DNA of 64,000 nucleotides from Candidatus Versatilivorator sp. (GTDB lineage Bacteria > Acidobacteriota > Terriglobia > Versatilivoradales > Versatilivoraceae), in contig OZ253547.1 in the NCBI GenBank assembly GCA_965262635.1, positions 3,644,234 to 3,708,233 of the forward strand. The letters run 5' to 3'. Both the position numbers and the translations under genes were made by a program. Numbering within the stretch: the first letter of the stretch is position 1; the number at the start of each line of letters is the position of its first letter. Positions 1 to 64,000 of this stretch are shown here, piece after piece. Under the pieces are notes generated by a model. The model was not told where the DNA came from. It worked only from the letters and a program-made list of their open reading frames with translations, and searched no databases.

Positions 1-144
1 CCCTCCGAGATCATGGAAAAATCGGCGATTGCCTGACCCACCTTTTTCAGAAGCCGTCGCCTCAGCCGCGGCAGATCCATGCTGGAGATTCCGGAAGCGG
101 ACGGACGGAGCGCCCTGCCCGCCGCCCCCCGCCCGGTGGATGTC

Positions 145-1242
145 TCATAGGGTCTCAACCGTTTCCTCCAAGCGCACGTAGTCCGCCCTTCGCTTTACCG
201 GCTGGAATCCCTCAGCCAGGATGGCCTCACATAATATTTCTTCCGTAGCCCGGTGATGAGCGCCGGCAGGGGTGATCACATTTTCCTCGATCATGATGCT
301 GCCCATATCGTTGGCTCCATAGTGAAGCCCCTGCCTTCCCACCACAACGCCTTGAGTCAACCAGGAAACCTGGATATTGGGGAGGTTGGGCAGGCAAATT
401 CTGGCCAGCGCCAACCAGCGCAGATACTCCTCGCTCGACTCCCGATCCGGGACCTTGCGACTGATCTTGGTGTTATCGGGCTGCAGCGTCCAGGGGATGA
501 AGGCCACAAAGCCGCCCGTCCGCTCCTGCAGCTCATAGATGCGCTCCAGGTGCTGGATTCGGTGCTCCAGGGTTTCCCCCATCCCGAACATCATGGTGGC
601 AGTACTCGGCAACCCCAGGCCGTGGGCGACCTCCATGACCTCCAGCCACTGCTGGGTGTTACACTTGTTGGTGTTCTTTCTCCTGACCTCATCCACCAGG
701 ATCTCGGCTCCGCCCCCTGGAATCGAGTCCAATCCCGCGGCCTTCAGCCTGAGCAGAACTTCCCGGGTGTCGATGCCGAAGATCCGGGCAAAGGCATGGA
801 TTTCCGGAGGAGAGAAGCAGTGGAGATGAATCCGGTACCGCCGCTTCAGCTCGCTCAGGAGCCGCTCGTACCACTCCAGCGGAAGATCGGGATGGAGCCC
901 GCCCTGCATGAGAATGCCGCTGCCGCCAAGCTCCAGGGTCTCCTCGACTTTTTCAAAAATCTGTTGGTGGCTCAGGACGTAACCTTCGCTGGAACCGGGC
1001 GGTCGATAAAAAGCGCAAAAGGTGCAGACTGCCGAGCAGATATTGCTGTAGTTGATGTTGCGGTCCACCACGTAGGTGACGACATTGTCCGGATGCAGCC
1101 GACGCCGGATGCGGTCTGCCGTCTCCCCCAATTGGACCAGGGAAGCCTGCTCTGCCAGGAGGCCATAAGCCAGCGGACTCAGACGTTCTTCCTCAGCCCG
1201 GGTGAGACTGTCCTGCACGTTCATGACCGCACACTCGTCCAT
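145..1242 (-). CDS. radical SAM menaquinone biosynthesis enzyme of the futalosine pathway (MqnC/MqnE family)
   Basis: 365 aa ORF; CX3CX2C radical-SAM motif (CSAVCTFC); overall resemblance to cyclic dehypoxanthine futalosine / aminofutalosine synthases (CofH/MqnC/MqnE fold); I cannot distinguish MqnC from MqnE by eye. Confidence 0.6.
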
Positions 1243-1250
1243 TTGTCGGA

Positions 1251-3098
1251 CTAACGCCCTTCCAGAGTGGCCGTGAATCGCAGTTCTCCGCCGTCACGCA
1301 CCACTGAAATCTCCACTCGATCTCCCGGTCGATGCTCCTGCAGGAGGTAGGTCAGGTCGTATATGTTGGTGATTTTTTTTCCCGACCACCCCACGATGAG
1401 ATCGCCGGACCGCAATCCGCACTTGGCCGCCGGACTCCCCTCTCTCACGCCAGTGAGCCGGACCCCCTCGACCTCCTCGCCATAGTCGGGAATGATCCCC
1501 AGCGTAACTCTAAATCCCGTTCTGCCTGTTTCCGGGGGCGCACCGGCCGTCTGCTGGAAGGCAGGCCGCTGGTCCATCCGACAGATGGACCTGGCTGTTT
1601 GAAAGATGAACTCTACGACCCGGGCGGTCGAGGCCGCCTCAATCTTATCATAGTCATCACTGGGCTTATGGTAGTCCCCGTGGACCCCGGTGAAGAAAAA
1701 GAGCACCGGAATATCCCGCCCGTAGAAAGAGGAGTGATCGCTGGGGCCGAACCCTCCCTCTCGAAACTTGAGCTCCAGGTCGGCATCCTTGTTCAGTCGA
1801 GTCAGCAGGTCCCGCCAGCCCGGCGAACTCCCCGTACCGCCGATGATCAACCGCTGGCCTTGCATTCGTCCGATCATGTCCATATTGATCATGGCAACGG
1901 TCTTTTCCAAGGGCACCACCGGATGGTTGACGTAGTGCCGAGAACCCAGCAAGCCCTGCTCTTCGCCGCTGAATGCCAGGAAGAGGACACTGCGACGGCG
2001 CTGATCTTTTCGAGAAGCCAGTGCCCCGGCCAGTTCCAGCAACCCGGCCGTACCCGAAGCGTTGTCGTCGGCACCGTTGTGGACCTCGCTCCCGGGCTTG
2101 GCCGCCAGCGAGCTCAGCTCCCCCAGTCCAAGATGGTCGAAGTGAGCCCCAATCACCAGGACCTCCTCACTGAGGTCACCAGCTCCTTTCAAAAAACCCA
2201 CTACATTTCGGGCTGAGCGGGTCTCCTTGACCAGGTCCGAGCGGAATTTCAGGCGGACACCCGGCATATCGACGGCGCTGCCCTCCCGGCTTCGGGCCGC
2301 TTCTTCCAGAGCTTCCAGGCTCAATCCGGCTCCAGCCAGGATCTGACGGGCAGAAGGACGACTGATGGCCAGGGCGGCGATTCCCGAATCGGCGAAAGAG
2401 CGGTCAGACCGGAGCTTGGAGAGCGAACTCTTGGAAAAATCTTCCGAGTCGTCCACGAAAACAATACCCCTGGCACCCTGGTCCCGAGCTGTTTTGGCCT
2501 TGAACCGCAAGGCATGGTAGCGTCCGAATTGCCCGTGGGGATCGTCTCCCTCGGGGCCGTAGCGCAATACGAAGACGAATTTGCCCTTCACATCCGCTTT
2601 CCGATAGTCATCGTATTGGAGCGACGGCGCGGAAATGCCGTACCCCACAAATTGAGCCGCGCCCTCAAACAGACCTCCCATCGAGAAGGAAACGGGTGCA
2701 AAGTCAACGCCCGGCTCCAGACCCTCCCCCCCACTCGGTGGACTCGACGAGCCGCCGTTCCCCCAAAACACCTCCAAGGCATTGCTGGAACCCAACCGCA
2801 CCCCGGAGACGAAGGTGAACTCCTGAAGGTAACCCCCTTCTTCCCCAAGCGGCATCAGATCCCGTCGCGCGAACTGTTTCCCAATATAGCGCGCCGCCCT
2901 TTCCGCTCCCGGGCTTCCGGCGAGTCGTCCTTCCAACTCATCGGAGGCCAGATACCGGATGTGGGACATCAGCCCTTCGGAGGTAATGGCGCCGGTGGCC
3001 GTTGCTGTTCCGGAGGACTGCAAATGCCACCTGCCGATCGGCAACAATGCAGCGGGCACCAGCAGCATGGCCCACAACATCCAGTTTTTTCGGTTCAT
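1251..3098 (-). CDS. M28 family aminopeptidase with PA domain and C-terminal PDZ domain, secreted
   Basis: [18 protein letters not shown]28 zinc-site motif; C-terminal PDZ-like block; start moved to [19 protein letters not shown] signal peptide (ORF-track start 3140). Confidence 0.6.
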
Positions 3099-3172
3099 TG
3101 AAATCGTCATCGTCGATATCGGGGCTGAAGAGGGCAGCAAAAGATCACCCTCGGACGGGCCTGAATCCCAAT

Positions 3173-4222
3173 TCAGTTGGAGGTTTCGGACCCCGCCGCC
3201 GAGGGAAAATACAGCATTTTCCAGCCTTCCTCCTTTTGAGGCAGAAAGTAATAGACCTGTACCCGGGGATATCGTTTCAAATAACTTTGGGCTTTCTCCG
3301 GTCCCATCACAAAAAGTGCATTGTCCAGGGCATCGCCCTCCATTCCGGACCCGGCCACAACGGCGACGCTGAGCAGGCCCTGAACCGGATGGCCTCTTCT
3401 GGGGTCCATGATATGGGAATAGGTCACCCCCTCGAGGCTAAAGGAATTCTCATAACTTCCGGAAATGGACAAGCACTGATTCTCCAGTGAGATAGTGAGG
3501 GCACTCTTTTGGGGATCGCGCGGATAAACCGGGTCTCGAACCTTGACGTTCCAGGCTGTCTTACCGGGAGGAGCCCCCAACCCAAACACCGTGCTGCCGC
3601 CCGCACTAACCAAAGCTCTTTCGATTCGGTATTCCCTCAGGAGGCTCACCACCCGGTCCACCGCATACCCCTTGGCAATGCCGCCCAGGTCGAGAGCCAT
3701 GCCTTCCCGCCGGAATCGGACGGTACGCCGGCCGGGATCAAGGCTGAGCTTGCGGTAGCCCACCTTCTGAAGGGCGTCGCGAAGTTCTGTCGCAGGCGGT
3801 ACGCGACCTTGGCCGCCGAAAAATCCCCAAACCCTCATCAACGGCTGCACCGTCACGTCGAAGGCCCCCCGGGATTGCCGGCTGAAGGCCAGGCATCTTT
3901 GTAGAAAGTCAAACAGTTCCGGTTCCACCAGGACCGCTTCCCGACCGGCTCGCCGGTTGATGAAGGAGACGGCGCTGTTCTGCTTGTAGACGCTCATCAG
4001 CCGGTCAATGCGGTCTACTTCATCAAAGGCCCTCTCCGCCACCAACGGCAAGTCATCCCGTCCGTCTCCATAGAGCTGAATCCCAAAAGTCGTGCCCATG
4101 GAGAGGTGGCTGCCGCGATAGTGCGTCACCACCGGACCGGAACTGGAAGAGCCGACGCCGCAAAAAACCGAAAGTGCCCCAACCACAGCCACAAACACCC
4201 GCGTCAGGGCCTTCCTCACCAT
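3173..4222 (-). CDS. apbE: FAD:protein FMN transferase ApbE (lipoprotein)
   Basis: ApbE-family blocks (DLGGIAKGYAVD, SAGGS, HIMDPRRG); start set at MVRKALTRVFVAVVGALSVFCG signal/lipobox-like N-terminus rather than the long upstream extension (ORF-track start 4450). Confidence 0.7.
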   Translation of the reverse strand: MVRKALTRVFVAVVGALSVFCGVGSSSSGPVVTHYRGSHLSMGTTFGIQLYGDGRDDLPLVAERAFDEVDRIDRLMSVYKQNSAVSFINRRAGREAVLVEPELFDFLQRCLAFSRQSRGAFDVTVQPLMRVWGFFGGQGRVPPATELRDALQKVGYRKLSLDPGRRTVRFRREGMALDLGGIAKGYAVDRVVSLLREYRIERALVSAGGSTVFGLGAPPGKTAWNVKVRDPVYPRDPQKSALTISLENQCLSISGSYENSFSLEGVTYSHIMDPRRGHPVQGLLSVAVVAGSGMEGDALDNALFVMGPEKAQSYLKRYPRVQVYYFLPQKEEGWKMLYFPSAAGSETSN

Positions 4223-4284
4223 TGCAGGACACTCTTTCCGCGGTCGGCTGACTCTCGGACTGCTCAATGGGTGGGTACGGCGGG

Positions 4285-5664
4285 TTAGACCTTTTGGGTG
4301 ACCAGCTTCGGATTGGTTTCCCCGGGCTGCTCCCCCGGCCAAGTCACGCGTTCCTTCCGGTCCATGGCCCGATTGGCATAGATCACCGCCCTGGAGTCGG
4401 CCGTGCCCACGTCCAGATCCGCCAGTGGCTTCTTGCCTTGGCGAATGCACTCGAAGAAATGCTCATCCTCGGCCTGAATGGGATTGCGCTCACGCTCGAC
4501 CTCGATCACTCCCATCTCGACCAGCCAGCGGCGAGCATGCTCGACTTCGCGAGACACAAATCCCTGGGACCCGGACGGAGGCTCCGACAGGATGGGAACC
4601 CCTTGGACTTTCTGAAGGATGGTGGCTCCGGCCATCCAGTCCAGCTCTTTCGGAATACTGGAGGACTCTTCCGCGGTTGGAGCACCCGGAGCCAGTTTCT
4701 GAGGATAGAAGGTGGCTCTGGGATCATTGCGGCCCAGCGTGATTTCAAGGGTCCCCCGGTCGCCCAAAATGGTTTCCGCGAATTCCAGATGCCGGTTGTG
4801 CCCGATGGCACTGAAGAGGAACTTCTGTCCCTGGGGGTATTCGTAAATTACGGCCACGTTGTCAAAGATCTCACGGCCGTCCTTCCAGTAGTCGTTGCCT
4901 CCGACTCCGGTAACGCTGACCGGCTCCGACTCAAAGGCCCAATTGGCTACATCTGCCATATGCGACCCCAGTTCGGCCATCAGACCTCCCGAGTACTCCC
5001 GATACATCCTCCAGTTGATCCTTCGTTCCAGCCCGGGATCGGGTACGGGGCGGCGCCAACTGGTATTTCGGTGCCACTGGGCCCGGATCGTCATCACCCG
5101 ACCCAACACCCCGGTGTGAATCATTCGCATGGCATTGCGGTAGACCCCGCTGTAGCGCCGCTGAAGCCCCACCTGCAATACCAGTTCGGGGTGGCGCTGC
5201 TTGGCCTCGTAGACCCTTGGGATCTCGGCCTCCTCTTTCATCAGGCACTTTTCAACGAAGACGTGTTTCCCGGCGCTCAGGGCCTCCAGAAGCATGGGAA
5301 CGTGCAGGTGGTAGGGAGTGGTGATGAAAACCGCCTCGATGTCCTTGCGCTCCAGGACGCGGCGGTAGTCGCCCGACTCGGTATCCGGTCGACCGCCAAT
5401 CGCCTGGACTCCCTTGGCCAGGTTGGGTGCATGGGTGTCGCACAGGACGGCACACCGCCCCGATTTCAGGGTGCTCAAATTCCTCAAGTGGTTTCTCCCC
5501 TGAGAGCCTGCGCCGATCAGGCCGTAAACCACCGGCGAATCCAGGCTCCGGGCAGGGATGACAGCGGGAGCCCCCGTCTGGGAGGCTGCAGCGGCCACAG
5601 CCACCACGGAATTCTTCAGAAAGCTGCGGCGGTCTATGGAAGCATGATGCCGGCGGTCAGACAT
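4285..5664 (-). CDS. Gfo/Idh/MocA family oxidoreductase, Tat-exported
   Basis: Twin-arginine signal (DRRSFLKNSVVAVAAAAS); Rossmann GxGxxG (GLIGAGSQG); Gfo/Idh/MocA N- and C-terminal domain organisation. Confidence 0.7.
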   Translation of the reverse strand: MSDRRHHASIDRRSFLKNSVVAVAAAASQTGAPAVIPARSLDSPVVYGLIGAGSQGRNHLRNLSTLKSGRCAVLCDTHAPNLAKGVQAIGGRPDTESGDYRRVLERKDIEAVFITTPYHLHVPMLLEALSAGKHVFVEKCLMKEEAEIPRVYEAKQRHPELVLQVGLQRRYSGVYRNAMRMIHTGVLGRVMTIRAQWHRNTSWRRPVPDPGLERRINWRMYREYSGGLMAELGSHMADVANWAFESEPVSVTGVGGNDYWKDGREIFDNVAVIYEYPQGQKFLFSAIGHNRHLEFAETILGDRGTLEITLGRNDPRATFYPQKLAPGAPTAEESSSIPKELDWMAGATILQKVQGVPILSEPPSGSQGFVSREVEHARRWLVEMGVIEVERERNPIQAEDEHFFECIRQGKKPLADLDVGTADSRAVIYANRAMDRKERVTWPGEQPGETNPKLVTQKV

Positions 5665-5857
5665 TCAATTCTCCCTTTTGAATCCCAGCCCGGTGCGATC
5701 GAGCCGGTCGATGCAGCACGACGATGACTCACCTGTAAAACGAAAATCACAGTGTAGTCCCTTTCAGACCGAAACCAAAATATAGCCCGCATATCTCACC
5801 CGGTTGCCAGGTACGATCACCCTTTGCACGCGTCTCCAGCCCTTTTCCGGGACTCAC

Positions 5858-5927
5858 GATCACTCCCCCCTTGAGGGGGAGTCGCAGAAGCCGAGCCGCC
5901 AGGCGAAGGCTGATGCGGTGGGGGGGC
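5858..5927. repeat. 68-bp intergenic repeat with GC hairpin (copy A); copy B at 43994-44060
   Basis: ATCACTCCCCCC(T/C)TGAGGGGGAGTCGCAGAAGCCGAGCCGCCAGGCGAAGGCTGATGCGGTGGGGGG is nearly identical at both sites; each lies 120-140 bp upstream of a + strand gene (M20 peptidase; aroA). Confidence 0.7.
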
Positions 5928-6052
5928 CAACCAATCTCTGCGACGCCGCCTCCAGAAAATCAATACTGCAGTCGAGCCGGTGGGGGGCAAACGCCGCGCC
6001 CGGTGAGTGAAGATCTTTCGTCCAGGAAAACCAACCCGTATAATCCTCGACA

Positions 6053-7228
6053 GTGACCTCCTTAAAGCAGCATTTCAATCGATCGCTGGAAATACTCTTC
6101 GAACTGATCCGGATAGAATCGGTCAACCCTGCCCTGGTGTCTGGAGGGGCTGGAGAGCAAGCCATTGCCGAGTTTCTGTCCGGCTTCTTGAAAAGCGAGG
6201 GGATCCGCAGCGAATTACAGCAGGTCGCTCCGGGGCGATTCAATGTGGTAGCCGCGGTGCAAGGGTCGCGTCCCGGACCCAGGGTGCTCCTCAATGGACA
6301 CCTGGACACGGTGAGTATCGCCGGGATGAAGCAGCCCCTGGTTCCCGTACTCAAGGACGGAAGGGTCTATGGCAGAGGATCGCAGGACATGAAGGGCGGG
6401 CTGGCGGCAGCGGTTTCCGCGCTGCTGGCGCTTGCCCGGCGCAGGGACGACTGGCAAGGGGAGGTTGTGCTGGCCGCCGTGGCCGATGAGGAAGACTTAA
6501 GCCTGGGAACCACTTGGTTGCTGGAGCATTGGCCGAAGGAGAGACCCTTCGATTTCGCATTGGTGCTGGAACCGACCGATCTTCAGGTGGCCACGGCCCA
6601 CAAGGGATTTGCCTGGGTCGAGGTCACTACCTCCGGAAAGGCCGCCCACGGTAGCCGGCCGGCCGAGGGAGTGGATGCCATTCGCCTGATGGGTCAGATT
6701 CTGGGCCACCTGGACCGACTGGACCGAGACCTGCAGCGCCGTCCCCTTCACCCCCTTTTGGGATCGGGCTCGCTGCACGCTTCTCTGATCCAGGGCGGCC
6801 GCCAATGGAGCAGTTACCCGGACCGCTGCCACTTGAAATACGAGCGAAGGACGGTTCCGCCTGAAACCCGGGCGACCGTCGAAACTGAAATTCAACGGAT
6901 CCTGCGGGATTGCCGCCAACAGGATCGTCACTTCCAGGGGGAGGCCTCATGGGTCTGCTCCCGAGAACCCTTTGAGGCAGACCCTGACCAAGCCGTTCTG
7001 CAGCGATTCTACCGGACCGCCCGCTCCCACCGTCCCAAGCATGTCCGCTGGGGCTGCGTTTCATTCTGGACCGACGCCGCCCTGTTGGCGGCCGCCTCCA
7101 TCCCAACCCTGGTTTTCGGCCCTCGAGGAGCCGGGCTCCATTCCCTGGAAGAGCATGTTGTGGCTGAGGATCTGAGCGACTGCGCTGAGATCATCTTTCG
7201 CTTCGTGACTCAAGACTGCGCTAGCTAG
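6053..7228 (+). CDS. M20 family metallopeptidase (ArgE/DapE-like deacylase)
   Basis: M20 metal-binding motifs (LNGHLDTV, GRGSQDMKGG, EEDLS...); 391 aa typical for ArgE/DapE. Confidence 0.65.
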   Translation: MTSLKQHFNRSLEILFELIRIESVNPALVSGGAGEQAIAEFLSGFLKSEGIRSELQQVAPGRFNVVAAVQGSRPGPRVLLNGHLDTVSIAGMKQPLVPVLKDGRVYGRGSQDMKGGLAAAVSALLALARRRDDWQGEVVLAAVADEEDLSLGTTWLLEHWPKERPFDFALVLEPTDLQVATAHKGFAWVEVTTSGKAAHGSRPAEGVDAIRLMGQILGHLDRLDRDLQRRPLHPLLGSGSLHASLIQGGRQWSSYPDRCHLKYERRTVPPETRATVETEIQRILRDCRQQDRHFQGEASWVCSREPFEADPDQAVLQRFYRTARSHRPKHVRWGCVSFWTDAALLAAASIPTLVFGPRGAGLHSLEEHVVAEDLSDCAEIIFRFVTQDCAS

Positions 7229-8199
7229 CGGTCTCGGTCCAGGACCATTCGGGGGATCGCCTGCAGTGCCTGCCGGTAGGGAGATGGGGGGAAACACTCC
7301 AGAGCCGATTCAGCTCTTCTGGCGAACTCCTCGGCACGTTGTCGAGCTTTTTCCAGGACACGGTACCGGGTCACGATGGAAAGGATCTCCGCCTTGGAGA
7401 TGGACCGAAAGGCTTTCTCCTGCAGGACGGTCTTGATTTTTCGGGACTCATCCCGGTTGCAGGTCTGCAGGGCGTACACCAGTGGAAGGGTCATCTTTCC
7501 CTCCTTGAGGTCGCTTCCCACCGGTTTGCCCAGAACCCTTTCCGAAGAGCTCAAATCGAGGATGTCGTCAGTGACCTGGAAGACCAAACCCACGCTCAGA
7601 CCATACTCCCCAAGCGCCCGTTCCTGTTCGTCGCTCACCTTTCCCAGCAACCCTCCAATCCTGGCGCAGCCGGAGAACAGATAAGCGGTCTTCCGCCGAG
7701 CGATATCCAGAACGTCCTGTTCGGTAACCTTGGGGCTGCCATCGAGGGTGAGCTGCATCAATTCCCCCTCGACCATTCTCTGGGTCAAGTCGATCAGGAT
7801 GTCCAGAATGCGAAAGTTGCGTTCCTGCAGCGCCACGTAGAAGGATCGCATGTAAAGCCAATCCCCGACCAGCACCGTGATCTGATTGCCCCACTTGTGG
7901 TTGACGCTGGAGCGACCCCGGCGAACTCTGGCTCCATCAATAATATCGTCATGAACGAGCGTGGCGGTATGGATGAACTCAACCACGGCGGCCAGCTTGA
8001 TGGCCGACTCATTCACTTGGCCGCAGAGTTTGGTGCAGAGCAGCAGCAGGCTGGGGCGAATCCGTTTCCCGCCACCTTCCTGCAGATATTTGCCGATCTC
8101 CTCGATGGTACGAACCGGAGAATGGCGCTGGCGCGCAAACTCCCCCTCGACCTGACGCAAATCATCTTTAACCAGATGGAAAATCTCTTGAGGCTGCAC
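7225..8199 (-). CDS. polyprenyl diphosphate synthase (IspB-like, quinone side-chain)
   Basis: Two DDxxD motifs (LVHDDIID, FQVTDDILD); 324 aa trans-isoprenyl diphosphate synthase architecture. Confidence 0.75.
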   Translation of the reverse strand: MQPQEIFHLVKDDLRQVEGEFARQRHSPVRTIEEIGKYLQEGGGKRIRPSLLLLCTKLCGQVNESAIKLAAVVEFIHTATLVHDDIIDGARVRRGRSSVNHKWGNQITVLVGDWLYMRSFYVALQERNFRILDILIDLTQRMVEGELMQLTLDGSPKVTEQDVLDIARRKTAYLFSGCARIGGLLGKVSDEQERALGEYGLSVGLVFQVTDDILDLSSSERVLGKPVGSDLKEGKMTLPLVYALQTCNRDESRKIKTVLQEKAFRSISKAEILSIVTRYRVLEKARQRAEEFARRAESALECFPPSPYRQALQAIPRMVLDRDR

Positions 8200-8330
8200 T
8201 CAAACCCTTCCGGTTATTGCCTTCGATAAACCTTGATTTAAACGTCAAGGGAGTTTCGGGCCGTCACTTCGCCTCGCGATCACCGGCTGCAGAAACTGCC
8301 TGCTCGAAGCTAGCGCTAGCCCGCATGGCC

Positions 8331-9140
8331 TCAATCCACCGAACCCTCAAACCGCCGGGTCGGCTGATCCGGGTGGAACAGGCGCTGATAGTTTTCCGCG
8401 GTGCACCGGGCCACAGCATCCAAGCTGACCTGCTTAACCTCTGCCAAGGCCTTGGCCGTCTCGACCACGAAGGCCGGCTCATTGCGCTTGCCACGGAAGG
8501 GTACCGGAGCCAGATAGGGGGCATCCGTCTCGATCAACAGCCGGTCCATGGGCACGGCCCGGGCAACCTGACTGAGGTTGTGTGCCTTGGGGAAGGTCAG
8601 CATACCAGAAAACGAGATATGGAATCCCATCTCCAGGCAGCCCTGGGCCATGGCCAAGCTGCCGGTGAAGCAATGCATCACACCCACCGGACCGCCATTG
8701 CCAAAGTGCTCGCCCAGTATTTTGAGTGTCTGGACCTCGGCCTCCCTGGTGTGAATCACCACCGGAAGTCTCACCTTTCGGGCCAGAGCCAGTTGTCGGG
8801 CGAATACCGCCTTCTGCCCTTCCTGTGGGGCATGGCGGTAATGGAAGTCCAATCCAATTTCTCCCCAGGCAACCAGCCTGCCGGACCGAGCCAGCCGGAC
8901 AAGATTTTCCAGATTGGACTCCGAGGCCAAGCCTGCCTCGTGTGGATGAATCCCGGCAGCCACATCCAAGTCTTCCTCGCGCTCTGCCAGCAGAACGGCC
9001 TTTTCGGTCTTAGCCGCGTCGGCCCCGTCTCCGATCACCAGCACCCGTTCCACCATGGCCGAACGGGCTCGATCCAGGACTGACTGGAGGTCCGATTCAA
9101 ACTCGGCTTCCGCCAGATGGGAGTGGGAATCAATGAACAT
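8331..9140 (-). CDS. tatD: TatD family metal-dependent hydrolase (DNase)
   Basis: N-terminal MFIDSHSHL histidine motif; 269 aa; TIM-barrel TatD conserved His/Asp/Glu positions. Confidence 0.8.
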   Translation of the reverse strand: MFIDSHSHLAEAEFESDLQSVLDRARSAMVERVLVIGDGADAAKTEKAVLLAEREEDLDVAAGIHPHEAGLASESNLENLVRLARSGRLVAWGEIGLDFHYRHAPQEGQKAVFARQLALARKVRLPVVIHTREAEVQTLKILGEHFGNGGPVGVMHCFTGSLAMAQGCLEMGFHISFSGMLTFPKAHNLSQVARAVPMDRLLIETDAPYLAPVPFRGKRNEPAFVVETAKALAEVKQVSLDAVARCTAENYQRLFHPDQPTRRFEGSVD

Positions 9141-9805
9141 CAGCTTGGCGGCGACTCCCTCCCCGACGATGCCTCTGATCTCCCTCTGAACCGGTTTCGC
9201 GCGACTTCAAAGAGAATGGGCGAAATCGACAAGAAAACAATCAGCAGGACCACCTTCTCCAGGTTGTCGCGAATCCAGGCCACCTGCCCCAGGTAATATC
9301 CGGACAAGACCATCGACACCACCCAAAAAATACCACCAAACACATTGAAGGAGGCAAAGCGGGGATAGGACATCTGCCCAATGCCCGCCACAACCGGCGC
9401 AAAGGTTCGGGCGAAGGGCACGAAGCGGGCCAGTACAATCGCCTTCCCTCCGTGCTTTTCGTAAAACTCGCGGGCGTAGAGGAGGTGCTTCTTGCGAAAC
9501 CAGAAGCTGTTCTCCCTCTTGTAGAGGGCAACTCCCGTTCGGTAGCCAATGCTGTAACCCACAGCGTCACCGACGATGGCCATCACACTCAGCAGCACGA
9601 CCAGAAAGGCAACGTTAAAAAATCCCTTCGCAGCCGCCAGGCCCGCCAGGAACAACAGGGAGTCCCCGGGCAGGAAAAAACCGACAAACAAGCCCGTTTC
9701 GGCAAAGACGATGACCGCCAGCACCAGGTAACCGCCCGACTGAATCAGGTCGATCAGCTTGTCCGGGTTGTATAGACTTGCCAAAAACTCGAAAATCGCT
9801 TCCAA
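9140..9805 (-). CDS. DedA family inner-membrane protein
   Basis: FAETGLFVGFFLPGDSLLFLAG signature of DedA/SNARE-associated proteins; multiple TM segments. Confidence 0.75.
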   Translation of the reverse strand: MEAIFEFLASLYNPDKLIDLIQSGGYLVLAVIVFAETGLFVGFFLPGDSLLFLAGLAAAKGFFNVAFLVVLLSVMAIVGDAVGYSIGYRTGVALYKRENSFWFRKKHLLYAREFYEKHGGKAIVLARFVPFARTFAPVVAGIGQMSYPRFASFNVFGGIFWVVSMVLSGYYLGQVAWIRDNLEKVVLLIVFLSISPILFEVARNRFRGRSEASSGRESPPS

Positions 9806-9821
9806 GGAACCTCTTGGGGTC

Positions 9822-9858
9822 TAGCCCCCATTTCTCACCGGGGGGCGTGATCATGACA
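9822..9858. repeat. solo MITE terminus
   Basis: CCCCCATTTCTCACCGGGGGGCGTGATCATG; other solo termini at 13396-13420 and 39245-39265, and a very degenerate one at ~45641-45660. Confidence 0.55.
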
Positions 9859-9909
9859 CCGGCTTCTGCGGTGCGGTGCGGTCGGATCTGTCCGGGTTGA
9901 CTCCCTGCC

Positions 9910-11925
9910 CTATTTCAGCCGAGCCCCGTTGGGGACCTCCTCCAGAAAGGTTGCCAACACGGGTCTATCTTCCTCTCCGACCGACGCCGCCAGCAGCATT
10001 CCATTGGATTCCAGTCCCCGCAGCTTGCGCGGCTGGAGATTGGCCACCACCACGATCTTCTTTCCGACCAGACTCTCAGCGGGATAGGCCTGGGCAATTC
10101 CAGCCAGAATCTGACGGGTTTCACTACCCAGATCCACGGTCAGCCGCAAGAGGCGGTCGGCGCCCTTGACCTTGTCGGCCTCAACCACCTGGCCAACCCG
10201 AAGATCGACCTTGGCAAAGTCTTCAATGGTGATGGTGCTTCTACCAGTGGGTGCCGGGGACGAAGTCTCCGCGGGAGCCGGCGCCTTCCCCGGCTGGTCT
10301 CGGAGTGCCGGGGGACTTCCCTTTTTCCCCCTGTCAGCCGGCTTCTTTTGCCCCCTGCTACCGGAGTCAAAGAGCGTCTCCAAGAGAGCCTTCCTGTCCA
10401 GACGCGGGAAAACGGCCGTTATTTCGTCCAACCTGTTTCCCGCCAATTCCAGGCTCCATTGCAACCGGTCCAGGCGTTGACGGTTCAATGCTTCCTGCTG
10501 CCCCAACTGTTTCCAAATGTTCGCGCAACTGGCCGGTAGCACCGGAGTCAACAGGATGGTGACGATCCGGACCACTTCCGCGCAAGTGTGCAGGATTGTA
10601 GCCAGGCGGGGCCGCTGAGCCTCGTCCCCGGCCATGGTCCAGGGAGCACAGACATTGATGTATTTGTTGGTCCGGGAGAGCAGTTCCCAAATCGCCTCCA
10701 ACGCCCGGCTGAAGGCCAACCGGTCCATATGGCCTCGATAGGCCTCAATGGTCGCCAGGACATGTTCCTGCAGTTCGGTCTCCAGGGAGGAAGAAGATTG
10801 GGTGGAGGGGGCCGGAATGGTATTTCCGAAATTCCTGGAGATCAACGCCAGTGTCCGGGAAACCAGGTTGCCCCAATCGTTGGCAAGGTCGCTGTTGGTC
10901 CTTTGAATCATGGCCTGGTAGGAAAAGTTTCCATCGGCGCCAAAGGGGATCTCCCTCAACAGAAAATACCGCACCGCATCCGAACCGAAGTGATTGAGCA
11001 ACAGATGGGGATTGATCACGTTGCCGCGAGATTTGGACATCTTGGCTTCGTCCTTGAGCCACCAGCCGTGGGCATGGACCCGTTCAGGAAGCGGGAGGCC
11101 GGCTGCCAACAGAAAGGCCGGCCAATAGACGGTGTGAAAGCGAATGATGTCCTTTCCCACCAATTGAACCTGGGCCGGCCAGTACTTGCGGAACTGGTCC
11201 TGCTCCTGCTTGTTCCCGAATCCGATTCCCGAGAGGTAGCCCACCAGGGCGTCGAACCAGACATAGATGACGTGGTTTTCGGCCACGGGAACGGGAATGC
11301 CCCACTTGACAGAGGTGCGGCTGATGGAAAGGTCCTTGAGACCATCACTCACGAAGCGAATCACTTCGTTGCGACGAGAGGGTGGGTTGATGAACTCGGG
11401 ATGTTTTTGGTAGAGGTCCAGAAGATGCTTCTGAAAGGCAGACAGCTTGAAGAAGTAGCTCTCCTCGGTAACGCGCTCGGTGGGGCGTTGACAGACTTCA
11501 CAGTCGGGCGCCGCTTCAGCTTCCGGGGCAAACAGGTTGCAGGGAATGCAATACCAGCCGGAATACTCGCCCTTGTAAACGAAACCGTTGTCGAAGGCAC
11601 GCTGGAACACCTCGGTGGCCGCAGCGTAGTGACTCTTGCTGGTGGTGCGAATGAAACGGTCATACTCCACGCCGAACCGCGACCATAACTTGCGATAGGC
11701 CCCCGCATTCCGATCCGCCAGCACCTCCGGGGCGACACCATGGCTAGCGGCGGCCCGCTCGATGTTCTGGCCGTGCTCGTCGGTGCCGGTGAGAAAGCAC
11801 ACATCGTAGCCTTGCATTCTCTTGTAGCGGCTCAGGCAATCGGCCACCAGGGTGGTGTAGGTGTGTCCCAGGTGCGGCCGGGCATTCACGTAGTAGAGAG
11901 GGGTGGTGATGTAGAAGGTGTCCAT
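9910..11925 (-). CDS. metG: methionine--tRNA ligase with C-terminal EMAP-like tRNA-binding domain
   Basis: HLGH (YYVNARPHLGHTYT) and KMSKS (KMSKSRGN) class-I motifs; C-terminal tRNA-binding domain; 671 aa. Confidence 0.9.
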   Translation of the reverse strand: MDTFYITTPLYYVNARPHLGHTYTTLVADCLSRYKRMQGYDVCFLTGTDEHGQNIERAAASHGVAPEVLADRNAGAYRKLWSRFGVEYDRFIRTTSKSHYAAATEVFQRAFDNGFVYKGEYSGWYCIPCNLFAPEAEAAPDCEVCQRPTERVTEESYFFKLSAFQKHLLDLYQKHPEFINPPSRRNEVIRFVSDGLKDLSISRTSVKWGIPVPVAENHVIYVWFDALVGYLSGIGFGNKQEQDQFRKYWPAQVQLVGKDIIRFHTVYWPAFLLAAGLPLPERVHAHGWWLKDEAKMSKSRGNVINPHLLLNHFGSDAVRYFLLREIPFGADGNFSYQAMIQRTNSDLANDWGNLVSRTLALISRNFGNTIPAPSTQSSSSLETELQEHVLATIEAYRGHMDRLAFSRALEAIWELLSRTNKYINVCAPWTMAGDEAQRPRLATILHTCAEVVRIVTILLTPVLPASCANIWKQLGQQEALNRQRLDRLQWSLELAGNRLDEITAVFPRLDRKALLETLFDSGSRGQKKPADRGKKGSPPALRDQPGKAPAPAETSSPAPTGRSTITIEDFAKVDLRVGQVVEADKVKGADRLLRLTVDLGSETRQILAGIAQAYPAESLVGKKIVVVANLQPRKLRGLESNGMLLAASVGEEDRPVLATFLEEVPNGARLK

Positions 11926-11961
11926 CGAATCTGCTCAGGTCGTGGCCTGCTGACGCCGTTC

Positions 11962-13185
11962 CTATCCCAACTGTTTGCCGTGTCGGCTCATGAATTCCTG
12001 AATCACCTGCAGATGCACCTGCTTGTAGGGCACCCGGTGCCGATGGGCCAGGGCCTTGCATTCCTCATACTCCGGAGAAAAACTCACGATTCGGCCATCC
12101 AGCCGCGCCACTTTCACGGACACTTTGCCCAGCGAACTTTCTACCGGCTCAACGGTTCTGTCCAACACTTTTCTATGGCATTGGTGATAACGCAGGCCCA
12201 GTGTGGTGGTCTCCTCAAAAAGCACCTTGCAGACCCCATCCAGGAGCTCCAACGGAAGCACAACGGTGAGGAGAACTCCCGGACGACTCTTTTTCATTTG
12301 GACCGGACAGGAAAACACGTCATGCACTCCCAGTTCAAACAGCTTCCCCTGCACATATCCAACAATCTGGGGGTTCATGTCATCGATGTTGGCCTCCAGA
12401 ACCAACACCCTGGAATCCGAGGAAGCTGCATCGGAATCGACCGGTTGGCCCCTCAACACCCGGAGCACATTGGGACCTTCCCGCAGATCACGGCTGCCGG
12501 CGCCATACCCGATTCCCTCCACTCGAAAGCCTGGCAACGCTCCAAAACTCCGACTGATGGTGGTCAGGATAGCCGCTCCCGTCGGTGTAACCAGCTCCCC
12601 CTCAATCTTGTTGGAGTATATGGGCAGTCCTTTGAGCAGCTCCGCCGTGGCCGGGGCGGGAACGGGCATGGTCCCGTGGGCGCAGTCTACCGTTCCCCAG
12701 CCCACATTGAGAGGCGAGGACAGACATTGGGGCACGCCCATCCAGTGCAATCCGACAAAGGCTCCGACAATATCGACGATGGCATCAACGGCGCCCACTT
12801 CGTGAAAGTGAACTTTTTCCACCGTGGTGCCATGAACCTTGGCCTCTGCTTCGGCGAGTCGGAGGAATGATTGGCAGGCGTTGTCTTGAACCCAGGGAGC
12901 AAGCGTGCTGCTGCGGATGATCTTCTCGATGGTCGAATAGTGTCGGTGGTGATGCTCTTCGCCGGTTTCCACATCGAATTTGGTCGCCAGCACCCCTGAC
13001 TTGTTGACCCGGGAAGATCTGAGACGGAAGTTCCTGACACTCAGCTTTTCCAGTTCGCCGGCGAGATATTCCAGCGGGAGTCCCAGGTCCAGCAACGCTC
13101 CCAGAATCATGTCTCCGCTGATTCCCGAGAAGCAGTCAAAATAAAGGGTGTCCCTGCGTTGAGTTCCCACCTGTTTCGCCTCCAC
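11962..13185 (-). CDS. larC: LarC-family nickel insertion protein (DUF111)
   Basis: N-terminal LYFDCFSGISGDM block characteristic of LarC/DUF111; ~400 aa. Confidence 0.7.
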   Translation of the reverse strand: MEAKQVGTQRRDTLYFDCFSGISGDMILGALLDLGLPLEYLAGELEKLSVRNFRLRSSRVNKSGVLATKFDVETGEEHHHRHYSTIEKIIRSSTLAPWVQDNACQSFLRLAEAEAKVHGTTVEKVHFHEVGAVDAIVDIVGAFVGLHWMGVPQCLSSPLNVGWGTVDCAHGTMPVPAPATAELLKGLPIYSNKIEGELVTPTGAAILTTISRSFGALPGFRVEGIGYGAGSRDLREGPNVLRVLRGQPVDSDAASSDSRVLVLEANIDDMNPQIVGYVQGKLFELGVHDVFSCPVQMKKSRPGVLLTVVLPLELLDGVCKVLFEETTTLGLRYHQCHRKVLDRTVEPVESSLGKVSVKVARLDGRIVSFSPEYEECKALAHRHRVPYKQVHLQVIQEFMSRHGKQLG

Positions 13186-13443
13186 GGAACTGTGTGAGCG
13201 CCCTTATCCGACCAGTCAACCTGTCGCACACACCATGACGCTGCCACACTCCGGGATGAAGGACTGGATTGGGGAGAGCAACCAGCGAGGCTGGGGACAA
13301 ATCACTGGCCTAAGATGAAGGAAACGGGCACCTTCCGGCTCATGCACAAGCCGATACTAGGCTCGGATTCGGCCTTTTGTCAAGGTGAACCCTAGCCCGA
13401 ATTTCTCACCGGGTCGCTGGATTCATTAATGAAAAGGAGTTAA

Positions 13444-13694
13444 CCCGCATTTCTCACCAGGACGCTGAGCATAAGGCAGAAAAGTGCTTGTCTTTAACAT
13501 CTTGCGGCGCTTTGTTTGGAGTCTTCAGGGTACGGACTGTGCTGGGCGCGCCCTGACTTGTCTTTTCCCCTTCAGCGCACACATGCTCCCTCGAATGGTG
13601 TTCCGGCTACGCCCTTCGGTCACGAGCACGCGCTGAGGGAAAAATGCCTGCGCCATTGTCACGCCCCCCGGCGAGAAATGCGGGCTGGCGGCTG
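13444..13694. repeat. MITE-like element copy (~250 bp) with 17-bp terminal inverted repeats
   Basis: CCCGCATTTCTCACCAGG ... CCGGCGAGAAATGCGGG; internal sequence is the reverse complement of copy 16858-17098; an additional solo terminus lies at 13396-13420. Confidence 0.75.
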
Positions 13695-13776
13695 GGGGGC
13701 ACCAGTGAAGCCTCAGACCCGGATTGCACGGGAAGGGTCCGTTTGGTATGGAAGCCCTTTCAGAGGGGTCCCACTC

Positions 13777-14964
13777 CTACTGCATGAATTGTACAAAGAC
13801 TTCGTTGGAAAACAGCCGCCCCCTGCGAGTCAGCTTCAAACGGTCTCCTTCGATTTCAATCAGCCGATCCTGAATCAGATGACCCAATTCCCTGCTGAAG
13901 CGCTCCAGCAGGTCAAACCCGAATATTCGGCGACACCGCGACAGGTCCAGGCCGGCATTCAGCCGCAACCCCAGAAACATCACCTCTTCGAGATGCTGCC
14001 TGGGAGTGACCTCGGACCGAAAGGCCGTCGCGGGCTCCCCCCTCTCCAGCAGATCGACATAGCGGTAGGGATCTCTCTCATTGCCCCACCGCATCCCCGC
14101 CCAGTAGGAATGGGCGCCGCACCCGAAGCCAATGAAAGGTTGATCTGTCCAATGCTTCAAGTTGTGGCGCGACTGGCGGTCCGGCTTGCAGAAGTTGGAG
14201 ATCTCATACTGCTCCCAGCCGGCGTTTCCCAACCAAACCACCGATTCCTCGTACCAATCGGCAACCAGGTCCTCATCAGGCAAGGAGTGATCGGGCAAGC
14301 GCTCTCCTTTCCCCAGATGAGCATCTTCGTGGATCTCCAAAAGATACAGGGAGAGGTGCTCCGGTGAGAGGGCGGCCACCTGCTGCAGGTTTTCCTGCCA
14401 ATCGTCTTCCGTCTGGTCCGGCAGGCCGGCAATCAGGTCCAAATTCAAGTTGTCGATCCCTTGCCGGCGGCAAAGCTCGATGGTTGAAACCGAGTCCAGC
14501 GCGCTGTGAGTGCGGCCGACCCTTTTCAGCAGGCGATTCTGGAACGTCTGGACCCCAAGGCTGATTCGATTGACACCTGCGTCCCGGTACCAGTCCAGTT
14601 TGTCAGCCGTCAAGGTGCCGGGATTCACTTCCAGGGTGAACTCCGGGACAGGAACGAGGGCGAAAGCAGTCCGAATCCAATCCAAGACTTGCCCTATCTC
14701 CTGCTCATTTACCAGAGAAGGGGTGCCACCCCCCAAAAATATGGTGTCGATCTCCCAATCGGAGACGGAATTTCCATCTGCACTCCATCTCTGCAGAAAC
14801 GCGGGCAGCGTTTCCATCTCCCGACGCAGCGCTCCGAAATAAGGCTTGATCAAACTCCCGGGAAACACCCCCGAAGCGCGATGGCAGTAGCTGCACTTTG
14901 ACAGACAAAAGGGAATATGAATGTACAGTCCTAGCCTGCATTTCTCACCGGGGGGCGTGATCAT
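13777..14964 (-). CDS. hemW: radical SAM HemW/HemN-like protein (heme chaperone / coproporphyrinogen III oxidase family)
   Basis: LYIHIPFCLSKCSYC radical-SAM motif followed by HemN-like C-terminal domain; the annotated N-terminus MITPPGEKCRLG is read from the terminus of a MITE-like repeat, so the true start is uncertain. Confidence 0.7.
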   Translation of the reverse strand: MITPPGEKCRLGLYIHIPFCLSKCSYCHRASGVFPGSLIKPYFGALRREMETLPAFLQRWSADGNSVSDWEIDTIFLGGGTPSLVNEQEIGQVLDWIRTAFALVPVPEFTLEVNPGTLTADKLDWYRDAGVNRISLGVQTFQNRLLKRVGRTHSALDSVSTIELCRRQGIDNLNLDLIAGLPDQTEDDWQENLQQVAALSPEHLSLYLLEIHEDAHLGKGERLPDHSLPDEDLVADWYEESVVWLGNAGWEQYEISNFCKPDRQSRHNLKHWTDQPFIGFGCGAHSYWAGMRWGNERDPYRYVDLLERGEPATAFRSEVTPRQHLEEVMFLGLRLNAGLDLSRCRRIFGFDLLERFSRELGHLIQDRLIEIEGDRLKLTRRGRLFSNEVFVQFMQ

Positions 14965-15175
14965 GGCGCAGTAAATTTTCCCTCAGCGCGTGCTCGCGAC
15001 CGAAGAGCGTAGCGGTCACTACATTCAAGGGAGCCTGTGCGCGCTGAGGGAAAAAGGACAAGCCAGGGCGCGCCCAGCACCGTGTGTAAGAGCAAGCCGT
15101 CACTACAGGACCAGTAACCTGGTGAGGATAAACTCTTTTTCATCATGTACGCAGCGACCCGGTGAGAAATGCGGG
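14935..15175. repeat. MITE-like element copy (~240 bp)
   Basis: CCTGCATTTCTCACCGGGGGGCGTGATCATGG ... CCGGTGAGAAATGCGGG; shares the internal GC-rich palindromic core with the 16858 copy. Confidence 0.75.
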
Positions 15176-15201
15176 CTCGGTCAAGCGACATCAGCCGACT
15201 C

Positions 15202-16827
15202 TTACAAATGGAGCAATTGGTGGTCCGGGTTGGAAAGGTCGATGGCGCCGTAAAGCTGTTCCAGAAATTCGGGCCCGTAGCGCGACAGAAAGTAGAAAAT
15301 GTTGATCTGACGCTCTTGGAGTCCCCTTGAGGGATAGAGCATCCTCAACAGGCTATCGACCTGCCGAGTCAGGATTTTCTGTTGGCGAGACTCCGCTCCC
15401 ACAAACTTGGCTCGAAGATTCTCCAGTTGATATTGGATTTTTTTGCGGGTGGTCCCCAATGCTCCAACCAGGGTGGGATCTACGGATTTCAAGGGTTCCT
15501 CCATGTCACCGAGGCGATTGGCGAATTCTCTTTCGAGCCGGTTGAACCTGGCACTGACCTCCTGGTTGACAGTACTCTCGACGATCTGTTTCAGCAGTGG
15601 CTGGCTCCCTTGAAACAGATCACCGAATTCAATCCGGTATTTGGCCATCAATTTTTGGATCTTTTTTTCAATCACCGTAATGCTGGCACGCGGAACGATC
15701 CGGGGCATGGCTCTCCCCAGGGCACTATAAAGCGGGGAGATCTGGGCATAGTAGGCGACCTCGGATGGACCGGCAATGTAGGCCAGCGTCGGAAGCAGGA
15801 AATCCTGCACAACGGGTCTGAAGAGCACGTTGGGACTCCATTGCTCCGGTGACTGCTCGATGACCGCCTGCAGATCGGGTAACACCGCGGTGTTCCCTTT
15901 CAGGGAAAAACCGTTGCTGGTCCCCACCACCCCCCTGCGTTTCCCCTCTTGCTCCCAAAAGAGAAAGCTTGTCTCTGCTTCCCCGCTGACTTGAGGGGGG
16001 TATCCGGCACGGGCCAACTGATGGTTGCGGCCTGTCAGGAGACGATCCAGTTGGAGCCAGTCCTCGGCGGCCTGTAGAAATAGCGGCTTGGCCACGTTCT
16101 TGAGAGTCGGATCCCGCGGATCCAGCAGGATGAGCCCGTACTCGGAAAAGAGGAAGGAAACGACTTCGGCGAACGCCTGCCCAAAGGTGTTCCCCTCCCG
16201 ATATACCTGCTTCAATCGGGCGGCCAGCACGGGCTTGAATTCAGAGTCCGGCAATGCCTGCAGGAACTGGCAAAGGTGGTCTTGGATCGAAGAGTCAAAG
16301 GGAATGGGACCGACCGGCAGTCGATTCTCCTCTGATTTTTGAGCGAATTGGACCGATCTCAGAGTCGAGTCAGCCGCCAAGATCCACGTTCGACAGACTT
16401 CCTCAAGGTCGTGGTCCTCGGTGGCCATCCAGAATACGGGAACGGCCTCCACGCCGCGGCGGCAATAGGACTCGGCCAGTTTGATCGCCGTCAGGGCCTT
16501 GTAAATCGTATAGGCCGGACCGGTATACAAACCAACCTGCTGGCCGGTTACCACCGCCCCGCATTGGTCGCCGGCCATGCGGTCCAGGTTCTCCATGGTC
16601 TTGGCGGAAGCGCCCCAAAGGCGATTCTGGCGCTTGAGGGTCTTCACCAGGGCCGCTCGATGGGCCAGACGCGGCGGAGACGGATTCGCTTCCGGCAATC
16701 GGGCAGCCTCAAGGGAGGACGCCCTTGGGAAGAAGGGCTGAACCTTCTCAGTATGGTAGAGATAATCCAACAGGAGGGCTGGCGTTTTCGGAATTTTCTC
16801 GAAACTCAAACCCACCGACGTAGCCAT
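15202..16827 (-). CDS. bshC: bacillithiol biosynthesis cysteine-adding enzyme BshC
   Basis: 541 aa; blocks VVTGQQVGLYTGPAYTIYK and FWMATEDHDLEEV, and C-terminal NIFYFLSRYGPEF, match B. subtilis BshC (YllA) blocks GQQAGLLTGPLYTIHK, FWVAGEDHDLDEI, NIMYYLNRYGPKF. Confidence 0.75.
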   Translation of the reverse strand: MATSVGLSFEKIPKTPALLLDYLYHTEKVQPFFPRASSLEAARLPEANPSPPRLAHRAALVKTLKRQNRLWGASAKTMENLDRMAGDQCGAVVTGQQVGLYTGPAYTIYKALTAIKLAESYCRRGVEAVPVFWMATEDHDLEEVCRTWILAADSTLRSVQFAQKSEENRLPVGPIPFDSSIQDHLCQFLQALPDSEFKPVLAARLKQVYREGNTFGQAFAEVVSFLFSEYGLILLDPRDPTLKNVAKPLFLQAAEDWLQLDRLLTGRNHQLARAGYPPQVSGEAETSFLFWEQEGKRRGVVGTSNGFSLKGNTAVLPDLQAVIEQSPEQWSPNVLFRPVVQDFLLPTLAYIAGPSEVAYYAQISPLYSALGRAMPRIVPRASITVIEKKIQKLMAKYRIEFGDLFQGSQPLLKQIVESTVNQEVSARFNRLEREFANRLGDMEEPLKSVDPTLVGALGTTRKKIQYQLENLRAKFVGAESRQQKILTRQVDSLLRMLYPSRGLQERQINIFYFLSRYGPEFLEQLYGAIDLSNPDHQLLHL

Positions 16828-16857
16828 GGTGTCTCCCCGTCAGTTGCGACTTGCCAG

Positions 16858-17220
16858 CCCGCATTTCTCACCGGGGGGCGCGATCATGGCGCAGGAATTT
16901 TTCCCTCAGCGCGTGCTCGCGAGCGAAGGGCGTAGCGGGGACACCATTCGAGCCAGCCTGTGCGCGCTGAGGGGAAAAGGACAAGCCAGGGCGCGCCCAG
17001 CGCAGTCTGTTCCCCGAAGACTCCAAACTAAGCGCCCCAAGATGTTAAAGATAAGCACTCTTCGACATTTTGCTCAGCGTCCTGGTGAGAAATGCGGGTT
17101 AGACAAGCCAGGGCGCGCCCAGCACCGTGTATAGCCGCAGGCCCTCAAAATAGGGCCAATAGCGTACTGACGATAAACAGTCTTTCATGATATATCCAGC
17201 GACCCGGTGAGAAATGCGGG
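16858..17220. repeat. tandem/nested MITE-like copies (full copy 16858-17098 plus partial 17099-17220)
   Basis: Three TIR occurrences (16858, 17081-17098, 17204-17220); second unit has only the right half. Confidence 0.7.
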
Positions 17221-18900
<1,680 letters not shown>

Positions 18901-18903
18901 CTA

Positions 18904-19704
18904 CTAAGCCCGACTCTTTCTCGCCGTCTGCTCCACCCTGACTCCCGGGAGCTCACCTTGAGCAGCAAGCTCATTGATTCGAACCAGGTCTTCAGGCGTG
19001 TCCACCGCTACCCCCTGGTATTCGTGCTGCACCACCCGCACCCGATAACCGTTGTCCAAAAAACGCAGTTGTTCGAGGTCCTCCACCGCTTCCAACCAAC
19101 AATCCGGCAGATCGGGCAGGATTTTCAGAAATGCCCTGCGGTAGGCATAGATTCCCAAATGCTTGAATACGGCTGGCCGCTCCCCTTTTCCAGGCCGTTC
19201 CCTCCTGGTGTAGGGTATGGAAGAGCGAGAAAAGTAGAGGGCATTCCCTTTGCGATCGGTGACCACCTTGACCACGTTGGGATCGGAAATCTCCTGAGCG
19301 CTGGCGACAGATTTTAGCGTCGAGATCATCAGACTCGGATCGGACCGGAACGGTTCGATAACGGCTTCGATGCATTTCGGATCCATCATTGGCTCGTCAC
19401 CTTGAAGGTTGACGACCAGGTCGACCTCCAGATTCCTCCCCACCTCCGCCACCCTCTCGGTTCCCGATCGGTGTGCCCCGGAGGTCAGGCAGACCTTGCC
19501 TCCAAAGGCCTCAACCGCCCCCACGATTCGCTTGTCATCCGTGGCTACGATGACTTCGGCGATACCCTGTGCGGCCGATGCTCGCTCGTAGACATGCTGA
19601 ATCATGGGTTTTCGGGCTATTTTTGCGAGGGGTTTTCCAGGGAAACGTGTCGACTGAAAACGGGCGGGGATGACAACAACAGCGTTCAGATCATTCTTGG
19701 TCAA
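18904..19704 (-). CDS. kdsB: 3-deoxy-manno-octulosonate cytidylyltransferase
   Basis: VVIPARFQSTRFPGKPLAKI N-terminal motif; 266 aa; immediately upstream of pyrG. Confidence 0.85.
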   Translation of the reverse strand: MTKNDLNAVVVIPARFQSTRFPGKPLAKIARKPMIQHVYERASAAQGIAEVIVATDDKRIVGAVEAFGGKVCLTSGAHRSGTERVAEVGRNLEVDLVVNLQGDEPMMDPKCIEAVIEPFRSDPSLMISTLKSVASAQEISDPNVVKVVTDRKGNALYFSRSSIPYTRRERPGKGERPAVFKHLGIYAYRRAFLKILPDLPDCWLEAVEDLEQLRFLDNGYRVRVVQHEYQGVAVDTPEDLVRINELAAQGELPGVRVEQTARKSRA

Positions 19705-20059
19705 AACCTGATCAGAGTCTAACGATGAGAGGCCCCTGGATGAAACCGGGCCTTTGGAAGGGTCACCTGTATCTTTGTTGAAAATCGGGTGGAGATCAAG
19801 TCCTAAATTAGTTGGTCCCGCACCTTAGGGCGGATCGCCAGTCCCGCAACTCCTGCGGGCCCCTGCAGCCGAACCCGTTTCGAGGCAGAGACACCTCTGG
19901 CAAAATGGCCTCAGCCGTTGCCGGTAATCCTCTCGCGGATACCCGCCTGTCAGGGCTCTTCTGTCCTTTACTTTTCCCCAGGCTTGGGTCAAAATGTGGC
20001 CGGGTTTCACGCTGAGAGATAATACACTCGGAAGCTTTCATGAGCTGGAGCGGTGCTCT

Positions 20060-21046
20060 ATGAAAGGACGACCTTTTTTCACGGCTACCCCGGCTACCCA
20101 CTGCCGCACCACTGCCGCAATGCTAGGCCTTGGATTGCTTCTCGGCAGTACTCCCTTGTCCTTGGGTCAAGGTAGCCTGTCGGGAGACTCCTCCTCGGAG
20201 AACGGATTTTCCTCGCTGAAAATCGACGTGGATCTGGTTCTGGTCAGCGCCACCGTTACCGATCACAGCCGCCGCTTTGTCACCGGCTTGGATAAACAAC
20301 ACTTCCGCATCTTTGAGGACAAGATCGAGCAGGAGATACGGCATTTCAGCAACGAGGATGTCCCGACCTCCATCGGACTGCTTTTCGATGTCAGCAGCAG
20401 CATGGGGGACAAGATTGCCCGTGCCAGAGACGCGGCCGTAGCCTTCCTGAAAACGAGCAACCCGGCCGATGAATACCTGTTGATTGCTTTCGCCGACCGA
20501 CCTTCAGTCGAGGAGGACTTCACCTCCGACATCAGCGAGATTCAAAACCGCCTGGTTCACAAGAGAGCCAAGGGATCGACGACGCTTTACGACGCCATAT
20601 ACCTGGCACTGGAAAAGATGAAGCAGGCCAACCACTCCAAGAAAGCCATCCTGCTCATCACCGACGGCGAGGACACTCGCAGTCGCTATTCCTTGATCAA
20701 TGTGCGAAATGCCGTCAAGGAAGCCGACGTGCAAATTTTTGCCATCGGCATTGTCAATTCCTACTATTCCGACTTGGCCCGCGGCCGCTCCGGGCGGGGA
20801 ATTCTGGAACAGATCACCGAGATTACCGGGGGCCGGGCCTATTTCCCCAATTCGGTGTACGAGCTTGAGGACATCTGCACCAAGATCGCCATCGAGCTCA
20901 AGAACCAATATGTCCTGGGCTACTCCTCCACCAATCGAGCCAAGGATGGCCGCTGGCGCAAAATCAAAGTAAAAATGGATACCCCCAAAGGGCTCCATTC
21001 TCTATCGGTCCGGACCAAGAGCGGCTACTACGGCCCCCAGGGATGA
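20060..21046 (+). CDS. vWA domain protein, Acidobacterial VWFA-related family (paralog 1)
   Basis: Signal peptide, vWA MIDAS-like DxSxS (DVSSSM), conserved C-terminal ...KSGYYGPQG tail shared with the two paralogs; start set at MKGRPFF (ORF-track start 19994). Confidence 0.7.
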   Translation: MKGRPFFTATPATHCRTTAAMLGLGLLLGSTPLSLGQGSLSGDSSSENGFSSLKIDVDLVLVSATVTDHSRRFVTGLDKQHFRIFEDKIEQEIRHFSNEDVPTSIGLLFDVSSSMGDKIARARDAAVAFLKTSNPADEYLLIAFADRPSVEEDFTSDISEIQNRLVHKRAKGSTTLYDAIYLALEKMKQANHSKKAILLITDGEDTRSRYSLINVRNAVKEADVQIFAIGIVNSYYSDLARGRSGRGILEQITEITGGRAYFPNSVYELEDICTKIAIELKNQYVLGYSSTNRAKDGRWRKIKVKMDTPKGLHSLSVRTKSGYYGPQG

Positions 21047-21050
21047 TCCG

Positions 21051-21992
21051 ATGAATACGGCGGCGGGAAGAATCCTTCTGGCAGCGCTGCTGCTGCTCCT
21101 GAGCACCCAGGTCATGGCTCAGCGGCAGGACCGGACGGTCAAGGGCGACTATACGCTCAAGGTGGACGTGGACCTGAGACTGCTCCACGTCACGGTCTTC
21201 GACTGGAAGGAGCAGTTGGTGAAGGGGTTGAAGCAGCAGCATTTTGAAGTCTATGAAGACAAGATTCAGCAGGAGATCTCGCTCTTCAAGGTTGAGGACA
21301 TCCCCGTGTCGCTGGGCTTGGTGATCGACAACAGCGGGAGCATGAGGACCAAGCGCAACCGGGTCAATCAGGCCGCCATCACCTTTGCCAAAACCAGCAA
21401 TCCGGAAGACGAAATTTTTCTGATCAATTTCAATGACCAGGTTTACCTCGACCAGGATCTCACCCGTAGCCTCGACGATCTCACCGATGCCCTGGATCAC
21501 ATCGATGCCCAGGGCGGCACGGCCCTCTATGACGCTATTTACCTTTCTCTGGAGCACATTAGGGAGGGACAAGAAGAAAAGAAGGCCATATTGGTGATTA
21601 CTGACGGGCAGGATCGCGACAGCCGTTACCGGTTCGACTCGGTGCTGGAATTGGCCCGGGAGTCCTACGCCAGCATTTACCTCATTGGACTATTCGACAA
21701 AAAATCGGAGCGAAGCCGGAAGCAGCGAAAAGCCGCCAGGCTCTTGAAAGAGCTCTCCGAGGAAACGGGGGGGAAGTACTTCTTTCCTGAATCCGTGGAC
21801 GAAGTGCATGCGATCTGCACCGAGGTGGCTCACGAAATCCGCAATCAGTACACTTTGGGCTACAAGCCCACCAACTTGAGCCGGGACGGAACCTGGAGAG
21901 ACGTCACCGTCAGAGTGATGGGATCTCCCAAGGGCAAGCGGAAGTGGATCGCCAGAACCAAACGCGGCTACTATGCCCCCACTGAAAGTTAG
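21051..21992 (+). CDS. vWA domain protein, same family (paralog 2)
   Basis: Signal peptide MNTAAGRILLAALLLLLSTQVMAQ; DNSGSM MIDAS; C-terminal KRGYYAP; 4-nt gap after paralog 1 (translationally coupled). Confidence 0.7.
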   Translation: MNTAAGRILLAALLLLLSTQVMAQRQDRTVKGDYTLKVDVDLRLLHVTVFDWKEQLVKGLKQQHFEVYEDKIQQEISLFKVEDIPVSLGLVIDNSGSMRTKRNRVNQAAITFAKTSNPEDEIFLINFNDQVYLDQDLTRSLDDLTDALDHIDAQGGTALYDAIYLSLEHIREGQEEKKAILVITDGQDRDSRYRFDSVLELARESYASIYLIGLFDKKSERSRKQRKAARLLKELSEETGGKYFFPESVDEVHAICTEVAHEIRNQYTLGYKPTNLSRDGTWRDVTVRVMGSPKGKRKWIARTKRGYYAPTES

Positions 21993-22024
21993 ACTTCCTG
22001 GTTTAGATTGTGTGAGATGATTCG

Positions 22025-22279
22025 ATGCGATACCGATTAGGGTTTTCCAAGCAGGCCAGGTTCCATCATTTGAGACTGATCAAAGGACTGATTCTAGCAA
22101 TAGCGGTGGGTGGCTCGGCGATCGTCTTTCACACCTCCAACTATTCCAAGCCCATCGACGCCAAAAAAACCAACAAGTCCTGCATCTATTGTCACACCCA
22201 ATATGGTTCCGAGGAATTGACCGAAGCCGGCAAATACTACCGCGACAAAGGGACCCTGGACGGCTACAAGAAGAAATAG
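22025..22279 (+). CDS. small membrane-anchored protein with single CxxCH motif (possible monoheme c-type cytochrome)
   Basis: 84 aa; one predicted TM helix (LILAIAVGGSAIVF) followed by CIYCH heme-binding-type motif; follows the two vWA genes on the same strand. Confidence 0.35.
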   Translation: MRYRLGFSKQARFHHLRLIKGLILAIAVGGSAIVFHTSNYSKPIDAKKTNKSCIYCHTQYGSEELTEAGKYYRDKGTLDGYKKK

Positions 22280-22297
22280 CCGCTCGAACCCGGTAGC

Positions 22298-22747
22298 CTA
22301 GAAACTTTTGGAGCTATCCAGCAGGAGCGTCACCGGGCCGTCGTTGGTGGACCGAATCCTCATTGTTTCCCTGAAAACACCCGTTTGGACGCTGATCCGC
22401 TGCTGTCGAAACCGGTCGATGAAGGATTGGTAAAGACGATTGGCTGCTTCCGGCGCCGCCGCCATTGAGAACGAAGGTCGGCGTCCCTTCCGGCAGTCGC
22501 CATAGAGTGTGAACTGGGAAACGATCAACAGAGCCCCGCCAACCTCCTTCAACGACAGGTTCATTTTGCCGCTGTCATCCTCGAAAATCCTCAACCCCAC
22601 GATTTTGTCCACCAGATAATCGGTGTCGGCCGGACCGTCGCCGTCCTTGACGGCAAGGTAGAGGAGCAATCCTCTGCCGATTTGCCCAACCTCCTCCTCA
22701 CCGACCGTCACCGACGCTTCAAGAACACGCTGGACCACAACACGCAT
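22298..22747 (-). CDS. dtd: D-aminoacyl-tRNA deacylase
   Basis: [16 protein letters not shown]-terminus and SQFTLYGD motif typical of Dtd; start moved to the internal Met, giving ~150 aa. Confidence 0.8.
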
Positions 22748-22850
22748 CGGGCCTTTCCCTCTCCTTGCGGTTACGAGAACGGAGCCTCGGCGAAATCGTT
22801 GACACCTCAAGGGGCCTCTTTTAGTATCACTCAAACTCACCTAATGCCAA

Positions 22851-22980
22851 CCCGCATTTCTCACCGGGTCGCTGGAACCATGACTTGGATACATTATGAA
22901 AGACCGTTCAACTTTGATACCTTATTGGCCTTGTTTTGAGGGCATGCCGGTACAGACCGCACCCCGGTGAGAAATGCGGG
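22851..22980. repeat. short (~130 bp) MITE-like variant
   Basis: CCCGCATTTCTCACCGGGTCGCTGG ... CCGGTGAGAAATGCGGG; sub-terminal sequence matches the 17099-17220 partial copy in inverse orientation. Confidence 0.7.
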
Positions 22981-23020
22981 CTGGCGTCGGGCCGGTTCCT
23001 AAGGCAAGTGGGGCACCATC

Positions 23021-24700
23021 ATGGGAAGGATTCCGACCGGTCAAACCCGGCTTGGTCAATCGAGGCGTCGCTGGGAAGAGCAGACTCTCCATCCTTCCCG
23101 GAAACGATTTCCCCCGCGGCTTCCTGAGTTCACCAGCATCTCGGGACATCCCATCCAGGCTCTTTATGGCCCCGAAGACCTGGAAGACTTCGACCCCGAT
23201 CAAGAAGTAGGATTCCCCGGCGAACCACCTTACACCCGGGGGATTCATCCCAGCATGTATCGCGGCCGGCTTTGGACCATGCGGCAATTCAGCGGCTTCG
23301 GTACCCCCCAGGACACCAACCAGCGCTTTCGTTACCTGCTCCAGCAAGGACAAACCGGCCTTTCGGTCGCTTTCGACCTGCCCACTCTCATGGGCCTGGA
23401 CTCGGACCACCCGACGGCATCCGGAGAGATCGGCAATTGCGGCGTCGCCGTGGATACGCTGGCAGACATGGAAGTCCTTTTCAGGAACATCGACCTGGAG
23501 TCCATCAGCACCTCCATGACCATCAATTGCCCGGCCGCCGTCATCTGGGCCATGTATCTGGCCCACGCCGAGAAAAGCGGCTATCGTTGGGCCAGGCTTC
23601 GGGGCACGCTTCAGAACGACATCCTGAAGGAATACATTGCCCAGAAAGAGTGGATCTATCCTCCTCATCCCTCCATGCGACTGGTTACCGACACCATTGC
23701 GTTCGCAGCCGGGAACGTCCCCCAATGGAACAGCGTCTCGATCAGCGGTTATCACATCAGAGAAGCCGGTTCCACGGCCCAGCAGGAATTGGCCTTCACA
23801 CTGCGCGACGGCATCGAGTACGTCGAGGCGGCCGTTCGGTCCGGACTGGAGGTCGACGATTTCGCACCCCGGCTTTCCTTCTTTTTCAATGCCCACAACG
23901 ATTTCTTCGAAGAAATCGCCAAGTACCGAGCAGCTCGCAAGGTCTGGTACCGGGTGATGAAGGAGCGCTTTCATTGTCAAGATCCGCGATCCTGCATGCT
24001 CCGATTTCATACCCAGACAGCGGGATGTTCCCTGACGGCTCAACAACCCCACAACAACATCGTGCGCACCGCCATCCAGGCTTTGGCAGCCATTTTGGGC
24101 GGGACCCAATCCCTGCACACCAACTCCATGGACGAAACCTTCGCCTTGCCCACTGAGGAGGCCGCCACCATCGCTCTCAGAAGTCAGCAGATCCTGGCCA
24201 CCGAAAGCGAGGTCGCAAACACGGTCGACCCCCTGGCCGGATCCTATTTCGTCGAGAAGCTGACGCTTGAATTGGAAAAGGGCTGTTGGGATTATTTCGA
24301 AAAAATTGACGCCATGGGAGGGATGATCGCGGCTATTGAGCGCTGCTATCCTCAGAAGGAAATTCTGGACGCCGCCTATCGGTATCAACAGGCGGTGGAA
24401 CGGGGTGAGAAGGTCATTGTGGGTGTGAACCAGTTCGTCATCGAAGAAGAACAACGGATTGACACCCTCACCATCGAGTCCGGGGTGGCCGACAGACAAC
24501 TGGAAAGCCTCCGGCGTGTCAAGGCCGGCCGGGACGCCGGGACCGTGCAACGGTCATTGGCCCAGCTGGGCCGGGCCGCTGCCACCGATGGGAACCTCAT
24601 GCCTTTCCTCCTGTCTTGCGTCAAGGCTTACGCAACCCTGGGAGAAGTCTGCGAGGAGCTGAGACAGGTGTTCGGCACCTATGAAGAGCCCATTTTTTAG
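23021..24700 (+). CDS. acyl-CoA mutase large (substrate-binding TIM-barrel) subunit, split type, ICM-like
   Basis: Strong methylmalonyl-CoA mutase family blocks ([38 protein letters not shown]); no fused B12 domain; Phe at the position of MCM Tyr89 (RQF); N-terminus overlaps a MITE copy so the start is uncertain (probably non-ATG near 23100). Confidence 0.8.
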
Positions 24701-24772
24701 GTCGAATCGGCAGCAGCCGGCACGGAAGGGGAATTGAGACCTTGATGTTCGAGCACAACCAGTTGCGCAGCC

Positions 24773-25180
24773 ATGAGTGAGCAGCCCATCCGAGTCCTGG
24801 TCGCCAAGCCCGGCCTGGACGGCCACGACCGCGGCGCCAAGATTATCGCCCGGGCTCTTCGAGACGCCGGCATGGAAGTGATTTACAGCGGTCTTCGCCA
24901 GTCCCCCGAGCAGATCGTCAACGCGGCCCAGCAGGAGGACGTGGACTGCATCGGACTCTCGATTCTCTCCGGGGCTCACAATGTGATTCTTCCGCGCATC
25001 ACCCAGCTGTTGCGGGAAAGGAAGCTGGAGGACGTCCTGGTGGTTGCCGGGGGCATTATTCCCGACCAGGACATCCCCGGGCTGAAGGATTGCGGTATCT
25101 CTGAAATCTTCCTGCCCGGGACCTCAACCCAAACCATCATCACATACATCAGCCAAAAATGCCGGGCGGCCCCGGACTAG
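24773..25180 (+). CDS. acyl-CoA mutase small subunit, cobalamin-binding domain
   Basis: 135 aa; B12-binding DxHxxG motif ([10 protein letters not shown]) and Rossmann-like fold of the MCM C-terminal domain. Confidence 0.8.
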
Positions 25181-25224
25181 GGCCGCATCGCTGACCAATA
25201 GTAGGAAACGTCGCTCTCGATCCA

Positions 25225-25380
25225 CGCAATTGCACGAAGCACAAAAAGAAATCCACGAAGGGACACGAAGTCACACCAGGGGCACAAGATTGCAGAAGCA
25301 TTTTGCTGCTGCTTGTCGTTGAAGGAGGTCCATCTGTCTTCGTGTCTATTCGTGTCCATTCGTGGTTCGTCTTCATGAAC
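25225..25380. repeat. large imperfect inverted repeat built from CACGAAG/CTTCGTG heptamers
   Basis: Left arm has (G)ACACGAAG x3 (25233-25271); right arm has CTTCGTG/TTCGTG x4 (25339-25371); central part is also partly self-complementary; lies between the mutase small subunit and the vWA3 promoter. Confidence 0.5.
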
Positions 25381-25570
25381 GATCGGCCGTTTTTCCTCGA
25401 ATGATCCGCACACCAAGGCGGGGACCGGACTTGTCTGGAACACCCCTGTTTCATCCCGTATGATCCGCCGCGTCGAAGGGGACGGGGGGGCCACTAAAAC
25501 CGCACGCGGGTCAAGAACCCCGCGGAAGAACAGCAACCCTTTTTCAAACCCCACCATCGCAGTCGAAGGG

Positions 25571-25599
25571 TTGACCCCTGGAATTCCGGTCTGTAGAAT
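25571..25599 (+). promoter_or_regulatory. sigma70-type promoter for vWA paralog 3
   Basis: TTGACC (25571-25576), 17-nt spacer, TAGAAT (25594-25599), 35 nt before the ATG; AGGAGA RBS at ~25617. Confidence 0.5.
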
Positions 25600-25633
25600 C
25601 CCGGAATAGGTGTTCGGCAGGAGATTTCCAGCA

Positions 25634-26617
25634 ATGAAGATGGATGGACAGGCGCGCAGGCTCTGGTTTTTCCTGGGGGTGCTTCTCTTGGGCACATCCC
25701 TCCCGCCGAATCAGATCCGCGCTCAAAACCTCCCGGTCAATCCAACGCTCAAGAAGAAGATCAGGGCCGACATCGACAACCTGGTGGTAAATGTTGAACT
25801 CGTCAATGTCCTGTTCACTGTCACCGATCGCAAGGGACGGCTGGTCACAGATCTGCAAAAACCCAACTTCAAGCTATTTGAAGACAACAAACAGCAGGAG
25901 ATAACCAACTTCTCCCGAGAAACCGACCTGCCATTGACCGTCGCCGTGCTGATTGACACCAGCACCAGCATTAGCGAGCGTTTCAAGTTCGAGCAGGAGG
26001 CAGCAATCGAATTTCTTTACCAGACCTTGAGGCCGCGCAAGGACAAGGCTCTGCTGATCACATTCGACTCGGCCATTGAGCTGGTGCAGGACTTTACCGA
26101 CGATCCCCAAGTGCTGGCGCAGTCGATTCGACGCGTCCGACCCGGCGGAGGCACCAAGCTGCTGGACAGTATCTTCCTCACTTGCCAGGAAAAGCTCAAA
26201 GCCGAACCGGGCAGCACGCGAAAAATCATCATTCTCATCAGCGATGGAGATGACAACCTCAGCATACAAAACCTGGCCTCCACGCTGGAGATGGTTCACC
26301 GGTCGGACGTCTCGATTTATGCCGTCAGCACCAACTCCAGCGGTTTCTTCAGCATCAAGGCGCCCAAGTCCGACAAGCTCCTTCGGCGCCTGGCCCGGGA
26401 AACGGGAGGGCGGGCCTTCTTCCCGTTCAAATCGGAGGAATTGAGCGAAAGCTTCGCCGATATCGGCAGCGAACTTCGAAGCCAATACTCTCTCGCCTAT
26501 CGCTCCTCAAATTACCGAAGGGACGGCTCGTTTCGTTCCATCAAGATCAAGACCGATCGCAAGAGGCTGAAAGTGAAATCCCGCAAGGGATATTACGCCT
26601 CCCGGAGTCCCAGCTAG
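25634..26617 (+). CDS. vWA domain protein, same family (paralog 3)
   Basis: Signal peptide, DTSTS MIDAS, C-terminal RKGYYASRSPS tail; start at MKMDG (ORF-track start 25610). Confidence 0.7.
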   Translation: MKMDGQARRLWFFLGVLLLGTSLPPNQIRAQNLPVNPTLKKKIRADIDNLVVNVELVNVLFTVTDRKGRLVTDLQKPNFKLFEDNKQQEITNFSRETDLPLTVAVLIDTSTSISERFKFEQEAAIEFLYQTLRPRKDKALLITFDSAIELVQDFTDDPQVLAQSIRRVRPGGGTKLLDSIFLTCQEKLKAEPGSTRKIIILISDGDDNLSIQNLASTLEMVHRSDVSIYAVSTNSSGFFSIKAPKSDKLLRRLARETGGRAFFPFKSEELSESFADIGSELRSQYSLAYRSSNYRRDGSFRSIKIKTDRKRLKVKSRKGYYASRSPS

Positions 26618-26854
26618 CTTGGAGTCCTGCCCGCGGCCCCATCGCCTTCCCCCGCCAAAGAGCCGGATCGTCGGGAAAATTCTCGGTCCACTGTCTGACG
26701 CCCCGCCGACGGTTTCCTCATGCAGGGCGGCTTCCTTGCACCAACCCAGGGAACCTGCTATGTCGGACCATCCTGTCAACTCATACCGCTCGCCGTTGAG
26801 CCGGCTGTTGGAACTGTGCTCCGGTTTCGAGCTCACCCAAGACACAAAAGACCA

Positions 26855-28366
26855 ATGATCGGTTTCAGCCCGGTGGATTGGACCATCATCATCGCCTACC
26901 TGGTTGCCACCATGGCCGCGGGTCTGGCCATGCGCCGATACGTCGGCAGAGTCGAGGACTTCATCCTGGCCGGGCGCGGCATGGATGTCTATCTGGGAGT
27001 GGCCTCCCTGGCGGCAACCGAGTTCGGGATCATCACCGCCATGTATACGGCCGAACTGGGATACAAGAACGGTTTCGCGGGCGCCACCCCGGGGATCCTG
27101 ATGGCTGTCGCAATGCTGGTGGTCGGGCTCACCGGTTTCGTCATCAAGCCTCTGCGAGATTCCGGGGTCTACACCATTCCGGAATTGCTGGACCGGCGAT
27201 TCGGCCCTCGCGTCCGCTGGCTGGCCGGCCTGGTGATTGTCCTGGGCGGAGTCCTCAACATGGGGGTCTTCTTTCGAGCCGGCGGCGAGTTTTTGGTGAT
27301 CATGACCGGCATTCCCCAAGGCTATCTGGAAGTCACCATGACGGTTCTGGTGATTCTGGTACTGATCTACACGGTGCTGGGGGGGATGCTCTCGGTCCTG
27401 ATCACGGACTACCTGCAGTTTCTGGTGATGGGTATCGGCCTGGTCATCGTTTCCCTATTGGTGGCGATCCACGTGGGATGGGAGCAGGTGGTGTCGGCCG
27501 TTGAAAAAGAGCACGGGCCGGGGGGGTTCAACCCGTTTACCAGCGAGGGAATGGGCCCGGCCTACGTTGCCTGGCAGGCCCTCAATCAACTGGCCGTGGT
27601 CGTCACTTGGCAAACCGTCATTCAGCGTGTTCTATCGGCCCGCGACAGTTGGACTGCCCGCCGGGTGTATATCCGAACCAGCTTCTATTTCGTGGGGCGC
27701 TTCCTGATCCCTGCCTTTTGGGGTATGGCCGCCCTGGCCGTTCTGGGAACCGATCACCCCCCGTCGGCCTCGCTGCAAGCCATGCCCACCTTCCTGGCAT
27801 CGCTGCTCCCCACGGGACTGGTGGGACTGGTCATTGCGGCCATGTTGGCCGCCGAGATGTCGACCGATTCCAGCTATCTGTTGACCTGGAGCAGCATCCT
27901 TTACAACGACCTGATCTGCTCTGTCCGCCGGCAACCATTCAGCGAGAAATCGGGACTGCTCCTGAACCGATGCATCGTCGTGGGCATTGCCGGATTCCTG
28001 CTGCTCTATGGACTCTGGTATCAACCTCCCGGTAGAGTCTGGGACTACTTGTCCATCACGGCCAACATCTACCTGTCCAGCATCTTTGTGCTGCTGGTGG
28101 CTTGCTGTTACTGGAAGGGCGCCCGTGCCGCAGGCGGGATGGGCGCCATCGTAGGAGGAGCGCTGCCTCCGCTGGCGTTCCTGCTGCTCAGCCAAATCCA
28201 GTTTCCGGCGGTTGAAAGCAGCCAACCTTTCGGCCTTTGGTCAACGGCCGCGCAGTGGTTGAGCCAAAGCGAGGTCAGCGGATTGCTCTCCTTCACCTTT
28301 GCTGCCAGCGGCATGATTCTGGGATCGTGGATGGCCCGCAGAAGGGAACGAAACCAACTAAACTGA
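26855..28366 (+). CDS. sodium:solute symporter (SSF family)
   Basis: 13-14 predicted TM segments, SSF signature region (GRGMDVYLGVASLAATEFG...); start at MIGFSPVDW (ORF-track start 26720). Confidence 0.8.
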   Translation: MIGFSPVDWTIIIAYLVATMAAGLAMRRYVGRVEDFILAGRGMDVYLGVASLAATEFGIITAMYTAELGYKNGFAGATPGILMAVAMLVVGLTGFVIKPLRDSGVYTIPELLDRRFGPRVRWLAGLVIVLGGVLNMGVFFRAGGEFLVIMTGIPQGYLEVTMTVLVILVLIYTVLGGMLSVLITDYLQFLVMGIGLVIVSLLVAIHVGWEQVVSAVEKEHGPGGFNPFTSEGMGPAYVAWQALNQLAVVVTWQTVIQRVLSARDSWTARRVYIRTSFYFVGRFLIPAFWGMAALAVLGTDHPPSASLQAMPTFLASLLPTGLVGLVIAAMLAAEMSTDSSYLLTWSSILYNDLICSVRRQPFSEKSGLLLNRCIVVGIAGFLLLYGLWYQPPGRVWDYLSITANIYLSSIFVLLVACCYWKGARAAGGMGAIVGGALPPLAFLLLSQIQFPAVESSQPFGLWSTAAQWLSQSEVSGLLSFTFAASGMILGSWMARRRERNQLN

Positions 28367-28506
28367 TGCTCCCCTCCCATCCCGTTTGGTTTTGCCTGAC
28401 ATGGCTCTGTATCCTGTGGTATGGATTTCTTGTGTTCTACGTCGGTTGGAAGGGACTGGGCGATATCCGTCGGCTTCTTGCCAATCTGAAGAACAGGGAC
28501 AAGTAG
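28366..28506 (+). CDS. small hydrophobic protein translationally coupled to the symporter
   Basis: 46 aa (MLPSHPVWFCLTWLCILWYGFLVFYVGWKGLGDIRRLLANLKNRDK), one TM helix; ATG overlaps the symporter TGA (TGATG). Confidence 0.3.
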   Translation: MLPSHPVWFCLTWLCILWYGFLVFYVGWKGLGDIRRLLANLKNRDK

Positions 28507-28507
28507 T

Positions 28508-28921
28508 GTGGCAATCCGGTTGGGATGGAGGTGCGGCCTTGGACTCGGTCTGTCCTGGTTGATGGTCTCCGAAAGCTGCCTGTGGCAAGCCCCCCAAGCC
28601 AGGCAGGAATCGGCAGCACCTGCCCGGCAGGAGCGGCAGCCGTCACCCTCGAACCGGATTGAGCTCGGCAATCGACTGGACATCAATTCCGCCGGGCGCA
28701 GGGAACTGGAATCGCTGCCGGGTGTCGGGCCCGTGCTGGCTCGACGAATTCTGGAGTTCCGCGCCAAGAATCCCCCCTTCCGGAGAGTGGAGGAAATCCT
28801 GATCATTCGGGGAATCGGTCGTCGCAAGTTCGAGGCCTTGCGCGGGCGGATCCGAGTGGCGGCTTCCACCGACCCAATACCCAGGCCCCCCTGCTCTTCC
28901 TCTGCAGAAGGCTCAAGATGA
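28508..28921 (+). CDS. ComEA-like helix-hairpin-helix DNA-binding protein
   Basis: Signal/TM N-terminus plus two HhH motifs (LESLPGVGPVLARRILEF ... IRGIGRRKFEAL). Confidence 0.65.
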   Translation: MAIRLGWRCGLGLGLSWLMVSESCLWQAPQARQESAAPARQERQPSPSNRIELGNRLDINSAGRRELESLPGVGPVLARRILEFRAKNPPFRRVEEILIIRGIGRRKFEALRGRIRVAASTDPIPRPPCSSSAEGSR

Positions 28922-31900
28922 AGACTGCCATCCCGCCTCACAGCCCCCTGCCTCGGGGGTTTCACCCCTACCTGGCTCAATGGTTCCGCCAGCACTTCGT
29001 TGCCCCCTCCCCCGCCCAAAAGAGAGGTTGGGGCCCGGTGATGGCCGGCAGAGATACCCTGATCGCCGCCCCCACCGGATCGGGCAAGACCTTGGCCGCA
29101 TTCCTCTGGTCCCTGAACCAGCTGGTGCGGGCCGCCTTGAAGGGCCAACTTGAAGACCGTACCTACGTGGTTTACGTGTCGCCGCTGAAGGCACTCGGAA
29201 ACGATATCCACAAGAACTTGCAGGTCCCCATGGCGGAAATCGGACGCATCGCCCAACAACAGGGCGAGGCTCCGTTGGGAATTCGGGTGGCGGTACGCTC
29301 AGGAGACACTCCCAACAGCGAACGACAGTCGATGCTCCGTCGCCCGCCCCATATCCTGATAACGACTCCCGAGTCGCTCTATATTCTACTCACGGCCAAA
29401 GGGAGCCGCGGCTACCTGGCGGGAGCCGGAACGGTAATCGTGGACGAAATCCATGCCGTGGCGGGAGACAAGCGCGGATCTCACCTGGCCTTGTCCCTGG
29501 AACGCCTGGACCATCTGGCCGGCCGGCGCCTGCAGAGGATCGGCCTCAGCGCCACTCAGAAACCTGTGGCTGCCATCGCCAGCCTTCTGGTAGGCACTCC
29601 GGGCCTCAGGCCCAAGGGTCGGGTAGCCTGCTCGATTGTGGACGTCGGCCACCAGCGGGATCTTGAGTTATCCATTGCCATTCCCGACCTGGAGTTTGGT
29701 CCCATTGCGACTCTGGAGCTTTGGGAAGCCGTCTATGAGCGTATTGCCACCGAAGTTCGGGCTCATCGGTCGACCCTGGTCTTTGTCCACACCCGCCGCC
29801 TGGCGGAACGAGTTGCCCACAAGTTGAGTCAGCGCCTGGGGGAAGATCAGGTCGCCACCCACCACGGCAGTCTGTCCAAGGAGAGCCGCCTGGCGGCGGA
29901 ACAGCAACTGAAGTCCGGCGGCATCGCGGTGGTTGTGGCCACGGCCTCGCTGGAACTGGGCATCGACATCGGCCACGTCGACCTCGTCTGCCATATCGGG
30001 GCTCCCCGCTCCATTGCCAGCTTGCTGCAGAGAATCGGCCGCTCCGGACACGGCCTGGATACCATCCCCAAAGGTCTCCTCTTCCCCCTCACCCGGGACG
30101 AGCTGCTGCAAACCGCTGCGGCCGTGCGGGCTGTCCGCGCCGGAGAGCTGGATCGGATCCACATCCCCGAAAAGCCTCTGGACATCCTGGCTCAGCAGAT
30201 GGTCGCCACCGTCGCCAGCGGAGAGATCGCCGAGCAGGACCTGTGGGAATTGTGTCGCAAAGCCTTCCCTTATCGCCACTTGACCCCCGGCGAGTTTGCA
30301 GAGGTGGTGGAGATTCTTTCCGAAGGGATCGCGACCCGCCGCGGCCGAGGCTCGGCCTACCTGCACCGCGATGGCGTCCACCACCGGCTGAGGCCTCGCA
30401 GAAACGCCTCCCTGGCCGCCATCACCGGTGGGGGAGCCATCCCCGATACGGCAGATTACGACGTCATCCAGGAACCTGCCGGGATTTCCGTAGGCCGGGT
30501 CAATGAGGACTTTGCGATCGAAAGCATGGCCGGAGATATCTTTCTCCTCGGCAACCAGTCCTGGCGCATCCGTCGCGTGGAATCGGGCAAGCTCCGCGTC
30601 GAAGACGCTCAGGGCGCAGCACCCACCATCCCCTTCTGGCTGGGGGAAGCTCCGGCACGCACGGCAGAATTGTCCGGAGCAGTTTCGGAGCTCCGCCACA
30701 GGGTCACGGAGCGACTGGGTCGGGAACCAGTCTCAGCCGTCGACTGGTTGTCCCGGGAGTGTGGATTGGATCGGTCCGGCGCTGAACAACTGGTCGCATA
30801 TATAACCCAGACCCGGGCCGTCCTGGGAGAAGTTCCAACCCAACAAACCGTAGTGGCCGAGCGCTTCTTCGACGAATCGGGCGGCATGCAACTGGTCCTG
30901 CACGCCCCTTTTGGAGGCCGCATCAACCGAGCCTGGGGGCTGGCCCTGAGAAAGCGGTTTTGCGTCTCCTTCAACTTTGAGCTACAAGCGGCAGCCACCG
31001 ACGACGGGGTGGTGATATCCCTGGGAGAACAACACAGCTTTCCCCTGCAGAGTGTCGCCTCCATGGTGCGACCCGATCGAACCGAACGAGACCTGATCCA
31101 GGCGGTGTTGGCCTCTCCCATGTTCGGAAATCGCTGGCGCTGGAACGCCACCCGTTTTTTGGCCTTGCAGCGGTTCCAGCATGGACGCCGGGTGCCGATG
31201 CCGATTCAGCGGATGCGAGCAGAGGATTTGCTGGCCGCCGTTTTTCCGGCCCAGTTGGCCTGTCAGGACAACGCCCCCGGTCCGGTGGAGCCGGTCGACC
31301 ACCCGCTGGTAAACCAGACGCTGCACGACTGCCTGCACGAGCCGCTGGATCTGGAAGGCTTCCTGGAGGTCCTTCGCCGCCTGGAGTCGGGAGAAATCGG
31401 TTTCGTGGGGCGCGACACACCCGCCCCCTCACCCATGTCCCACGAGATCCTCAACGCCAACCCCTATGCCTTCCTGGATGACGCGCCCCTGGAGGAACGA
31501 CGGGCGCGGGCTGTTTCACTGCGACGGATGGAGACCGACCCCATCCAGGCCGATCCTATCCTGGATCCCGAGGTGGTTGAGGGGGTGGTCTCGGAATTGT
31601 GGCCGGATATCAGGGACCGTGAAGAACTGCACGACCTCCTCCTCAATCTGGTCATCTTGCCGTCCGATGCCGTTGGTTCCTGGCAGGGATTCATGAATGA
31701 GCTGATCGAATCCGGCCGCGCGGGAAAGGTGGCTTGGACCGCTCCGACGGGATCGCGCCAGCAAGCCTATGTCGCTGCCGAGCGGCTGGCCTGGCTCAAG
31801 CGAGTGGTTTCCGACGTCGGCGTGGACCCGGCATTCGAGCGCCGATTCGTGGATTCCGGGACGGGTTCGTCTCTGCTGCCGGCGACTTCGCTGACCACAA

Positions 31901-33513
31901 GCAGACTCCCCAAAACCTCCGAGGATGTCACTGCCTTCCTGGTGCGAGAATGGCTCGAATGCCTGGGACCGGCAACAGCGGCGGAACTGGCCGACCGACT
32001 CGGCCTGACCCGCCCGGTGGTCCAACTCGCCATGGTGACCCTGGAGGCCGGCGGCACCATTCTGCGGGGTCGTTTCCGCGCCAGTCCCGGTCTGCCCGCA
32101 CCGAACCATCCTCCTTCCTCTGCGGTCACAGCGATTTCAGACGCGTCCAGCGCAACAGGCTCCCTCTCCTCCGACCCTCCGGGTCCCGACACCGAGTGGT
32201 GCGAACGCAGGATCCTGGCAAGGATCCACCGCTTGACGCTCGGTCGGTTGCGGCGGGAAATCGAGCCGGCCGGCACCGCCGAATTCATCCGCTACCTGCT
32301 GCACTGGCAGCACCTGGAAGACGGAACTCAGCTCCATGGTCGAGAGGGTCTGCTGAAGGTTCTGCAACAACTGCAGGGTCTGGAGCTTCCGGCAACGGCC
32401 TGGGAGCGCGACATACTGCCCAAGAGGATTGTCGACTATCGACCCGAGGACCTGGAAGCCCTGTGTCTGTCCGGCATGGTGGCCTGGGGCCGGTTGAGAT
32501 TCTCTTCGCCCCCCTCATTGGACCGGGAGGGATCTTCAGTCGGAGCCATTCAGGGTCGGACCAAACCCGGTCGCTCGGCCCCTCTGGCCTTTTTCACACG
32601 ACAGGACTCCTCCTGGTTGCTGGAGTCGAGACCCCTCTGCATGGAAGAAATTCCAGGGTTGTCTCCGGCGGCTGTGGAGGTGGCCAACACCCTCCGCCAA
32701 TGGGGAGCCTGTTTCCTGGCAGACATTTCCAGAAGCACCGGGCGGCTGGCCGCGGAAGTCGAGGACGCTCTGTGGGAGTTGGTGAGCCGCGGTCTGGTCA
32801 CCGGAGACGGGATGGCCGGGCTGAGGGTTCTGTTGCTCCCGCATCAGAAGCGGCGCAGACCGGAGCACCGATTGAGAGTCATACGTGGAGGTAACGCCCC
32901 GGGTCGACTGCTGCCGCTGGGACGATGGTCGCTATTGCAGCCGCAGCGCCCCCACCTTCCGGACAATCTGCCCGGTGACCTGCCCCGACCGGACGAGCCC
33001 GGCCGCCGGATGGCGGCTCCCCGTCAGGATCCCGACGAATTCGCAAGCCGGATGGCCAACCAGCTTCTGCGCCGCTACGGCATCGTCATACGGGAGCTGT
33101 TGACCCGCGAAGCTCATGCACCCCGATGGAGAACCCTGCTGAGGGTTTACCGGAGGATGGAGGCTCGGGGTGAAATTCGCGGAGGGCGATTCGTGAGCGC
33201 CTTTGGGGGAGAACAGTTCGCCCTCCCCGAGGCAGTGGACACCCTGCGGGCGCTTCGGCGCGGTCGGACACCACAAAACGATACGGTGCTGGTCTCCGCG
33301 GCAGACCCCCTGAACCTGGCAGGGATCCTCACTCCCGGGGCTCGAGTGTCTTCTTATTCCCATCAGTGGATTGCCATCCGGGAGGGCCTGCCGGTTGAAG
33401 TGGGGGAACTGGGAGAGGTCCTGAGCCGACTGCAACCCAAGCGGCCTTCCGGCACCGAGCCCGTAAAGACCCGCTCAGGCCCTCGCTCTACCGGCAAGGG
33501 ACATCGGCCATGA
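28918..33513 (+). CDS. lhr: large ATP-dependent helicase Lhr (DEAD/DEAH box)
   Basis: 1531 aa; Walker A APTGSGKT, DEIH box (VIVDEIHAV), full-length Lhr architecture; ATG overlaps comEA-like stop (ATGA). Confidence 0.85.
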   Translation: MKTAIPPHSPLPRGFHPYLAQWFRQHFVAPSPAQKRGWGPVMAGRDTLIAAPTGSGKTLAAFLWSLNQLVRAALKGQLEDRTYVVYVSPLKALGNDIHKNLQVPMAEIGRIAQQQGEAPLGIRVAVRSGDTPNSERQSMLRRPPHILITTPESLYILLTAKGSRGYLAGAGTVIVDEIHAVAGDKRGSHLALSLERLDHLAGRRLQRIGLSATQKPVAAIASLLVGTPGLRPKGRVACSIVDVGHQRDLELSIAIPDLEFGPIATLELWEAVYERIATEVRAHRSTLVFVHTRRLAERVAHKLSQRLGEDQVATHHGSLSKESRLAAEQQLKSGGIAVVVATASLELGIDIGHVDLVCHIGAPRSIASLLQRIGRSGHGLDTIPKGLLFPLTRDELLQTAAAVRAVRAGELDRIHIPEKPLDILAQQMVATVASGEIAEQDLWELCRKAFPYRHLTPGEFAEVVEILSEGIATRRGRGSAYLHRDGVHHRLRPRRNASLAAITGGGAIPDTADYDVIQEPAGISVGRVNEDFAIESMAGDIFLLGNQSWRIRRVESGKLRVEDAQGAAPTIPFWLGEAPARTAELSGAVSELRHRVTERLGREPVSAVDWLSRECGLDRSGAEQLVAYITQTRAVLGEVPTQQTVVAERFFDESGGMQLVLHAPFGGRINRAWGLALRKRFCVSFNFELQAAATDDGVVISLGEQHSFPLQSVASMVRPDRTERDLIQAVLASPMFGNRWRWNATRFLALQRFQHGRRVPMPIQRMRAEDLLAAVFPAQLACQDNAPGPVEPVDHPLVNQTLHDCLHEPLDLEGFLEVLRRLESGEIGFVGRDTPAPSPMSHEILNANPYAFLDDAPLEERRARAVSLRRMETDPIQADPILDPEVVEGVVSELWPDIRDREELHDLLLNLVILPSDAVGSWQGFMNELIESGRAGKVAWTAPTGSRQQAYVAAERLAWLKRVVSDVGVDPAFERRFVDSGTGSSLLPATSLTTSRLPKTSEDVTAFLVREWLECLGPATAAELADRLGLTRPVVQLAMVTLEAGGTILRGRFRASPGLPAPNHPPSSAVTAISDASSATGSLSSDPPGPDTEWCERRILARIHRLTLGRLRREIEPAGTAEFIRYLLHWQHLEDGTQLHGREGLLKVLQQLQGLELPATAWERDILPKRIVDYRPEDLEALCLSGMVAWGRLRFSSPPSLDREGSSVGAIQGRTKPGRSAPLAFFTRQDSSWLLESRPLCMEEIPGLSPAAVEVANTLRQWGACFLADISRSTGRLAAEVEDALWELVSRGLVTGDGMAGLRVLLLPHQKRRRPEHRLRVIRGGNAPGRLLPLGRWSLLQPQRPHLPDNLPGDLPRPDEPGRRMAAPRQDPDEFASRMANQLLRRYGIVIRELLTREAHAPRWRTLLRVYRRMEARGEIRGGRFVSAFGGEQFALPEAVDTLRALRRGRTPQNDTVLVSAADPLNLAGILTPGARVSSYSHQWIAIREGLPVEVGELGEVLSRLQPKRPSGTEPVKTRSGPRSTGKGHRP

Positions 33514-34760
33514 CTCTATTCGAAACCACCGCCTTACTGGTCAGCCTGGCGGCCATTTTCGGCTACCTGAACCACCGCTTCGTAAGGCTGCCGACCACCA
33601 TCGGACTCATGTCGTTTTCGCTGCTGCTATCCCTGGTTCTGGTTCTTGGGGACCTGGTGGGCTGGGACTGGGGGCGTGAGGCCGCGCGAATCGTTGAAGG
33701 CATTGATTTCAATCAGACCCTCATGCAGGGAATGCTGAGCTTCCTTCTCTTCGCCGGGGCTCTGCACCTCAACCTGGAAGATCTGATGCAGCACAAGTGG
33801 ACCATCGGCGTGCTGGCAACCCTGGGGGTGGCCATGTCCACCCTGCTGGTGGGCGGTCTCATGGCCGCGGTTCTGGAATGGACCGGTACCCCCTTGCCCC
33901 TGATCTACTGCTTTGTGCTGGGCGCCATCGTCTCGCCTACCGATCCCATCGCCGTCATGAGCCTGCTCAAACAGGCCAAGGCGCCCCGGGCATTGGAAAC
34001 CAAGATCGCCGGGGAATCCCTCTTTAATGACGGCGTCGGGATCGTCCTCTTTCTGGTTCTGTATCAAATATCCATGGACCAACAGTCCTTCCGCTTTCTA
34101 GACGCCGCCGGCCTGCTTTTGCGGGAAGCTGCCGGTGGCACCTTGTTGGGATTGGCCTTGGGCTGGGTCACCTACTCCCTCCTCAAAACCATTGACAATT
34201 ACCAGATCGAAGTGCTGCTCACCCTGGCCTTCGTGACCGGAGGCTACAGCCTGGCCTCCAGCCTCCATCTGTCCGGGCCGCTGGCAGTCGTGGCCGGGGG
34301 TCTGTTGATTGGAAACCAGGGACGGCATTTTGCCATGACCGATACCACTCGCCGCCACCTGGACACTTTCTGGGAGTTGGTCGACGAAATCCTCAATGCC
34401 ATCCTGTTCGTGCTGATCGGCCTTGAAATCCTGGTCCTGACTTTCCGTCTCGATTTTCTGCTGGCCGGGGCATTGACCATCCCGGTGGTGCTCCTGGCGC
34501 GGTTGATCAGCGTGGGCATTCCCGTGAGCCTGTTCCGCCTGCGGAAGGAATTCAGCCCGCACGTGGTCAAGATTCTCACCTGGGGAGGCTTGCGCGGGGG
34601 CATCTCGGTGGCCCTGGCGCTTTCCCTGCCCGAGAGTCCTCAACGGGAGCTGATTCTGGTCCTGACCTACGGGGTGGTGGTGTTCTCCATTCTGGTCCAG
34701 GGACTCACCCTCCCCACCCTGCTGCGCAAAATGCTCCCCCCGGAGGTCTCGGCAGGTTAA
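33510..34760 (+). CDS. Na+/H+ antiporter, CPA1 (NhaP) family
   Basis: 12-13 TM segments, CPA1 motif region (SPTDPIAVMSLL); ATG overlaps lhr stop (ATGA). Confidence 0.8.
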   Translation: MTLFETTALLVSLAAIFGYLNHRFVRLPTTIGLMSFSLLLSLVLVLGDLVGWDWGREAARIVEGIDFNQTLMQGMLSFLLFAGALHLNLEDLMQHKWTIGVLATLGVAMSTLLVGGLMAAVLEWTGTPLPLIYCFVLGAIVSPTDPIAVMSLLKQAKAPRALETKIAGESLFNDGVGIVLFLVLYQISMDQQSFRFLDAAGLLLREAAGGTLLGLALGWVTYSLLKTIDNYQIEVLLTLAFVTGGYSLASSLHLSGPLAVVAGGLLIGNQGRHFAMTDTTRRHLDTFWELVDEILNAILFVLIGLEILVLTFRLDFLLAGALTIPVVLLARLISVGIPVSLFRLRKEFSPHVVKILTWGGLRGGISVALALSLPESPQRELILVLTYGVVVFSILVQGLTLPTLLRKMLPPEVSAG

Positions 34761-34800
34761 CCCACAAGTCTTGCCGGGTGGCTGGGTACAGGACGAAAAA

Positions 34801-34920
34801 GTGCTTGTCTTCGGCATCCTGGAGGGCCTGGTTTGGAGCCCTCAGGCCCCGACCGTGCTGGGCGCGCCCTGGTCGGTCTTCTCCTCTTTCCACACCAGTG
34901 CAGCCCCCGGTGAGAATGCG
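34801..34920. repeat. degenerate MITE-like fragment
   Basis: Internal core GTGCTTGTCTT...CTGGGCGCGCCCTGG shared with other copies; one degenerate terminus CCCCCGGTGAGAATGCG. Confidence 0.55.
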
Positions 34921-35095
34921 TAGGAACCGTCCTTGCCGGCGATCCGGTGCTACATTGGAAACGGTTCTTGGGGTTCGCCAACCCGGCCGAACCGCACTCG
35001 GTCCACAGGACAAAAATGTTGAAACCAGCCGCCAGAGGCCAGCGTTGTTAAGTTTGATCTCGTGGCGGCCAAGCATCCTGGAAAGGTAAAAATCC

Positions 35096-36892
35096 ATGAC
35101 ACTGCAACGTAAGCCGGTTCTCCTGGTCGTCGGGATTCTCATCCTGACAGTTCTGGGCTTCTTGGTGTGGGGAGAGGGGGAGGTCGACCCCGCCGAAAAG
35201 TACCTGAAGGTTGAAGTACAACGTGGCGATGTCCGGAGAACCGTTACCTCGACCGGAACGCTCCAAGCAGTAGTCACCGTTCAGGTCGGCAGTCAGGTCT
35301 CCGGCCGCATCCAGGAATTGCATGCGGATTTCAACAGTGTGGTCAAGAAAGGACAAACCCTGGCCATCATCGACCCCGCCAACTTCGAGGCCCAGCGGGA
35401 TCGTGCCGCCGCTTCCCTGGCCACGGCGGAAGCCTCGGTCAAGAACGCGGAGGCCAATCTGGTCAACCGCCAAGCCGAACTCCTGAGCTCCAAGGCCAAT
35501 CTTCTGGTGGCACGGGTGGACCATCAGGAAGCGGGCCGGCAACTGCGAAGAGCCAAAGGACTGTTTGAGGACGGTCTGATTCCCGAGCGGGACCTGGAAA
35601 CGGCCCAAGCCGGCGTGGACCAATCCGCCGCACGGCTGCAACAGGCCGAGGCTCAGATCAGCCAAATCAAGGCGTCCATTCGATCCGCAGCCGCTCAAAA
35701 AGAACAGGTTCAGGCCAACGTCAAACAGGCCAAGGCCGAACTGAAGATGGCTCAGATAAACCTTTATTATACGAACATCATCTCTCCCATTGACGGGGTG
35801 GTGATCGAACGCAACGTGGACATCGGCCAAACGGTGGCAGCCAGCTTCCAGGCACCGATCTTGTTCCTGATCGCCAACGATCTGGCGAAAATGCAGGTGA
35901 TTGCTCAAATCGATGAGGCCGACATCGGAGCCATTTCCGAACAGGCCGAGGTGGGATTCACGGTTGACGCTTTCCCCGGACAAAACTTTCAGGGGAAAAT
36001 CTCCGAGATTCGTCTCAGTTCCAAGCTGCCGGGCTCGAGCAGCACCGGCGCCCAGCAGGCCGGCGGGTCCACCAACGTGGTGGTTTACAACGTCATGATC
36101 GACGTCGACAACCTCCAGTTGAAGCTGCGGCCCGCCATGACGGCCACCGTCAACTTCACCGTGGCCAGCGCGGAGGATGTCCTGAAGGTCGCCAACGTCG
36201 CTCTGCGATTCCAACCGTCAGACAAGAGCCCCGAGGAGATTCGAGCAATGCTCCGAGACGGCGAACCCGTACCCGGGGATGACTCGGCCGAATCCCGCCG
36301 CCCCGATGGCCCGGCGGCCCAAGCGGACACCGGTGGACAGCGAGGCAAGGACCCGGAACGGATGCAAGCCATGAGAGCGCGACTAGCTCAGTCGGGCGGG
36401 GGCAGGTCCGCAGGAGGGCGCGGTATGGATCCTGAGCGGATGCGCGCCATGAGGGCGCGGATGGCCCGGTCGGGTGGAGGTGGACCCTTGGGGGGCGGAG
36501 GGAGAGGTCGCCCGGGAGCGGGACGGAGCAGACCAGCCGGCTCCGGCGCCGAGACCGTCATTGCACCCTCTAACACGACCCAGTATGGCATCAGTCCCGG
36601 CTTGAAGATTCGATTTCCTCAGGCAGAGAAGATCCGATCTCGAACCGGCCTGTTGTGGGTACTCGATTCGGAGGGTCATCCGGAGCCTCGGCGAGTCCGC
36701 TTCGGTATCACGGACGGCCGGGAGACGGCCGTTCTCAACGGGGATCTCGAGGAAGGAGAACAAGTCGTTAGCGGGGAGCTGGCCACCGAGGTCAGAGCCA
36801 GCAGTACATCCTCTCCCTTCGGCAGCCTGTTCGGTAGACGGCGTGCGCCCCAACGAAGTCAGCAGCGAAGTCAGAGAAGCGGGGGCCGCTAG
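35096..36892 (+). CDS. HlyD/MacA-type periplasmic adaptor subunit with Arg/Gly-rich repeat C-terminal tail
   Basis: N-terminal TM anchor, lipoyl/beta-barrel adaptor blocks, long coiled coil; about the last 200 aa are low-complexity with a tandem repeat (DPERMQAMRARLAQSGGGRS / DPERMRAMRARMARSGGGG). Confidence 0.75.
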   Translation: MTLQRKPVLLVVGILILTVLGFLVWGEGEVDPAEKYLKVEVQRGDVRRTVTSTGTLQAVVTVQVGSQVSGRIQELHADFNSVVKKGQTLAIIDPANFEAQRDRAAASLATAEASVKNAEANLVNRQAELLSSKANLLVARVDHQEAGRQLRRAKGLFEDGLIPERDLETAQAGVDQSAARLQQAEAQISQIKASIRSAAAQKEQVQANVKQAKAELKMAQINLYYTNIISPIDGVVIERNVDIGQTVAASFQAPILFLIANDLAKMQVIAQIDEADIGAISEQAEVGFTVDAFPGQNFQGKISEIRLSSKLPGSSSTGAQQAGGSTNVVVYNVMIDVDNLQLKLRPAMTATVNFTVASAEDVLKVANVALRFQPSDKSPEEIRAMLRDGEPVPGDDSAESRRPDGPAAQADTGGQRGKDPERMQAMRARLAQSGGGRSAGGRGMDPERMRAMRARMARSGGGGPLGGGGRGRPGAGRSRPAGSGAETVIAPSNTTQYGISPGLKIRFPQAEKIRSRTGLLWVLDSEGHPEPRRVRFGITDGRETAVLNGDLEEGEQVVSGELATEVRASSTSSPFGSLFGRRRAPQRSQQRSQRSGGR

Positions 36893-36895
36893 TCC

Positions 36896-37636
36896 ATGCA
36901 AAATCTCATCAACCCTGTTGCGGAAGGTGCGTCTTCACCGGACCTGGATCCGGCCGCCGTGATCGCATTGCAGGATGTGTGGAAGATTTACGATACGGGA
37001 GAGATTCGGGTGGAGGCAATGCGAGGGGTTTCCCTCGAGATTGCTCGCGGGGAATTCGTGGCCATTATGGGAGCCTCGGGGTCGGGAAAGTCCACCATGC
37101 TGAATATTCTGGGCTGCCTGGATCATCCCACCCGCGGTGTCTATCGCCTGGACGGTATTGACGTCTCCACCTTTTCCCCCTCCCAAAGAGCCGATATTCG
37201 CAATCAGAACATCGGTTTCATCTTCCAGACCTTCAATCTGTTGAGCCGGACCTCCGTCTGGGAAAACGTGGAAGCCCCCATGCTCTATTCCGGGACGTCG
37301 AAGGCCGAGCGCACCCGGCGCATCGAGCAGGCCTTGAGCGTGGTCGGACTTTCTGAAAAAGCCAAGGCGTTGCCCAATCAGCTATCGGGAGGACAGCAAC
37401 AAAGAGTGGCTGCAGCCCGGGCTCTGGTCAACCAACCCTCCATCCTTCTGGCCGATGAACCCACGGGCAATTTGGACTCGGTCACTTCGAAAGAGATCAT
37501 GACCTTTCTCCAGAGCCTGAACTCTGAGAAAGGGATCACCTTGGTCATGGTCACTCACGAACAGGAGATCGCCGGCTACGCATCACGACAAATACACATG
37601 AGGGACGGTCAGATCCTGAGGGACGTGAGGACCTGA
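36896..37636 (+). CDS. ABC transporter ATP-binding protein (MacB/LolD-like)
   Basis: Walker A GASGSGKST, ABC signature LSGGQQQR, Walker B ILLADEPT; 4 nt after the adaptor gene. Confidence 0.85.
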   Translation: MQNLINPVAEGASSPDLDPAAVIALQDVWKIYDTGEIRVEAMRGVSLEIARGEFVAIMGASGSGKSTMLNILGCLDHPTRGVYRLDGIDVSTFSPSQRADIRNQNIGFIFQTFNLLSRTSVWENVEAPMLYSGTSKAERTRRIEQALSVVGLSEKAKALPNQLSGGQQQRVAAARALVNQPSILLADEPTGNLDSVTSKEIMTFLQSLNSEKGITLVMVTHEQEIAGYASRQIHMRDGQILRDVRT

Positions 37637-37694
37637 CGGCACGCTCACAGGGTGTCGGCCCAGGTGGAACACAGTCCATAACCGGAGTACTGAA

Positions 37695-38915
37695 ATGAAC
37701 TACTGGATGATCCTGAAAATATCGCTCAAGGCCCTGAGCCGGAACAAAATTCGCTCGGCTTTGACCATGCTGGGAATCATCATCGGCATAGCAGCAGTGA
37801 TTGCCATGGTGAGTCTCGGCCAGGGTGCGCAGCGCCAGATTCAGGAAGAAATCGCCAGCCTGGGCGACAACACCGTTTGGGTGAGGGCGGGCAGTCGCCG
37901 TTCCTGGGGGGTCCGGAGTGCCTCCGGAACGATGAACACTCTGAAAGCCACCGACTTCGAGGCCATGTTGAGCGAGTGCCCTGCGGTCAAGGCGGTCAGT
38001 CCCAGCTCCAGGTCGATGGCCCAGGTGGTGTTTGGAAACCAGAACTGGAATACCCGGATCGAGGGATATAACGAGCTGTATCCGGAAATGCGAAACTGGA
38101 CCATTTCCCAGGGCAGCTTCTTCGACAATAGTCACGTCAAGGCAGCCGCCCGGGTGGCCGTGCTGGGCAACACCGTTTGGACGGAACTGTTTTCCGGCAG
38201 CGATCCGGTTGGACAAACCATCCGGGTCAAGAACCTGTCTTTTCAGGTGGTCGGAGTGTTCAAGGCAAAGGGGTACAACTCCTGGGGCCGCGATCAGGAT
38301 GATATCATCATCGTACCCTACACCACCGTGCAGAAGAAGTTCCTGGGGGGAGCGCTCCATGTCGAGTCCGGATTGGTCCAGGCTGTCAATGCCAGGGCAA
38401 CCTATGCCGCCGAAGAACAGATCAGGGCGCTGCTCCGCCAGCGGCACCGCCTGGGGCCTTTCCAGGACGACGATTTCATGGTGCGCAACCTCAGCGAAAT
38501 CGGAGAAGCTGCGGAATCAACCAACCGAATGATGGGTTTGTTGTTGAGCGGCATTGCCGCCATTTCGCTGCTTGTGGGCGGAATCGGCATCATGAACATC
38601 ATGCTGGTGGCCGTCTCGGAGCGAACCCGAGAAATCGGTATCCGGATGGCCATCGGCGCCCGACCGAGTCATGTGCGCGTTCAGTTCCTCTCGGAATCGA
38701 TCGTCCTATGCCTGGTGGGTGGCATCCTGGGTCTACTGGCAGGAGTGGGTATCTCTTGGGCAATCGCTCAATTGGTCGGCTGGCCCACGATAGTCTCGCT
38801 CGATTCCGTCGCCATCTCCATGCTCTTCTCCGCGTCCATCGGAATTTTCTTCGGCTACTACCCCGCCCACAAAGCGGCCGCTTTGGATCCCATAGAAGCC
38901 CTTCGCTACGAGTAG
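37695..38915 (+). CDS. ABC transporter permease, MacB/FtsX family
   Basis: N-terminal TM, large periplasmic domain, C-terminal FtsX-type 3-TM bundle; 406 aa. Confidence 0.8.
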   Translation: MNYWMILKISLKALSRNKIRSALTMLGIIIGIAAVIAMVSLGQGAQRQIQEEIASLGDNTVWVRAGSRRSWGVRSASGTMNTLKATDFEAMLSECPAVKAVSPSSRSMAQVVFGNQNWNTRIEGYNELYPEMRNWTISQGSFFDNSHVKAAARVAVLGNTVWTELFSGSDPVGQTIRVKNLSFQVVGVFKAKGYNSWGRDQDDIIIVPYTTVQKKFLGGALHVESGLVQAVNARATYAAEEQIRALLRQRHRLGPFQDDDFMVRNLSEIGEAAESTNRMMGLLLSGIAAISLLVGGIGIMNIMLVAVSERTREIGIRMAIGARPSHVRVQFLSESIVLCLVGGILGLLAGVGISWAIAQLVGWPTIVSLDSVAISMLFSASIGIFFGYYPAHKAAALDPIEALRYE

Positions 38916-38959
38916 TTCCAGCGATTCGGCCGGATGCCGGGGCACGGGATTTTTGAATG

Positions 38960-39190
38960 ATAGTCCCCCGGGCGCCAGCCCGGGGTTCGAGTAAGCCGCG
39001 CATGCGGCGGCAGCAGGGTGCCGTGGGCGTGAGCCCATGGAATCAGGAAACCGCATTCCCCGAGCCGCGTAGGCGGCGGCAATCATCCCTGGTGTTTGAT
39101 CTCAAACCAGCTCGGGCGCCAGCCCGGGGTTCGAGCCAAGCCGCAAAGCGGCGTCCGCATAGTGCCGTGGGCGTGAGCCGGGCGCAGGCC
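38960..39190. repeat. tandem REP-like GC-rich palindromic repeats (related partial copy at 45487-45560)
   Basis: Two units GGGCGCCAGCCCGGGGTTCGAG..AAGCCGC[palindrome]TGCCGTGGGCGTGAGCC at 38963-39037 and 39114-39183; the 45487-45560 copy shares GGGCGTGAGCC and AGCCGCGTAGGCGGCGG. Confidence 0.6.
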
Positions 39191-39264
39191 ATTGGAATGC
39201 TGCAAGATGCTGAAGAAAAACACTTTCCCAGCCGATGCCCAGCTCCCCCGGTGAGAAATGCAGG

Positions 39265-39573
39265 CTAGAGATTCTCGAAAAAGCGGTGGTCGGTAACGTA
39301 GGTAAATCCGTCGGGGATCTCCCGAATGTAGAGTTCAGCCTTGAGCGCCTGGACGCATCCATCGACCAGGACTTCGTCCAGGGGCCGTTGCTTGTCCTTG
39401 GCCTTTTGGTTGGCTTTCTCCCAGGCAAGTTGGGTCAATTTGAAAATACCGTTGCAAGTGGTTCGTCCGTTGTGGACCTTCCCGGCACACATATGAAAGT
39501 TTCCCTCGGCCTCCGCCGAGCTTTCCATCGATAGGGAGTAACGCTTCTCTAAAAATTGAAATTCCTTTTTCAT
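39265..39573 (-). CDS. hypothetical protein
   Basis: 103 aa ORF from MKKEFQFLEKRY with RBS-like sequence upstream; 3 Cys; no family recognised; stop lies inside a solo MITE terminus. Confidence 0.3.
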   Translation of the reverse strand: MKKEFQFLEKRYSLSMESSAEAEGNFHMCAGKVHNGRTTCNGIFKLTQLAWEKANQKAKDKQRPLDEVLVDGCVQALKAELYIREIPDGFTYVTDHRFFENL

Positions 39574-39685
39574 CGGTACCTCGGGCAGGTGCTGTGCCCC
39601 GATATCAGTGGTTTGCGGATGGAAGTTTAGCCTAGATTCTCCGCCCGGCAAATTCATTTTTCCAACCGCCAAAGGAGCGACGCTC

Positions 39686-41053
39686 ATGGAACCCGTCCTG
39701 CGCCATATCCACCGGAACCGGGATCGCTACATCGCGGAGCTGAAAGAATTTCTGACCATTCCCAGCATCAGCAACAACGCCGAAAACCGTCCCGACATGG
39801 AGCGCTGTGCCTCATTCCTGACAGGGCAACTCGAAAGCATCGGAATGCAGAAGGCGGCGCTGTTCCCAACCCAGGGCCACCCCATTGTCTACGGGGAATG
39901 GCTGGGAGCGCCCGGCAAACCGACCGTGCTCTTCTATGGGCACTACGATGTTCAACCGGTCGATCCCCTGGGACTTTGGATCTCGGGACCCTTCCAACCG
40001 ACCATCCGCGACGGGGAGCTCTACGCCCGGGGCGCCGTCGATGACAAGGGCCAGGTCTGGATGAATTTGAAGGCAATCGAGGCCCACCTGAAGGCTCAAG
40101 GGACCTTGCCCCTCAATCTCAAACTCTTGATCGAGGGGGAGGAGGAGGTCGGCAGCAGCCACCTGGATGCCTTTATCCAAAGCCACCAGGAACTGCTGCG
40201 GGCGGATGTCGCCCTCATTTCAGACACTCCCATGTTCGATCGGGGAATCCCTTCCATCTGCTACGGGCTGAGGGGGTTGGCCTATTTTCAACTGGACCTG
40301 AAGGGGACGAGCCAGGACCTGCACTCCGGTTCCTTTGGCGGGACGGTGATCAATCCCAACTTCGCGTTGGCGCAAATCATACACTCACTCAAGGATTCGG
40401 ACGGCCGGATCCTGATCCCCGGCTTTTACGACGACGTGGCTCCCATGAGCGATCGGGAAAAAGAGGAACTGTCCCGGCTGCCCTTCGACCAGGAACGATT
40501 CCGTCGGGAGGTGGGCGCACCCGAACTCTTCGGCGAAAGAGGATACGGCACGTTGGAACGAATCTGGTCCAGGCCCACTCTGGAGGTCAATGGCCTGTGC
40601 GGGGGCTTCACCGGCGAGGGAGCCAAGACGGTCATCCCGGCGGTTGCCATGGCAAAAATCAGTATGCGTCTGGTCCCCGACCAGGACCCGGATCGGATAG
40701 CCCGCCTCTTCGAGCGACACTTGAAAACGGTCACTCCCCGCTCGGTAGAACTCACGCTCACCCGCATGCACGGCGGGAAACCCTGGCTGGCTCCCATCGA
40801 TCATCCAGCCATCCGAGCAGCCTCCCGGGCCTTAGAGAAGGGGTTCGGTGCGGCGCCTGTCTTTGTGCGGGAAGGAGGATCGATTCCGGTGGTTGACACC
40901 CTGGCCGAAACCCTGGGTCTGTCCACGGTGCTGATGGGGGTCGGGCTCCCGGATGAGAATGCCCATGCCCCTAACGAAAAACTGGACCTTGGCAACTTCC
41001 AAAACGGCATCGTGAGTGTGGCCCATTTTTTCGACGAGTTTTCAAGGAGCTGA
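39686..41053 (+). CDS. M20 family dipeptidase/metallohydrolase
   Basis: YGHYDVQPVDP, GAVDDKGQ, LIEGEEEVGS M20 metal-ligand blocks; AAAGGAG RBS 8 nt upstream; start at MEPVL (ORF-track start 39608). Confidence 0.75.
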   Translation: MEPVLRHIHRNRDRYIAELKEFLTIPSISNNAENRPDMERCASFLTGQLESIGMQKAALFPTQGHPIVYGEWLGAPGKPTVLFYGHYDVQPVDPLGLWISGPFQPTIRDGELYARGAVDDKGQVWMNLKAIEAHLKAQGTLPLNLKLLIEGEEEVGSSHLDAFIQSHQELLRADVALISDTPMFDRGIPSICYGLRGLAYFQLDLKGTSQDLHSGSFGGTVINPNFALAQIIHSLKDSDGRILIPGFYDDVAPMSDREKEELSRLPFDQERFRREVGAPELFGERGYGTLERIWSRPTLEVNGLCGGFTGEGAKTVIPAVAMAKISMRLVPDQDPDRIARLFERHLKTVTPRSVELTLTRMHGGKPWLAPIDHPAIRAASRALEKGFGAAPVFVREGGSIPVVDTLAETLGLSTVLMGVGLPDENAHAPNEKLDLGNFQNGIVSVAHFFDEFSRS

Positions 41054-41074
41054 ATCCGCCGCCGAGCCGGCCGC

Positions 41075-43750
41075 TCACCCGGGGCGATCCAGGGCCGGGA
41101 TCCGGCCGCTGAGCGGGGCCTGCAACTTCACCTCCAGGCGCAACCGCTCCATGATCTGGGTCATCCTCGAGCCATCCACGACCTTCTCTCCTTCGTCTGT
41201 CTGGACGTAAAACACGTCGAAGGCGTAGTCCCGCTCGGTGGCCAATTTGGCGGAAATGATGTTGAGACCCAGTTCAACCAGAATTCCGGCAATTCGGTAA
41301 CTCAAACCCCAGCTATCCTGGGCCTGCACTTCAATGACCGTGCTGTGGGCGGAGATGTCGTTGTCGATTCGAACTCGGGGAGCCACGGCAAAGCCAGGGC
41401 CTCCCGGCTCGGCGCGAGCTTCATAGCGCTGCCCCCGCAGCAGGTCCTCGAGACGAGTCTTGCCCAGGATGATTTCGGTGAGCACCTGGTTCACCCGGCG
41501 CCGTCCCTCGTCATCGATCAGCAGATGGCCGCCCCGATCGCTCACGTGGAAGGTATCGATCACGATTCCATCCTCGCGGGTATTGAGTTGGGCGCTCAAC
41601 AGTCGGATGCCCAAGGCCGTCAGGGTTCCGGTGATCTGGGCAAAACGCCCGGGTAGATCGCGAGTGGAGAGGTTGAGTTCATAGTAACCGGCATCCGGGT
41701 TGGCAACCCACTCGCTCACCAAGGGCTGTTCCTTGAGATTTTCACAAAGACGAACGTGGGCCACGATTTGGGAAAGGGGCGTGTAGAGCGCATATTTCTC
41801 GGGCAAGAGAGAAAAATGGTGCAGCACCGAGTCTACGGACACCTCCCCGGCCAGCCGCTCCAGCACGCCGCGCTGAATCTCGGCGACCCGGGCGTGTTCG
41901 GCCCCGCTGAGCTCCTGGCCGAACATGAGACGGTCCATGACTCTGAAATACAAGGACCACAACAGGAAGCGGTTTCTTTCCGACCACGCAGTCCCACCGA
42001 CCGAGCTCAAGTCCGCAAAGGTATGCAGCAACAACATGTTCAGGTTGTCGGTGGTCTCCACGACCGCACTGACCTCCTGGACGATCTGGGGATCATCAAG
42101 GTCTCTCCGTTGCGATACATGGGCCAGCAAGGTCTGCTCTCGCACCAGCAGCAGGACCTTATCCAGGTCTTCCGGCGATACATTGAGGCGCCGCAGGGCG
42201 CGAACCGCCATGGGCCGGCCGTTGCGAGCCGGTTCATTCGGCCCACCCGAGCCAGTCTCATGCAAGAGCAGACCCAGGGTGAGGATCGAGGGGTCCTCCA
42301 CCCGCTCCAGCAAGCCTCGATAATCCTTCAGGCCGGGGTCGGTTGAATTGGCTGCCCGGTCCAGGCGATCCAGGGCCCGCAGCGTGTGCTCATCAAGCGA
42401 ATGCCCGTGGCCTCGGGCAATGCCGGGGAGGCAGTCCAGTCGACCGAACTCCGGCAGGTAACGGGCCAGGAATCCAAGGTCACGCATTCGGCGCAGCGTC
42501 GGTCCCACCTTCCCCTTGTTCCTGAGGATGGCCCGAAAATCGGGGTGCATGGCAGGAACGCGCCAATGGCGGGCCAGCCACAGGTGCATCTGGGACTGCA
42601 GCCGTGAAACCATTTGGGGCTGGACGATCTCGGGCTCCATTTGACTCAGGCGAAAAATCTTCATCCAGCGTTGGGGAGTCTCCTCTTCGCTTCCCTGTTC
42701 CGGTTGAGAAACCAACCTGAGATAGTGGGACTTGAAGGGTTCGGTTCCTTTCAGGAAGGCCGCTTTGTTTTGCTCCAGGTAACCCTCAAAGAGGGCCAGT
42801 AGTTTCCTTTTCCACCTCAGGGTGTCTCTCACCAGCAATTCCAGCGCGGGCAGAGGACGAGAGTCGTGATATCCCAGGAATCGGGCCGTTCGAACACCTG
42901 CCTCGCCCAGCAGGTCCGATTGGGGTTGACCTGCCAGGAAATGCAGGTGGGCTTGAATCTGCAACAGACGTTCCCGTATCTCCAAAAGTTGGGTCCATTC
43001 CCTGGGCGTGATCCCTCCTTTTCTCAGGATCCGGATGGGGTCATCGGTGCCGGCAAACAGCCTCAAGGACTGCAACAGCGCCCGGCAGCACCACAGGCCG
43101 CCCGGCCCCGATTCCAGACCGGCCGTCAGGGCATAAACACTCCCCTCCTTGCCTTCCAGCACCTGCCGGTAATGGCTCTCAAGGTCGCAGAGGAAGACGA
43201 CCGGCCGCTTGACCAGAGTTGACCGGAGCCGATGGTGCAAATCGGACCCCACCGACCTGGCCCCACCCACCCAACGCGAGGACAGCAGTTCCAGGCAAAA
43301 GCCCATATCGGTCTGAGCTCGACGCAGGCACTCCCGGGAGCTGAGATGGACGACTTCGCCGTCGATTCCCATGTCTGCCATCCGGGATCGGGTCGTCTCC
43401 TGAATTTGGCCTGCCTCTCCATCCGGGACCGATCCGGTCAACAGCAACCGGGCAGGGGAAAAGGGGGTCAGATCCAGACTGCCGTAAGCGCCCAGAGCCA
43501 GCCAGCAGGGTTTCTGGCGCCGGGCGGCTCTGACGGAAACCGCGAGGCGGCCCGGCTTCAACAAGGGCTGCAGGCTCAGGTCGATCAAACGGCAGTGTTC
43601 GGCTGCCAGATCCGGAGCGGGCGTTCCGCTGAAGTGACGCCATCGCAGGCGTGCCATTCCTCTTCGATAGGAACGGTCCGGCTGGGCCGCCAACCATTCA
43701 CTGACCGGGTTGTCCGGTTTCGGCAGGTTCATCCAACCCCTCGAGAACAC
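41075..43750 (-). CDS. glnD: GlnD-like protein (PII uridylyltransferase/uridylyl-removing enzyme homolog) with divergent catalytic motifs
   Basis: 891 aa; N-terminal NTase-like region, central HD-like region, two C-terminal ACT domains, i.e. GlnD architecture; canonical GGYGRGEL..SDVDL appears as GAYGSLDL..SPARL and HD as HE. Confidence 0.6.
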   Translation of the reverse strand: MFSRGWMNLPKPDNPVSEWLAAQPDRSYRRGMARLRWRHFSGTPAPDLAAEHCRLIDLSLQPLLKPGRLAVSVRAARRQKPCWLALGAYGSLDLTPFSPARLLLTGSVPDGEAGQIQETTRSRMADMGIDGEVVHLSSRECLRRAQTDMGFCLELLSSRWVGGARSVGSDLHHRLRSTLVKRPVVFLCDLESHYRQVLEGKEGSVYALTAGLESGPGGLWCCRALLQSLRLFAGTDDPIRILRKGGITPREWTQLLEIRERLLQIQAHLHFLAGQPQSDLLGEAGVRTARFLGYHDSRPLPALELLVRDTLRWKRKLLALFEGYLEQNKAAFLKGTEPFKSHYLRLVSQPEQGSEEETPQRWMKIFRLSQMEPEIVQPQMVSRLQSQMHLWLARHWRVPAMHPDFRAILRNKGKVGPTLRRMRDLGFLARYLPEFGRLDCLPGIARGHGHSLDEHTLRALDRLDRAANSTDPGLKDYRGLLERVEDPSILTLGLLLHETGSGGPNEPARNGRPMAVRALRRLNVSPEDLDKVLLLVREQTLLAHVSQRRDLDDPQIVQEVSAVVETTDNLNMLLLHTFADLSSVGGTAWSERNRFLLWSLYFRVMDRLMFGQELSGAEHARVAEIQRGVLERLAGEVSVDSVLHHFSLLPEKYALYTPLSQIVAHVRLCENLKEQPLVSEWVANPDAGYYELNLSTRDLPGRFAQITGTLTALGIRLLSAQLNTREDGIVIDTFHVSDRGGHLLIDDEGRRRVNQVLTEIILGKTRLEDLLRGQRYEARAEPGGPGFAVAPRVRIDNDISAHSTVIEVQAQDSWGLSYRIAGILVELGLNIISAKLATERDYAFDVFYVQTDEGEKVVDGSRMTQIMERLRLEVKLQAPLSGRIPALDRPG

Positions 43751-44202
43751 CGGAATGCGATCTGCCCATCCCGGCTATTGACCAAAAATAAACCAAGCGG
43801 GCGGCGAGGTAAACCGAAAAACAGGCCCCGGGTTGGGCCATATGGTGTAAAGGATGTTCCCGGTTTGCTCCTTGAGGCCTGCAAAAGGCTCCTTGCCCAA
43901 TACCCTGGCAAGGTGTCAACCACGTTCCCGGTTTATGGTGTGGATGAAGGATTCCTGGGAGCGCGGGCGTCTCGCCCGCGCTCCCAGGGCCCAATCACTC
44001 CCCCCTCGAGGGGGAGTCGCAGAAGCCGAGCCGCCAGGCGAAGGCTGATGCGGTGGGGGGTGTCTGGCGGGCGACTTCTCAGTAAGCCGACGTGCACTCC
44101 CTGGAAGACCGCATTTTGACCCGCTCAAGGCCGTCCTGTATAATTCCCCCCAATTTCCGGCCGAACCCTTCCCGCAATCCGGACCGCTCTCCGTCACCGC
44201 TG

Positions 44203-45489
44203 ATGAAGATCACTATCAGACCCTCAAGCCGGATCCAGGGCCGAGTGGAACTTCCGGGAGACAAATCGATCTCCCACCGGCTGGCCATGCTCGGCGCCAT
44301 CGCCAAAGGGAAAACGGTTATCCAGGGGTTTTCCAGCAGCGCTGACTGTGCAAGCACCTTGAGCTGCCTCCGGCAACTTGGAGTTGGCATTGTATCGCTG
44401 GGACCGGGCCATGTCATGATCACGGGACGCGGGCTTCGCGGCCTGGAAGCTTCCGAACGCCCCTTGGATGCCGGCAATTCCGGATCGACCCTCCGGATGC
44501 TGTCAGGCATATTGGCGGGTCAGCACTTCTCGACAACCATTTCAGGAGACCGTTCCCTGAGGCGGCGGCCCATGCAGCGTATTATCGACCCCTTGTCCCA
44601 TATGGGAGCCGAAATCCAGGCAGGCCAGGACAACACGCCTCCCCTCTCCATCAGGGGCGGAGATCTCCAGGCAATCGATTACTCCATGCCCCTGGCAAGT
44701 GCCCAGGTGAAGTCGGCCATCCTGCTGGCGGGACTGTACGCTTCCGGAGAAACTCGCGTCAGCGAACCTCTCGCCACTCGCGATCATACCGAAATAGCGC
44801 TTCGACAATTCGGCGTCGACCTGCAGGTATCCCCGGGGAGGTTGCTGATTCAAGGGGGTCAGCATCCGCTGGCGCGGGCGGTTACCGTTCCCGGAGACCT
44901 CTCCTCGGCCGCCTTTTTCATTGCAGCCACTCTCCTGTTGCCGAACTCGGAAACAGTCTTCCTGCGGGTGGGTTTAAACCCGAGGCGCCGGGCCATGGTG
45001 GACGTTCTGATCGAGATGGGCGCCGCTATCGACGTCATCGATGAATACCCGCTTCACGGGGAAAGGGTTGGCGACCTTCGAGTCCGCTCCTCCAATTTGC
45101 GTGGCGGGAGCCTGTCCGGATCACTGATCCCGCAGTTGATCGATGAGATTCCCATTCTGGCCGTGCTGGCGCCGAGGACTCAAGAGGGTATTCACATCCG
45201 GGACGCCGGAGAGTTGCGGGTCAAGGAAAGCAACCGGATTCAAAGCATTGTGGAAAACCTGCGGGCGATGGGGGTGGCGGTAGAAGAGTACCGGGACGGG
45301 ATGTCGATTCCAGGCCGCCAATCGTTGCGGGGAGCCCTGGTTGACTCTCATGGCGACCATCGCATTGCCATGGCTTTCACCATTGCCGGCCTGGTGGCCA
45401 GCGGACCCACTGTGATTGGGAATGCCGACTGTGTGTCCGTCTCCTTTCCCGGGTTTTACGACCTCCTGGCCCGATTGACCCAAGCCTGA
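44203..45489 (+). CDS. aroA: 3-phosphoshikimate 1-carboxyvinyltransferase (EPSP synthase)
   Basis: MKITIRPSSRIQGRVELPGDKSISHR N-terminus and full EPSPS two-domain layout; start moved to MKITI (ORF-track start 44092). Confidence 0.9.
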   Translation: MKITIRPSSRIQGRVELPGDKSISHRLAMLGAIAKGKTVIQGFSSSADCASTLSCLRQLGVGIVSLGPGHVMITGRGLRGLEASERPLDAGNSGSTLRMLSGILAGQHFSTTISGDRSLRRRPMQRIIDPLSHMGAEIQAGQDNTPPLSIRGGDLQAIDYSMPLASAQVKSAILLAGLYASGETRVSEPLATRDHTEIALRQFGVDLQVSPGRLLIQGGQHPLARAVTVPGDLSSAAFFIAATLLLPNSETVFLRVGLNPRRRAMVDVLIEMGAAIDVIDEYPLHGERVGDLRVRSSNLRGGSLSGSLIPQLIDEIPILAVLAPRTQEGIHIRDAGELRVKESNRIQSIVENLRAMGVAVEEYRDGMSIPGRQSLRGALVDSHGDHRIAMAFTIAGLVASGPTVIGNADCVSVSFPGFYDLLARLTQA

Positions 45490-45683
45490 GTCCATGGGCG
45501 TGAGCCCGGGGTCGTCGTATCCCCCACCGCCCGCAGCCGCGTAGGCGGCGGATTAGTAGCGCGTCCCGGAACACACCGCCTCTCCAAAATCACGCCAAAC
45601 ACGTACCCCGGTCTCTGCACTCTTCTCAAGAATGCACCCCCCCGGTGGGAAATATCGTTAGCGAAATTCATCATGAAGAACAC

Positions 45684-45712
45684 TTGACATACAGACATTT
45701 GTCTGTTAAATA
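45684..45712 (+). promoter_or_regulatory. candidate SOS-type promoter/operator for imuA-imuB-dnaE2
   Basis: Perfect -35 TTGACA (45684-45689) followed by perfect palindrome ACAGACA-TT-TGTCTGT (45691-45706) filling the spacer, then an AT-rich -10-like TAAATATT; ~75 bp upstream of imuA in an AT-rich patch. Confidence 0.45.
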
Positions 45713-45783
45713 TTCTCTTTTTATTCCCTTTCTAAGATCGTCACCGAAGTACGAGAGCGTACCCGGTAGCCCAAGGAGAATAC

Positions 45784-46419
45784 ATGTCAGCCCTGCAGGC
45801 CAGTGTTTCAGGGAACCTCCGACTCCGCCTCAAGGGAGTGGCAGCGAAACCCCGAGGGAAAACGCCGCTCTGGTCGCGAATACAATTGGCCGGACGCCTG
45901 TGCGAGCTTTCCTCCATTCCCGGATCTGCCCTGCTGACGGCTGCCTTTCGTCTGGTGCTGGATGCACAGATGGAGGGTGAGCCAGTGGCCTGGATTACAG
46001 CTATGCCGGACACCTTCTTCCCCCCGGATGCCGCTGCCAACGGTGTGGACCTGAATGCCCTGGTGGTGATTCGCGTGCCTGGCGCCCAGGCGGCGGCACG
46101 CTCGGCAGACCGGCTCTTGAGGTCGGGCGCCTTCGGCTTGATCGTGATGGATCTGAACTCCAATCCCACCATTCCCACCCCGCTGCAGGCACGTCTGGTC
46201 CAGCAGGCGCGGACCCACGATACCGCCATTCTCTGCCTGACCTCCAAAGCCAGGGAGGCTCCTTCGCTGGGATCGATGGTCTCTCTGAGAGGGCAAACTT
46301 CCTGCCGGCGCCTGGGAGCCGACCGTTTCCAGTACGACATCGAAATCTTGAAGGACAGACGTCATGGGCCGGGTTGGCGCCACACCGAGATCTGCCGTGG
46401 ACCGGACGGCCTGCATTAA
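45784..46419 (+). CDS. imuA: ImuA-like SOS mutagenesis protein (RecA/SulA-fold)
   Basis: 211 aa first gene of a three-gene cassette with ImuB and DnaE2; RecA-like core without intact Walker motifs, typical of ImuA. Confidence 0.6.
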   Translation: MSALQASVSGNLRLRLKGVAAKPRGKTPLWSRIQLAGRLCELSSIPGSALLTAAFRLVLDAQMEGEPVAWITAMPDTFFPPDAAANGVDLNALVVIRVPGAQAAARSADRLLRSGAFGLIVMDLNSNPTIPTPLQARLVQQARTHDTAILCLTSKAREAPSLGSMVSLRGQTSCRRLGADRFQYDIEILKDRRHGPGWRHTEICRGPDGLH

Positions 46420-47839
46420 TATCCGGGCACTGCCGCTGCAACTTCTGCTGAAGAAACACCCGGAGTGGAAACAGCGACCGGTCGCCGTGGTAGAGAAAGA
46501 GAAGCCTCAAAGCCCCATCCTGTGGGTGAACGGGGCAGCCGGTCAGGCCGGCATCCGGTCGGGGATGCGCTATGCCTCCGCCCTCTCGCTGGACCGGGAC
46601 CTGTGTGCCGGGACGGTTTCGGAGCAGGAAATCCAGAGGGCCGTCCAGCAGGTCCATCAACTGCTGGACCGCTTCAGCCCCCGGGTTGAGCCCTGTGAGG
46701 ATGAACCCGGGGTTTTCTGGGTCGACGCCAGCGGACTCGACAAGCTCTATGGGTCTCTCGAGGCCTGGGCCCGTCGGATTGACTCCCACCTCTCCCGGCT
46801 GGAGCTTACGGCCAGTATCGTCATCGGCTTCAGCCGCTTTGGCAGCTATGCCCTCGCCAAGGCAGCCAACCTGGTGACCGCACTTCCCTCCCTCGAGGTG
46901 GAGGGGGCCGAAAGCCGCCGGGTGAGTCTGCTGCATCTGCAACTCGATCCCAAGCTGCGCGACCGGCTGGAGAAGTTGGCGATTCATACCGTGGGAGACT
47001 TGCTGGGTCTTCCCGAAGCCGGCATTCAACGCCATCTTGGCGAGCAGGCCCGAAGCCTCTACCGTCTTGCGTCGGGAGAGCTGTCACTGCCGCTTCAGCC
47101 CCGAAGCATCCCCGAGTCCCTCCGCGCCCGAATGGACCTGGACGAGTCCGACTCCAATGCCCAGAGACTGCTTTTCCGGATCAAGCAGTTGCTGGACCCC
47201 CTGTTGAGGGCGGCGGCGGAAAGGTACCAGGTGGCGGCGGCCCTCCAGTTGCAGCTTCGGCTGGAGAACGGAGCTCATCACCGCCAGCGCATCCAGCCGG
47301 CCCGGCCGACCCTGGAGGTTTCAGTCTTGCTGGATCTGGTCCGGTTGCGCCTGGAGACGGTCTGCTTGGGCGCTCCTCCCCTGGAATTGTCCCTGGAGGT
47401 GGAAGCCGTATGCGTCTCCGCCGAGACGCGGGATCTGCTGCAGCGGAACCCCCGACGCAATACCGAAGCAGCCCTGCACGCCCTGGCCCGGGTTCAGGCC
47501 GAGTTCGGGCCCGATTCAGTGCTTTCGGCCCGGCTCAAACCGGGACACCTGCCCGAAGCGCGTTGGGAGTGGCAACCCTTTCAGAGACTCGCCCCGGCCA
47601 TTCCCCGGCCGGTCTCCATCCGCCCCCTGGTGCGGCGCACCCATGCCCGTCCCAAGCCTCTCGACTGGAGGAGACCGCCGGGTCCGGGGCGTCTGCTCGG
47701 GTATCTGATCAGTGGAGGCTGGTGGAATCGGGAGATTCGAAGAGACTACCGGTTCGTCAACACCAACCGGGGAGAGGTCCTCTGGGTCTATTACGATCAA
47801 CAAGGACGTCGCTGGTACTCCCAGGGCCGCGTGGAGTGA
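46364..47839 (+). CDS. imuB: ImuB, Y-family polymerase-like mutagenesis protein
   Basis: N-terminal ACINIRALPLQLLLKKHPE, similar to ImuB N-termini; UmuC-like palm without catalytic carboxylates; true start probably a GTG near 46395 to limit overlap with imuA. Confidence 0.75.
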   Translation: MGRVGATPRSAVDRTACINIRALPLQLLLKKHPEWKQRPVAVVEKEKPQSPILWVNGAAGQAGIRSGMRYASALSLDRDLCAGTVSEQEIQRAVQQVHQLLDRFSPRVEPCEDEPGVFWVDASGLDKLYGSLEAWARRIDSHLSRLELTASIVIGFSRFGSYALAKAANLVTALPSLEVEGAESRRVSLLHLQLDPKLRDRLEKLAIHTVGDLLGLPEAGIQRHLGEQARSLYRLASGELSLPLQPRSIPESLRARMDLDESDSNAQRLLFRIKQLLDPLLRAAAERYQVAAALQLQLRLENGAHHRQRIQPARPTLEVSVLLDLVRLRLETVCLGAPPLELSLEVEAVCVSAETRDLLQRNPRRNTEAALHALARVQAEFGPDSVLSARLKPGHLPEARWEWQPFQRLAPAIPRPVSIRPLVRRTHARPKPLDWRRPPGPGRLLGYLISGGWWNREIRRDYRFVNTNRGEVLWVYYDQQGRRWYSQGRVE

Positions 47840-47848
47840 ACGCAAACC

Positions 47849-50800
47849 GTGCCCGCCTCCAATCAACCCTACGTTCCCCTCTGGTGCAAGAGCAACTACT
47901 CCTTTCTGGAAGGGGCCAGCCATCCCGAGGAACTGGTCGATGCCTGCCGGCAGAACGGCATTCCCGCCCTGGCGCTCACCGACCGCCACGGGGTGTATGG
48001 ACTGGTCAGGGCTCACGTTCGCGCCCGCCAGTGCGGCATCCACTTGATCGTAGGGTCGCAGATCAGCCTTCGGGACGGACCTGAGATCCTGTTGCTGGTC
48101 CGGAACGAGCAAGGTTACCGCAATCTCTGCCGACTGCTGACCGACGGGCATCTGCGTTCCTCCAAGGGGAAGTGCAAGCTGGACTGGCAGGAGGTGTGCG
48201 GCTACAGTCGCGGTCTGATTGCTCTGTGGATCGGCCCGTCCGACCCCAAAGCTTCTCTGGAATCCGCCTCCGAACCCCTCCTGGAGCAGTTCAAAGCGGC
48301 ATTCGAAGACCGTCTCTACATCCTGCTGTCCAGACACCGACGGGCAGAGGAAGTCCTGCGGGAGATTCAACTGCGAAAGCTGGCGGACCGGTTCAGGCTC
48401 CCTACCGTGGCCGCCGTGGAGGTCCTCTACCACGCTCCCGAACGGCGCCGTCTGCAGGACGTTCTGACCTGTATCCGGGAAGGAGCGACCCTGACCACTG
48501 CCGGTCGGCTCATCCGGCCGAACGACCAGCACGCCCTGAAGAGCCCGGAGGATTTGGCGCGTCTCTTCAGCGACGATCCGGAGTCGGTCCAACGGACCCG
48601 GGAGGTCGCCTCCCTCTGTTCCTTTTCGCTGCAGGAACTGCGTTACCGCTATCCACTGGAGTGCCTGCCGGAAGGGAAGACCTCCAGCCAGCACCTGCGT
48701 GACCGGACCTTCCAGGGAGCCGCCCGCCGACTGGGCGGAAAGTTCCACAGCCTGATTCCACAATTGCGGAAGGAACTCGATCTCATCCGGGAGCTGGAGT
48801 ACGAAGGCTACTTTTTAACCATGCACGAGATCATCGAATACTGCCGCCGCCAAGACATCCTCTGCCAGGGCCGCGGGTCGGCCGCCAACTCGGCGGTCTG
48901 CTTTGCCCTGGGGATCACCAGCGTGGACCCGACCCAGGTGGACCTCCTCTTCGAGCGTTTTCTGTCCAGGGAGAGGGCCGAACCTCCGGATATCGATCTG
49001 GACATCGAGCACAACCGCCGGGAAGAGGTGATCCAGCATGTGTACGAAAAGTATGGGCGCGATCATGCCGCCATGGTGGCCAATGTGGTTCGTTACCGGC
49101 ATCGGTCCGCCATCCGCGAAGTGGGCAAGGTGCTGGGGGTTGCGGCAACCAGCCTGGATCGCTTGGCCAAGCTGGTGTCCCACGACCGCTGGAGCGGTGA
49201 GTTCATCCGCCAGGCCGGACTCGATCCCCAAAACCCGGCCCTGCTCCATCTGACCTCTCTGGTGGAAGAGATTCAGGATTTTCCCCGTCATCTCTCCATC
49301 CATCCCGGGGGCTTTCTGCTGGGTCATCGCCCCGTCCACGACCTGGTGCCGATCGAGAACGCCTCCATGCAGGGCAGAACGGTTATTCAGTGGGACAAGG
49401 AGGACGTGGACCAGGCAGGCCTGTTCAAGGTAGACCTGCTGGGACTGGGCGCCCTCACCCACCTGCACCTCTGCTTCGATCTCCTGAGGCGACACCGGCG
49501 ACAGAAGCTTTCCCTGGCTACCATCCCCAAGGGAGATCCCTCGACCTTTGAAATGGTCTGCCGCAGCGACACGGTGGGGGTGTTTCAGATCGAGAGCCGC
49601 GCCCAGATGGCCATGTTGGGGCGCCTCAAGCCGCGCAGCTACTACGACCTGGTGATCGAGATCAGCATTGTGCGCCCCGGACCCATCACCGGCGGCATGG
49701 TCCATCCCTATCTGCGGCGGCGCAACGGTCAGGAGGAGGTCGAGTACCCCCACCCCTGCCTCATTCCCGTCCTGAAGAAAACCCTGGGCATTCCTCTGTT
49801 TCAAGAACAGGTGATGCAACTGGCCATGGTGGCAGCCAACTACTCTCCCGGAGAGGCCGACCAGCTCCGGCGGGACATGGCGGCCTGGCGGAGTTCAGGT
49901 CGAATCGAGCGTCACCGGCAGCGGCTGGTCACCCGCATGGTGGCCAAGGGGATTCAGCAGGAGTTTGCCGAGCGTGTCTTCCAGCAGATCCGTGGATTCG
50001 GTGAATACGGCTTCCCTGAGAGCCATGCCGCCAGCTTTGCCCATATTGCCTATGCCACTGCCTACCTCAAATGCCACTATCCGGCGGAGTTTGTCTGCGC
50101 CCTGCTGAATGCCCAGCCGATGGGATTCTACTCGGCCGCCACCATCGTCAACGATGCCCGCCTCCATGGAATCGAGGTGAGGCCGGTCAGCATTCTCGAC
50201 AGCCACTGGGATTGTAGCCTGGTCGAAATTGAGGGAGTTCCAGGAGAACCCGCCGAGTTCGCGGTCCGCATGGGGCTGCGTTACGTCAGGGGACTGGGGC
50301 GGGGAGACTGGCACAGGCTGGCGGAAGCGGCTCGGCAAGCTCCCTTCCGCAACCTGCCGGACGTGGCCCGGAGAAGCCGGCTCCGCCAAGACAGGCTGGA
50401 AACTCTGGCCGAGGCCGGGGCCTTCGAGTGTTTCGGCCTGGACCGGCGAAGGGCTCTTTGGCAGATTCAGGGGTTGGCAACCGAACCCCAGCCCGTGCTG
50501 CCCTTGGACAGCCGCGACCCCTTGCCCCGATTCCCCTCCCTGAGCGGACTGGAAACCATCCTCTGGGATCATGAGGCCAGCGGCCACAGCGCCCGGGGCC
50601 ATCTCCTGAAACCGCTGCGCCCCGCTCTGGAAGCCCAGGGACTGCCCACCGCGCGCCAACTCAACCGGATGCCGGGCGGCCGCCGGGTCCGCTATGCCGG
50701 CATGGTCATCTGCCGCCAGCGGCCGGGGACCGCGGGGGGAGTCACCTTCATGACCTTGGAGGACGAGACGGGCTTCGTCAACCTGGTCATCTGGAAACAG

Positions 50801-50962
50801 ACCTTCGAGCGCTATTCCCTGCTGGCCAAGACACTTTCCTGCATGGGGGTCACCGGAAATCTGCAGGTGGCGGAAGGGGTCACCCACCTAGTGGTCCGGA
50901 AAATCTGGAAGCCGCAGTTGGAGAAGGGATCACTGCACCTGACGAGCCGGGACTTTCACTGA
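47849..50962 (+). CDS. dnaE2: error-prone DNA polymerase III alpha paralog DnaE2 (ImuC)
   Basis: 1037 aa; PHP domain N-terminus ([17 protein letters not shown]), Pol III alpha core, OB fold; the length is typical of DnaE2. Confidence 0.9.
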
Positions 50963-51076
50963 GAGAAGATCTCCGGCGGGACATGGGAACCATCTCCGGC
51001 AACCTGCAGAGCTGAGGGTGAGTTCCCTGGTGCTGTGAAAACAAAAAAAGCCAGGATACAGCTTTATGGTACTTAT

Positions 51077-51104
51077 TTGACCATGGTCATGACCATGATA
51101 CAAT
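51077..51104 (+). promoter_or_regulatory. promoter with palindromic operator upstream of phd-vapC
   Basis: TTGACC (51077-51082), 16-nt spacer consisting largely of the perfect 14-bp palindrome ATGGTCATGACCAT, then TACAAT (51099-51104); GAGAGGA RBS before the ATG. Confidence 0.5.
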
Positions 51105-51136
51105 AATGGACTTCTACCCCTATTGAGAGGAATGCC

Positions 51137-51418
51137 ATGGAAAAAGACGGTAGCAAAGCTGGAGGTATCCAAACCATCAAAGCGTCCGAGTTCAAGGCCA
51201 AGTGCCTGAAGCTGATGGACGAAGTCGCGGAGAGCGGCAACGAGATCGTGATCACCAAGAATGGGCGTCCGGTCTCGCGGCTGATTCCCTACCGAAATAA
51301 GCCGAAAGCCCCGTTCGGCCGTGACCGCCACAAGATTCGGATACTTGGTGACATCATCGAGCCTATCGACGTGGAATGGGAGGCTGAGGCCAATCCAGAC
51401 CGGGTATTGAATCCATGA
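51137..51418 (+). CDS. type II antitoxin, Phd/YefM family
   Basis: 93 aa; SEFKAKCLKLMDEVAESGNEIVITKNGRPVSRLIPY matches the Phd/YefM fold. Confidence 0.7.
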   Translation: MEKDGSKAGGIQTIKASEFKAKCLKLMDEVAESGNEIVITKNGRPVSRLIPYRNKPKAPFGRDRHKIRILGDIIEPIDVEWEAEANPDRVLNP

Positions 51419-51813
51419 TCCTGCTCGACACCCACGTCCTGGTCTGGCTGCTTTGCGATGACCGCAGGCTCGGCAAGCGGACCCATCAAGTCATAGACCG
51501 TTCCTGGGCCGCAGGCGAAGCAGCCGTATCCGCGGTCACGTTCTGGGAGGTCGCCATGTTGCACGACAAGGGGCGGCTGGCTTTGCTGACCGACATCGGC
51601 TCATGGCGCCTGAACTTGCTTGAAGAGGGTCTGGTCGAGATCGCCGTAGACGGCGAGGTGGGAATCCGGGCGGGCCTTTTGCCAAATCTGCATGACGACC
51701 CAGCCGACCGCCTGATCGTGGCCACTGCGCTGCAGGGTCACCAATTAGTGACCGCTGACCATCGGCTTCTCCAATGGCCCGGCCATTTGAGCCGGTTGCG
51801 AGCCACGGAGTGA
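51415..51813 (+). CDS. vapC: type II toxin VapC (PIN domain RNase)
   Basis: MILLDTHVLVW (first PIN Asp), FWEV (Glu), TADHRL (distal Asp); overlaps the antitoxin stop by 4 nt. Confidence 0.75.
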   Translation: MILLDTHVLVWLLCDDRRLGKRTHQVIDRSWAAGEAAVSAVTFWEVAMLHDKGRLALLTDIGSWRLNLLEEGLVEIAVDGEVGIRAGLLPNLHDDPADRLIVATALQGHQLVTADHRLLQWPGHLSRLRATE

Positions 51814-51997
51814 GCGGGGCGAAGGGATCGAACGAGCAAACGCTCACTGAGGCCACCAGTCCACCGATCGGTTACGGCATGCACGGGTAACCGACGGCGC
51901 CGTTACGCCTGCAGGGCGGCCCATCGAGGTAGGAAATCTGCTCCTGGCCGCCATGCGGCGCGGCAGGCTTCCCGAAGATGATGGACCGGAATTTGCG

Positions 51998-54697
51998 ATG
52001 ACCCAAGAGAAGATCACCCTCGCCCAACTCGAATCTTTCCTCTTCAAGGCCGCCGACATCCTGCGCGGCAAGATGGACGCCTCCGAGTTCAAGGAATTCA
52101 TCTTCGGAATGCTGTTCCTGAAGCGGCTCTCCGACGAGTTCGACCGCAAGCGCCAGCAGCTCCGCGATCAGGTCTTTGCCCACCTCAAGCACCAGCCCAA
52201 ACTACAGGCGGAACTGCTGGAAGAAAAGATCTCCTACGGCGAGACCTTCTTCGTGCCTGTCCGCGCCCGCTGGAACCAGGCATGGACGGACGAGAACGGT
52301 GACCAGGTCCCGGCCCTCAAGGACCTCAAGCACGATATCGGCAACATGCTCAACAAGGCCATTGCCGCGGTGGAAGACGAGAACGACTTCCTGGCCGGCG
52401 TGCTTAAAAGCAACATCGACTTCAACGCCGTCAAGGGAAAGACGAAAATCCCGGACCAGAAGTGGAAGGACCTGTTGGATCACTTCAACCAACCGCGCTT
52501 TGTCCTGGTCAACGACAACTTCGAGTTCCCCGACCTGCTGGGCGCAGCCTACGAGTACCTCATCAAATACTTCGCCGACAGCGCCGGCAAGAAAGGCGGC
52601 GAGTTCTACACGCCGGCGGAAGTGGTGCGCCTGCTGGTGCAGCTCACCAAACCTGAAGCAGGCAACGAGATCTACGACCCCACCGCCGGCTCCGGCGGCT
52701 TTCTCATCCAGTCCCACCAGTACGTCGAGGAACAGGGCCAGGACGCCAATGATCTATTCCTCTGCGGGCAGGATTCCAACGGGACCACCTGGTCCATCTG
52801 CAACATGAACATGATCCTCCACAATATCACCGGTTTCACCATCGAGAACGGAGACACGCTGGAGGACCCGCAGATCCTGAAGAACGGCCAGATCTGCAAG
52901 TTCGACCGGGTGCTGGCCAATCCCCCCTTTTCGCAGAACTACAGCCGCGCCAACATGACATTCACCAGTCGCTTCCGCGAGTGGTGCCCGGAAAGCGGCA
53001 AGAAGGCCGACCTCATGTTCGTCCAGCACATGCTGGCCAGCCTCAAGCCCGACGGCCATATGGCCACGGTGATGCCCCACGGCGTGCTCTTCCGCGGGGG
53101 CAAGGAAAAGCTCATCCGCGAACTGCTGATCGGCGATGACGTGGTCGAGGCCATCATCAGCCTGCCGCCCGGCCTCTTCTACGGCACCGGCATTCCGGCC
53201 TGCGTGCTGGTGTGCAACAAGAGCAAGCCCGACCCGCTGCGCGGCAAGGTGCTGTTCATCAATGCCGACCGCGAGTACGCCGAAGGCAAGAACCAGAACA
53301 AACTGCGCCCGGAAGATACCGAAAAGATTGATTTCGTCTTCACCCACAAACGTGAAATCCCCAAGTACAGCCGCCTGGTGGACAAGACCGAGATTGCCGA
53401 TGCCCACGACTACAACCTCAACATCCGCCGCTATGTGGACAACACCCCCGAACCGGAGCCGGAGGACGTGAGCGCCCACCTCATCGGCGGACTCCCGGAA
53501 GAAGAGGTGGAGGCCCGAGCCGGTGACTTCGACCGCTTCGGCATCCATCCCGACTCGCTGTTCCGGCCCCAACGCCCCGGCTACCTGGCTTTCTGCCAGA
53601 CCATCGAGGCCAAGCCCGCCATCAAGACCACGCTTGAATCCGCCCCTGCGCTCCGGCACACCCTCACCGCCCACTTCGAGGCCCTCGCAGCCTGGTGGAA
53701 GGTTGCCCGGGACGACTTTGCCCAACTGCAATACACACAGAAGACGGTGAAAAACGGCGTCAGGAAGATGCCCGAGGTGCGTCATGAACTGCTCGTCACC
53801 CTCAAAGACAAGTTGGTTCCCCAGAAGGTGCTGGACGAATTCAAGAGCGCCGGCGTCTTCGTGAACTGGTGGCAGCAGATCCGCTTCGATCTCAAAACGA
53901 TCGTCTCCATCGGCTGGCACCACAGCCTCGTCCCCGACGACTATCTGATCCGAGCCTTCTTTCAGGCCGAGGCAGACGCAATCGAGAGACTCGAAGCCAG
54001 TATCGGCCAAGGCCAGGGCGAGTTGGCGGAGGCCTTGGAAACCGCCCAGGAAGTCGCGGCCTATGAGCCCGACGAAGGCGAGAAGGTCACCGCGGCCGTC
54101 CTCAAGAAGGCACTGAAGTCCCTGATCGCTGACCTCAAGGACAGCCCCGGCGATTCGGCCAGGAAGGAGCTGGAGCGCCTCCGGGAGCAGGACAGGATTC
54201 TCAAGGCTATTGAAACGCGGATCAAGAAAGACAGGGCGGCGCTCAAGGACAAATCCGCCGAACTGAAGCTCAAGCTGCAATTCAAGCGCGTCGGCAGCCA
54301 AGACTACCAGGCCGAAACCCAGGCGCTCATCAAGCAGGTTGACACCCGGCTTGCCGACCTCGACCCCCAAAACAAGGCGGACAAGAAGAAGATCACGGCG
54401 CTGAACAACGACAAGAAGGCTCTGGTAGAGCGTATTGCCCGCACGGATATACTCTTGGCCCAGATCGGCGGGCAGCTATCCGAGGAGAAAGCCCGTGAAC
54501 TGATTCTGGCCAAGCTCTACGACATCGCCCACGCGGAGTTGAAGCGATATCTCAACGCAGAAAAACGCAGCTTGGTGCTCGGGATCGAAAATTTGTGGGA
54601 CAAGTACGCGGTAAGCAGCCGGGAGCTTGAGGTGGAACGGGATGCAACGCTGAAGACGCTGGATGGATATTTACAGGGTCTGGGTTACTTCGAATGA
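51998..54697 (+). CDS. hsdM: type I restriction-modification N6-adenine DNA methyltransferase subunit HsdM with long C-terminal coiled-coil extension
   Basis: FYTP (motif I region [11 protein letters not shown]), NPPF ([10 protein letters not shown]); N-terminal HsdM_N domain; ~350 extra C-terminal residues rich in heptad-like K/E repeats. Confidence 0.85.
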
Positions 54698-56049
54698 ACG
54701 CCAACTGGCCAACTTACAAATTAAGGGATATCGCCGATGTGCGCGTGAGCAATGTCGACAAGAAGACCAGCCATGCCGAAACAACAGTCAAGTTGTGCAA
54801 CTACATGGACGTTTACGCGAACGATTACGTGACCAAATCAATCGACTTCATGGCGGCGTCAGCAAGTAAGTCGGAGATCGAACGGTTCTGCCTTCAAGCA
54901 GGCGATGTCATTATCACAAAAGACTCAGAGACTCCGGACGACATCGGCGTGCCTGCGGTGGTAACTGACTCCATAGACGGATTGGTTTGCGGCTATCATC
55001 TGGCCCTTATCAGACCCCGGAGCGATATTGTCGATTCGATCTATTTGGCAAAGCAGTTATCTACTGCGCCGATCGCTCGCTACTTCGCCTTGAATGCGAG
55101 CGGGTCAACCCGCTTCGGACTTCCCATTAGCGCAATCGAGGACACTCGGATTCCGGTTGCTCCCAAACCGGAACAAACAAAGATTGCCGAGATACTCTCA
55201 ACGGTAGACCGTGCCATCGAGCAGACGAAAGCCTTGATCGCCAAACAGCAGCGCATCAAGACCAGCCTGATGCAAGACCTTCTCACCCGCGGCATCGACG
55301 AACACGGCAACCTCCGCTCTGAACAAACCCACCAGTTCAAAGACTCTCCCCTGGGATGGATTCCCATGGAGTGGGAACGTGGATATTTCGAGTCATGTAT
55401 CTCTGGAAGTCCCAAAAACGGGATTTATAAGCCGCAATCTGCATATGGTGAGCAAGGCGCACCCATTATTCGCATAGATGCGTTCGGTCACGGAGATAGA
55501 ATTAAAGCCCAATCATACAAAAGAGTCGTGCTGTCAAAGTCAGAAATCGACCAGTACAGGTTGAGAGAGGGCGAGATATTGATAAACCGAGTTAATAGCA
55601 TCCAGTATTTGGGTAAGACAGCCCTGGTGGAACACCTGTCGGAAGCGACTGTTTTTGAATCCAATATGATGAGGTTGACCATTGACCAGGGGCGAATGTT
55701 ACCGGACTTTGCTCTTCTACTCCTGACTGGTCTGGCAGCCTCCAGACACTTCTTGAGAAATGCAAAACTCGCAATTGCTCAAGCAAGCATTAATCAGCAT
55801 GATGTCATCTCGCTCCCGATACAACGCCCGCACCTTGAGGAGCAGCGCGCCATATGCGAACGCATAGCCTCGAATGCTGGTTCAATCAAGAATACGTTCT
55901 CAGGCTTAGAAAAACTGAATCGGGTCAAAACCGCCCTTATGCAAGACCTTCTCACCGGTAAACGCCGCGTAACTTCTTATGTCCCTACCTCAAGCAATCA
56001 GCCAGGCCAAGGACTTGAGTATCTGGCTGCACGAAAAGACAAACGATAG
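54694..56049 (+). CDS. hsdS: type I R-M specificity subunit HsdS (two target-recognition domains)
   Basis: 451 aa; two conserved spacer repeats ([14 protein letters not shown] central, [13 protein letters not shown]-terminal) separating two variable TRDs; ATGA overlap with hsdM. Confidence 0.85.
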
Positions 56050-56593
56050 AGGAATCTCCGATGACAGGCGAAGTCAAACGGGGTCAAGCCTTCTTCAACT
56101 CTCGTTAGATATAGCCGACGCGATCATCACTTTGTTGGAAAAGAATTTGCCGGACAATTTGCCGGGGCCGGCTTGGGCGCTTGCGAGACCTCTCTTCGAA
56201 AGTTACGTTCTTGGTATCTGGATATTGAAGTGTGCCTCCGATGAACAAGTCGATCACTTCCTCAATAATGGGCGGCGGCCGAAGTTTTCCAAACTATTGA
56301 AGGCAATAGACAATAAAGCGAAGCCTCATGCGGATTGGATTCGGGAGACCGAAAAGGCGAACATGCGCTACTTTCATGATTTTACCCACGGTGGAATTCA
56401 GCACGTCAGGCGTAGGATTACTGAAAACTCAGTGGAACCAAATTATCCGGAGCAAGAATTACAATACTTGGTCGGTCTCGGAGTTGAGGTGAGTATTCGT
56501 GTTGGTGTCGAGATTTTTTCGCTCATAAACGATCGAGTCGGGATCATGCAACTATATGAACAAGCACAGGTTTTTCCCAGACAGCCACTCTGA
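55979..56593 (+). CDS. hypothetical alpha-helical protein inserted after hsdS (start uncertain)
   Basis: ORF-track ATG overlaps hsdS by 70 nt; an in-frame TTG near 56132 just after hsdS stop is an alternative start (~150 aa); AT-rich relative to flanks; no family recognised. Confidence 0.35.
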   Translation: MSLPQAISQAKDLSIWLHEKTNDRGISDDRRSQTGSSLLQLSLDIADAIITLLEKNLPDNLPGPAWALARPLFESYVLGIWILKCASDEQVDHFLNNGRRPKFSKLLKAIDNKAKPHADWIRETEKANMRYFHDFTHGGIQHVRRRITENSVEPNYPEQELQYLVGLGVEVSIRVGVEIFSLINDRVGIMQLYEQAQVFPRQPL

Positions 56594-56710
56594 TGACCTA
56601 AACGAAATATGCGTTGGATGCCCAACCCGAGGCTTCACGGTGTTTGATACGGGGCTGGTCTTTCGGATGACTCGGCTGCGACAAGTTGTCCGCTCTGAGT
56701 AGAGGAGGAC

Positions 56711-57022
56711 ATGATGATTAGATGGTTTATTGATTGGCTGGTTTCGCTGTTTAAGGTAAAAGCAGTGGGAGTTCGAACCAATCAGATTTTGCGTGGAACT
56801 TACCCACTAGATGAAGGAATGCGCTCAAGGAGTTTGATATTAAATCCAGGTTCAGTACAAGAGGCTAGGCTGATATCTGGCTGGGGTGGGTCTCATGATT
56901 CCACAGATATCCCCTATGTGCAGGCTGGTGCTGTTTCGAGAATTAGGCTCACTACAGGGGAGGTGATGTGGGTTACAAGTTCCCCTGACGAACCCAAGCA
57001 TGTTTTGTCATGGCCCAATTAG
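56711..57022 (+). CDS. hypothetical protein
   Basis: 103 aa ORF in an AT-rich segment, GAGGAGGA RBS 5 nt upstream of ATG; no recognisable domain. Confidence 0.35.
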   Translation: MMIRWFIDWLVSLFKVKAVGVRTNQILRGTYPLDEGMRSRSLILNPGSVQEARLISGWGGSHDSTDIPYVQAGAVSRIRLTTGEVMWVTSSPDEPKHVLSWPN

Positions 57023-57233
57023 CCATTGTATTTGTCATCGACTCTTGTGCATCGAGGTCGTAGCTATTGATGAATGGGTATTCTGACTGGGATGGAAGGT
57101 CCTACTTGAATATCCCCCTCTCCCGATTCAAGAGAACGCTCAATGTGGATGGACTGTTTGATGTCATTGTTTACAGATTCGGCCAACCAATCCGGAATGT
57201 GTCAATAAATTTGAGACAGCTGAGTTCCCGAAA

Positions 57234-58235
57234 TTAAGCTACTTTCTTTGCCTCTGCAGGCGGATTGATCCACACCTTGTCCGGCGGTCCGGCGATCTGC
57301 CTGGGTCCCTTGACGAAACGCTCCGGGTGTTGTTGGTGAGCGCGATCCAGAGCCTGCTGACGTCGTTGGAGAACCGGGCCGGTTTGACCGTAATGGACCA
57401 TCGCCGGCGTGAGCCAGCTCAGGCCCGAATGGTAGTGGAGGTTGTTGTACCAATAGAAAAAGTCCCGGCAGAAGGCCTTGGCGTCCTGGATGGAACCGAA
57501 TCGTTCGGGGAAGTCGGGGCGGTACTTCAGGGTTTTGAACTGGGCTTCCGAGAACGGGTTGTCGTCGGACACCTGCGGCCGGGAGTGGGACTGGGTCACA
57601 CCCAAGTCCGACAGCAGCAGTGCCACCGCCTTCGACTTCATCGACGAGCCGCGGTCAGCGTGGAGAATCAGTTGACCGCGATCGATCCTTTGCCTGTCAC
57701 AGCTTTCACCAATCAACTTTTTAGCCAGAGTCGCCGATTCGCAATCGGCCACCATCCACCCCACCACTTGGCGGCTGAAGATGTCGAGGATCACGTAGAG
57801 GGAGAAGGAGGTCCACTTCCGGGGCCCCTTCAGCCGGGTGATATCCCAGGTCCAGACTTGGTTGGGGCCTGTTGCTAACAGTTCCGGCTTCCGGTAGACG
57901 GGATGGCGCCGTTGGTGGCGTCGTTCGCGCACTTCCTGATTCGCATCCAGAATCCGGTACATGGTGCGTACCGAGCACAAATAGCGGCCTTTATCCAGCA
58001 GGGCCGCACAGACCTGGGCGGGCGCCTGGTCCAGGAAGCGCTCGCTATGCAGCAGGTCGAGGACGGCTTGCCGCTCGGCGGCATTCAATGCCCGAGGTGA
58101 CCGTGGGCGGGCCCGCTCGGCACCGGGTGCGGCCCCCCGCTGCCGACGCCGGTACAGCGACGCCCGGGCAACCCCGAAGGCCCGGCACGCCGGTGCCGTC
58201 CCCAATTCGGTGGAGAACTTCTCGGCCGCTGTCAT
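57234..58235 (-). CDS. IS3-family transposase OrfB (DDE integrase core)
   Basis: rve domain blocks (WTWDITRL, LHADRGSSMKS, SDDNPFSEAQFKTLK); 333 aa. Confidence 0.85.
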   Translation of the reverse strand: MTAAEKFSTELGTAPACRAFGVARASLYRRRQRGAAPGAERARPRSPRALNAAERQAVLDLLHSERFLDQAPAQVCAALLDKGRYLCSVRTMYRILDANQEVRERRHQRRHPVYRKPELLATGPNQVWTWDITRLKGPRKWTSFSLYVILDIFSRQVVGWMVADCESATLAKKLIGESCDRQRIDRGQLILHADRGSSMKSKAVALLLSDLGVTQSHSRPQVSDDNPFSEAQFKTLKYRPDFPERFGSIQDAKAFCRDFFYWYNNLHYHSGLSWLTPAMVHYGQTGPVLQRRQQALDRAHQQHPERFVKGPRQIAGPPDKVWINPPAEAKKVA

Positions 58236-58726
58236 CAGTGGTTGCCTCCCTCGTCCGCGCTCTTCAGAGATATCCCCAGCAGCGTGGAGACTTTTTTTTG
58301 GATCTCGATGACCGTTTCCGTTTGCTCCAGCTTCCTGCGAAGCCGCCGCCTCTCCCGTTCCAGCTCAGCGATGCGCTGGTCTCGGGCGTCCTTCGGCCGG
58401 GCTTTCCGTCCTCGCTTCGGCGAACCCCTGCCCGACAGGACCCCGGCATCGTGTTGCCGTCGCCAAGCGCTCAAGTTCGAGCCATACAGACCCTCTCGGC
58501 GCAGTAATGCCCCCAGTTCGCCCGGCTGGCTGCACTGGTCCGCTTCCCGCACGATCCGGCGCTTGTAGGCGGCGCTGAACCGTCTCCGTGTCGCCTTGTC
58601 GCATACTTCCAGATCCGGTCTATCCTCATCCCGACCAGCCGCTTCGCCAGCCACTCCAGTCGCCCTACGGGCTCCTTCCGTGGCTGGCGATTCTTCGTTC
58701 TCCTTCTTTGTTTTGAGCACCAACAC
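58235..58726 (-). CDS. IS3-family transposase OrfA (HTH)
   Basis: 163 aa; HTH plus leucine-zipper-like region (IAELERERRRLRRKLEQ) typical of IS3/IS911 OrfA. Confidence 0.8.
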   Translation of the reverse strand: MLVLKTKKENEESPATEGARRATGVAGEAAGRDEDRPDLEVCDKATRRRFSAAYKRRIVREADQCSQPGELGALLRREGLYGSNLSAWRRQHDAGVLSGRGSPKRGRKARPKDARDQRIAELERERRRLRRKLEQTETVIEIQKKVSTLLGISLKSADEGGNH

Positions 58727-58808
58727 AGGTTGTCTCCCTTCCCGCCCTGTTGTTCACTAATATATGATCAGTCAGGTGTCTCACCTATATTGGCACAGAG
58801 GGTTCCGG

Positions 58809-59585
58809 CTACACGGACGATTCCGATTCAACGCCAAATAGCTGCCTCACGATGTCCGGAGCACGGGGTTCCTGTTTTGGGCCATGTTTGCGCAGACAAT
58901 CAGTCCAGGAGTTGAGATATTCGGAGAAAGTACTGTCCTTTCGAACGTCCCAGCAGTTCAACCAGCCGCAATCGCGCCAAAGGGCGGGGTTTTGGCTGAA
59001 GCTGCCTAGCAACGATACCGCCACGACACGATTGAGTTCCCGGCAGGTGGGGTTTTCCTCCATCAGGTGGATGTTCCGGTTAAGCCAACCGGGAAGATCG
59101 GATTGTGAGGGTATCGGGGTCTTCTCTTCGACCTCCTCCGCATATGACTGATGGTGCCTGGCGAATGCGGAAGCTTCGAAGACCTCGGACGGAGGATCCT
59201 CTTTCCAGTCCTCTGCCAGGGATCTCAGGACATGGAGGGAAGCCAGTTCGCAGAGGCTTTCCTCGAACCACTTGTGCTTGTGTTTCTTGTAGCTGTCGAA
59301 ATGAGTCAGGATGTGACAGAGTTCATGTGAAAACTGGTACACATACTGGCTCCAGTAGGTATCTGTCGCACTGAGAAAAACCTGGTATGGGCGCTTTTCG
59401 TACACGGTAAACGGATAGTCCCTGTTCCAGCGGGATACATGAACAGCCGCCTCAGGCGCCACTTCAAATGACCGGACCAGTACACGATGGGCCGACGAGA
59501 GGACTGCACGAATCGCGCTCAGGCTTGTCAGTCCCCAATTCCCGTTGATGATCGTCACGGCAGCCTCTGTGTTCCCCGGCGTCAT
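58809..59585 (-). CDS. HExxH-motif protein, putative gluzincin-type zinc metallopeptidase of unrecognised family
   Basis: 258 aa; FSHELCHILTH with downstream EESLCE about 18 residues later (HExxH...E spacing of gluzincins); ATGA overlap with the upstream ATPase gene, so the two are co-transcribed. Confidence 0.45.
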   Translation of the reverse strand: MTPGNTEAAVTIINGNWGLTSLSAIRAVLSSAHRVLVRSFEVAPEAAVHVSRWNRDYPFTVYEKRPYQVFLSATDTYWSQYVYQFSHELCHILTHFDSYKKHKHKWFEESLCELASLHVLRSLAEDWKEDPPSEVFEASAFARHHQSYAEEVEEKTPIPSQSDLPGWLNRNIHLMEENPTCRELNRVVAVSLLGSFSQNPALWRDCGWLNCWDVRKDSTFSEYLNSWTDCLRKHGPKQEPRAPDIVRQLFGVESESSV

Positions 59586-61159
59586 GAGATTTCTCCTCTA
59601 ACCTTCGGCGATACGAAGAGTCCGCCCAAGTCTCCTCGTCCATCGGGACTGCGAAGCATCTTCTCCAAGTCCGGCAAATCCCTGCAAATCCATCCGTCGG
59701 CGTCGAGCCTGGATCGCCTGTCACTGGGAAAACTCGGAGCAAAGAGCGCCAACTCGTGTTTCCAGTCCCGAAAACGGCTTCCCTTGCGGGTCGACAGAAA
59801 ATTCGCCACATGTTTCCGGAAACGCTTGAGGGATTCCCGGTCGTGGTTTCTTGCGGTTCTCTTGCAGGATCCAAAGCGCACCTTCCGGTTGCGTTCGTCT
59901 TGTGCAACCAAGTCAATCTCGATTGGTGGCTGGCCGCCTCGCGGTCGATTCCAATAGCCGTGAATCTGTTGCGTCATGGAAAAATCCCCGGTATCCAAGC
60001 GTGACGCCTCTTCGCACGCTTGGCGAACCAGCACCTCGAACGCGTGTCCTTCCAGTGTTCGGAGCCTGGAGAGAAGTCCTTTCACCAACCGGGACTCGGG
60101 AACCACGCGCATGTCTTGCCGGGTCTCCTTCAACACGGCCAACCAGGCCCGCAGAAACGGATCCGAGACGGCGTAGCGCGCATTCCTCGGTTTTCCTTCC
60201 GCGAAGACGGGAAACGACTTTTCGATGAGCCTCAGGTCTTTCACAAGAACTTCAAGATAAGCCCCCAAGGACGACAGCTCCGGAAGCCGTTCCAGCAATT
60301 CGGCATGGGAGCACGGTCCGTGCCTGGCCAGAGTGTGAAGAATGGCCAGATAGTTTCGGCGCAATTCGCCTCCGAGCAGTGCCTCGCCCTCCTGACTCAA
60401 CGGAGCGTTGCCGGAAAGGAAGAGCCTGTTGCACAACTCGGTTGCCCAATCGTCCCACCGGTCAATGGCGTCCAGCCCATCTTCCCTGGCAAACAATTCC
60501 CAGTACCTGGGCACACCGCCGAACAGCGTCCAAAGGGTCAGACGTCTTTGTGGATCGGTTGCACCATGTTTCCCGCTGACTTCAAAGATTGTCTTAAGAT
60601 CCCACGGCCCAAGCCTGATGTCGAAGGTGGTCCGCCCGAACAGTGGCGCCTTGCGGTCTTCAAGCAATGCTTCCATTTCCGTCTGGATGGAGCCAACGAC
60701 AATCAGTCCGCCTTTTCTATTGCTGCGGCTGAGCCGGTCCACTTCTGCCTGCAGCAGAGATGGGAAACCCTTGAGCGGCCCCTGGTAGCAGAACTGAAAT
60801 TCATCGATGACGACTATCGCTCCCCGGCTGCAGAGTGAGCCGATCACGCTCGCGACTCCTTCCAGGTCCCGCACGTCATCGAGCCCAACAATCTGTTGAT
60901 CTGGATTCCATCGTCGGGCAGCGCGCCTGAAAACGCTGGCGGTGTCCGAAACACTGCTGTCGGGCAGTTGAAACAATAGCGCCAGCCGCAAACTCGGATC
61001 GTCACTCCTGATTGTGGTGAGCACCTGGTTGATGAGGGCCGTCTTTCCTATCCGGCGTCGTCCCCGTATGGAACCGAAGAACCAGCGTCCCTTGCGCATA
61101 TGTTCGAGGAGTTGCCCTGCTTCTTCCCGACGACCGTAGAATGACCACTTGGCGCTCAT
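59582..61159 (-). CDS. AAA+ ATPase of the archaeal-ATPase type with C-terminal DUF234-like (restriction-endonuclease-like) domain
   Basis: 525 aa; Walker A GRRRIGKTA, Walker B IVVIDEFQ; C-terminal block IEIDLVAQDERNRKVRFGSCKRTA resembles DUF234; AT-rich divergent promoter region to the HigA-like gene. Confidence 0.65.
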   Translation of the reverse strand: MSAKWSFYGRREEAGQLLEHMRKGRWFFGSIRGRRRIGKTALINQVLTTIRSDDPSLRLALLFQLPDSSVSDTASVFRRAARRWNPDQQIVGLDDVRDLEGVASVIGSLCSRGAIVVIDEFQFCYQGPLKGFPSLLQAEVDRLSRSNRKGGLIVVGSIQTEMEALLEDRKAPLFGRTTFDIRLGPWDLKTIFEVSGKHGATDPQRRLTLWTLFGGVPRYWELFAREDGLDAIDRWDDWATELCNRLFLSGNAPLSQEGEALLGGELRRNYLAILHTLARHGPCSHAELLERLPELSSLGAYLEVLVKDLRLIEKSFPVFAEGKPRNARYAVSDPFLRAWLAVLKETRQDMRVVPESRLVKGLLSRLRTLEGHAFEVLVRQACEEASRLDTGDFSMTQQIHGYWNRPRGGQPPIEIDLVAQDERNRKVRFGSCKRTARNHDRESLKRFRKHVANFLSTRKGSRFRDWKHELALFAPSFPSDRRSRLDADGWICRDLPDLEKMLRSPDGRGDLGGLFVSPKVRGEIS

Positions 61160-61268
61160 GCCTATAGCATAATTTATGTTTTCTAATTGTCAATATCGTT
61201 AGAGAGTGGCATGCTTGCGAAGTCACGATCTAGAATTATCACAAGGTGTAAGCCCCAGGAGACAGGCA

Positions 61269-61523
61269 ATGACCCGAGTAAAGACGCATCCCGGCAGCGT
61301 GCTGCGGGCGGAGTTGGAGGCGAGAGGCATGAGCGCGAACCGGCTTGGGCTCGCCATCCGAGTTCCCGCCAACCGCATTACCGCCATCCTGCGTGGCCGA
61401 CGGGCGGTCACGGCCGAAACCGCGGTGCGCCTTGGCCGCTTTCTCGGAACAGGCCCCGCATTCTGGATGAATCTGCAAAGCGCATACGCGATCTCGGTCG
61501 TCGAGAACGCGAAAGTCGTGTGA
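61269..61523 (+). CDS. HigA-family XRE HTH protein (orphan antitoxin-like regulator)
   Basis: 84 aa from MTRVKTHPG; HPGSVLRAELEARGMSANRLGLAIRVPANRITAILRGRRAVTAETAVRLGRFLGTGPAFWMNLQ is the HigA/VapI signature; no toxin ORF immediately upstream. Confidence 0.65.
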   Translation: MTRVKTHPGSVLRAELEARGMSANRLGLAIRVPANRITAILRGRRAVTAETAVRLGRFLGTGPAFWMNLQSAYAISVVENAKVV

Positions 61524-61611
61524 TCGAAGGCGAGGTGCCGGCCGCCGTTTCGTGAGTGCGGGCGCTACGGGAGCGATGGCGATGAGTGTGGTTTCTTGTT
61601 GGGTGAGTTTA

Positions 61612-61690
61612 CGGAATATCGATGAACAGGATGGATCGGATTCTTTTTCTCTATCCTGAATATCCTGTTCATCCATGTTCAAAGATTAAA
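61612..61690. repeat. hairpin repeat, copy 1 (copy 2 at 62483-62555)
   Basis: Both copies share ATTCTTTTTCTCTATCCTGAATATCCTGT(T/C)CATCCATGTTCAAA; the 5' arms differ (GATGAACAGGAT vs ATGGATGGACAGGATA) but remain complementary to their own 3' arm, i.e. compensatory covariation; each follows the 3' end of an antitoxin gene. Confidence 0.6.
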
Positions 61691-61878
61691 ACCGCCGTTT
61701 CATAAGGCGACGCTGCCTAGAAATTCTTTCACAATATCGCGGTTGCCCGAGGCGATCTCTTCTTCCGCCAATTCCCGGTTTGCCCGCAACACGAGTTGTA
61801 CGGCCTCAATCAGATTCGCTTCAGCCTCTTCCAGAGTCTTACACCGCGGGCAGCGGTCTCCGCATCCCCAAAAAACAC

Positions 61879-61917
61879 TTGCAACATGACATGCCTTGAG
61901 GCATAACGTGTTGCATG
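61879..61917 (+). promoter_or_regulatory. imperfect palindromic operator/promoter upstream of higB
   Basis: TTGCAACATGACATGCC ... GGCATAACGTGTTGCATG (12/16 inverted match) including a TTGCAA -35-like hexamer; ~55 nt before the higB GTG. Confidence 0.4.
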
Positions 61918-61971
61918 AGGTTGACTCACAGAGGATTGAGACGGTTAGCCGAACAAGACGATGCCTGATCG

Positions 61972-62187
61972 GTGCCGCAATCTCTTGTTCGTCGTATCCG
62001 TCGCATCTTGACGGAATTGGATGCGGCGCAATCGGCTCAAGACATGAACTTGCCTGGCTACCGGCTGCACCCGCTGAAGGGCGCTAGACACGGGCAATGG
62101 AGTATTCGCATATCCGGTAACTGGCGCATTGTCTTTCGCTTCGAGAACGGCGAGGCGGTAGACGTTGACCTGGTTGATTACCACTAG
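61972..62187 (+). CDS. higB: HigB toxin (RelE/ParE superfamily), GTG start, short N-terminus
   Basis: C-terminal LPGYRLHPLKGARHGQWSIRISGNWRIVFRFENGEAVDVDLVDYH matches the HigB consensus; an upstream in-frame stop leaves only 71 aa. Confidence 0.75.
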   Translation: MPQSLVRRIRRILTELDAAQSAQDMNLPGYRLHPLKGARHGQWSIRISGNWRIVFRFENGEAVDVDLVDYH

Positions 62188-62198
62188 GAGAACCTGAG

Positions 62199-62459
62199 AT
62201 GACCATGATGAACCCGACACACCCGGGCGAAAGCGTCCGCAACTGCATCGAAGAATCCGGCTTGACGGTGACGGAGTGCGCCAAGCGGCTTGGCGTGACC
62301 CGGAACAACCTGTCAAGGTTGTTGAACGGGCGGATTGGGATTTCGGCTTCGGTGGCCCTGGGGTTGGAACGCATCGGTTGGAGCAACGCGGAGTTCTGGA
62401 TGAGATTGCAAGGAAACTACGCATTGGCGCAAGAGCGGCGAAGGCAAACGGCGGCTTGA
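62199..62459 (+). CDS. higA: HigA antitoxin (XRE HTH)
   Basis: 86 aa; HTH block LTVTECAKRLGVTRNNLSRLLNGR; 11 nt after higB. Confidence 0.75.
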   Translation: MTMMNPTHPGESVRNCIEESGLTVTECAKRLGVTRNNLSRLLNGRIGISASVALGLERIGWSNAEFWMRLQGNYALAQERRRQTAA

Positions 62460-62593
62460 TAGGCGCAGACCAACCCAAAGAAGGGAACATGGATGGACAG
62501 GATACATAGGATTCTTTTTCTCTATCCTGAATATCCTGTCCATCCATGTTCAAAAACTCCTAAACCCTTTGAGCCAGCCATCGCGGCGACAGG

Positions 62594-64000
62594 CATGAGA
62601 ACACAACCACTTCGCATGGACGAGCGCAACCACGTCGAGAAACCGTTCCTGGATCAACTCGCCGGGCTTGGCTGGAAGATCCTCGACCTCGACAATCAGC
62701 AACTCCCCACCGACAGCCATCGTGGGAGCTTCAACGAGGTGGTGATGCTGCCCGTGCTGCGCGAGCGGCTCCAGGTTATCAATCCCTGGTTGGAGAATGA
62801 CCAGATCGACGAAGTCGTCAAACAACTCACCGCCAGCTTTCCGGGCACGGGGCTTTTGGAGAACAATCGGCACGTCTTCAATCTGCTGCTGGAGAACACC
62901 AGCCTCGGCCAGAACCGGCAAACAGGCGAGAGAAGCCCGACCGTCCATTTCGTTGATTTCAAGAATCGCGAGAAAAACAGCTTCATCGCCGTCTGTCAAT
63001 TCAAGGTCCGAGTCCTTGGAACCGAGCACCACATCATTCCCGACATCGTGCTCTTCCTGAACGGCCTGCCGGTGGTGGCGATCGAGTGCAAGTCCCCCAA
63101 GGTGAAGGACGCCATCCCGGAGGCCATCGATCAGCTTCTGCGCTACAGCGAGCAACGCGGCGCCAGCGGCGAGGGGAGCGCGCCCCTCTTCTACTACAAC
63201 CAGTTCGTGGTGGCCACCTGCCGGCAACAAGCCAAGTTCGGAACCATCACCACCCACAGCGAAAAGTATTTCTACCGCTGGGCGGACCCCTATCCCCGGA
63301 CGGTGGATGATCTGGAACATGGGGCGGGAGGCCCGAACGATCAGAAGCGCCTGGTGGCGGGGATGCTCGATCCCGGCAATCTGCTCGACCTGATTCGCAC
63401 CTTCACGCTGTTCACCGTCAACGAAGAGGGCGAGACCATCAAGATGGTGGGGCGTTACCAGCAGTTCCGCGCAGTGAAGCTGGCGGTGAAGCGTTTGGTG
63501 GAAGGCCAGAGTCCACGCCAGCGCAGCGGCATCGTCTGGCACACCCAGGGATCGGGCAAATCGTTAACCATGATGTTCATGGTCCGAGAGATGTACCGCC
63601 GCGCCGCGCTCGCCAATTGGAAGGTGGTATTCGTCACCGACCGCACCCAGCTCGAACAGCAGCTTTCCGAAACCAGCGGGAACATCGGCTTTACGGTGAA
63701 AGTGGCGGACAGCATCCAAAGGCTCAAGGAGTTGCTTCGAGCCGACACCTCGGATCTGGTCATGGCCATGATCCACAAGTTTCGCGAGGTGGATCTCGAA
63801 GAGACCTTTCCTGAACTCAACGCCAGCCCCCGCATTCTGGTCATGACCGACGAGGCCCATCGTTCCCAGTACAAGCTGCTGGGCGCCAACCTCGACAGGG
63901 CGATTCCCAACGCCACCAGGATTGGTTACACCGGCACGCCGATCGACAAGACCGAAAAGGTGTTCGGCGACTATATCGACAAGACAAGTACACCCTGCGC
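62594..64000 (+). CDS. hsdR: type I restriction enzyme R subunit HsdR, N-terminal ~469 aa (runs off the window end)
   Basis: Not in the ORF track because no stop occurs before the window end; my translation gives HsdR_N nuclease region, helicase motif I HTQGSGKSLTM, motif II MTDEAHRSQY (DEAH), motif III GYTGTP. Confidence 0.8.

Follow-up and report, generated by a model that had tools for sequence, protein, structure and literature searches.

Small inverted-repeat elements with IS1380-type ends in an Acidobacteriota genome are very probably MITEs, one of which supplies the start codon of hemW

The IS1380 family is familiar mainly through ISEcp1 and the mobilization of blaCTX-M, and through its kinship with piggyBac, of which it is the bacterial relative; in the ISfinder description its ends start with CC and its insertions duplicate 4-5 bp. 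IS1247 duplicates 5 bp (PMC3281130), and the ISEcp1 and ISPme1 transposable modules, members of the same family, undergo one-ended transposition using surrogate ends (PMC9330008, PMC3281130). IS1380 also serves as the prokaryotic outgroup for the piggyBac transposons of eukaryotes (PMC10813416). Among small bacterial repeats, the classical MITEs that affect their neighbors include Correia (Neisseria), RUP and ERIC, together with the Tn3-derived TIMEs (PMC4133298). Our literature search found no published IS1380-derived MITE for comparison, and returned no match for the terminal-repeat string described below or for the genus name Versatilivorator.

The window analyzed here, a 64,000-nt stretch of a Candidatus Versatilivorator sp. 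genome (Acidobacteriota), carries a repeat family whose ends, target-site duplications and empty or filled sites indicate, with high confidence, that its members are MITEs, i.e. non-autonomous DNA transposons derived from the IS1380 family. The original prediction of a dense family with 17-bp terminal inverted repeats is borne out, as a search of both strands for the 17-mer CCCGCATTTCTCACCGG with up to 3 mismatches yields 14 matches, compared with 0.46 expected (100 shuffles, largest 3). One match with three mismatches (16558-16574) was set aside as chance, since it lies inside bshC, where relatives conserve it as part of the coding sequence. Both ends are intact in four elements of the window, three measuring 241 bp and one 130 bp; a degenerate copy of 158 bp and some seven fragments of ends make up the rest of the family, which is spread from 5.8 to 45.7 kb. 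These are catalogued below together with the two hemW start codons; L numbers denote comparison loci.

5786-5802, plus strand: solo relic of the terminal repeat, CCCGCATATCTCACCCG, with 2 mismatches; outer flank ATAG; the relic is kept at the orthologous position in L112 and L122
9825-9863, plus strand: 39-bp left-end fragment (terminal repeat and GGGGGGCGTGATCATG module), outer flank CTAG, between a VTT-domain gene and metG
13396-13443, minus strand: 48-bp right-module end fragment, outer flank CTAG, immediately upstream of a larC promoter-like site
13444-13684, minus strand: copy A, 241 bp, both ends, flanks TTAA / CTGG, in the hemW-larC spacer
14935-15175, plus strand: copy B, 241 bp, both ends, flanks CTAG / CTCG, at ancestral hemW codon 5, between bshC and hemW
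14962-14964, minus strand: present hemW ATG, 28-30 nt inside copy B
15190-15192, minus strand: ancestral hemW ATG, opening a 76-codon frame through copy B
16858-17098, plus strand: copy C, 241 bp, both ends, flanks CCAG / TTAG, in the pyrG-bshC spacer; missing from L121
17099-17220, plus strand: copy E, the right-hand half (122 bp) of another element, right terminal repeat intact, adjoining copy C; its outer flank CTA coincides with the stop codon of pyrG (TAG, minus strand, 17221-17223)
22851-22980, minus strand: copy D, 130-bp deletion derivative, between dtd and a methylmalonyl-CoA mutase gene
25181-25200, plus strand: degenerate solo-end relic, directly 3' of a CTAG containing the stop codon of a B12-binding-domain gene; better kept in strain L112 (GCCGCATTTCTCACCAA)
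34761-34918, minus strand: degenerate 158-bp copy, both ends; its left flank TTAA includes the TAA stop of a Na+/H+ exchanger gene (34758-34760)
39183-39264, minus strand: 82-bp end fragment, terminal repeat with 1 mismatch, outer flank CTAG
45635-45656, minus strand: weak, uncertain solo relic CCCCCCGGTGGGAAATATCG followed by TTAG, 5 mismatches in the 17-mer, not recovered by BLAST

Most sites on the original list do hold copies or fragments, but several of its ends were displaced (9822 becomes 9825, 13694 becomes 13684, and 34801-34920 becomes 34761-34918), the relic at 25181-25200 was absent from it, and ~45641 corresponds only to the weak relic with five mismatches. The terminal inverted repeat spans 14-17 bp, CCCGCATTTCTCAC(CGG), lies at the copy boundaries and begins CCCGC; in the four window elements the 17-bp repeats carry 0-1 mismatch, and the terminal pairs are conserved in alignment. 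No copy encodes a protein of its own. Elements measure 120-241 bp (444 bp at most elsewhere), and window copies including fragments 39-241 bp; they stand in both orientations relative to neighboring genes, in tandem or as mosaics in which common left modules are fused to any of three right modules. Overall identity between paralogous copies is 73-91%. The proposed GC-rich palindromic core is real, comprising CCAGGGCGCGCCCAGC plus a conserved ~80-nt hairpin, with fold z-scores of -6.0 (RNA) and -5.8 (DNA). Neither an Rfam scan covering the whole window nor a tRNA scan gave a match, and a known structured RNA or tRNA-derived repeat was therefore dropped.

REP/BIME sequences are palindromic units of 20-40 nt associated with RAYT, and REP sequences are not known to create target duplications. 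If the window repeats were palindromes of this type, spread by a RAYT (Y1 transposase) or by recombination rather than by cut-and-paste, their intergenic, hairpin-forming, tandem or mosaic occurrence in both orientations would be expected, as would a window without a transposase. However, these units are 120-241 bp long, their 17-bp terminal repeats are identical to insertion-sequence ends, and they show clear 4-bp duplications and empty sites with a single YTAR; we regard such an origin as scarcely credible.

Target-site duplications, copies elsewhere and the type of autonomous partner, the three points on which the original prediction could have failed by its own terms, all favor the reading as MITEs. 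Of 59 pairs, 27 have identical 4-bp flanks and a further 19 have flanks with a single mismatch; a shifted control gives identity in 1/59. Their consensus is YTAR and mostly CTAG, which accounts for 18 of the identical flanks, followed by TTAA (5), TTAG (2), CTAA (1) and CTGG (1). Because the identical TTAG, CTAA and CTGG flanks are non-palindromic, the duplication is 4 bp and not TA, which is incompatible with an IS630/Tc1-mariner-type MITE such as Correia, where TA is duplicated. The window's own copies count against this regularity, with degenerate flanks (CTAG/CTCG, CCAG/TTAG and TTAA/CTGG). The genome is ~59% G+C and the four YTAR tetramers are the rarest, each occurring 23-30 times in the window versus a median of 247 for all tetramers. 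Because many YTAR tetramers include a stop codon, copies accumulate at the ends of genes, and insertions at CTAG/TTAA sites adjoin housekeeping genes.

The IS5 group also duplicates 4 bp at YTAR, and the preference for CTAG, TTAA, TTAG and CTAA fits the behavior of that group, such that the repeats might instead be IS5-family MITEs. Yet no IS5-type transposase was seen beside any end, and at least seven elements delimited by the terminal repeat of the window family and by CTAG duplications have an IS1380-family transposase as their only ORF, making IS5 parentage very improbable. These full-length elements of 1.64-1.66 kb, a subgroup of the IS1380 family that has this end sequence, represent a type of autonomous partner as sought by the original prediction. 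They include a 1639-bp element in Lichenifustis (L080), plasmid copies from Bradyrhizobium, Rhizobium and Pseudomonas putida, and others in L124-L126; all of those found are from Alphaproteobacteria, Pseudomonas plasmids or unassigned metagenome contigs. Their sole ORF matches PF13701 (501 bits) and NF033539 (IS1380; 399.8 bits), and the transposase is 56% identical to that of IS1380A. The IS1380 family (IS1380A of Acetobacter pasteurianus and its Rhizobium, Bradyrhizobium and Pseudomonas plasmid relatives) shares with the window copies a terminal repeat that starts CC(C) and has the core CCCGCATTTCTCAC, and every close relative checked has a 4-bp CTAG duplication; the CCCGC start and 4-bp duplication of the window family agree with the features of IS1380 ends and targets. 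IS1380A itself, measured at 1665 bp, ends in a related but diverged sequence, CGCGGAAATCTCACAGA, and duplicates 4 bp (TCAA).

The window copies differ from these insertion sequences in their small size and lack of a transposase gene. Nothing is shared with the full-length elements beyond the terminal repeat, so any descent by internal deletion is conjectural. Since no transposase (DDE_Tnp_1_4 / NF033539) match occurs in the window, its copies are derivatives and not insertion sequences. Searches by tblastn found no IS1380 transposase in the 64-kb window or in the fetched Ca. Versatilivorator and Versatilivoraceae loci; among all loci, matches were confined to L080, L010 and L069, plus a weak, unrelated one in L056. 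When the transposase was compared with 5.8 billion proteins, the best 120 matches were all close relatives on contigs of ~1.6-2 kb. Two other candidate partners were rejected. Beyond true insertion sequences, long-range end pairs (0.9-3 kb) enclose host genes by chance position, with frames that we take, from reading by eye, to be DnaB, HemN and 2-oxoglutarate dehydrogenase. A UPF0236-type frame beside solo ends in L052 and L100 stands in opposite orientations relative to the end.

We infer that a transposase source is present in the lineage. An IS1380-type DDE transposase supplied in trans would bind both ends and mobilize the element, inserting it through a staggered cut of 4 bp at YTAR, with CTAG preferred over TTAA, TTAG or CTAA, that would yield the 4-bp duplication. 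Decay through internal microhomology deletions may then have produced the 130-149-bp forms, half elements and solo ends. The ISEcp1 and ISPme1 modules use the same transposase family, and their documented end misrecognition creates new units bounded by IS1380-type ends; by analogy, this could be the origin of the mosaic right modules and half elements. Those modules consist of an insertion sequence with captured genes and extend over kilobases, whereas the window units are tiny, with two good ends and no transposase. As in piggyBac transposons and their MITEs, the repeats begin CCC and the target is a palindromic tetranucleotide with a central TA that is duplicated over 4 bp, but piggyBac uses TTAA, while the bacterial family described here uses CTAG and less often TTAA. 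Classical MITEs are likewise small, bounded by terminal repeats, capable of forming hairpins, placed at gene boundaries and accompanied by mosaic or deletion derivatives, and they can be co-transcribed with their neighbors. Their parents are instead IS630-like or Tn3, with duplications of TA or 5-6 bp, unlike the IS1380 parentage and 4-bp YTAR target proposed here. MITE production would add to the known repertoire of the IS1380 family.

Sister lineages (dS 0.13-0.17) differ at several insertion sites. The hemW site is a single CTAG in L121, while copy B is present in the window and L122. Copy A is missing from both L121 and L122, and L121 has no element in either the pyrG-bshC or the hemW-larC spacer; the pyrG-bshC spacer of L122 holds a 139-bp copy in the opposite orientation. 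Conversely, a GFO_IDH-ApbE site that is empty in the window is occupied in L122 by a 126-bp copy (flanks TAAA/TTAA). The copy D site is filled in all three lineages, with 149 bp in L122 and an 18-bp solo relic in L121, where formation of the solo end by deletion via CCCG microhomology is seen directly. A half element in L123 bears a 20-bp flanking duplication, which hints at one-ended transposition events. These differences favor the recent transposition proposed originally, but strains that are 99.3-99.7% identical share every site, with no insertion polymorphism among them, and the modest identity among paralogues also speaks against great recency.

The claim that all copies are intergenic stands except at copy B, which inserted in codon 5 of ancestral hemW, a heme chaperone gene, and thus lies inside its former 5' coding end. 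The start codon and first ten residues of present hemW are MITE-encoded, with the terminal repeat encoding residues PPGEKC, and the gene remains under purifying selection. The 76-codon frame from the ancestral ATG stops at a TGA that overlaps the new ATG (ATGA). It offers a clean natural case of a conserved gene whose 5' end has been rebuilt by a MITE. From these sequences one may propose that a single IS1380-type terminal repeat (CCCGCATTTCTCAC) gave rise to MITE families specific to individual lineages across several bacterial phyla, and that copy B was here exapted as the hemW start, the ATGA overlap after the hairpin frame allowing hemW expression by translational coupling; we give this combined proposal an even chance. 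The literature search found no published description of CCCGCATTTCTCAC-bounded MITE families across phyla.

The position of copy B in the bshC-hemW operon, where it provides the hemW start, also bears on a further scenario, in which the elements originated as MITEs but the conserved left half (~80-nt hairpin and GC palindrome) has been maintained by selection because it serves the host, for example in transcript stabilization, attenuation or translational control of flanking housekeeping operons. Copy density would then reflect domestication and not target preference alone. Among paralogues, identity over the left 150 nt is 82-94%, versus 46-97% for the right modules, the hairpin is retained with a CG<->UA swap in 4/10 copies and further double changes, and a terminator-like stem with a T-run lies within copies B and C. 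However, the covariation could be a single inherited subfamily change, and the promoter/terminator scan was not above shuffles (7 terminator-like hits versus 5.1). Hairpin-less deletion derivatives (126-149 bp) persist and are themselves inserted, and copies occur in both orientations relative to neighboring genes. Selective retention of this kind is unlikely.

The MITE family also extends beyond the window: perfect matches to the 17-mer lie in over 106 stretches of other genomes, and among those listed are 60 inverted pairs of <600 bp, in size classes of 56, 120, 176, 213 and 241 bp. Paired, duplication-flanked copies are found, by MAG label, in Gamma- and Alphaproteobacteria, four Acidobacteriota classes, Planctomycetota, Nitrospirota and others. 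Isolated solo matches were excluded as evidence of distribution, because ~70 exact 17-mers are expected by chance in 596 Gb (2 x 596e9 / 4^17); single exact 17-mers in Paenibacillus and Dehalococcoidia, which lack YTAR flanks, were discarded. Viral contigs contain just two exact matches, so phage carriage is not a feature of the family. Abundant repeats of uncultured Acidobacteriota and many environmental genomes thereby gain a probable parent family, IS1380, and a target rule, YTAR, and the element is usable for annotation masking and as a strain- or species-level marker. These repeats also break short-read assemblies, and many contigs terminate in the terminal repeat.

The catalogue of copies in the window, compiled by reading the sequence, with a repeat finder and by a sensitive BLAST search of the window with the copies as queries, bears out the repeat family of the original prediction, whose coordinates prove correct to within a few bases up to tens of bases. 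The 17-mer form of the terminal repeat, CCCGCATTTCTCACCGG (core CCCGCATTTCTCAC), matches the window at 14 places when up to 3 mismatches are allowed, versus a mean of 0.46 and a maximum of 3 by shuffling.

Copies of the element, by position in the window
13444-13684: copy A, 241-bp element with both ends intact
14935-15175: copy B, 241-bp element with both ends intact
16858-17098: copy C, 241-bp element with both ends intact
17099-17220: copy E, 122-bp half element abutting copy C
22851-22980: copy D, 130-bp element
34761-34918: degenerate copy, 158 bp
5786, 9825, 13396, 25181 and 39183: end fragments or relics
about 45635: weak relic

One of the 14 matches, at 16558, lies inside the bshC coding sequence and was set aside as chance. 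The density comes to about 11 copies in 40 kb. Housekeeping genes of ordinary kinds surround the copies: tatD, metG, larC, hemW, bshC, pyrG, kdsB, dtd, macB, and genes for methylmalonyl-CoA mutase and a Na+/H+ exchanger. Three element ends abut stop codons that lie within the target, namely those of pyrG (TAG, 17221-17223), the exchanger gene (TAA, 34758-34760) and a B12-binding-domain gene (in the CTAG preceding 25181). The end at 39264 is next to the final codon of an ORF (39265-39687) that is unsupported and has no Pfam match. Both hemW and bshC lie between two copies (13444-15175 and 14935-17098, respectively), an arrangement resembling a composite transposon; these units show no sign of movement, and their synteny is conserved in relatives. 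Window positions 5202-26827 are 100% identical to a 214-kb contig (ENA ERZ25068833, ctg57701_4x_l), and positions 1-2452 are 96% identical to a MAG labelled 'Candidatus Versatilivorator sp.' (CBDAOQ010000003.1; Acidobacteriota, Terriglobia).

Beyond the window, the exact 17-mer turned up in more than 106 stretches among 185,579 species genomes. These stretches and the window hold 60 inverted pairs closer than 600 bp, which fall into discrete size classes of 56, 120, 140, 159, 176, 213, 241 and about 265 bp, and larger. The 4-base outer flanks are identical in 27 of 59 pairs (CTAG 18, TTAA 5, TTAG 2, CTAA 1, CTGG 1) and differ by one base in 19 more, versus one identical pair of 59 in a control shifted by four bases. 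Because some identical flanks are non-palindromic, the duplication must be 4 bp long, following the rule YTAR (CTAG, TTAA, TTAG, CTAA), rather than TA. These four are the rarest tetramers in the window, with 23-30 occurrences against a median of 247. Exact unpaired ends carry a YTAR flank in 29 of 59 cases and many others are one base off, so most solo ends are true relics. A few isolated matches (Paenibacillus, Dehalococcoidia) may be chance, about 70 exact chance matches being expected in 596 Gb by our own arithmetic.

The same ends were found on full-length insertion sequences. One such element, of 1639 bp, lies in Lichenifustis flavocetrariae between the 17-mer and its imperfect inverted copy, with CTAG at either end; its 464-codon open frame (deposited protein P0121, 460 aa) matches PF13701 at 501 bits and the NCBIfam model NF033539, 'IS1380 family transposase', at 399.8 bits. 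This transposase is 56% identical to that of IS1380A and 61-73% identical to those encoded on plasmids of Bradyrhizobium, Rhizobium and Pseudomonas putida. The plasmid elements, like three from metagenomes, are 1.64-1.66 kb long, with both ends reading CCCGCATTT(C/T)TCAC... and CTAG flanks; IS1380A is 1665 bp long, its ends reading CGCGGAAATCTCACAGA and its duplication TCAA. The shared ends and CTAG flanks of these full-length elements indicate that an IS1380 subgroup has this terminal repeat as its canonical end. Outside the terminal repeat, the small elements have no sequence in common with the full-length ones, and no transposase match was found within the 64-kb window. In two Versatilivoraceae genomes, a UPF0236-family (ISLre2-like) reading frame lies beside a solo MITE end (L052 49-1724, L100 2889-4551), in opposite orientations relative to that end. 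This frame may belong to an unrelated insertion sequence whose insertion hit a copy or the DNA next to it.

Taken as a whole, the elements are very probably MITEs with the ends and target duplication of the IS1380 family, and they show every feature of a MITE that could be tested. Insertion sequences, REP elements and TA-duplicating MITEs were each ruled out as their identity. The elements resemble piggyBac in their ends starting CCC and in a 4-bp palindromic target with a central TA, a likeness that fits the choice of IS1380 as outgroup to piggyBac (PMC10813416). Searches of full-text literature turned up neither the terminal-repeat string nor an account of IS1380-derived MITEs.

By clustering, internal sequences group by host lineage: the cluster-mates of the window's type are all Versatilivorator loci, to which BLAST adds one Terriglobia chromosome (L012), and gammaproteobacterial MAGs have internal types of their own. 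One family of 176-247-bp elements, alike in internal sequence, occurs in L003, L036, L070, L077, L031 and others, under the MAG labels Thiohalobacter, Gammaproteobacteria Ww575, Nitrospira and Actinomycetota, reflecting either horizontal spread or mis-binned short contigs.

Ten 241-bp copies align readily, with 82-94% identity across the left 150 nt; the right 75 nt belongs to three unrelated module types (46-97% identical). The left part contains a conserved hairpin some 80 nt long and, after it, the palindrome CCAGGGCGCGCCCAGC. Within the hairpin, 4 of the 10 copies have exchanged CG for UA or the reverse, and double changes are seen at two other places. Folding predicts that the elements form long hairpins closed by their own ends (RNA -106.6 kcal/mol, z = -6.0; DNA z = -5.8). 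The 126-149-bp forms have lost the hairpin by deletions, which by eye lie between short GGCGC repeats. IS1380-family transposases such as those of ISEcp1 and ISPme1 are documented to misrecognize ends and mobilize adjacent DNA (PMC9330008, PMC3281130), and such misrecognition may plausibly be a source of the mosaics and half elements.

Syntenic loci of three close lineages were reached through the window's HemW protein, with hemW dS of 0.13-0.17 among them.

Filled and empty sites in the window and in two sister lineages, L121 and L122
bshC-hemW, window: copy B, flanks CGAG ... CTAG in the bshC/hemW reading direction (CTAG/CTCG on the + strand)
bshC-hemW, L122: copy B, flanks CGAG ... CTGG
bshC-hemW, L121: empty, single CTAG (...ATGTCTCTTGGGCTAGGACTA...)
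pyrG-bshC, window: copies E and C, 363 bp
pyrG-bshC, L122: one 139-bp copy in reverse orientation, a few bases from the window's site
pyrG-bshC, L121: 35-bp spacer
hemW-larC, window: copy A and a fragment, 289 bp
hemW-larC, L122 and L121: absent
dtd-mutase: window, copy D, 130 bp; L122, 149 bp; L121, 18-bp solo end
GFO_IDH-ApbE: window, absent; L122, 126-bp copy with flanks TAAA/TTAA; L121, not covered

The solo end in L121 is the product of a deletion between two CCCG tetramers. At its empty pyrG-bshC site (8329-8345), the stop codon is followed by CCTGCAT, matching the start of the terminal repeat at 6 of 7 positions; either an older copy left this behind on deletion or the match is coincidental. 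In L123, a strain of the L122 lineage, the hemW-larC interval holds a half element (8860-9040) with only one terminal repeat. A direct duplication of 20 bp (ACCTTGACAAAAGGCCGAAT) flanks it, unlike the 4 bp of a standard event, and could reflect one-ended transposition or repair. Every copy is at the same place in nine contigs that come from other samples and are 99.3-99.7% identical to the window; the only difference is an indel of 73 bp in the middle of copy B. Copy B orthologues in the window and L122 are 94% identical, versus 73-91% for paralogues. The family was therefore active over the time in which these species diverged; nothing in these comparisons shows current activity. In the 99.5% identical strains copy B spans 314 bp rather than 241 bp, the 73-bp insertion (GTTTATGTTGTGATAG...AAGTCGGC; L112 11813-11885, against about 15016-15029 in the window) lying in the loop without YTAR flanks.

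Copy B supplies the called start of hemW (13777-14964, minus strand), whose ATG lies 28-30 nt inside the element, so that copy B would encode the start codon and first ten residues of a product starting MITPPGEKCRLGLYIHIPFC. Orthologues without the element are of the usual length (387-389 aa; P0002, P0004-P0025) and begin MS[LIN][DGE]LGLYIHIPFC. Rejoining the flanks of copy B gives ATG TCG CTT GAC CTA GGA CTG TAC, or MSLDLGLY, placing the insertion in codon 5 of hemW. The ancestral ATG (15192-15190) now heads a 76-codon frame through copy B, ending in both the window and L122 at a TGA that overlaps the new ATG (ATGA). Where strains carry the 73-bp insert, this frame stops about 60 nt sooner. 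We infer from this arrangement that hemW would be translated from the ATG of copy B, with expression by translational coupling. The dN/dS of hemW is 0.29 between the two element-carrying lineages and 0.23-0.26 in comparisons with the element-free L121, indicating that the gene is still under purifying selection. The region concerned spans 14962-15192 (minus strand) in the window, with corresponding stretches at 9981-10040 in L121 and 9754-10040 in L122. Relatives all have F at HemW residue 29 (14878-14880), the position that follows the CxxxCxxC-H motif; the 99.5% strains have C there and the window has R (TTC>TGC>CGC), which could reflect relaxed constraint at this residue or an error in a 4x-coverage contig. 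The mechanism is conventional, but how widely the terminal repeat occurs among phyla, and the rebuilding of the hemW start, merit a short follow-up.

The window also holds other repeats. A different interspersed family of 67-nt GC-rich repeats (CGGGCGCCAGCCCGGGGTTCGAG...GTGGGCGTGAGCC) occurs in tandem at 38969-39035 and 39113-39179, beside the fragment at 39183-39264, and in at least six copies within a 1.7-kb stretch of a Versatilivorator MAG (L029 2960-4618); positions 45480-45600 resemble it by eye, and BLAST gave no link. A dispersed repeat rich in CACGAAG/TTCGTG motifs occurs at 25230-25430, in L096 and L105, and three times in L086 (611-704, 1353-1446, 2094-2187), and strains differ there by an indel of ~153 bp (window 25223-25523 vs L112 1458-1604). 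Two copies of a 67-bp repeat, 99% identical (5859-5925 and 43994-44060), contain the hairpin CTCCCCCC-TTGA-GGGGGGAG, with an 81% identical copy in L121. Finally, a 71-bp repeat with 28-nt palindromic arms (62485-62551) is present at 61613-61683 and 62484-62554, its copies 90% identical, in that part of the window where G+C content is lower (52-57% at 54-58 kb).

Follow-up and report, generated by a model that had tools for sequence, protein, structure and literature searches.

The 3' part of the window (the whole 64,000-nt stretch of DNA analysed) carries hsdM and hsdS genes and, farther on, an hsdR gene. This raises the question of whether they form one type I restriction-modification (R-M) system, how the DNA between hsdS and hsdR was gained, and whether hsdR is still expressed with its partners. 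It is probable (about 0.75) that this is one chromosomal type I R-M locus, that it belongs to a widespread family in which the genes are ordered hsdM-hsdS-hsdR-ygjP, that its hsdS/hsdR junction is a recurrent landing site filled in layers, and that the locus is decaying in this strain.

The hsdM (51998-54697) and hsdS (54694-56049) genes are coded on the plus strand, as is hsdR (62595 onward), with about 6.5 kb between hsdS and hsdR; the coordinates bear out the claim of an earlier note on this DNA that the genes share a strand and are separated by others. The hsdM ORF opens at 51953 (51953-54697), and 51998 is its probable start, since the alignment with relatives begins at residue 16. The gene codes for a long form of HsdM of about 900 aa, matched by N6_Mtase (PF02384, 3.7e-101), HsdM_N (PF12161, 1.3e-27), TIGR00497 (247.5 bits, cutoff 242.75), and PADLOC MTase_I (1e-273). 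The methylase core is intact, with the motifs DPTAGSGGF and NPPF, and about 400 aa of C-terminal extension come after it. HsdS has 451 aa and two target-recognition domains (Methylase_S, PF01420, in two stretches; PADLOC Specificity_I 1e-79, residues 4-426), and its gene carries an internal 45-nt conserved-region repeat. The hsdS tail past LLTGKRRV runs into cargo DNA, and homology with relatives stops near 55967. A Phd/YefM and PIN gene pair is located upstream of hsdM. The 5' part of hsdR (62595-64000, plus strand) runs off the window end and matches HSDR_N (3.5e-38), SWI2_SNF2 (6e-56), and TIGR00348 (314 bits); the gene was missing from the ORF list because it extends beyond that end.

Among 80 loci with an HsdM of this family, 55 have an hsdR of the family found here downstream on the same strand (67-90% identity). 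The gap between hsdS and hsdR is shorter than 300 nt in about 12 family loci and 0.4-7.3 kb in 41, and cargo is present at the site in about three quarters of the loci, including GmrSD, Schlafen, reverse transcriptases, Gabija-like genes, and SIR2/HerA. The ygjP gene is directly 3' of hsdR in 42 of the 47 loci with a complete hsdR; in the other five, the sequence ended after hsdR or ygjP was missed by the script, and ygjP of L085 is present in the gene table. L085, a contig of the same strain and 99.99% identical to the window, allowed hsdR to be followed past the window end, as the earlier note had advised, and has the order hsdR, ygjP (PF01863), polyprenyl synthase. That note had also raised the possibility that hsdR is part of another, second type I system. 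The distance of 6.5 kb, over which hsdR cannot be co-transcribed with hsdS, is all that could be put forward for it, and no support was found: the two families occur together in more than half of the loci, and no second hsdMS follows hsdR in L085, L081, L082, or L084, where the ygjP-like gene and then housekeeping genes are found. A second system is thus hardly credible, and by gene order hsdR is the cognate partner of the neighbouring hsdMS.

All genes listed for the interval by the earlier note are present (a DUF6988/DUF5677 gene, orf103, an IS3 element, a HExxH/ATPase operon, and two HigA-type genes), with family matches too strong to be due to chance. Its contents stand, but not its description as a single insertion, as comparison with relatives, recommended in the same note, distinguished four or more layers that differ in age. 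The HExxH, S27, and HTH genes, about 2.7 kb of the interval, are common to relatives across the clade. They share 58802-61530 as well as hsdR and differ between hsdS and the HExxH gene, where the slot is filled by HicAB, by pentapeptide-FRG, or by Dcm with HATPase. L002 has no higBA segment, and in L021, a distant relative, the HTH gene lies about 60 nt before hsdR, with no S27. One intact hsdMSR operon split by a single 6.5-kb cargo insertion would agree with the contiguous hsdS-hsdR loci of the family and with the foreign look of the low-GC block at 55400-57200. It is nevertheless quite improbable, given that relatives share a part of the interval (58802-61530) and not the whole, that the slot beside hsdS is different in each of them, that L002 and L021 show parts of the arrangement without the rest, and that IS3 is strain-specific.

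In the layered history that we prefer, the first layer, in a Terriglobia-like lineage, would be the HigA-type HTH gene directly before hsdR. The second would be the antisense two-gene operon of PDC-S27 (ATPase and PD-(D/E)xK-like nuclease) and a HExxH metalloprotein. The slot by hsdS, different in every close relative and here holding PDC-S52, orf103 with a truncated partner gene, and IS3, would be the third layer, and a hicB'-higB-higA segment between two 71-nt hairpin repeats the fourth. Decay in this strain comprises the hsdR frameshift, the higB knockout, and the deletion of part of a cargo cassette by IS3.

The DNA of the DUF6988/DUF5677 gene and orf103 has a G+C content of 46-50%, versus about 60% in the flanks. 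The first gene (55979-56593, plus strand) shares 71 nt with the 3' end of hsdS and codes for an all-alpha protein recognized as PADLOC candidate PDC-S52 (3.9e-18). It is strain-specific cargo; an identical 204-aa protein is on record, and homologues with 58% identity lie outside R-M systems. The rare conserved 103-aa ORF orf103 (56711-57022, plus strand) has eight homologue clusters with 61-98% identity. It is followed at 57070-57197 (plus strand) by a 5' stub, about 43 codons long, of the gene that stands behind orf103 homologues elsewhere as a full-length gene of 195-304 aa (tblastn E 1.6e-16, 57-70% identity). The remainder of the stub gene is absent from the window, cut by IS3. It was considered whether orf103 travels with PDC-S52, and this was rejected, as its companion is this other, downstream gene.

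The IS3-family element is 1600 bp long (57198-58797, minus strand), with orfA at 58726-58235 and orfB at 58235-57234. Its transposase matches NF033516 (182 bits, cutoff 160) and rve (5.5e-19). Terminal inverted repeats of 28 nt, TG-initiated, are located at 57198 and 58797. No clean 3-4 bp target-site duplication was found, the flanks being GGAA and GAGG, and this fits an IS-associated deletion of the rest of the truncated gene. The element was found in L085 and in no other relative. A fixed boundary at 58802 common to seven relatives was also considered and rejected, because the relatives share 25-70 nt more leftward; the sharp break there in the window is a product of IS3.

The antisense operon starts with the gene of a 525-aa protein (59582-61159, minus strand), which matches PADLOC model PDLC04985 (PDC-S27) over its full length (5.2e-154, residues 3-502 versus model positions 2-483 of 484) and contains ATPase_2 and DUF234 domains. 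The P-loop ATPase has Walker A GRRRIGKT and Walker B VVIDEFQ, and the C-terminal DUF234/PD-(D/E)xK-like domain has EIDLV...GSCKR. The EID...GSCKR pattern is kept across homologues, with Ser at the expected acidic position of the nuclease motif; the PD-(D/E)xK assignment is taken from PMC12988326. PDC-S27 is catalogued as a single-gene candidate. The second gene (58809-59585, minus strand) overlaps the S27 gene by 4 nt, is translationally coupled to it, and codes for a putative gluzincin-type metalloprotein of 258 aa. Among 47 sequences, H87, E88, and E108 never vary, and H91 and E109 hardly do. The AF2 model has a pLDDT of 90, and Foldseek gave weak matches only, to M61 and M1 aminopeptidases (E 0.11, probability 0.84; TM 0.54 for IRAP). 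No Pfam, NCBIfam, or PDB sequence match was obtained for the HExxH protein; the PDB sequence search with S27 gave nothing meaningful, and NCBIfam has no model for S52, orf103, HExxH, or S27.

The PADLOC scan of all interval proteins, with a tool that the earlier note had named for the full contig, gave PDC-S27, PDC-S01, PDC-S52, and a marginal RmrA match only, with no PrrC match among them; the presence of PDC-S52 and PDC-S27 agrees with the expectation that the interval is a place to look for defence functions. The S27-HExxH pair is fused in P0129 (793 aa), where the HExxH motif is degenerate (AQQVCH), and so the need for HExxH catalysis is questionable. The pair is not obligatory, because S27 occurs alone and distant HExxH homologues occur outside defence contexts. 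A defence-specific HExxH family was rejected: homologues with 31-42% identity adjoin sulfatase, DUF1501, peptidase, and similar genes.

The lone HigA-family HTH gene (61269-61523, plus strand; 84 aa, TIGR02607 77.8 bits) has no higB and is divergent from S27. Downstream of it, a 71-nt palindromic repeat occurs at 61613-61683 and again at 62484-62554. The second copy, which stops 40 nt short of the hsdR ATG, folds into a hairpin of -42 kcal/mol. In Rfam, the hairpin matched only miRNA-precursor models far below threshold, a generic hairpin effect. Between the copies are the remnant of a hicB-like (UPF0150) antitoxin gene (61690-61842, minus strand; 91.5% identical to L081 6232-6384, which is a gene call there), a higB pseudogene (61915-62187, plus strand), and an intact higA antitoxin gene supported by a profile match (62199-62459, plus strand; 86 aa). 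Codon 18 of higB is CGA in relatives and a premature TGA here (C to T at 61966). Neither HigA-type module contains an intact HigB and HigA pair, as one has HigA without higB and the other an intact HigA with a broken higB.

The PrrC anticodon nuclease is encoded within the EcoprrI type I locus and is held latent by EcoprrI. The earlier note cited prrC as a precedent for such insertions, an apt one, and by analogy S27-HExxH with the HigA-type HTH might not be independent cargo but serve this type I system as an accessory, guarding or regulating it. The module is fixed beside hsdR across the clade, the DNA identity of the window with L021 is 83% in the HTH gene versus 75-77% in the hsd genes, and the divergent S27 and HTH genes share a 109-nt control region. 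Such an accessory role is still unlikely on our analysis. In L087, another defence island, the S27-HExxH pair (54-60% identity) occurs apart from type I systems, S27 without its partner adjoins a type II system (49% identity), the HTH is absent from the S27-HExxH loci L087, L091, and L094, and PADLOC did not assign S27 to PrrC. We infer instead that S27-HExxH is an independent ATP-dependent nuclease-type defence candidate. A more speculative view, itself of low probability, is that PDC-S27 in this clade would be a two-component effector, an ATPase and PD-(D/E)xK nuclease with a gluzincin-like HExxH partner, placed antisense to a HigA-type repressor, which would also stand at the head of the hsdR transcription unit; module and restriction subunit might then be co-regulated, or the module might back up a failing R-M system. 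Directly 5' of S27 there is a sigma-70-like promoter match (TTGACA-16-TATGCT, 61166-61193, minus strand), a consensus match only, as were all matches of the promoter scan, which overall was no better than shuffled sequence.

Whether hsdR is still co-expressed with hsdMS, as the earlier note asked, can be answered in part. Read-through from hsdS is unlikely because the S27-HExxH operon is antisense and would block it, and hsdR would more probably be transcribed apart from hsdMS, from the HTH side. The question is largely moot, as hsdR is frameshifted after codon 463. A tandem 5-bp duplication (ACAAG twice, 63979-63988) shifts the frame after K463, and a stop follows 12 codons later, slightly outside the window, while relatives encode 1057 aa. 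HSDR_N and SWI2_SNF2 match within the N-terminal 463 residues; an intact HsdR with nuclease, two helicase lobes, and C-terminal domain is not encoded. The frameshift is seen in two long-read assemblies, the window and L085, the latter with 4x coverage. Both lesions, in hsdR and in higB, could be assembly errors in a fully active system: the sequences seem to come from long-read metagenome assemblies, and L085 with its low coverage has an extra indel of its own that splits hsdM. This is improbable, since window and L085 carry the duplication alike, it is not of the homopolymer type, it is the sole coding indel versus L082 over 5.2 kb, and the higB change is a substitution. Judged from the reading frame, the system in this strain most likely methylates only, and it would be a mistake to annotate its locus as an active type I system.

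The locus is a further natural example, well resolved, of the published rule that type I systems gather defence genes at their hsdS/hsdR junction. It shows the site built up and eroded, with layers of different age, strain-by-strain replacement by hsdS, and a restriction subunit lost while the methylase is retained. Its practical value is modest: the PDC-S27 and HExxH pair (with a natural fusion), PDC-S52, and the orf103 cassette are phage-defence candidates.

The layout itself is already documented. Payne et al. (2024, bioRxiv 10.1101/2024.01.29.577857) described defence genes that are nested within type I R-M systems ("guilt by embedding"), found PrrC almost exclusively embedded, and filtered out systems with pseudogenes. 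As in their set, non-hsd genes are here nested between same-strand hsd genes, and the PDC-S52 and PDC-S27 models were derived from such embedded genes. Unlike in their set, the main operon between the hsd genes is antisense (of 78 large ORFs embedded in other loci of the family, 74 are co-directional), pseudogenes are present (the frameshifted hsdR), and the cargo consists of several layers, with an IS among its elements. In the EPEC RRDM island, the order is RptR-hsdM-hsdS-DarTG2-hsdR-M48 peptidase, and the hsdS/hsdR site was termed a likely recombination hotspot (Zhang et al. 2025, PMC12255303). The backbone is the same here, hsdM-hsdS, toxin-antitoxin or defence cargo, hsdR, and an M48/YgjP-like gene directly after it (PF01863 in L085), but there is no DarTG, a Phd/PIN pair and no RptR-like gene was seen before hsdM, and the small regulator is the HigA-type HTH before hsdR, not before hsdM. 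S27 resembles PrrC as an ATPase-nuclease type protein encoded within a type I R-M locus; it differs in that it matches only the PDC-S27 and PDC-S01 models, with ATPase_2 and DUF234 domains, and in lying antisense between hsdS and hsdR with no sign of latency control by the R-M complex. It has the same architecture as the PADLOC candidate PDC-S27, an ATPase fused to PD-(D/E)xK and defined as a single gene (PMC12988326), from which it differs by the HExxH partner, coupled to it here and in a clade of at least 47% identity and fused to it once.

The type I restriction-modification locus was re-examined, and the coordinates and gene list of the earlier note hold. The hsdM ORF opens at 51953 on the plus strand, with a likely start at 51998, because the alignment of all relatives begins at residue 16; the product matches N6_Mtase (3.7e-101), HsdM_N, and the PADLOC type I methylase model (1e-273). 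HsdM of this family has a C-terminal extension of about 400 aa (residues about 500-914 of 51953-54697), which looks like a coiled coil and lies outside the Pfam domains and inside the PADLOC type I methylase models. The hsdS gene (54694-56049, +) has two Methylase_S stretches. As the earlier note had it, hsdR is on the same strand and missing from the ORF list, because the gene, beginning at 62595 (+), runs off the window end; the 468 codons readable in the window match HSDR_N (3.5e-38), SWI2_SNF2 (6e-56), and TIGR00348. Directly upstream of hsdM, at 51137-51813, there is a Phd/YefM-PIN (VapBC-type) toxin-antitoxin pair, located between a dnaE2-like polymerase gene (47849-50962) and the R-M locus and kept in close relatives.

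Judged by gene order and sequence identity, hsdR is part of the same type I system as hsdMS. In a survey of one genome per species, 80 loci with the long HsdM family (59-91% identity) were found, and in 55 of them the HsdR family of the window is encoded no more than 10 kb downstream, in the same orientation, with 67-90% identity over the part readable in the window. A ygjP-like gene (PF01863, M48-type) follows hsdR within a few nt in 42 of the 47 loci with complete hsdR; in the remaining five, either no sequence is left past hsdR or the gene was missed by the script. One of these five is L085, a contig of the same strain, where the locus is on the reverse strand and ygjP is present in the gene table (L085 4697-5380, just beyond the window). 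In this type I family, the ygjP-like gene thus effectively counts as a fourth gene, a parallel to the EPEC RRDM island. Over 14 kb, L085 and the window are 99.99% identical, and L085 extends past the window end; there, and in close relatives alike, the gene order is hsdR, ygjP, and polyprenyl synthase, not the second hsdMS downstream of hsdR which the earlier note had considered.

Distances between hsdS and hsdR are below 300 nt in about 12 loci and 0.4-7.3 kb in 41 loci, and therefore roughly three quarters of the informative loci have content at this junction. The 113 ORFs inside the 41 gapped junctions include recognised defence genes, coding for GmrSD (12), Schlafen/HATPase_c_4 (8), reverse transcriptases (7), PIN (5), OLD/AAA_15 with UvrD (4), and SIR2 with HerA (3). 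Of junction ORFs with at least 150 aa, 74 of 78 are co-directional with hsd. In 13 family loci (L002, L006, L010, L018, L020, L024, L027, L031, L039, L045, L050, L059, and L061), the ends of hsdM and hsdS are 2.2-3.9 kb apart, compared to the usual 1.25 kb or so, and therefore cargo was also inserted between hsdM and hsdS.

The earlier note described a system split by a 6.5-kb cargo. Its observation is confirmed, as AT-rich genes, an IS3, a HExxH/ATPase operon, and two HigA-type genes are all present between hsdS and hsdR, and hsdR is the cognate one; the single insertion is not upheld. According to DNA comparison with Terriglobia and 'Versatilivorator' MAGs (L001-L003, and L081-L084 at 87-97% identity), the interval is layered. 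Blocks common to the window and its close relatives are hsdM, conserved parts of hsdS, 58802-61530 (genes for the HExxH protein and the ATPase designated S27, and the first HigA-type gene), and hsdR. The stretch from hsdS to the HExxH gene has a different content in every relative: HicAB in L081, a pentapeptide-FRG protein in L082, a C5 methylase and a HATPase_c_3 protein in L084, and other content in L001-L003. The second Hig module is missing from L002, where 190 nt separate the first HigA-type gene from hsdR. L021 (Binatia) is a more distant relative; it has a HigA-type gene of 90% identity about 60 nt before hsdR, and the ATPase operon is absent from this hsdR locus; the HigA-type gene with its downstream spacer is 83% identical in DNA between the window and L021, compared to 75-77% for hsdM and hsdR. 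Two tandem copies of the HExxH-S27-HTH arrangement were seen in L083, the first with intact hsdR-ygjP and the second with hsdR fragments only (56 and 151 aa), which suggests duplication and decay at the junction site.

The DNA of the first two interval genes, S52 (55979-56593, +) and orf103 (56711-57022, +), has 46-50% GC, compared to about 60% around. The S52 product, a DUF6988/DUF5677 protein, matches the PADLOC candidate model PDC-S52, and homologues at 58% identity are located outside R-M systems. Its structure model is an all-alpha bundle with weak HEPN matches only, and no significant fold match was found for it. The orf103 gene is rare but conserved, and in other loci a gene of 195-304 aa comes next. 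Its stub of about 43 first codons is left at 57070-57197 (E 1.6e-16); in L169, L170, and L171, the orf103 homologue is always followed by the full-length partner gene, whose product has no known domain. The two genes appear to be an uncharacterised cassette, cut in the window by an IS3-family element (57198-58797) with 28-nt terminal repeats and no target duplication at its flanks. The element interrupts the gene expected after orf103, and the remainder of this gene is gone, which implies a probable IS-associated deletion reaching just past the HExxH stop codon.

The HExxH gene (58809-59585, -) overlaps the S27 (ATPase_2/DUF234) gene (59582-61159, -) by 4 nt. S27 is a full-length match (5e-154) to PDC-S27, a single-gene candidate that joins an ATPase and a PD-(D/E)xK domain in one protein and is awaiting validation (PMC12988326). 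Walker A and B motifs are present, and the C-terminal EID...GSCKR is kept among homologues, although the acidic position is taken by Ser. With an E-value limit of 1e-10, the S27 family comprises 839 cluster representatives. For the HExxH protein, 318 homologues were counted, and it matches neither a Pfam nor an NCBIfam family; in its motif QFSHELCH...WFEE, three residues (H87, E88, and E108) are invariant and two (H91 and E109) nearly so. Its confident AF2 model (pLDDT 90) has weak similarity only, to catalytic domains of M61 and M1 aminopeptidases. The pair recurs at 54-60% identity in L087 (an unrelated defence island), L091, and L094, and in the library protein P0129 (793 aa) a PDC-S27-type ATPase and a HExxH-family domain (44% identity, E 2e-71) are naturally fused, with the HExxH degenerate (AQQVCH instead). 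The link is non-obligatory, since one S27 homologue (49% identity), next to a type II system, has no HExxH partner and HExxH homologues (31-42% identity) occupy non-defence contexts. The pair is best read as independent, mobile defence cargo, in which an ATP-dependent nuclease-type effector would have a metalloprotein partner.

In EcoKI-type systems, hsdMS and hsdR are normally separate transcription units, and the same is probable here. The earlier note had asked whether hsdR is still co-expressed; read-through from hsdS is unlikely, because the S27-HExxH operon in between is antisense. Genes from the first HigA-type gene (84 aa, 61269-61523, +) to hsdR are co-directional in every relative, and conservation upstream of the hsdR start covers only some 30 nt, which suggests that hsdR would be transcribed from the promoter region of the HigA-type gene. 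A divergent sigma-70-like site, by consensus match only, precedes S27 in this same region. The 109 nt shared by S27 and the HigA-type gene include the palindrome CATAATTTATG (61168-61178), a possible operator flanked by the -35 and -10 hexamers of the promoter-like site.

The second Hig segment consists of a hicB-like remnant (61690-61842), higB (61915-62187), and higA (62199-62459). It is bracketed by two direct, 90% identical copies of a 71-nt palindrome (61613-61683 and 62484-62554), each just after a higA-type gene. The copies fold into strong hairpins, at -30 kcal/mol (z -4) for one and -42 kcal/mol (z -8) for the other. Across the window and 171 fetched loci, the repeat turned up nowhere but at this locus, in the window and in relatives; L002, without this segment, has no match. 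The repeats may be a footprint of segment movement; alternatively, the copy 40 nt before hsdR may serve as a transcript-end or stabilising structure.

Besides the gene cut by the IS3, two more genes carry lesions in this strain. Codon 18 of higB is TGA, compared to CGA in relatives (C-to-T at 61966), and from this the toxin gene is predicted to be dead; the antitoxin gene is intact. In hsdR, a tandem ACAAG duplication (63979-63988) shifts the frame after K463, with a stop 12 codons later; the continuation is read in L085 7160-7120 (reverse strand). At this site relatives read ...ATCGACAAGTACACC..., and their hsdR encodes 1057 aa. The duplication is absent from the close relatives L002, L082, and L084, and a sequencing or assembly artefact is unlikely to account for it, as the change is shared by the window and L085 and is not of homopolymer type, and as 5.2 kb compared with L082 contain no other coding indel. 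With hsdM and hsdS intact, the likely phenotype would be methylation without restriction. The hsdR gene is also split or interrupted in four other family loci (L010, L016, L050, and L062).

PrrC is the classical case of a gene embedded in type I R-M, but no interval protein matched it in the PADLOC scan. Embedded genes are frequent in type I R-M, BREX, and DISARM according to Payne et al. (2024, 10.1101/2024.01.29.577857), the source of the PDC models. Zhang et al. (2025, PMC12255303) dissected an EPEC island with the order hsdM-hsdS-DarTG2-hsdR-M48 peptidase, and named the hsdS/hsdR site a likely recombination hotspot; the window locus has the same backbone. The arrangement is already documented in kind and will not surprise a specialist; the use of the locus lies in the candidates it supplies and in illustrating how islands turn over. 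Particular to it are that the main embedded operon is antisense, that the interval has several layers, that S27 is coupled to the HExxH protein, and that the locus is decayed.

Follow-up and report, generated by a model that had tools for sequence, protein, structure and literature searches.

Between the hsdS and hsdR genes of a type I restriction-modification (R-M) island in Candidatus Versatilivorator sp. lie a gene encoding an ATPase, a second gene encoding an HExxH protein and, divergent from both, a HigA-like regulator gene. This arrangement raises the question of which of these genes form a functional unit, and whether that unit serves in defence. The original prediction had grouped all three in an undescribed anti-phage or abortive-infection module. 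The window analysed here is a stretch of 64,000 nucleotides, and the features of the locus are listed below by their positions in it.

51953-54697, hsdM of the type I R-M system
54694-56049, hsdS of the type I R-M system
57234-58726, IS3 element (HTH_Tnp_1 plus rve)
58809-59585, minus strand, gene 2, open reading frame for an HExxH gluzincin-fold protein of 258 aa
59582-61159, minus strand, gene 1, open reading frame for a P-loop ATPase with a DUF234 domain, 525 aa
59582-59585, minus strand, ATGA overlap of the ATPase stop and HExxH start codons, read from the sequence
61166-61193, minus strand, putative sigma-70-like promoter (TTGACA, 16 nt, TATGCT), 10/12 matches in a consensus scan
61206-61523, plus strand, longest form of the HigA-like open reading frame, GTG start at 61206
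61269-61523, plus strand, orphan HigA-family XRE HTH gene of 84 aa (TIGR02607, 76.8 bits, cut-off 47.7)
61972-62459, higBA
about 62610 to beyond the window end, hsdR

The predicted layout was recovered in its main lines. The Walker A/B ATPase, 525 aa long and ending in a DUF234 region, is present and is joined to the 258-aa protein by the ATGA overlap taken as a sign of translational coupling; the divergent gap, expected to be AT-rich and of about 110 bp, measures 109 bp at 41% GC, within a module of 55-58% GC. The HigA-family assignment also held, and the start of this gene is most likely the ATG at 61269 and not the GTG at 61206. The setting in a type I R-M island beside an IS3 and higBA was likewise as described, all of these being located between or around hsdS and hsdR; a PDC-S52 (DUF6988) gene shares the interval, and the locus lies directly 3' of imuB-dnaE2. 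Because the putative promoter ends 6 nt before the ATPase ATG, its position suggests a leaderless mRNA. The promoter block is almost invariant across seven Terriglobia loci, including one (L002) that lacks the HigA-like gene.

Gene 1 encodes an ORC/STAND-like P-loop ATPase followed by a winged-helix region and a DUF234 PD-(D/E)xK nuclease-like domain, DUF234 having been assigned to the PD-(D/E)XK superfamily (PMC3424549). Its fold is nearest to functionally uncharacterised archaeal proteins of the ATPase_2 and Orc1/Cdc6 types, and a Pfam ATPase_2 match over residues 7-219 reaches 28.9 bits, under the cut-off of 33.2. The following elements were located on the minus strand.

61040-61063, Walker A GRRRIGKT, residues 33-40; G33, R35, G38, K39 and T40 invariant in 32 homologues
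60800-60817, Walker B VVVIDE, residues 115-120; V116, D119 and E120 invariant in 32 homologues
59852-60145, DUF234/PD-(D/E)xK-like domain, residues 339-436; Pfam 24.5 bits, cut-off 22.5
59585-59647, clade-specific C-terminal tail, residues 505-525; predicted disordered (AF2 pLDDT ~30)

Within DUF234, E370/E375, E414-x-D416 and S431-C-K433 are invariant in the same 32 homologues. The third nuclease motif is thus S-C-K in the window ATPase, as it is in the clade at 35-42% identity, whereas relatives at 25-30% identity carry the canonical E-[VC]-K. Since the paired clade has S-x-K in place of (D/E)-x-K, its nuclease may be inactive or non-canonical. Against the PADLOC models, gene 1 matched PDC-S27 (PDLC04985) almost end to end, with residues 3-502 aligned to positions 2-483 of 484 (E 5.2e-154, 511.7 bits); like that candidate, it joins an ATPase and a PD-(D/E)xK-superfamily domain in one protein. 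Searching PHROGs with both proteins of the pair gave no match.

The product of gene 2 is a cytoplasmic protein made of a single 258-aa domain. Two minus-strand motifs correspond to the HELCH...E zinc-peptidase signature from which it had been called gluzincin-like.

59313-59327, HELCH (H87, E88, H91), zinc-binding/catalytic helix motif, intact in the window copy
59259-59264, E108-E109 (WFEE) of the helix after HELCH, putative third zinc ligand

The structure bears out that label. In a confident model, HELCH (residues 87-91) lies on helix 78-93 and E108/E109 on helix 105-129, within a thermolysin-like catalytic fold whose best matches are M1 and thermolysin; an HExxH helix with a Glu on the next helix, in this fold, places the protein in clan MA(E). 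In A1, E108 never varies and E109 is conserved in at least 90%, and E109 is found in 14/14 members of a distant clade; we infer that this pair corresponds to the Glu of the M1 'WLNEG' motif. Y148 and R182 are conserved close to the active-site helices, and two additional invariant histidines, H102 and H104, are specific to the paired zincin clade. The protein belongs to an undescribed family of ~1,700 clusters with no Pfam model. A Pfam search at E up to 0.1 gave no peptidase-family match, a zincin profile matched no PDB sequence, the GAMEN (G-x-M-E-N) exopeptidase motif is missing from the sequence and PADLOC holds no model for this partner. Of published work on DUF234 or on gluzincins acting against phages, only the PD-(D/E)XK classification paper (PMC3424549) was found.

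The active site of this clade is often altered. Among 188 zincins, H91 is replaced by Arg in 23, 7 lack H87 and 3 lack E88; the H91 to Arg change requires at least 14 independent events, and the affected genes have kept their full length and their coupling to an intact ATPase gene. HExxH...E is intact in 85% of the paired zincins, and because the remaining ~15% no longer have the catalytic Glu or one of the zinc ligands, peptidase catalysis cannot be universally required. The recurrent exchange of a metal-binding His for Arg is a natural experiment on catalysis versus binding.

Outside the paired clade, solo zincins at 25-28% identity were seen on plasmids of Mesorhizobium and in prophages of Streptococcus, and the very distant prophage members, located in lysogeny modules, are oriented divergently to HTH repressor genes. 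The pair itself was not found on plasmids or phages. Distant members of the family show sub-threshold similarity to Peptidase_M78 (E 0.01-0.06, under the 22-bit cut-off), and the HExxH region gives a marginal, non-significant match to the RosmerTA antitoxin RmrA in PADLOC (E 0.006).

We also examined how the two genes are distributed across bacteria. In a set of 62 genome loci selected through a zincin of >44% identity and covering about nine phyla, the ATPase gene or its remains lay directly upstream in 53, and the pair was intact in 42. Among loci selected through the ATPase, four of five carried an intact zincin and the fifth a truncated remnant. An overlap joins the genes in 42/47 intact pairs, by 4 nt in 15 cases and by 1 nt in 27. 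The ATPase and zincin distance matrices correlate (r = 0.91, a value reached in 0/2000 permutations). The predicted operon thus recurs, coupled and co-diverging, in about nine phyla. With 318 and 734 detectable homologues of the two genes and the pairing seen in dozens of genomes, the pair is not due to chance, and it very probably constitutes a real two-gene functional unit.

The association is confined to one branch of the ATPase family. ATPase relatives at 25-42% identity occur without the zincin, which is absent from 79 loci with more distant ATPases, and the solo clade at 35-42% identity revealed no alternative conserved partner. The zincin is therefore an obligate, overlap-coupled partner specific to a single ATPase clade. 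Within that clade, the distribution is patchy across phyla, the context is variable and pseudogenisation is frequent, with ATPase remnants in three loci (L010, L024 and L041) and, in another (L158), the remnant of a zincin; the two-gene operon is horizontally mobile. Two further lines were set aside. A 793-aa ATPase-DUF234-zincin fusion (P0241, locus L164) was down-weighted as proof of a physical link; it comes from one 5-kb metagenome scaffold, its HExxH is degenerate (AQQVCH) and its linker reads as a frameshift within the tail. Asymmetry of gene loss was dropped as a test for a toxin and antitoxin because the two locus sets had been sampled through different genes.

The HigA-like gene does not follow this pattern. 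No third gene is conserved in the paired loci beyond close relatives, and this one is confined to L001 and L003-L006, its divergent layout being found in the window and five close Terriglobia relatives; paired loci of other lineages all lack it, and within the Terriglobia group L002 retains the promoter region but has no HigA. Because of this confinement the gene is not a component of the module, contrary to the original prediction. The analogy then drawn with XRE plus ImmA/IrrE sensor-protease pairs is likewise unsupported for this clade, since the HTH neighbour is not conserved and no Peptidase_M78 match was obtained for the window protein. The gene is not the antitoxin half of a local pair either: the divergent ATPase, and not a HigB toxin, lies directly upstream of it, the only HigB (61972-62187) is accompanied by another HigA, and identity with that HigA of the adjoining higBA is only 32%. 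In the relatives, the HigA-like gene stands directly 5' of hsdR. It is a lineage-specific neighbour, to be kept out of the system annotation, with a possible regulatory role at the shared intergenic region and/or at hsdR, which lies downstream. An RptR-type R-M regulator was also considered as an explanation of this gene, but we make no claim for it.

A feature that does accompany the zincin is the C-terminal tail of the ATPase. Its consensus, R-G-x-x-G-x-L-x-x-S-P-K-[VI]-x-G-E, is carried by all ATPases of the paired clade and is missing in 12/13 solo ATPases at 35-42% identity, and it starts past the end of the PADLOC PDC-S27 model (residue 502). Two of its glycines are 98-100% conserved over all four Gly codons and its serine is 91% conserved over four codons; since synonymous codons vary, the tail is conserved as protein. 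The last Gly codon, GGA or GGG, is also the Shine-Dalgarno sequence of gene 2, which accounts for part of the conservation. Tail and zincin were gained jointly in this ATPase clade.

The ATPase had already entered the catalogues of defence candidates. PDC-S27 is a single-gene candidate composed of an ATPase and a PD-(D/E)xK domain, from the 'guilt-by-embedding' study of Payne et al. (bioRxiv 10.1101/2024.01.29.577857), in which PDC families were nominated through their embedding in R-M, BREX or DISARM loci. It is one of the most frequently encountered candidate defence genes, at ~8,000 detections, 43% of them archaeal (PMC12988326). A single representative, expressed on its own in E. coli B, did not figure among the protectors against T4, T5 or T7 (10.1101/2024.09.26.614923), and validation of PDC-S27 has been described as pending. 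The word 'undescribed' in the original prediction is consequently true of only half of the pair: the ATPase is catalogued as PDC-S27 (PMC12988326), whereas the zincin partner gene is not catalogued. We regard the pair as a novel two-gene version of a candidate already on record, with an inferred defence function. A clade of PDC-S27 that requires a partner is a concrete form to test. Single-gene definitions in defence catalogues can overlook obligatory partners.

The genomic context gives partial support to such a function. The R-M setting in the window matches the guilt-by-embedding logic. Across 17 non-redundant loci, ~10% of the neighbours were defence or toxin-antitoxin (TA) genes (HsdM, AAA_15/21, SIR2/Dsr1, AbiEi and Phd), and further loci adjoin Cas1/Cas2, PIN/Phd, ParDE or an integrase; many paired loci lie amid ordinary metabolic genes. 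The anticipated enrichment in defence islands is thus modest, and we consider a role in defence or conflict to be somewhat favoured, no more firmly than that.

With modest confidence, the best overall explanation is a two-gene module directed against phages or mobile elements, of nuclease or abortive-infection type, in which the zincin gates the ATPase-nuclease. The ATPase-nuclease would be sensor and effector at once, while the zincin would act as a stoichiometric regulatory subunit that holds the C-terminal tail of the ATPase; catalytically intact zincins, including the window copy, may also cleave it. Either the holding or the cleavage of the tail would gate nuclease activity. This supposes a physical complex of the two proteins, with the tail as the ligand or substrate of the zincin, and we put forward the tail-gating mechanism only tentatively. 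More speculative still is the idea that, after this PDC-S27 clade had gained its tail and gluzincin gate, the His to Arg change came to toggle the partner between a cleaving enzyme and a pseudo-peptidase binding regulator, perhaps driven by phage counter-measures. If true, this would mean a regulatory principle new to defence systems and would give the ~1,700-cluster zincin family its first function; coupling to an ATPase-nuclease is in itself the first functional lead for that large family.

Other readings distribute the roles differently. The zincin could be an effector or sensor in the manner of Lit, the e14 zinc protease that cleaves EF-Tu in abortive infection: triggered by a product of the phage or by the ATPase in its activated state, the cytoplasmic metallopeptidase would cut either a phage protein or a host factor that is essential, and the ATPase-DUF234 would mainly be sensor or scaffold. 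The intact HExxH...E of most paired members and of the window copy, together with Y148 and R182 near the active-site helices, agrees with this, the S-x-K motif could move the effector role to the peptidase, and two-gene ATPase-plus-protease defence systems are known (IetAS). Repeated loss of a ligand, at least 14 times and always from His to Arg, is nevertheless hard to square with an obligatory catalytic effector, and Pfam shows no similarity to Lit (Peptidase_U49); we consider this reading unlikely. A non-catalytic binding role, which suits the His to Arg variants, would fit with a selfish addiction module, in which an ATPase-nuclease toxin and a zincin-fold antitoxin are kept by post-segregational killing. 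Tight coupling, patchy distribution with horizontal transfer, nearby TA genes (higBA, Phd/PIN, ParDE) and mobile elements, and the marginal RmrA match point the same way. But the ATPase clades at 25-42% identity live without any partner, L158 has an intact ATPase next to a truncated zincin, the order is toxin-first, the supposed antitoxin is a 258-aa protein without a DNA-binding domain and the RmrA match is not significant, so that this explanation appears no more probable than the Lit-like one.

A role outside conflict is less likely again. In that case an ORC-like ATPase-nuclease and a proteolytic maturation factor would serve an accessory function such as DNA repair or nucleoid processing, as could be read from the loci flanked by metabolic genes only, from the position of the window locus just 3' of imuB-dnaE2 and from the kinship of the ATPase fold with ATPase_2 and Orc1/Cdc6. 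However, the imuB-dnaE2 adjacency is absent in other phyla, the pair is sporadic, variable in context and frequently pseudogenised, and the family was nominated through R-M/BREX/DISARM embedding that the window copy shares. A three-part system, finally, in which the HigA-like repressor and the HExxH protein form an XRE/ImmA-IrrE pair controlling the ATPase-nuclease, is highly improbable. The divergent layout over a conserved 109-bp region in the window and five close relatives would suit it, as would the distant prophage zincins divergent from HTH repressors and the sub-threshold M78 matches; it is largely refuted by non-co-occurrence, HigA being missing outside the Terriglobia group and in L002, and neither the HTH nor any third gene is conserved. 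The M1/thermolysin fold of the window protein, which has no M78 match, and the position of HigA directly 5' of hsdR in relatives also speak against it. The zincin-gated two-gene module therefore remains the reading that we prefer.

Several known systems resemble this module in part. The XRE plus ImmA/IrrE pairs and RosmerTA RmrA share with it an HExxH zincin near an XRE HTH and weak, sub-threshold M78/RmrA matches, but the conserved partner here is an ATPase-nuclease and not a repressor, and the zincin lacks both the Peptidase_M78 domain and conserved XRE adjacency that define ImmA/IrrE. IetAS is reportedly a two-gene ATPase plus serine protease defence system (attributed to Gao et al. 2020), and IetS is a subtilase. 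The likeness to IetAS and Lit is a functional analogy only, resting on an ATPase-plus-protease operon and a small cytoplasmic HExxH protease: the window proteins matched neither IetA/IetS in PADLOC nor Peptidase_U49 in Pfam, and the protease fold is here often catalytically degenerate. PrrC-EcoprrI, an anticodon nuclease in a type Ic R-M system, is the classic latent defence nuclease embedded in such a locus, and it too is an NTPase-plus-nuclease protein encoded amid hsd genes. PrrC models gave no match; up to E 0.1, the only PADLOC models matched were those of PDC-S27 and PDC-S01. The ATPase is ATPase_2/ORC-like in contrast to the ABC-like one of PrrC, the nuclease fold is another and a peptidase-like partner is added; the pair is moreover independent of R-M, because it is mostly found outside R-M loci.

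Among peptidases, the M1 and thermolysin gluzincins (MEROPS clan MA(E)) are the nearest in fold. The zincin differs from them in having no Pfam peptidase match or GAMEN motif, in its additional H102/H104 and in zinc ligands that are recurrently Arg; at only 258 aa, without the N- and C-terminal M1 domains, it falls outside family M1 as defined by Pfam match, GAMEN and multi-domain build. The closest known relative of the module as a whole is PDC-S27, to which gene 1 is linked by its end-to-end match, its architecture and its type I R-M embedding. PDC-S27 is defined as one gene, and to that gene the present clade adds a coupled gluzincin and a 20-residue tail.

The original prediction placed a putative defence module inside a type I restriction-modification (R-M) island, next to an IS3 element and higBA. 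This setting was recovered in full, and the features, with the ORFs of the module taken from the ORF list, are as follows.

51953-54697 (+), hsdM
54694-56049, hsdS
55979-56593 (+), DUF6988 gene
57234-58726, IS3 (HTH_Tnp_1 and rve)
58809-59585 (-), zincin (HExxH protein), 258 aa
59582-61159 (-), ATPase, 525 aa
3' end at 61523 (+), HTH ORF (HigA-like)
61613-61683 and 62484-62554, two copies of a 71-nt imperfect palindrome, 90% identical
61972-62459, higBA
from ~62610, continuing past the window end, hsdR N-terminus

Direct reading of the minus strand at the ATPase/HExxH junction gives ...GAAATCTCATGACGCCG..., so the stop and start codons overlap as ATGA, the coupling that had been proposed. The ATPase has the expected Walker A (GRRRIGKT) and Walker B (VVIDE) motifs, with K39, T40, D119 and E120 invariant among homologues, and its C-terminal DUF234 match exceeds the Pfam cut-off. 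The predicted zinc signature is present in the 258-aa protein as HELCH (residues 87-91) and WFEE (106-109). For the HigA-like gene, the most plausible start codon is the ATG at 61269 (MTRVKTHPG..., 84 aa), which leaves a 109-bp gap to the ATPase with 41% GC versus 55-58% in the module, in agreement with the AT-rich divergent spacer of about 110 bp originally described.

The zincin is a genuine, conserved partner, and the pair co-occurs across bacteria. Scanning a single genome for each species yielded 76 zincin-selected loci. Among the 62 with a zincin >44% identical to that of the window, the ATPase or its remains lie directly upstream in 53 and the pair is intact in 42; three 'solo' zincin loci (L010, L024 and L041) retain C-terminal ATPase remnants. 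Judged by record title, these 62 loci span ~9 phyla (Acidobacteriota, Thermodesulfobacteriota/Syntrophobacterales, Dadabacteria, Binatia, Alphaproteobacteria, Latescibacterota, Spirochaetia, Gemmatimonadota and Nitrospirales). None of the 14 distant zincins (26-36% identity) adjoins an ATPase, and their neighbours are unrelated. Among 80 ATPase-selected metagenome loci, the zincin was present only in the single locus at 55% identity and in 0/79 at 25-42%. Four further ATPases at ≥49% identity were picked without regard to the zincin: three have it intact, and the fourth (L158) is followed by a truncated remnant, then ParDE and an integrase. The genes overlap by 1 nt (TGATG or TAGTG) in 27 of 47 intact pairs and by 4 nt (ATGA) in 15. 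Pairwise distance matrices of the two proteins correlate at r = 0.91 (0/2000 permutations as high), and at r = 0.74 for between-clade pairs alone. No third conserved gene was found at paired loci beyond close relatives, nor any alternative conserved partner of the solo ATPase clade (ATPases lacking the zincin). MAG names at L008, L039, L043, L051 and L057 (CAR2_bin, COS4_bin, RHO3_bin, SB0662_bin), and likewise the mix of Dadabacteria, Binatia, Latescibacterota, Gemmatimonadota, Nitrospirales and Spirochaetia, resemble those of marine-sponge symbiont data sets; if this origin holds, horizontal transfer may be carrying the pair between members of a single type of community.

The HigA-like gene had been counted as part of the module, an arrangement likened to XRE plus ImmA/IrrE pairs. 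The analogy is not supported, and HigA homologues are restricted to close Terriglobia relatives (L001 and L003-L006), being absent from L002 and from all other phyla among the paired loci. Upstream of the ATPase, the intergenic block hardly varies across all seven Terriglobia loci, L002 included, and carries TCTAGA-centred and GCATGC-centred motifs. It also contains a promoter-like element (TTGACA, 16 nt, TATGCT) ending 6 nt before the ATPase ATG, a spacing which suggests that the transcript is leaderless. HigA sits immediately upstream of hsdR in the relatives; the window has a higBA cassette inserted between the two genes, bracketed by the only two copies there of the 71-nt element, each trailing a higA gene. 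The first copy (61613-61683) forms a stable hairpin (-29.9 kcal/mol, z -4.1), and the element may act as a terminator or represent a REP/MITE-like sequence marking an insertion. Between the orphan higA and higBA, a stop-free 76-codon frame (61700-61930, -), ending ...CKTLEEAEANLIEAVQLVLRANRELAEEEIASGNRDIVKEFLGSVAL* and having no convincing start codon, resembles what is left of a small HicB-like, antitoxin-type gene.

The module's placement within the type I R-M locus is a single ancestral event in this lineage, hsdM and hsdR showing 87-95% identity across L002-L006; one more independent methyltransferase adjacency was seen at L048. Enrichment near defence genes is modest: most of 121 neighbour proteins at 17 non-redundant loci of other lineages are metabolic, but ~10% are defence or TA proteins (type I MTase, AAA_15/21 (AriA/NsnB-like), SIR2/Dsr1, AbiEi, Phd), a raw share over 17 loci that is suggestive of a defence context. 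Within the island, the DUF6988/DUF5677 protein (204 aa) matches PADLOC phage defence candidate PDC-S52 (E 3.9e-18), and its gene, which from the first ATG overlaps the hsdS 3' end by ~70 nt, is a second candidate defence gene in this R-M locus. HsdM is unusually long (914 aa): HsdM_N and N6_Mtase end near residue 500, and the K/E/L-rich C-terminal extension of ~400 residues has no Pfam match. An imuB-like (IMS family) and a dnaE2-like (error-prone Pol III alpha) gene lie immediately upstream of the island (46364-50962, +). Between the DUF6988 gene and IS3, where GC falls to 48-50%, a 103-aa ORF (56711-57022, +) has no match in Pfam, PADLOC or NCBIfam.

The window zincin has a gluzincin fold and is not an M1 member, since neither the M1 GAMEN motif nor the M1 domains that would flank the fold are present. 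An exhaustive profile search gave a family of 1,704 clusters at 50% identity (1,109 at E ≤ 1e-10), mostly of 240-320 aa. A signal-peptide-like N-terminal segment is present in ~40% of top representatives versus none in the paired clade (zincins with the ATPase), so the window protein is a cytoplasmic branch within a large undescribed zincin family, many members of which appear exported. Distant relatives (25-28% identity) occur in Streptococcus phages Javan169 and MissG1 (L161 3306-4037, L162 3306-4013), annotated as hypothetical, in prophage lysogeny/early-regulation modules, where they are arranged divergently to genes for HTH proteins, repressors or antirepressors. A distant solo branch (L064, L065, L067, L072; Verrucomicrobiota and similar; ~8300-13700) is preceded by a glucuronyl-esterase-like gene and followed by the same 3-4 genes, a conserved synteny that suggests a non-defence role for that branch.

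The zinc site is unstable. In 188 paired-clade sequences, H91 is replaced by Arg in 23, H87 is absent from 7 (5 with Arg instead) and E88 from 3, and H102, H104, E108/E109, Y148 and R182 are kept at ~96-98%. The H91 change arose in at least 14 independent events on a neighbour-joining tree, and 22/22 non-identical variants have Arg. The Arg variants include the nearest relatives of the window (L002, L003, L005, L006); the window copy is intact (HELCH). Because the variants remain full length and coupled to full-length ATPases, catalysis is not universally essential, and a binding or regulatory role fits better than an obligatory effector protease. Paired-clade ATPases all end in a ~20-residue tail, R-G-x-x-G-x-L-x-x-S-P-K-[VI]-x-G-E, predicted to be disordered (AF2 pLDDT ~30). 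Solo ATPases at 35-42% identity stop right before it in 12/13 cases (the other has an unrelated tail), as does the PADLOC PDC-S27 model. Its two Gly residues are 98-100% conserved across all four Gly codons and its Ser 91% across four codons, so selection acts on the peptide and not solely on the ribosome-binding site of the zincin gene, which explains only the last GGA/GGG codon. A peptide-binding fold and a conserved, disordered peptide appear together in this clade, which suggests a role for the tail as ligand, substrate or pseudo-substrate of the zincin; a tail-gating mechanism is a tentative and rather doubtful extension. On a metagenome scaffold (L164 2000-4381), a single 793-aa ORF fuses ATPase-DUF234 and zincin, with HExxH decayed to AQQVCH and a PIN gene adjoining; its linker resembles a frameshift inside the tail, so the fusion could reflect an artefact or a copy in decay.

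The match between the ATPase and PADLOC model PDLC04985 (PDC-S27) runs end to end (E 5.2e-154). PDCs were nominated from embedding in type I R-M, BREX or DISARM loci (bioRxiv 10.1101/2024.01.29.577857), and PDC-S27, a single-gene system joining an ATPase to a PD-(D/E)xK domain, is abundant in bacteria and archaea, with validation pending (PMC12988326). Alone in E. coli B, a PDC-S27 representative was outside the four candidates protective against T4, T5 or T7 (10.1101/2024.09.26.614923). In the homologue alignment, E370/E375, E414-x-D416 and K433 of DUF234 are invariant; the third motif is S-C-K in the window and E-[VC]-K in relatives at 25-30% identity. With S-C-K replacing the canonical (D/E)-x-K beside these invariant residues, nuclease activity is plausible but not assured. 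The module is thus undescribed only in part: the ATPase is already catalogued, but the zincin partner and its accompanying tail are new as far as the searched libraries and papers show. The original observation is confirmed and its interpretation supported in part: the zincin partner stands, but ATPase novelty, the inclusion of HigA and the XRE/ImmA analogy are not supported. A defence function of the pair is plausible, and we lean slightly towards it. The pair is a two-gene form of the catalogued, unvalidated candidate PDC-S27.
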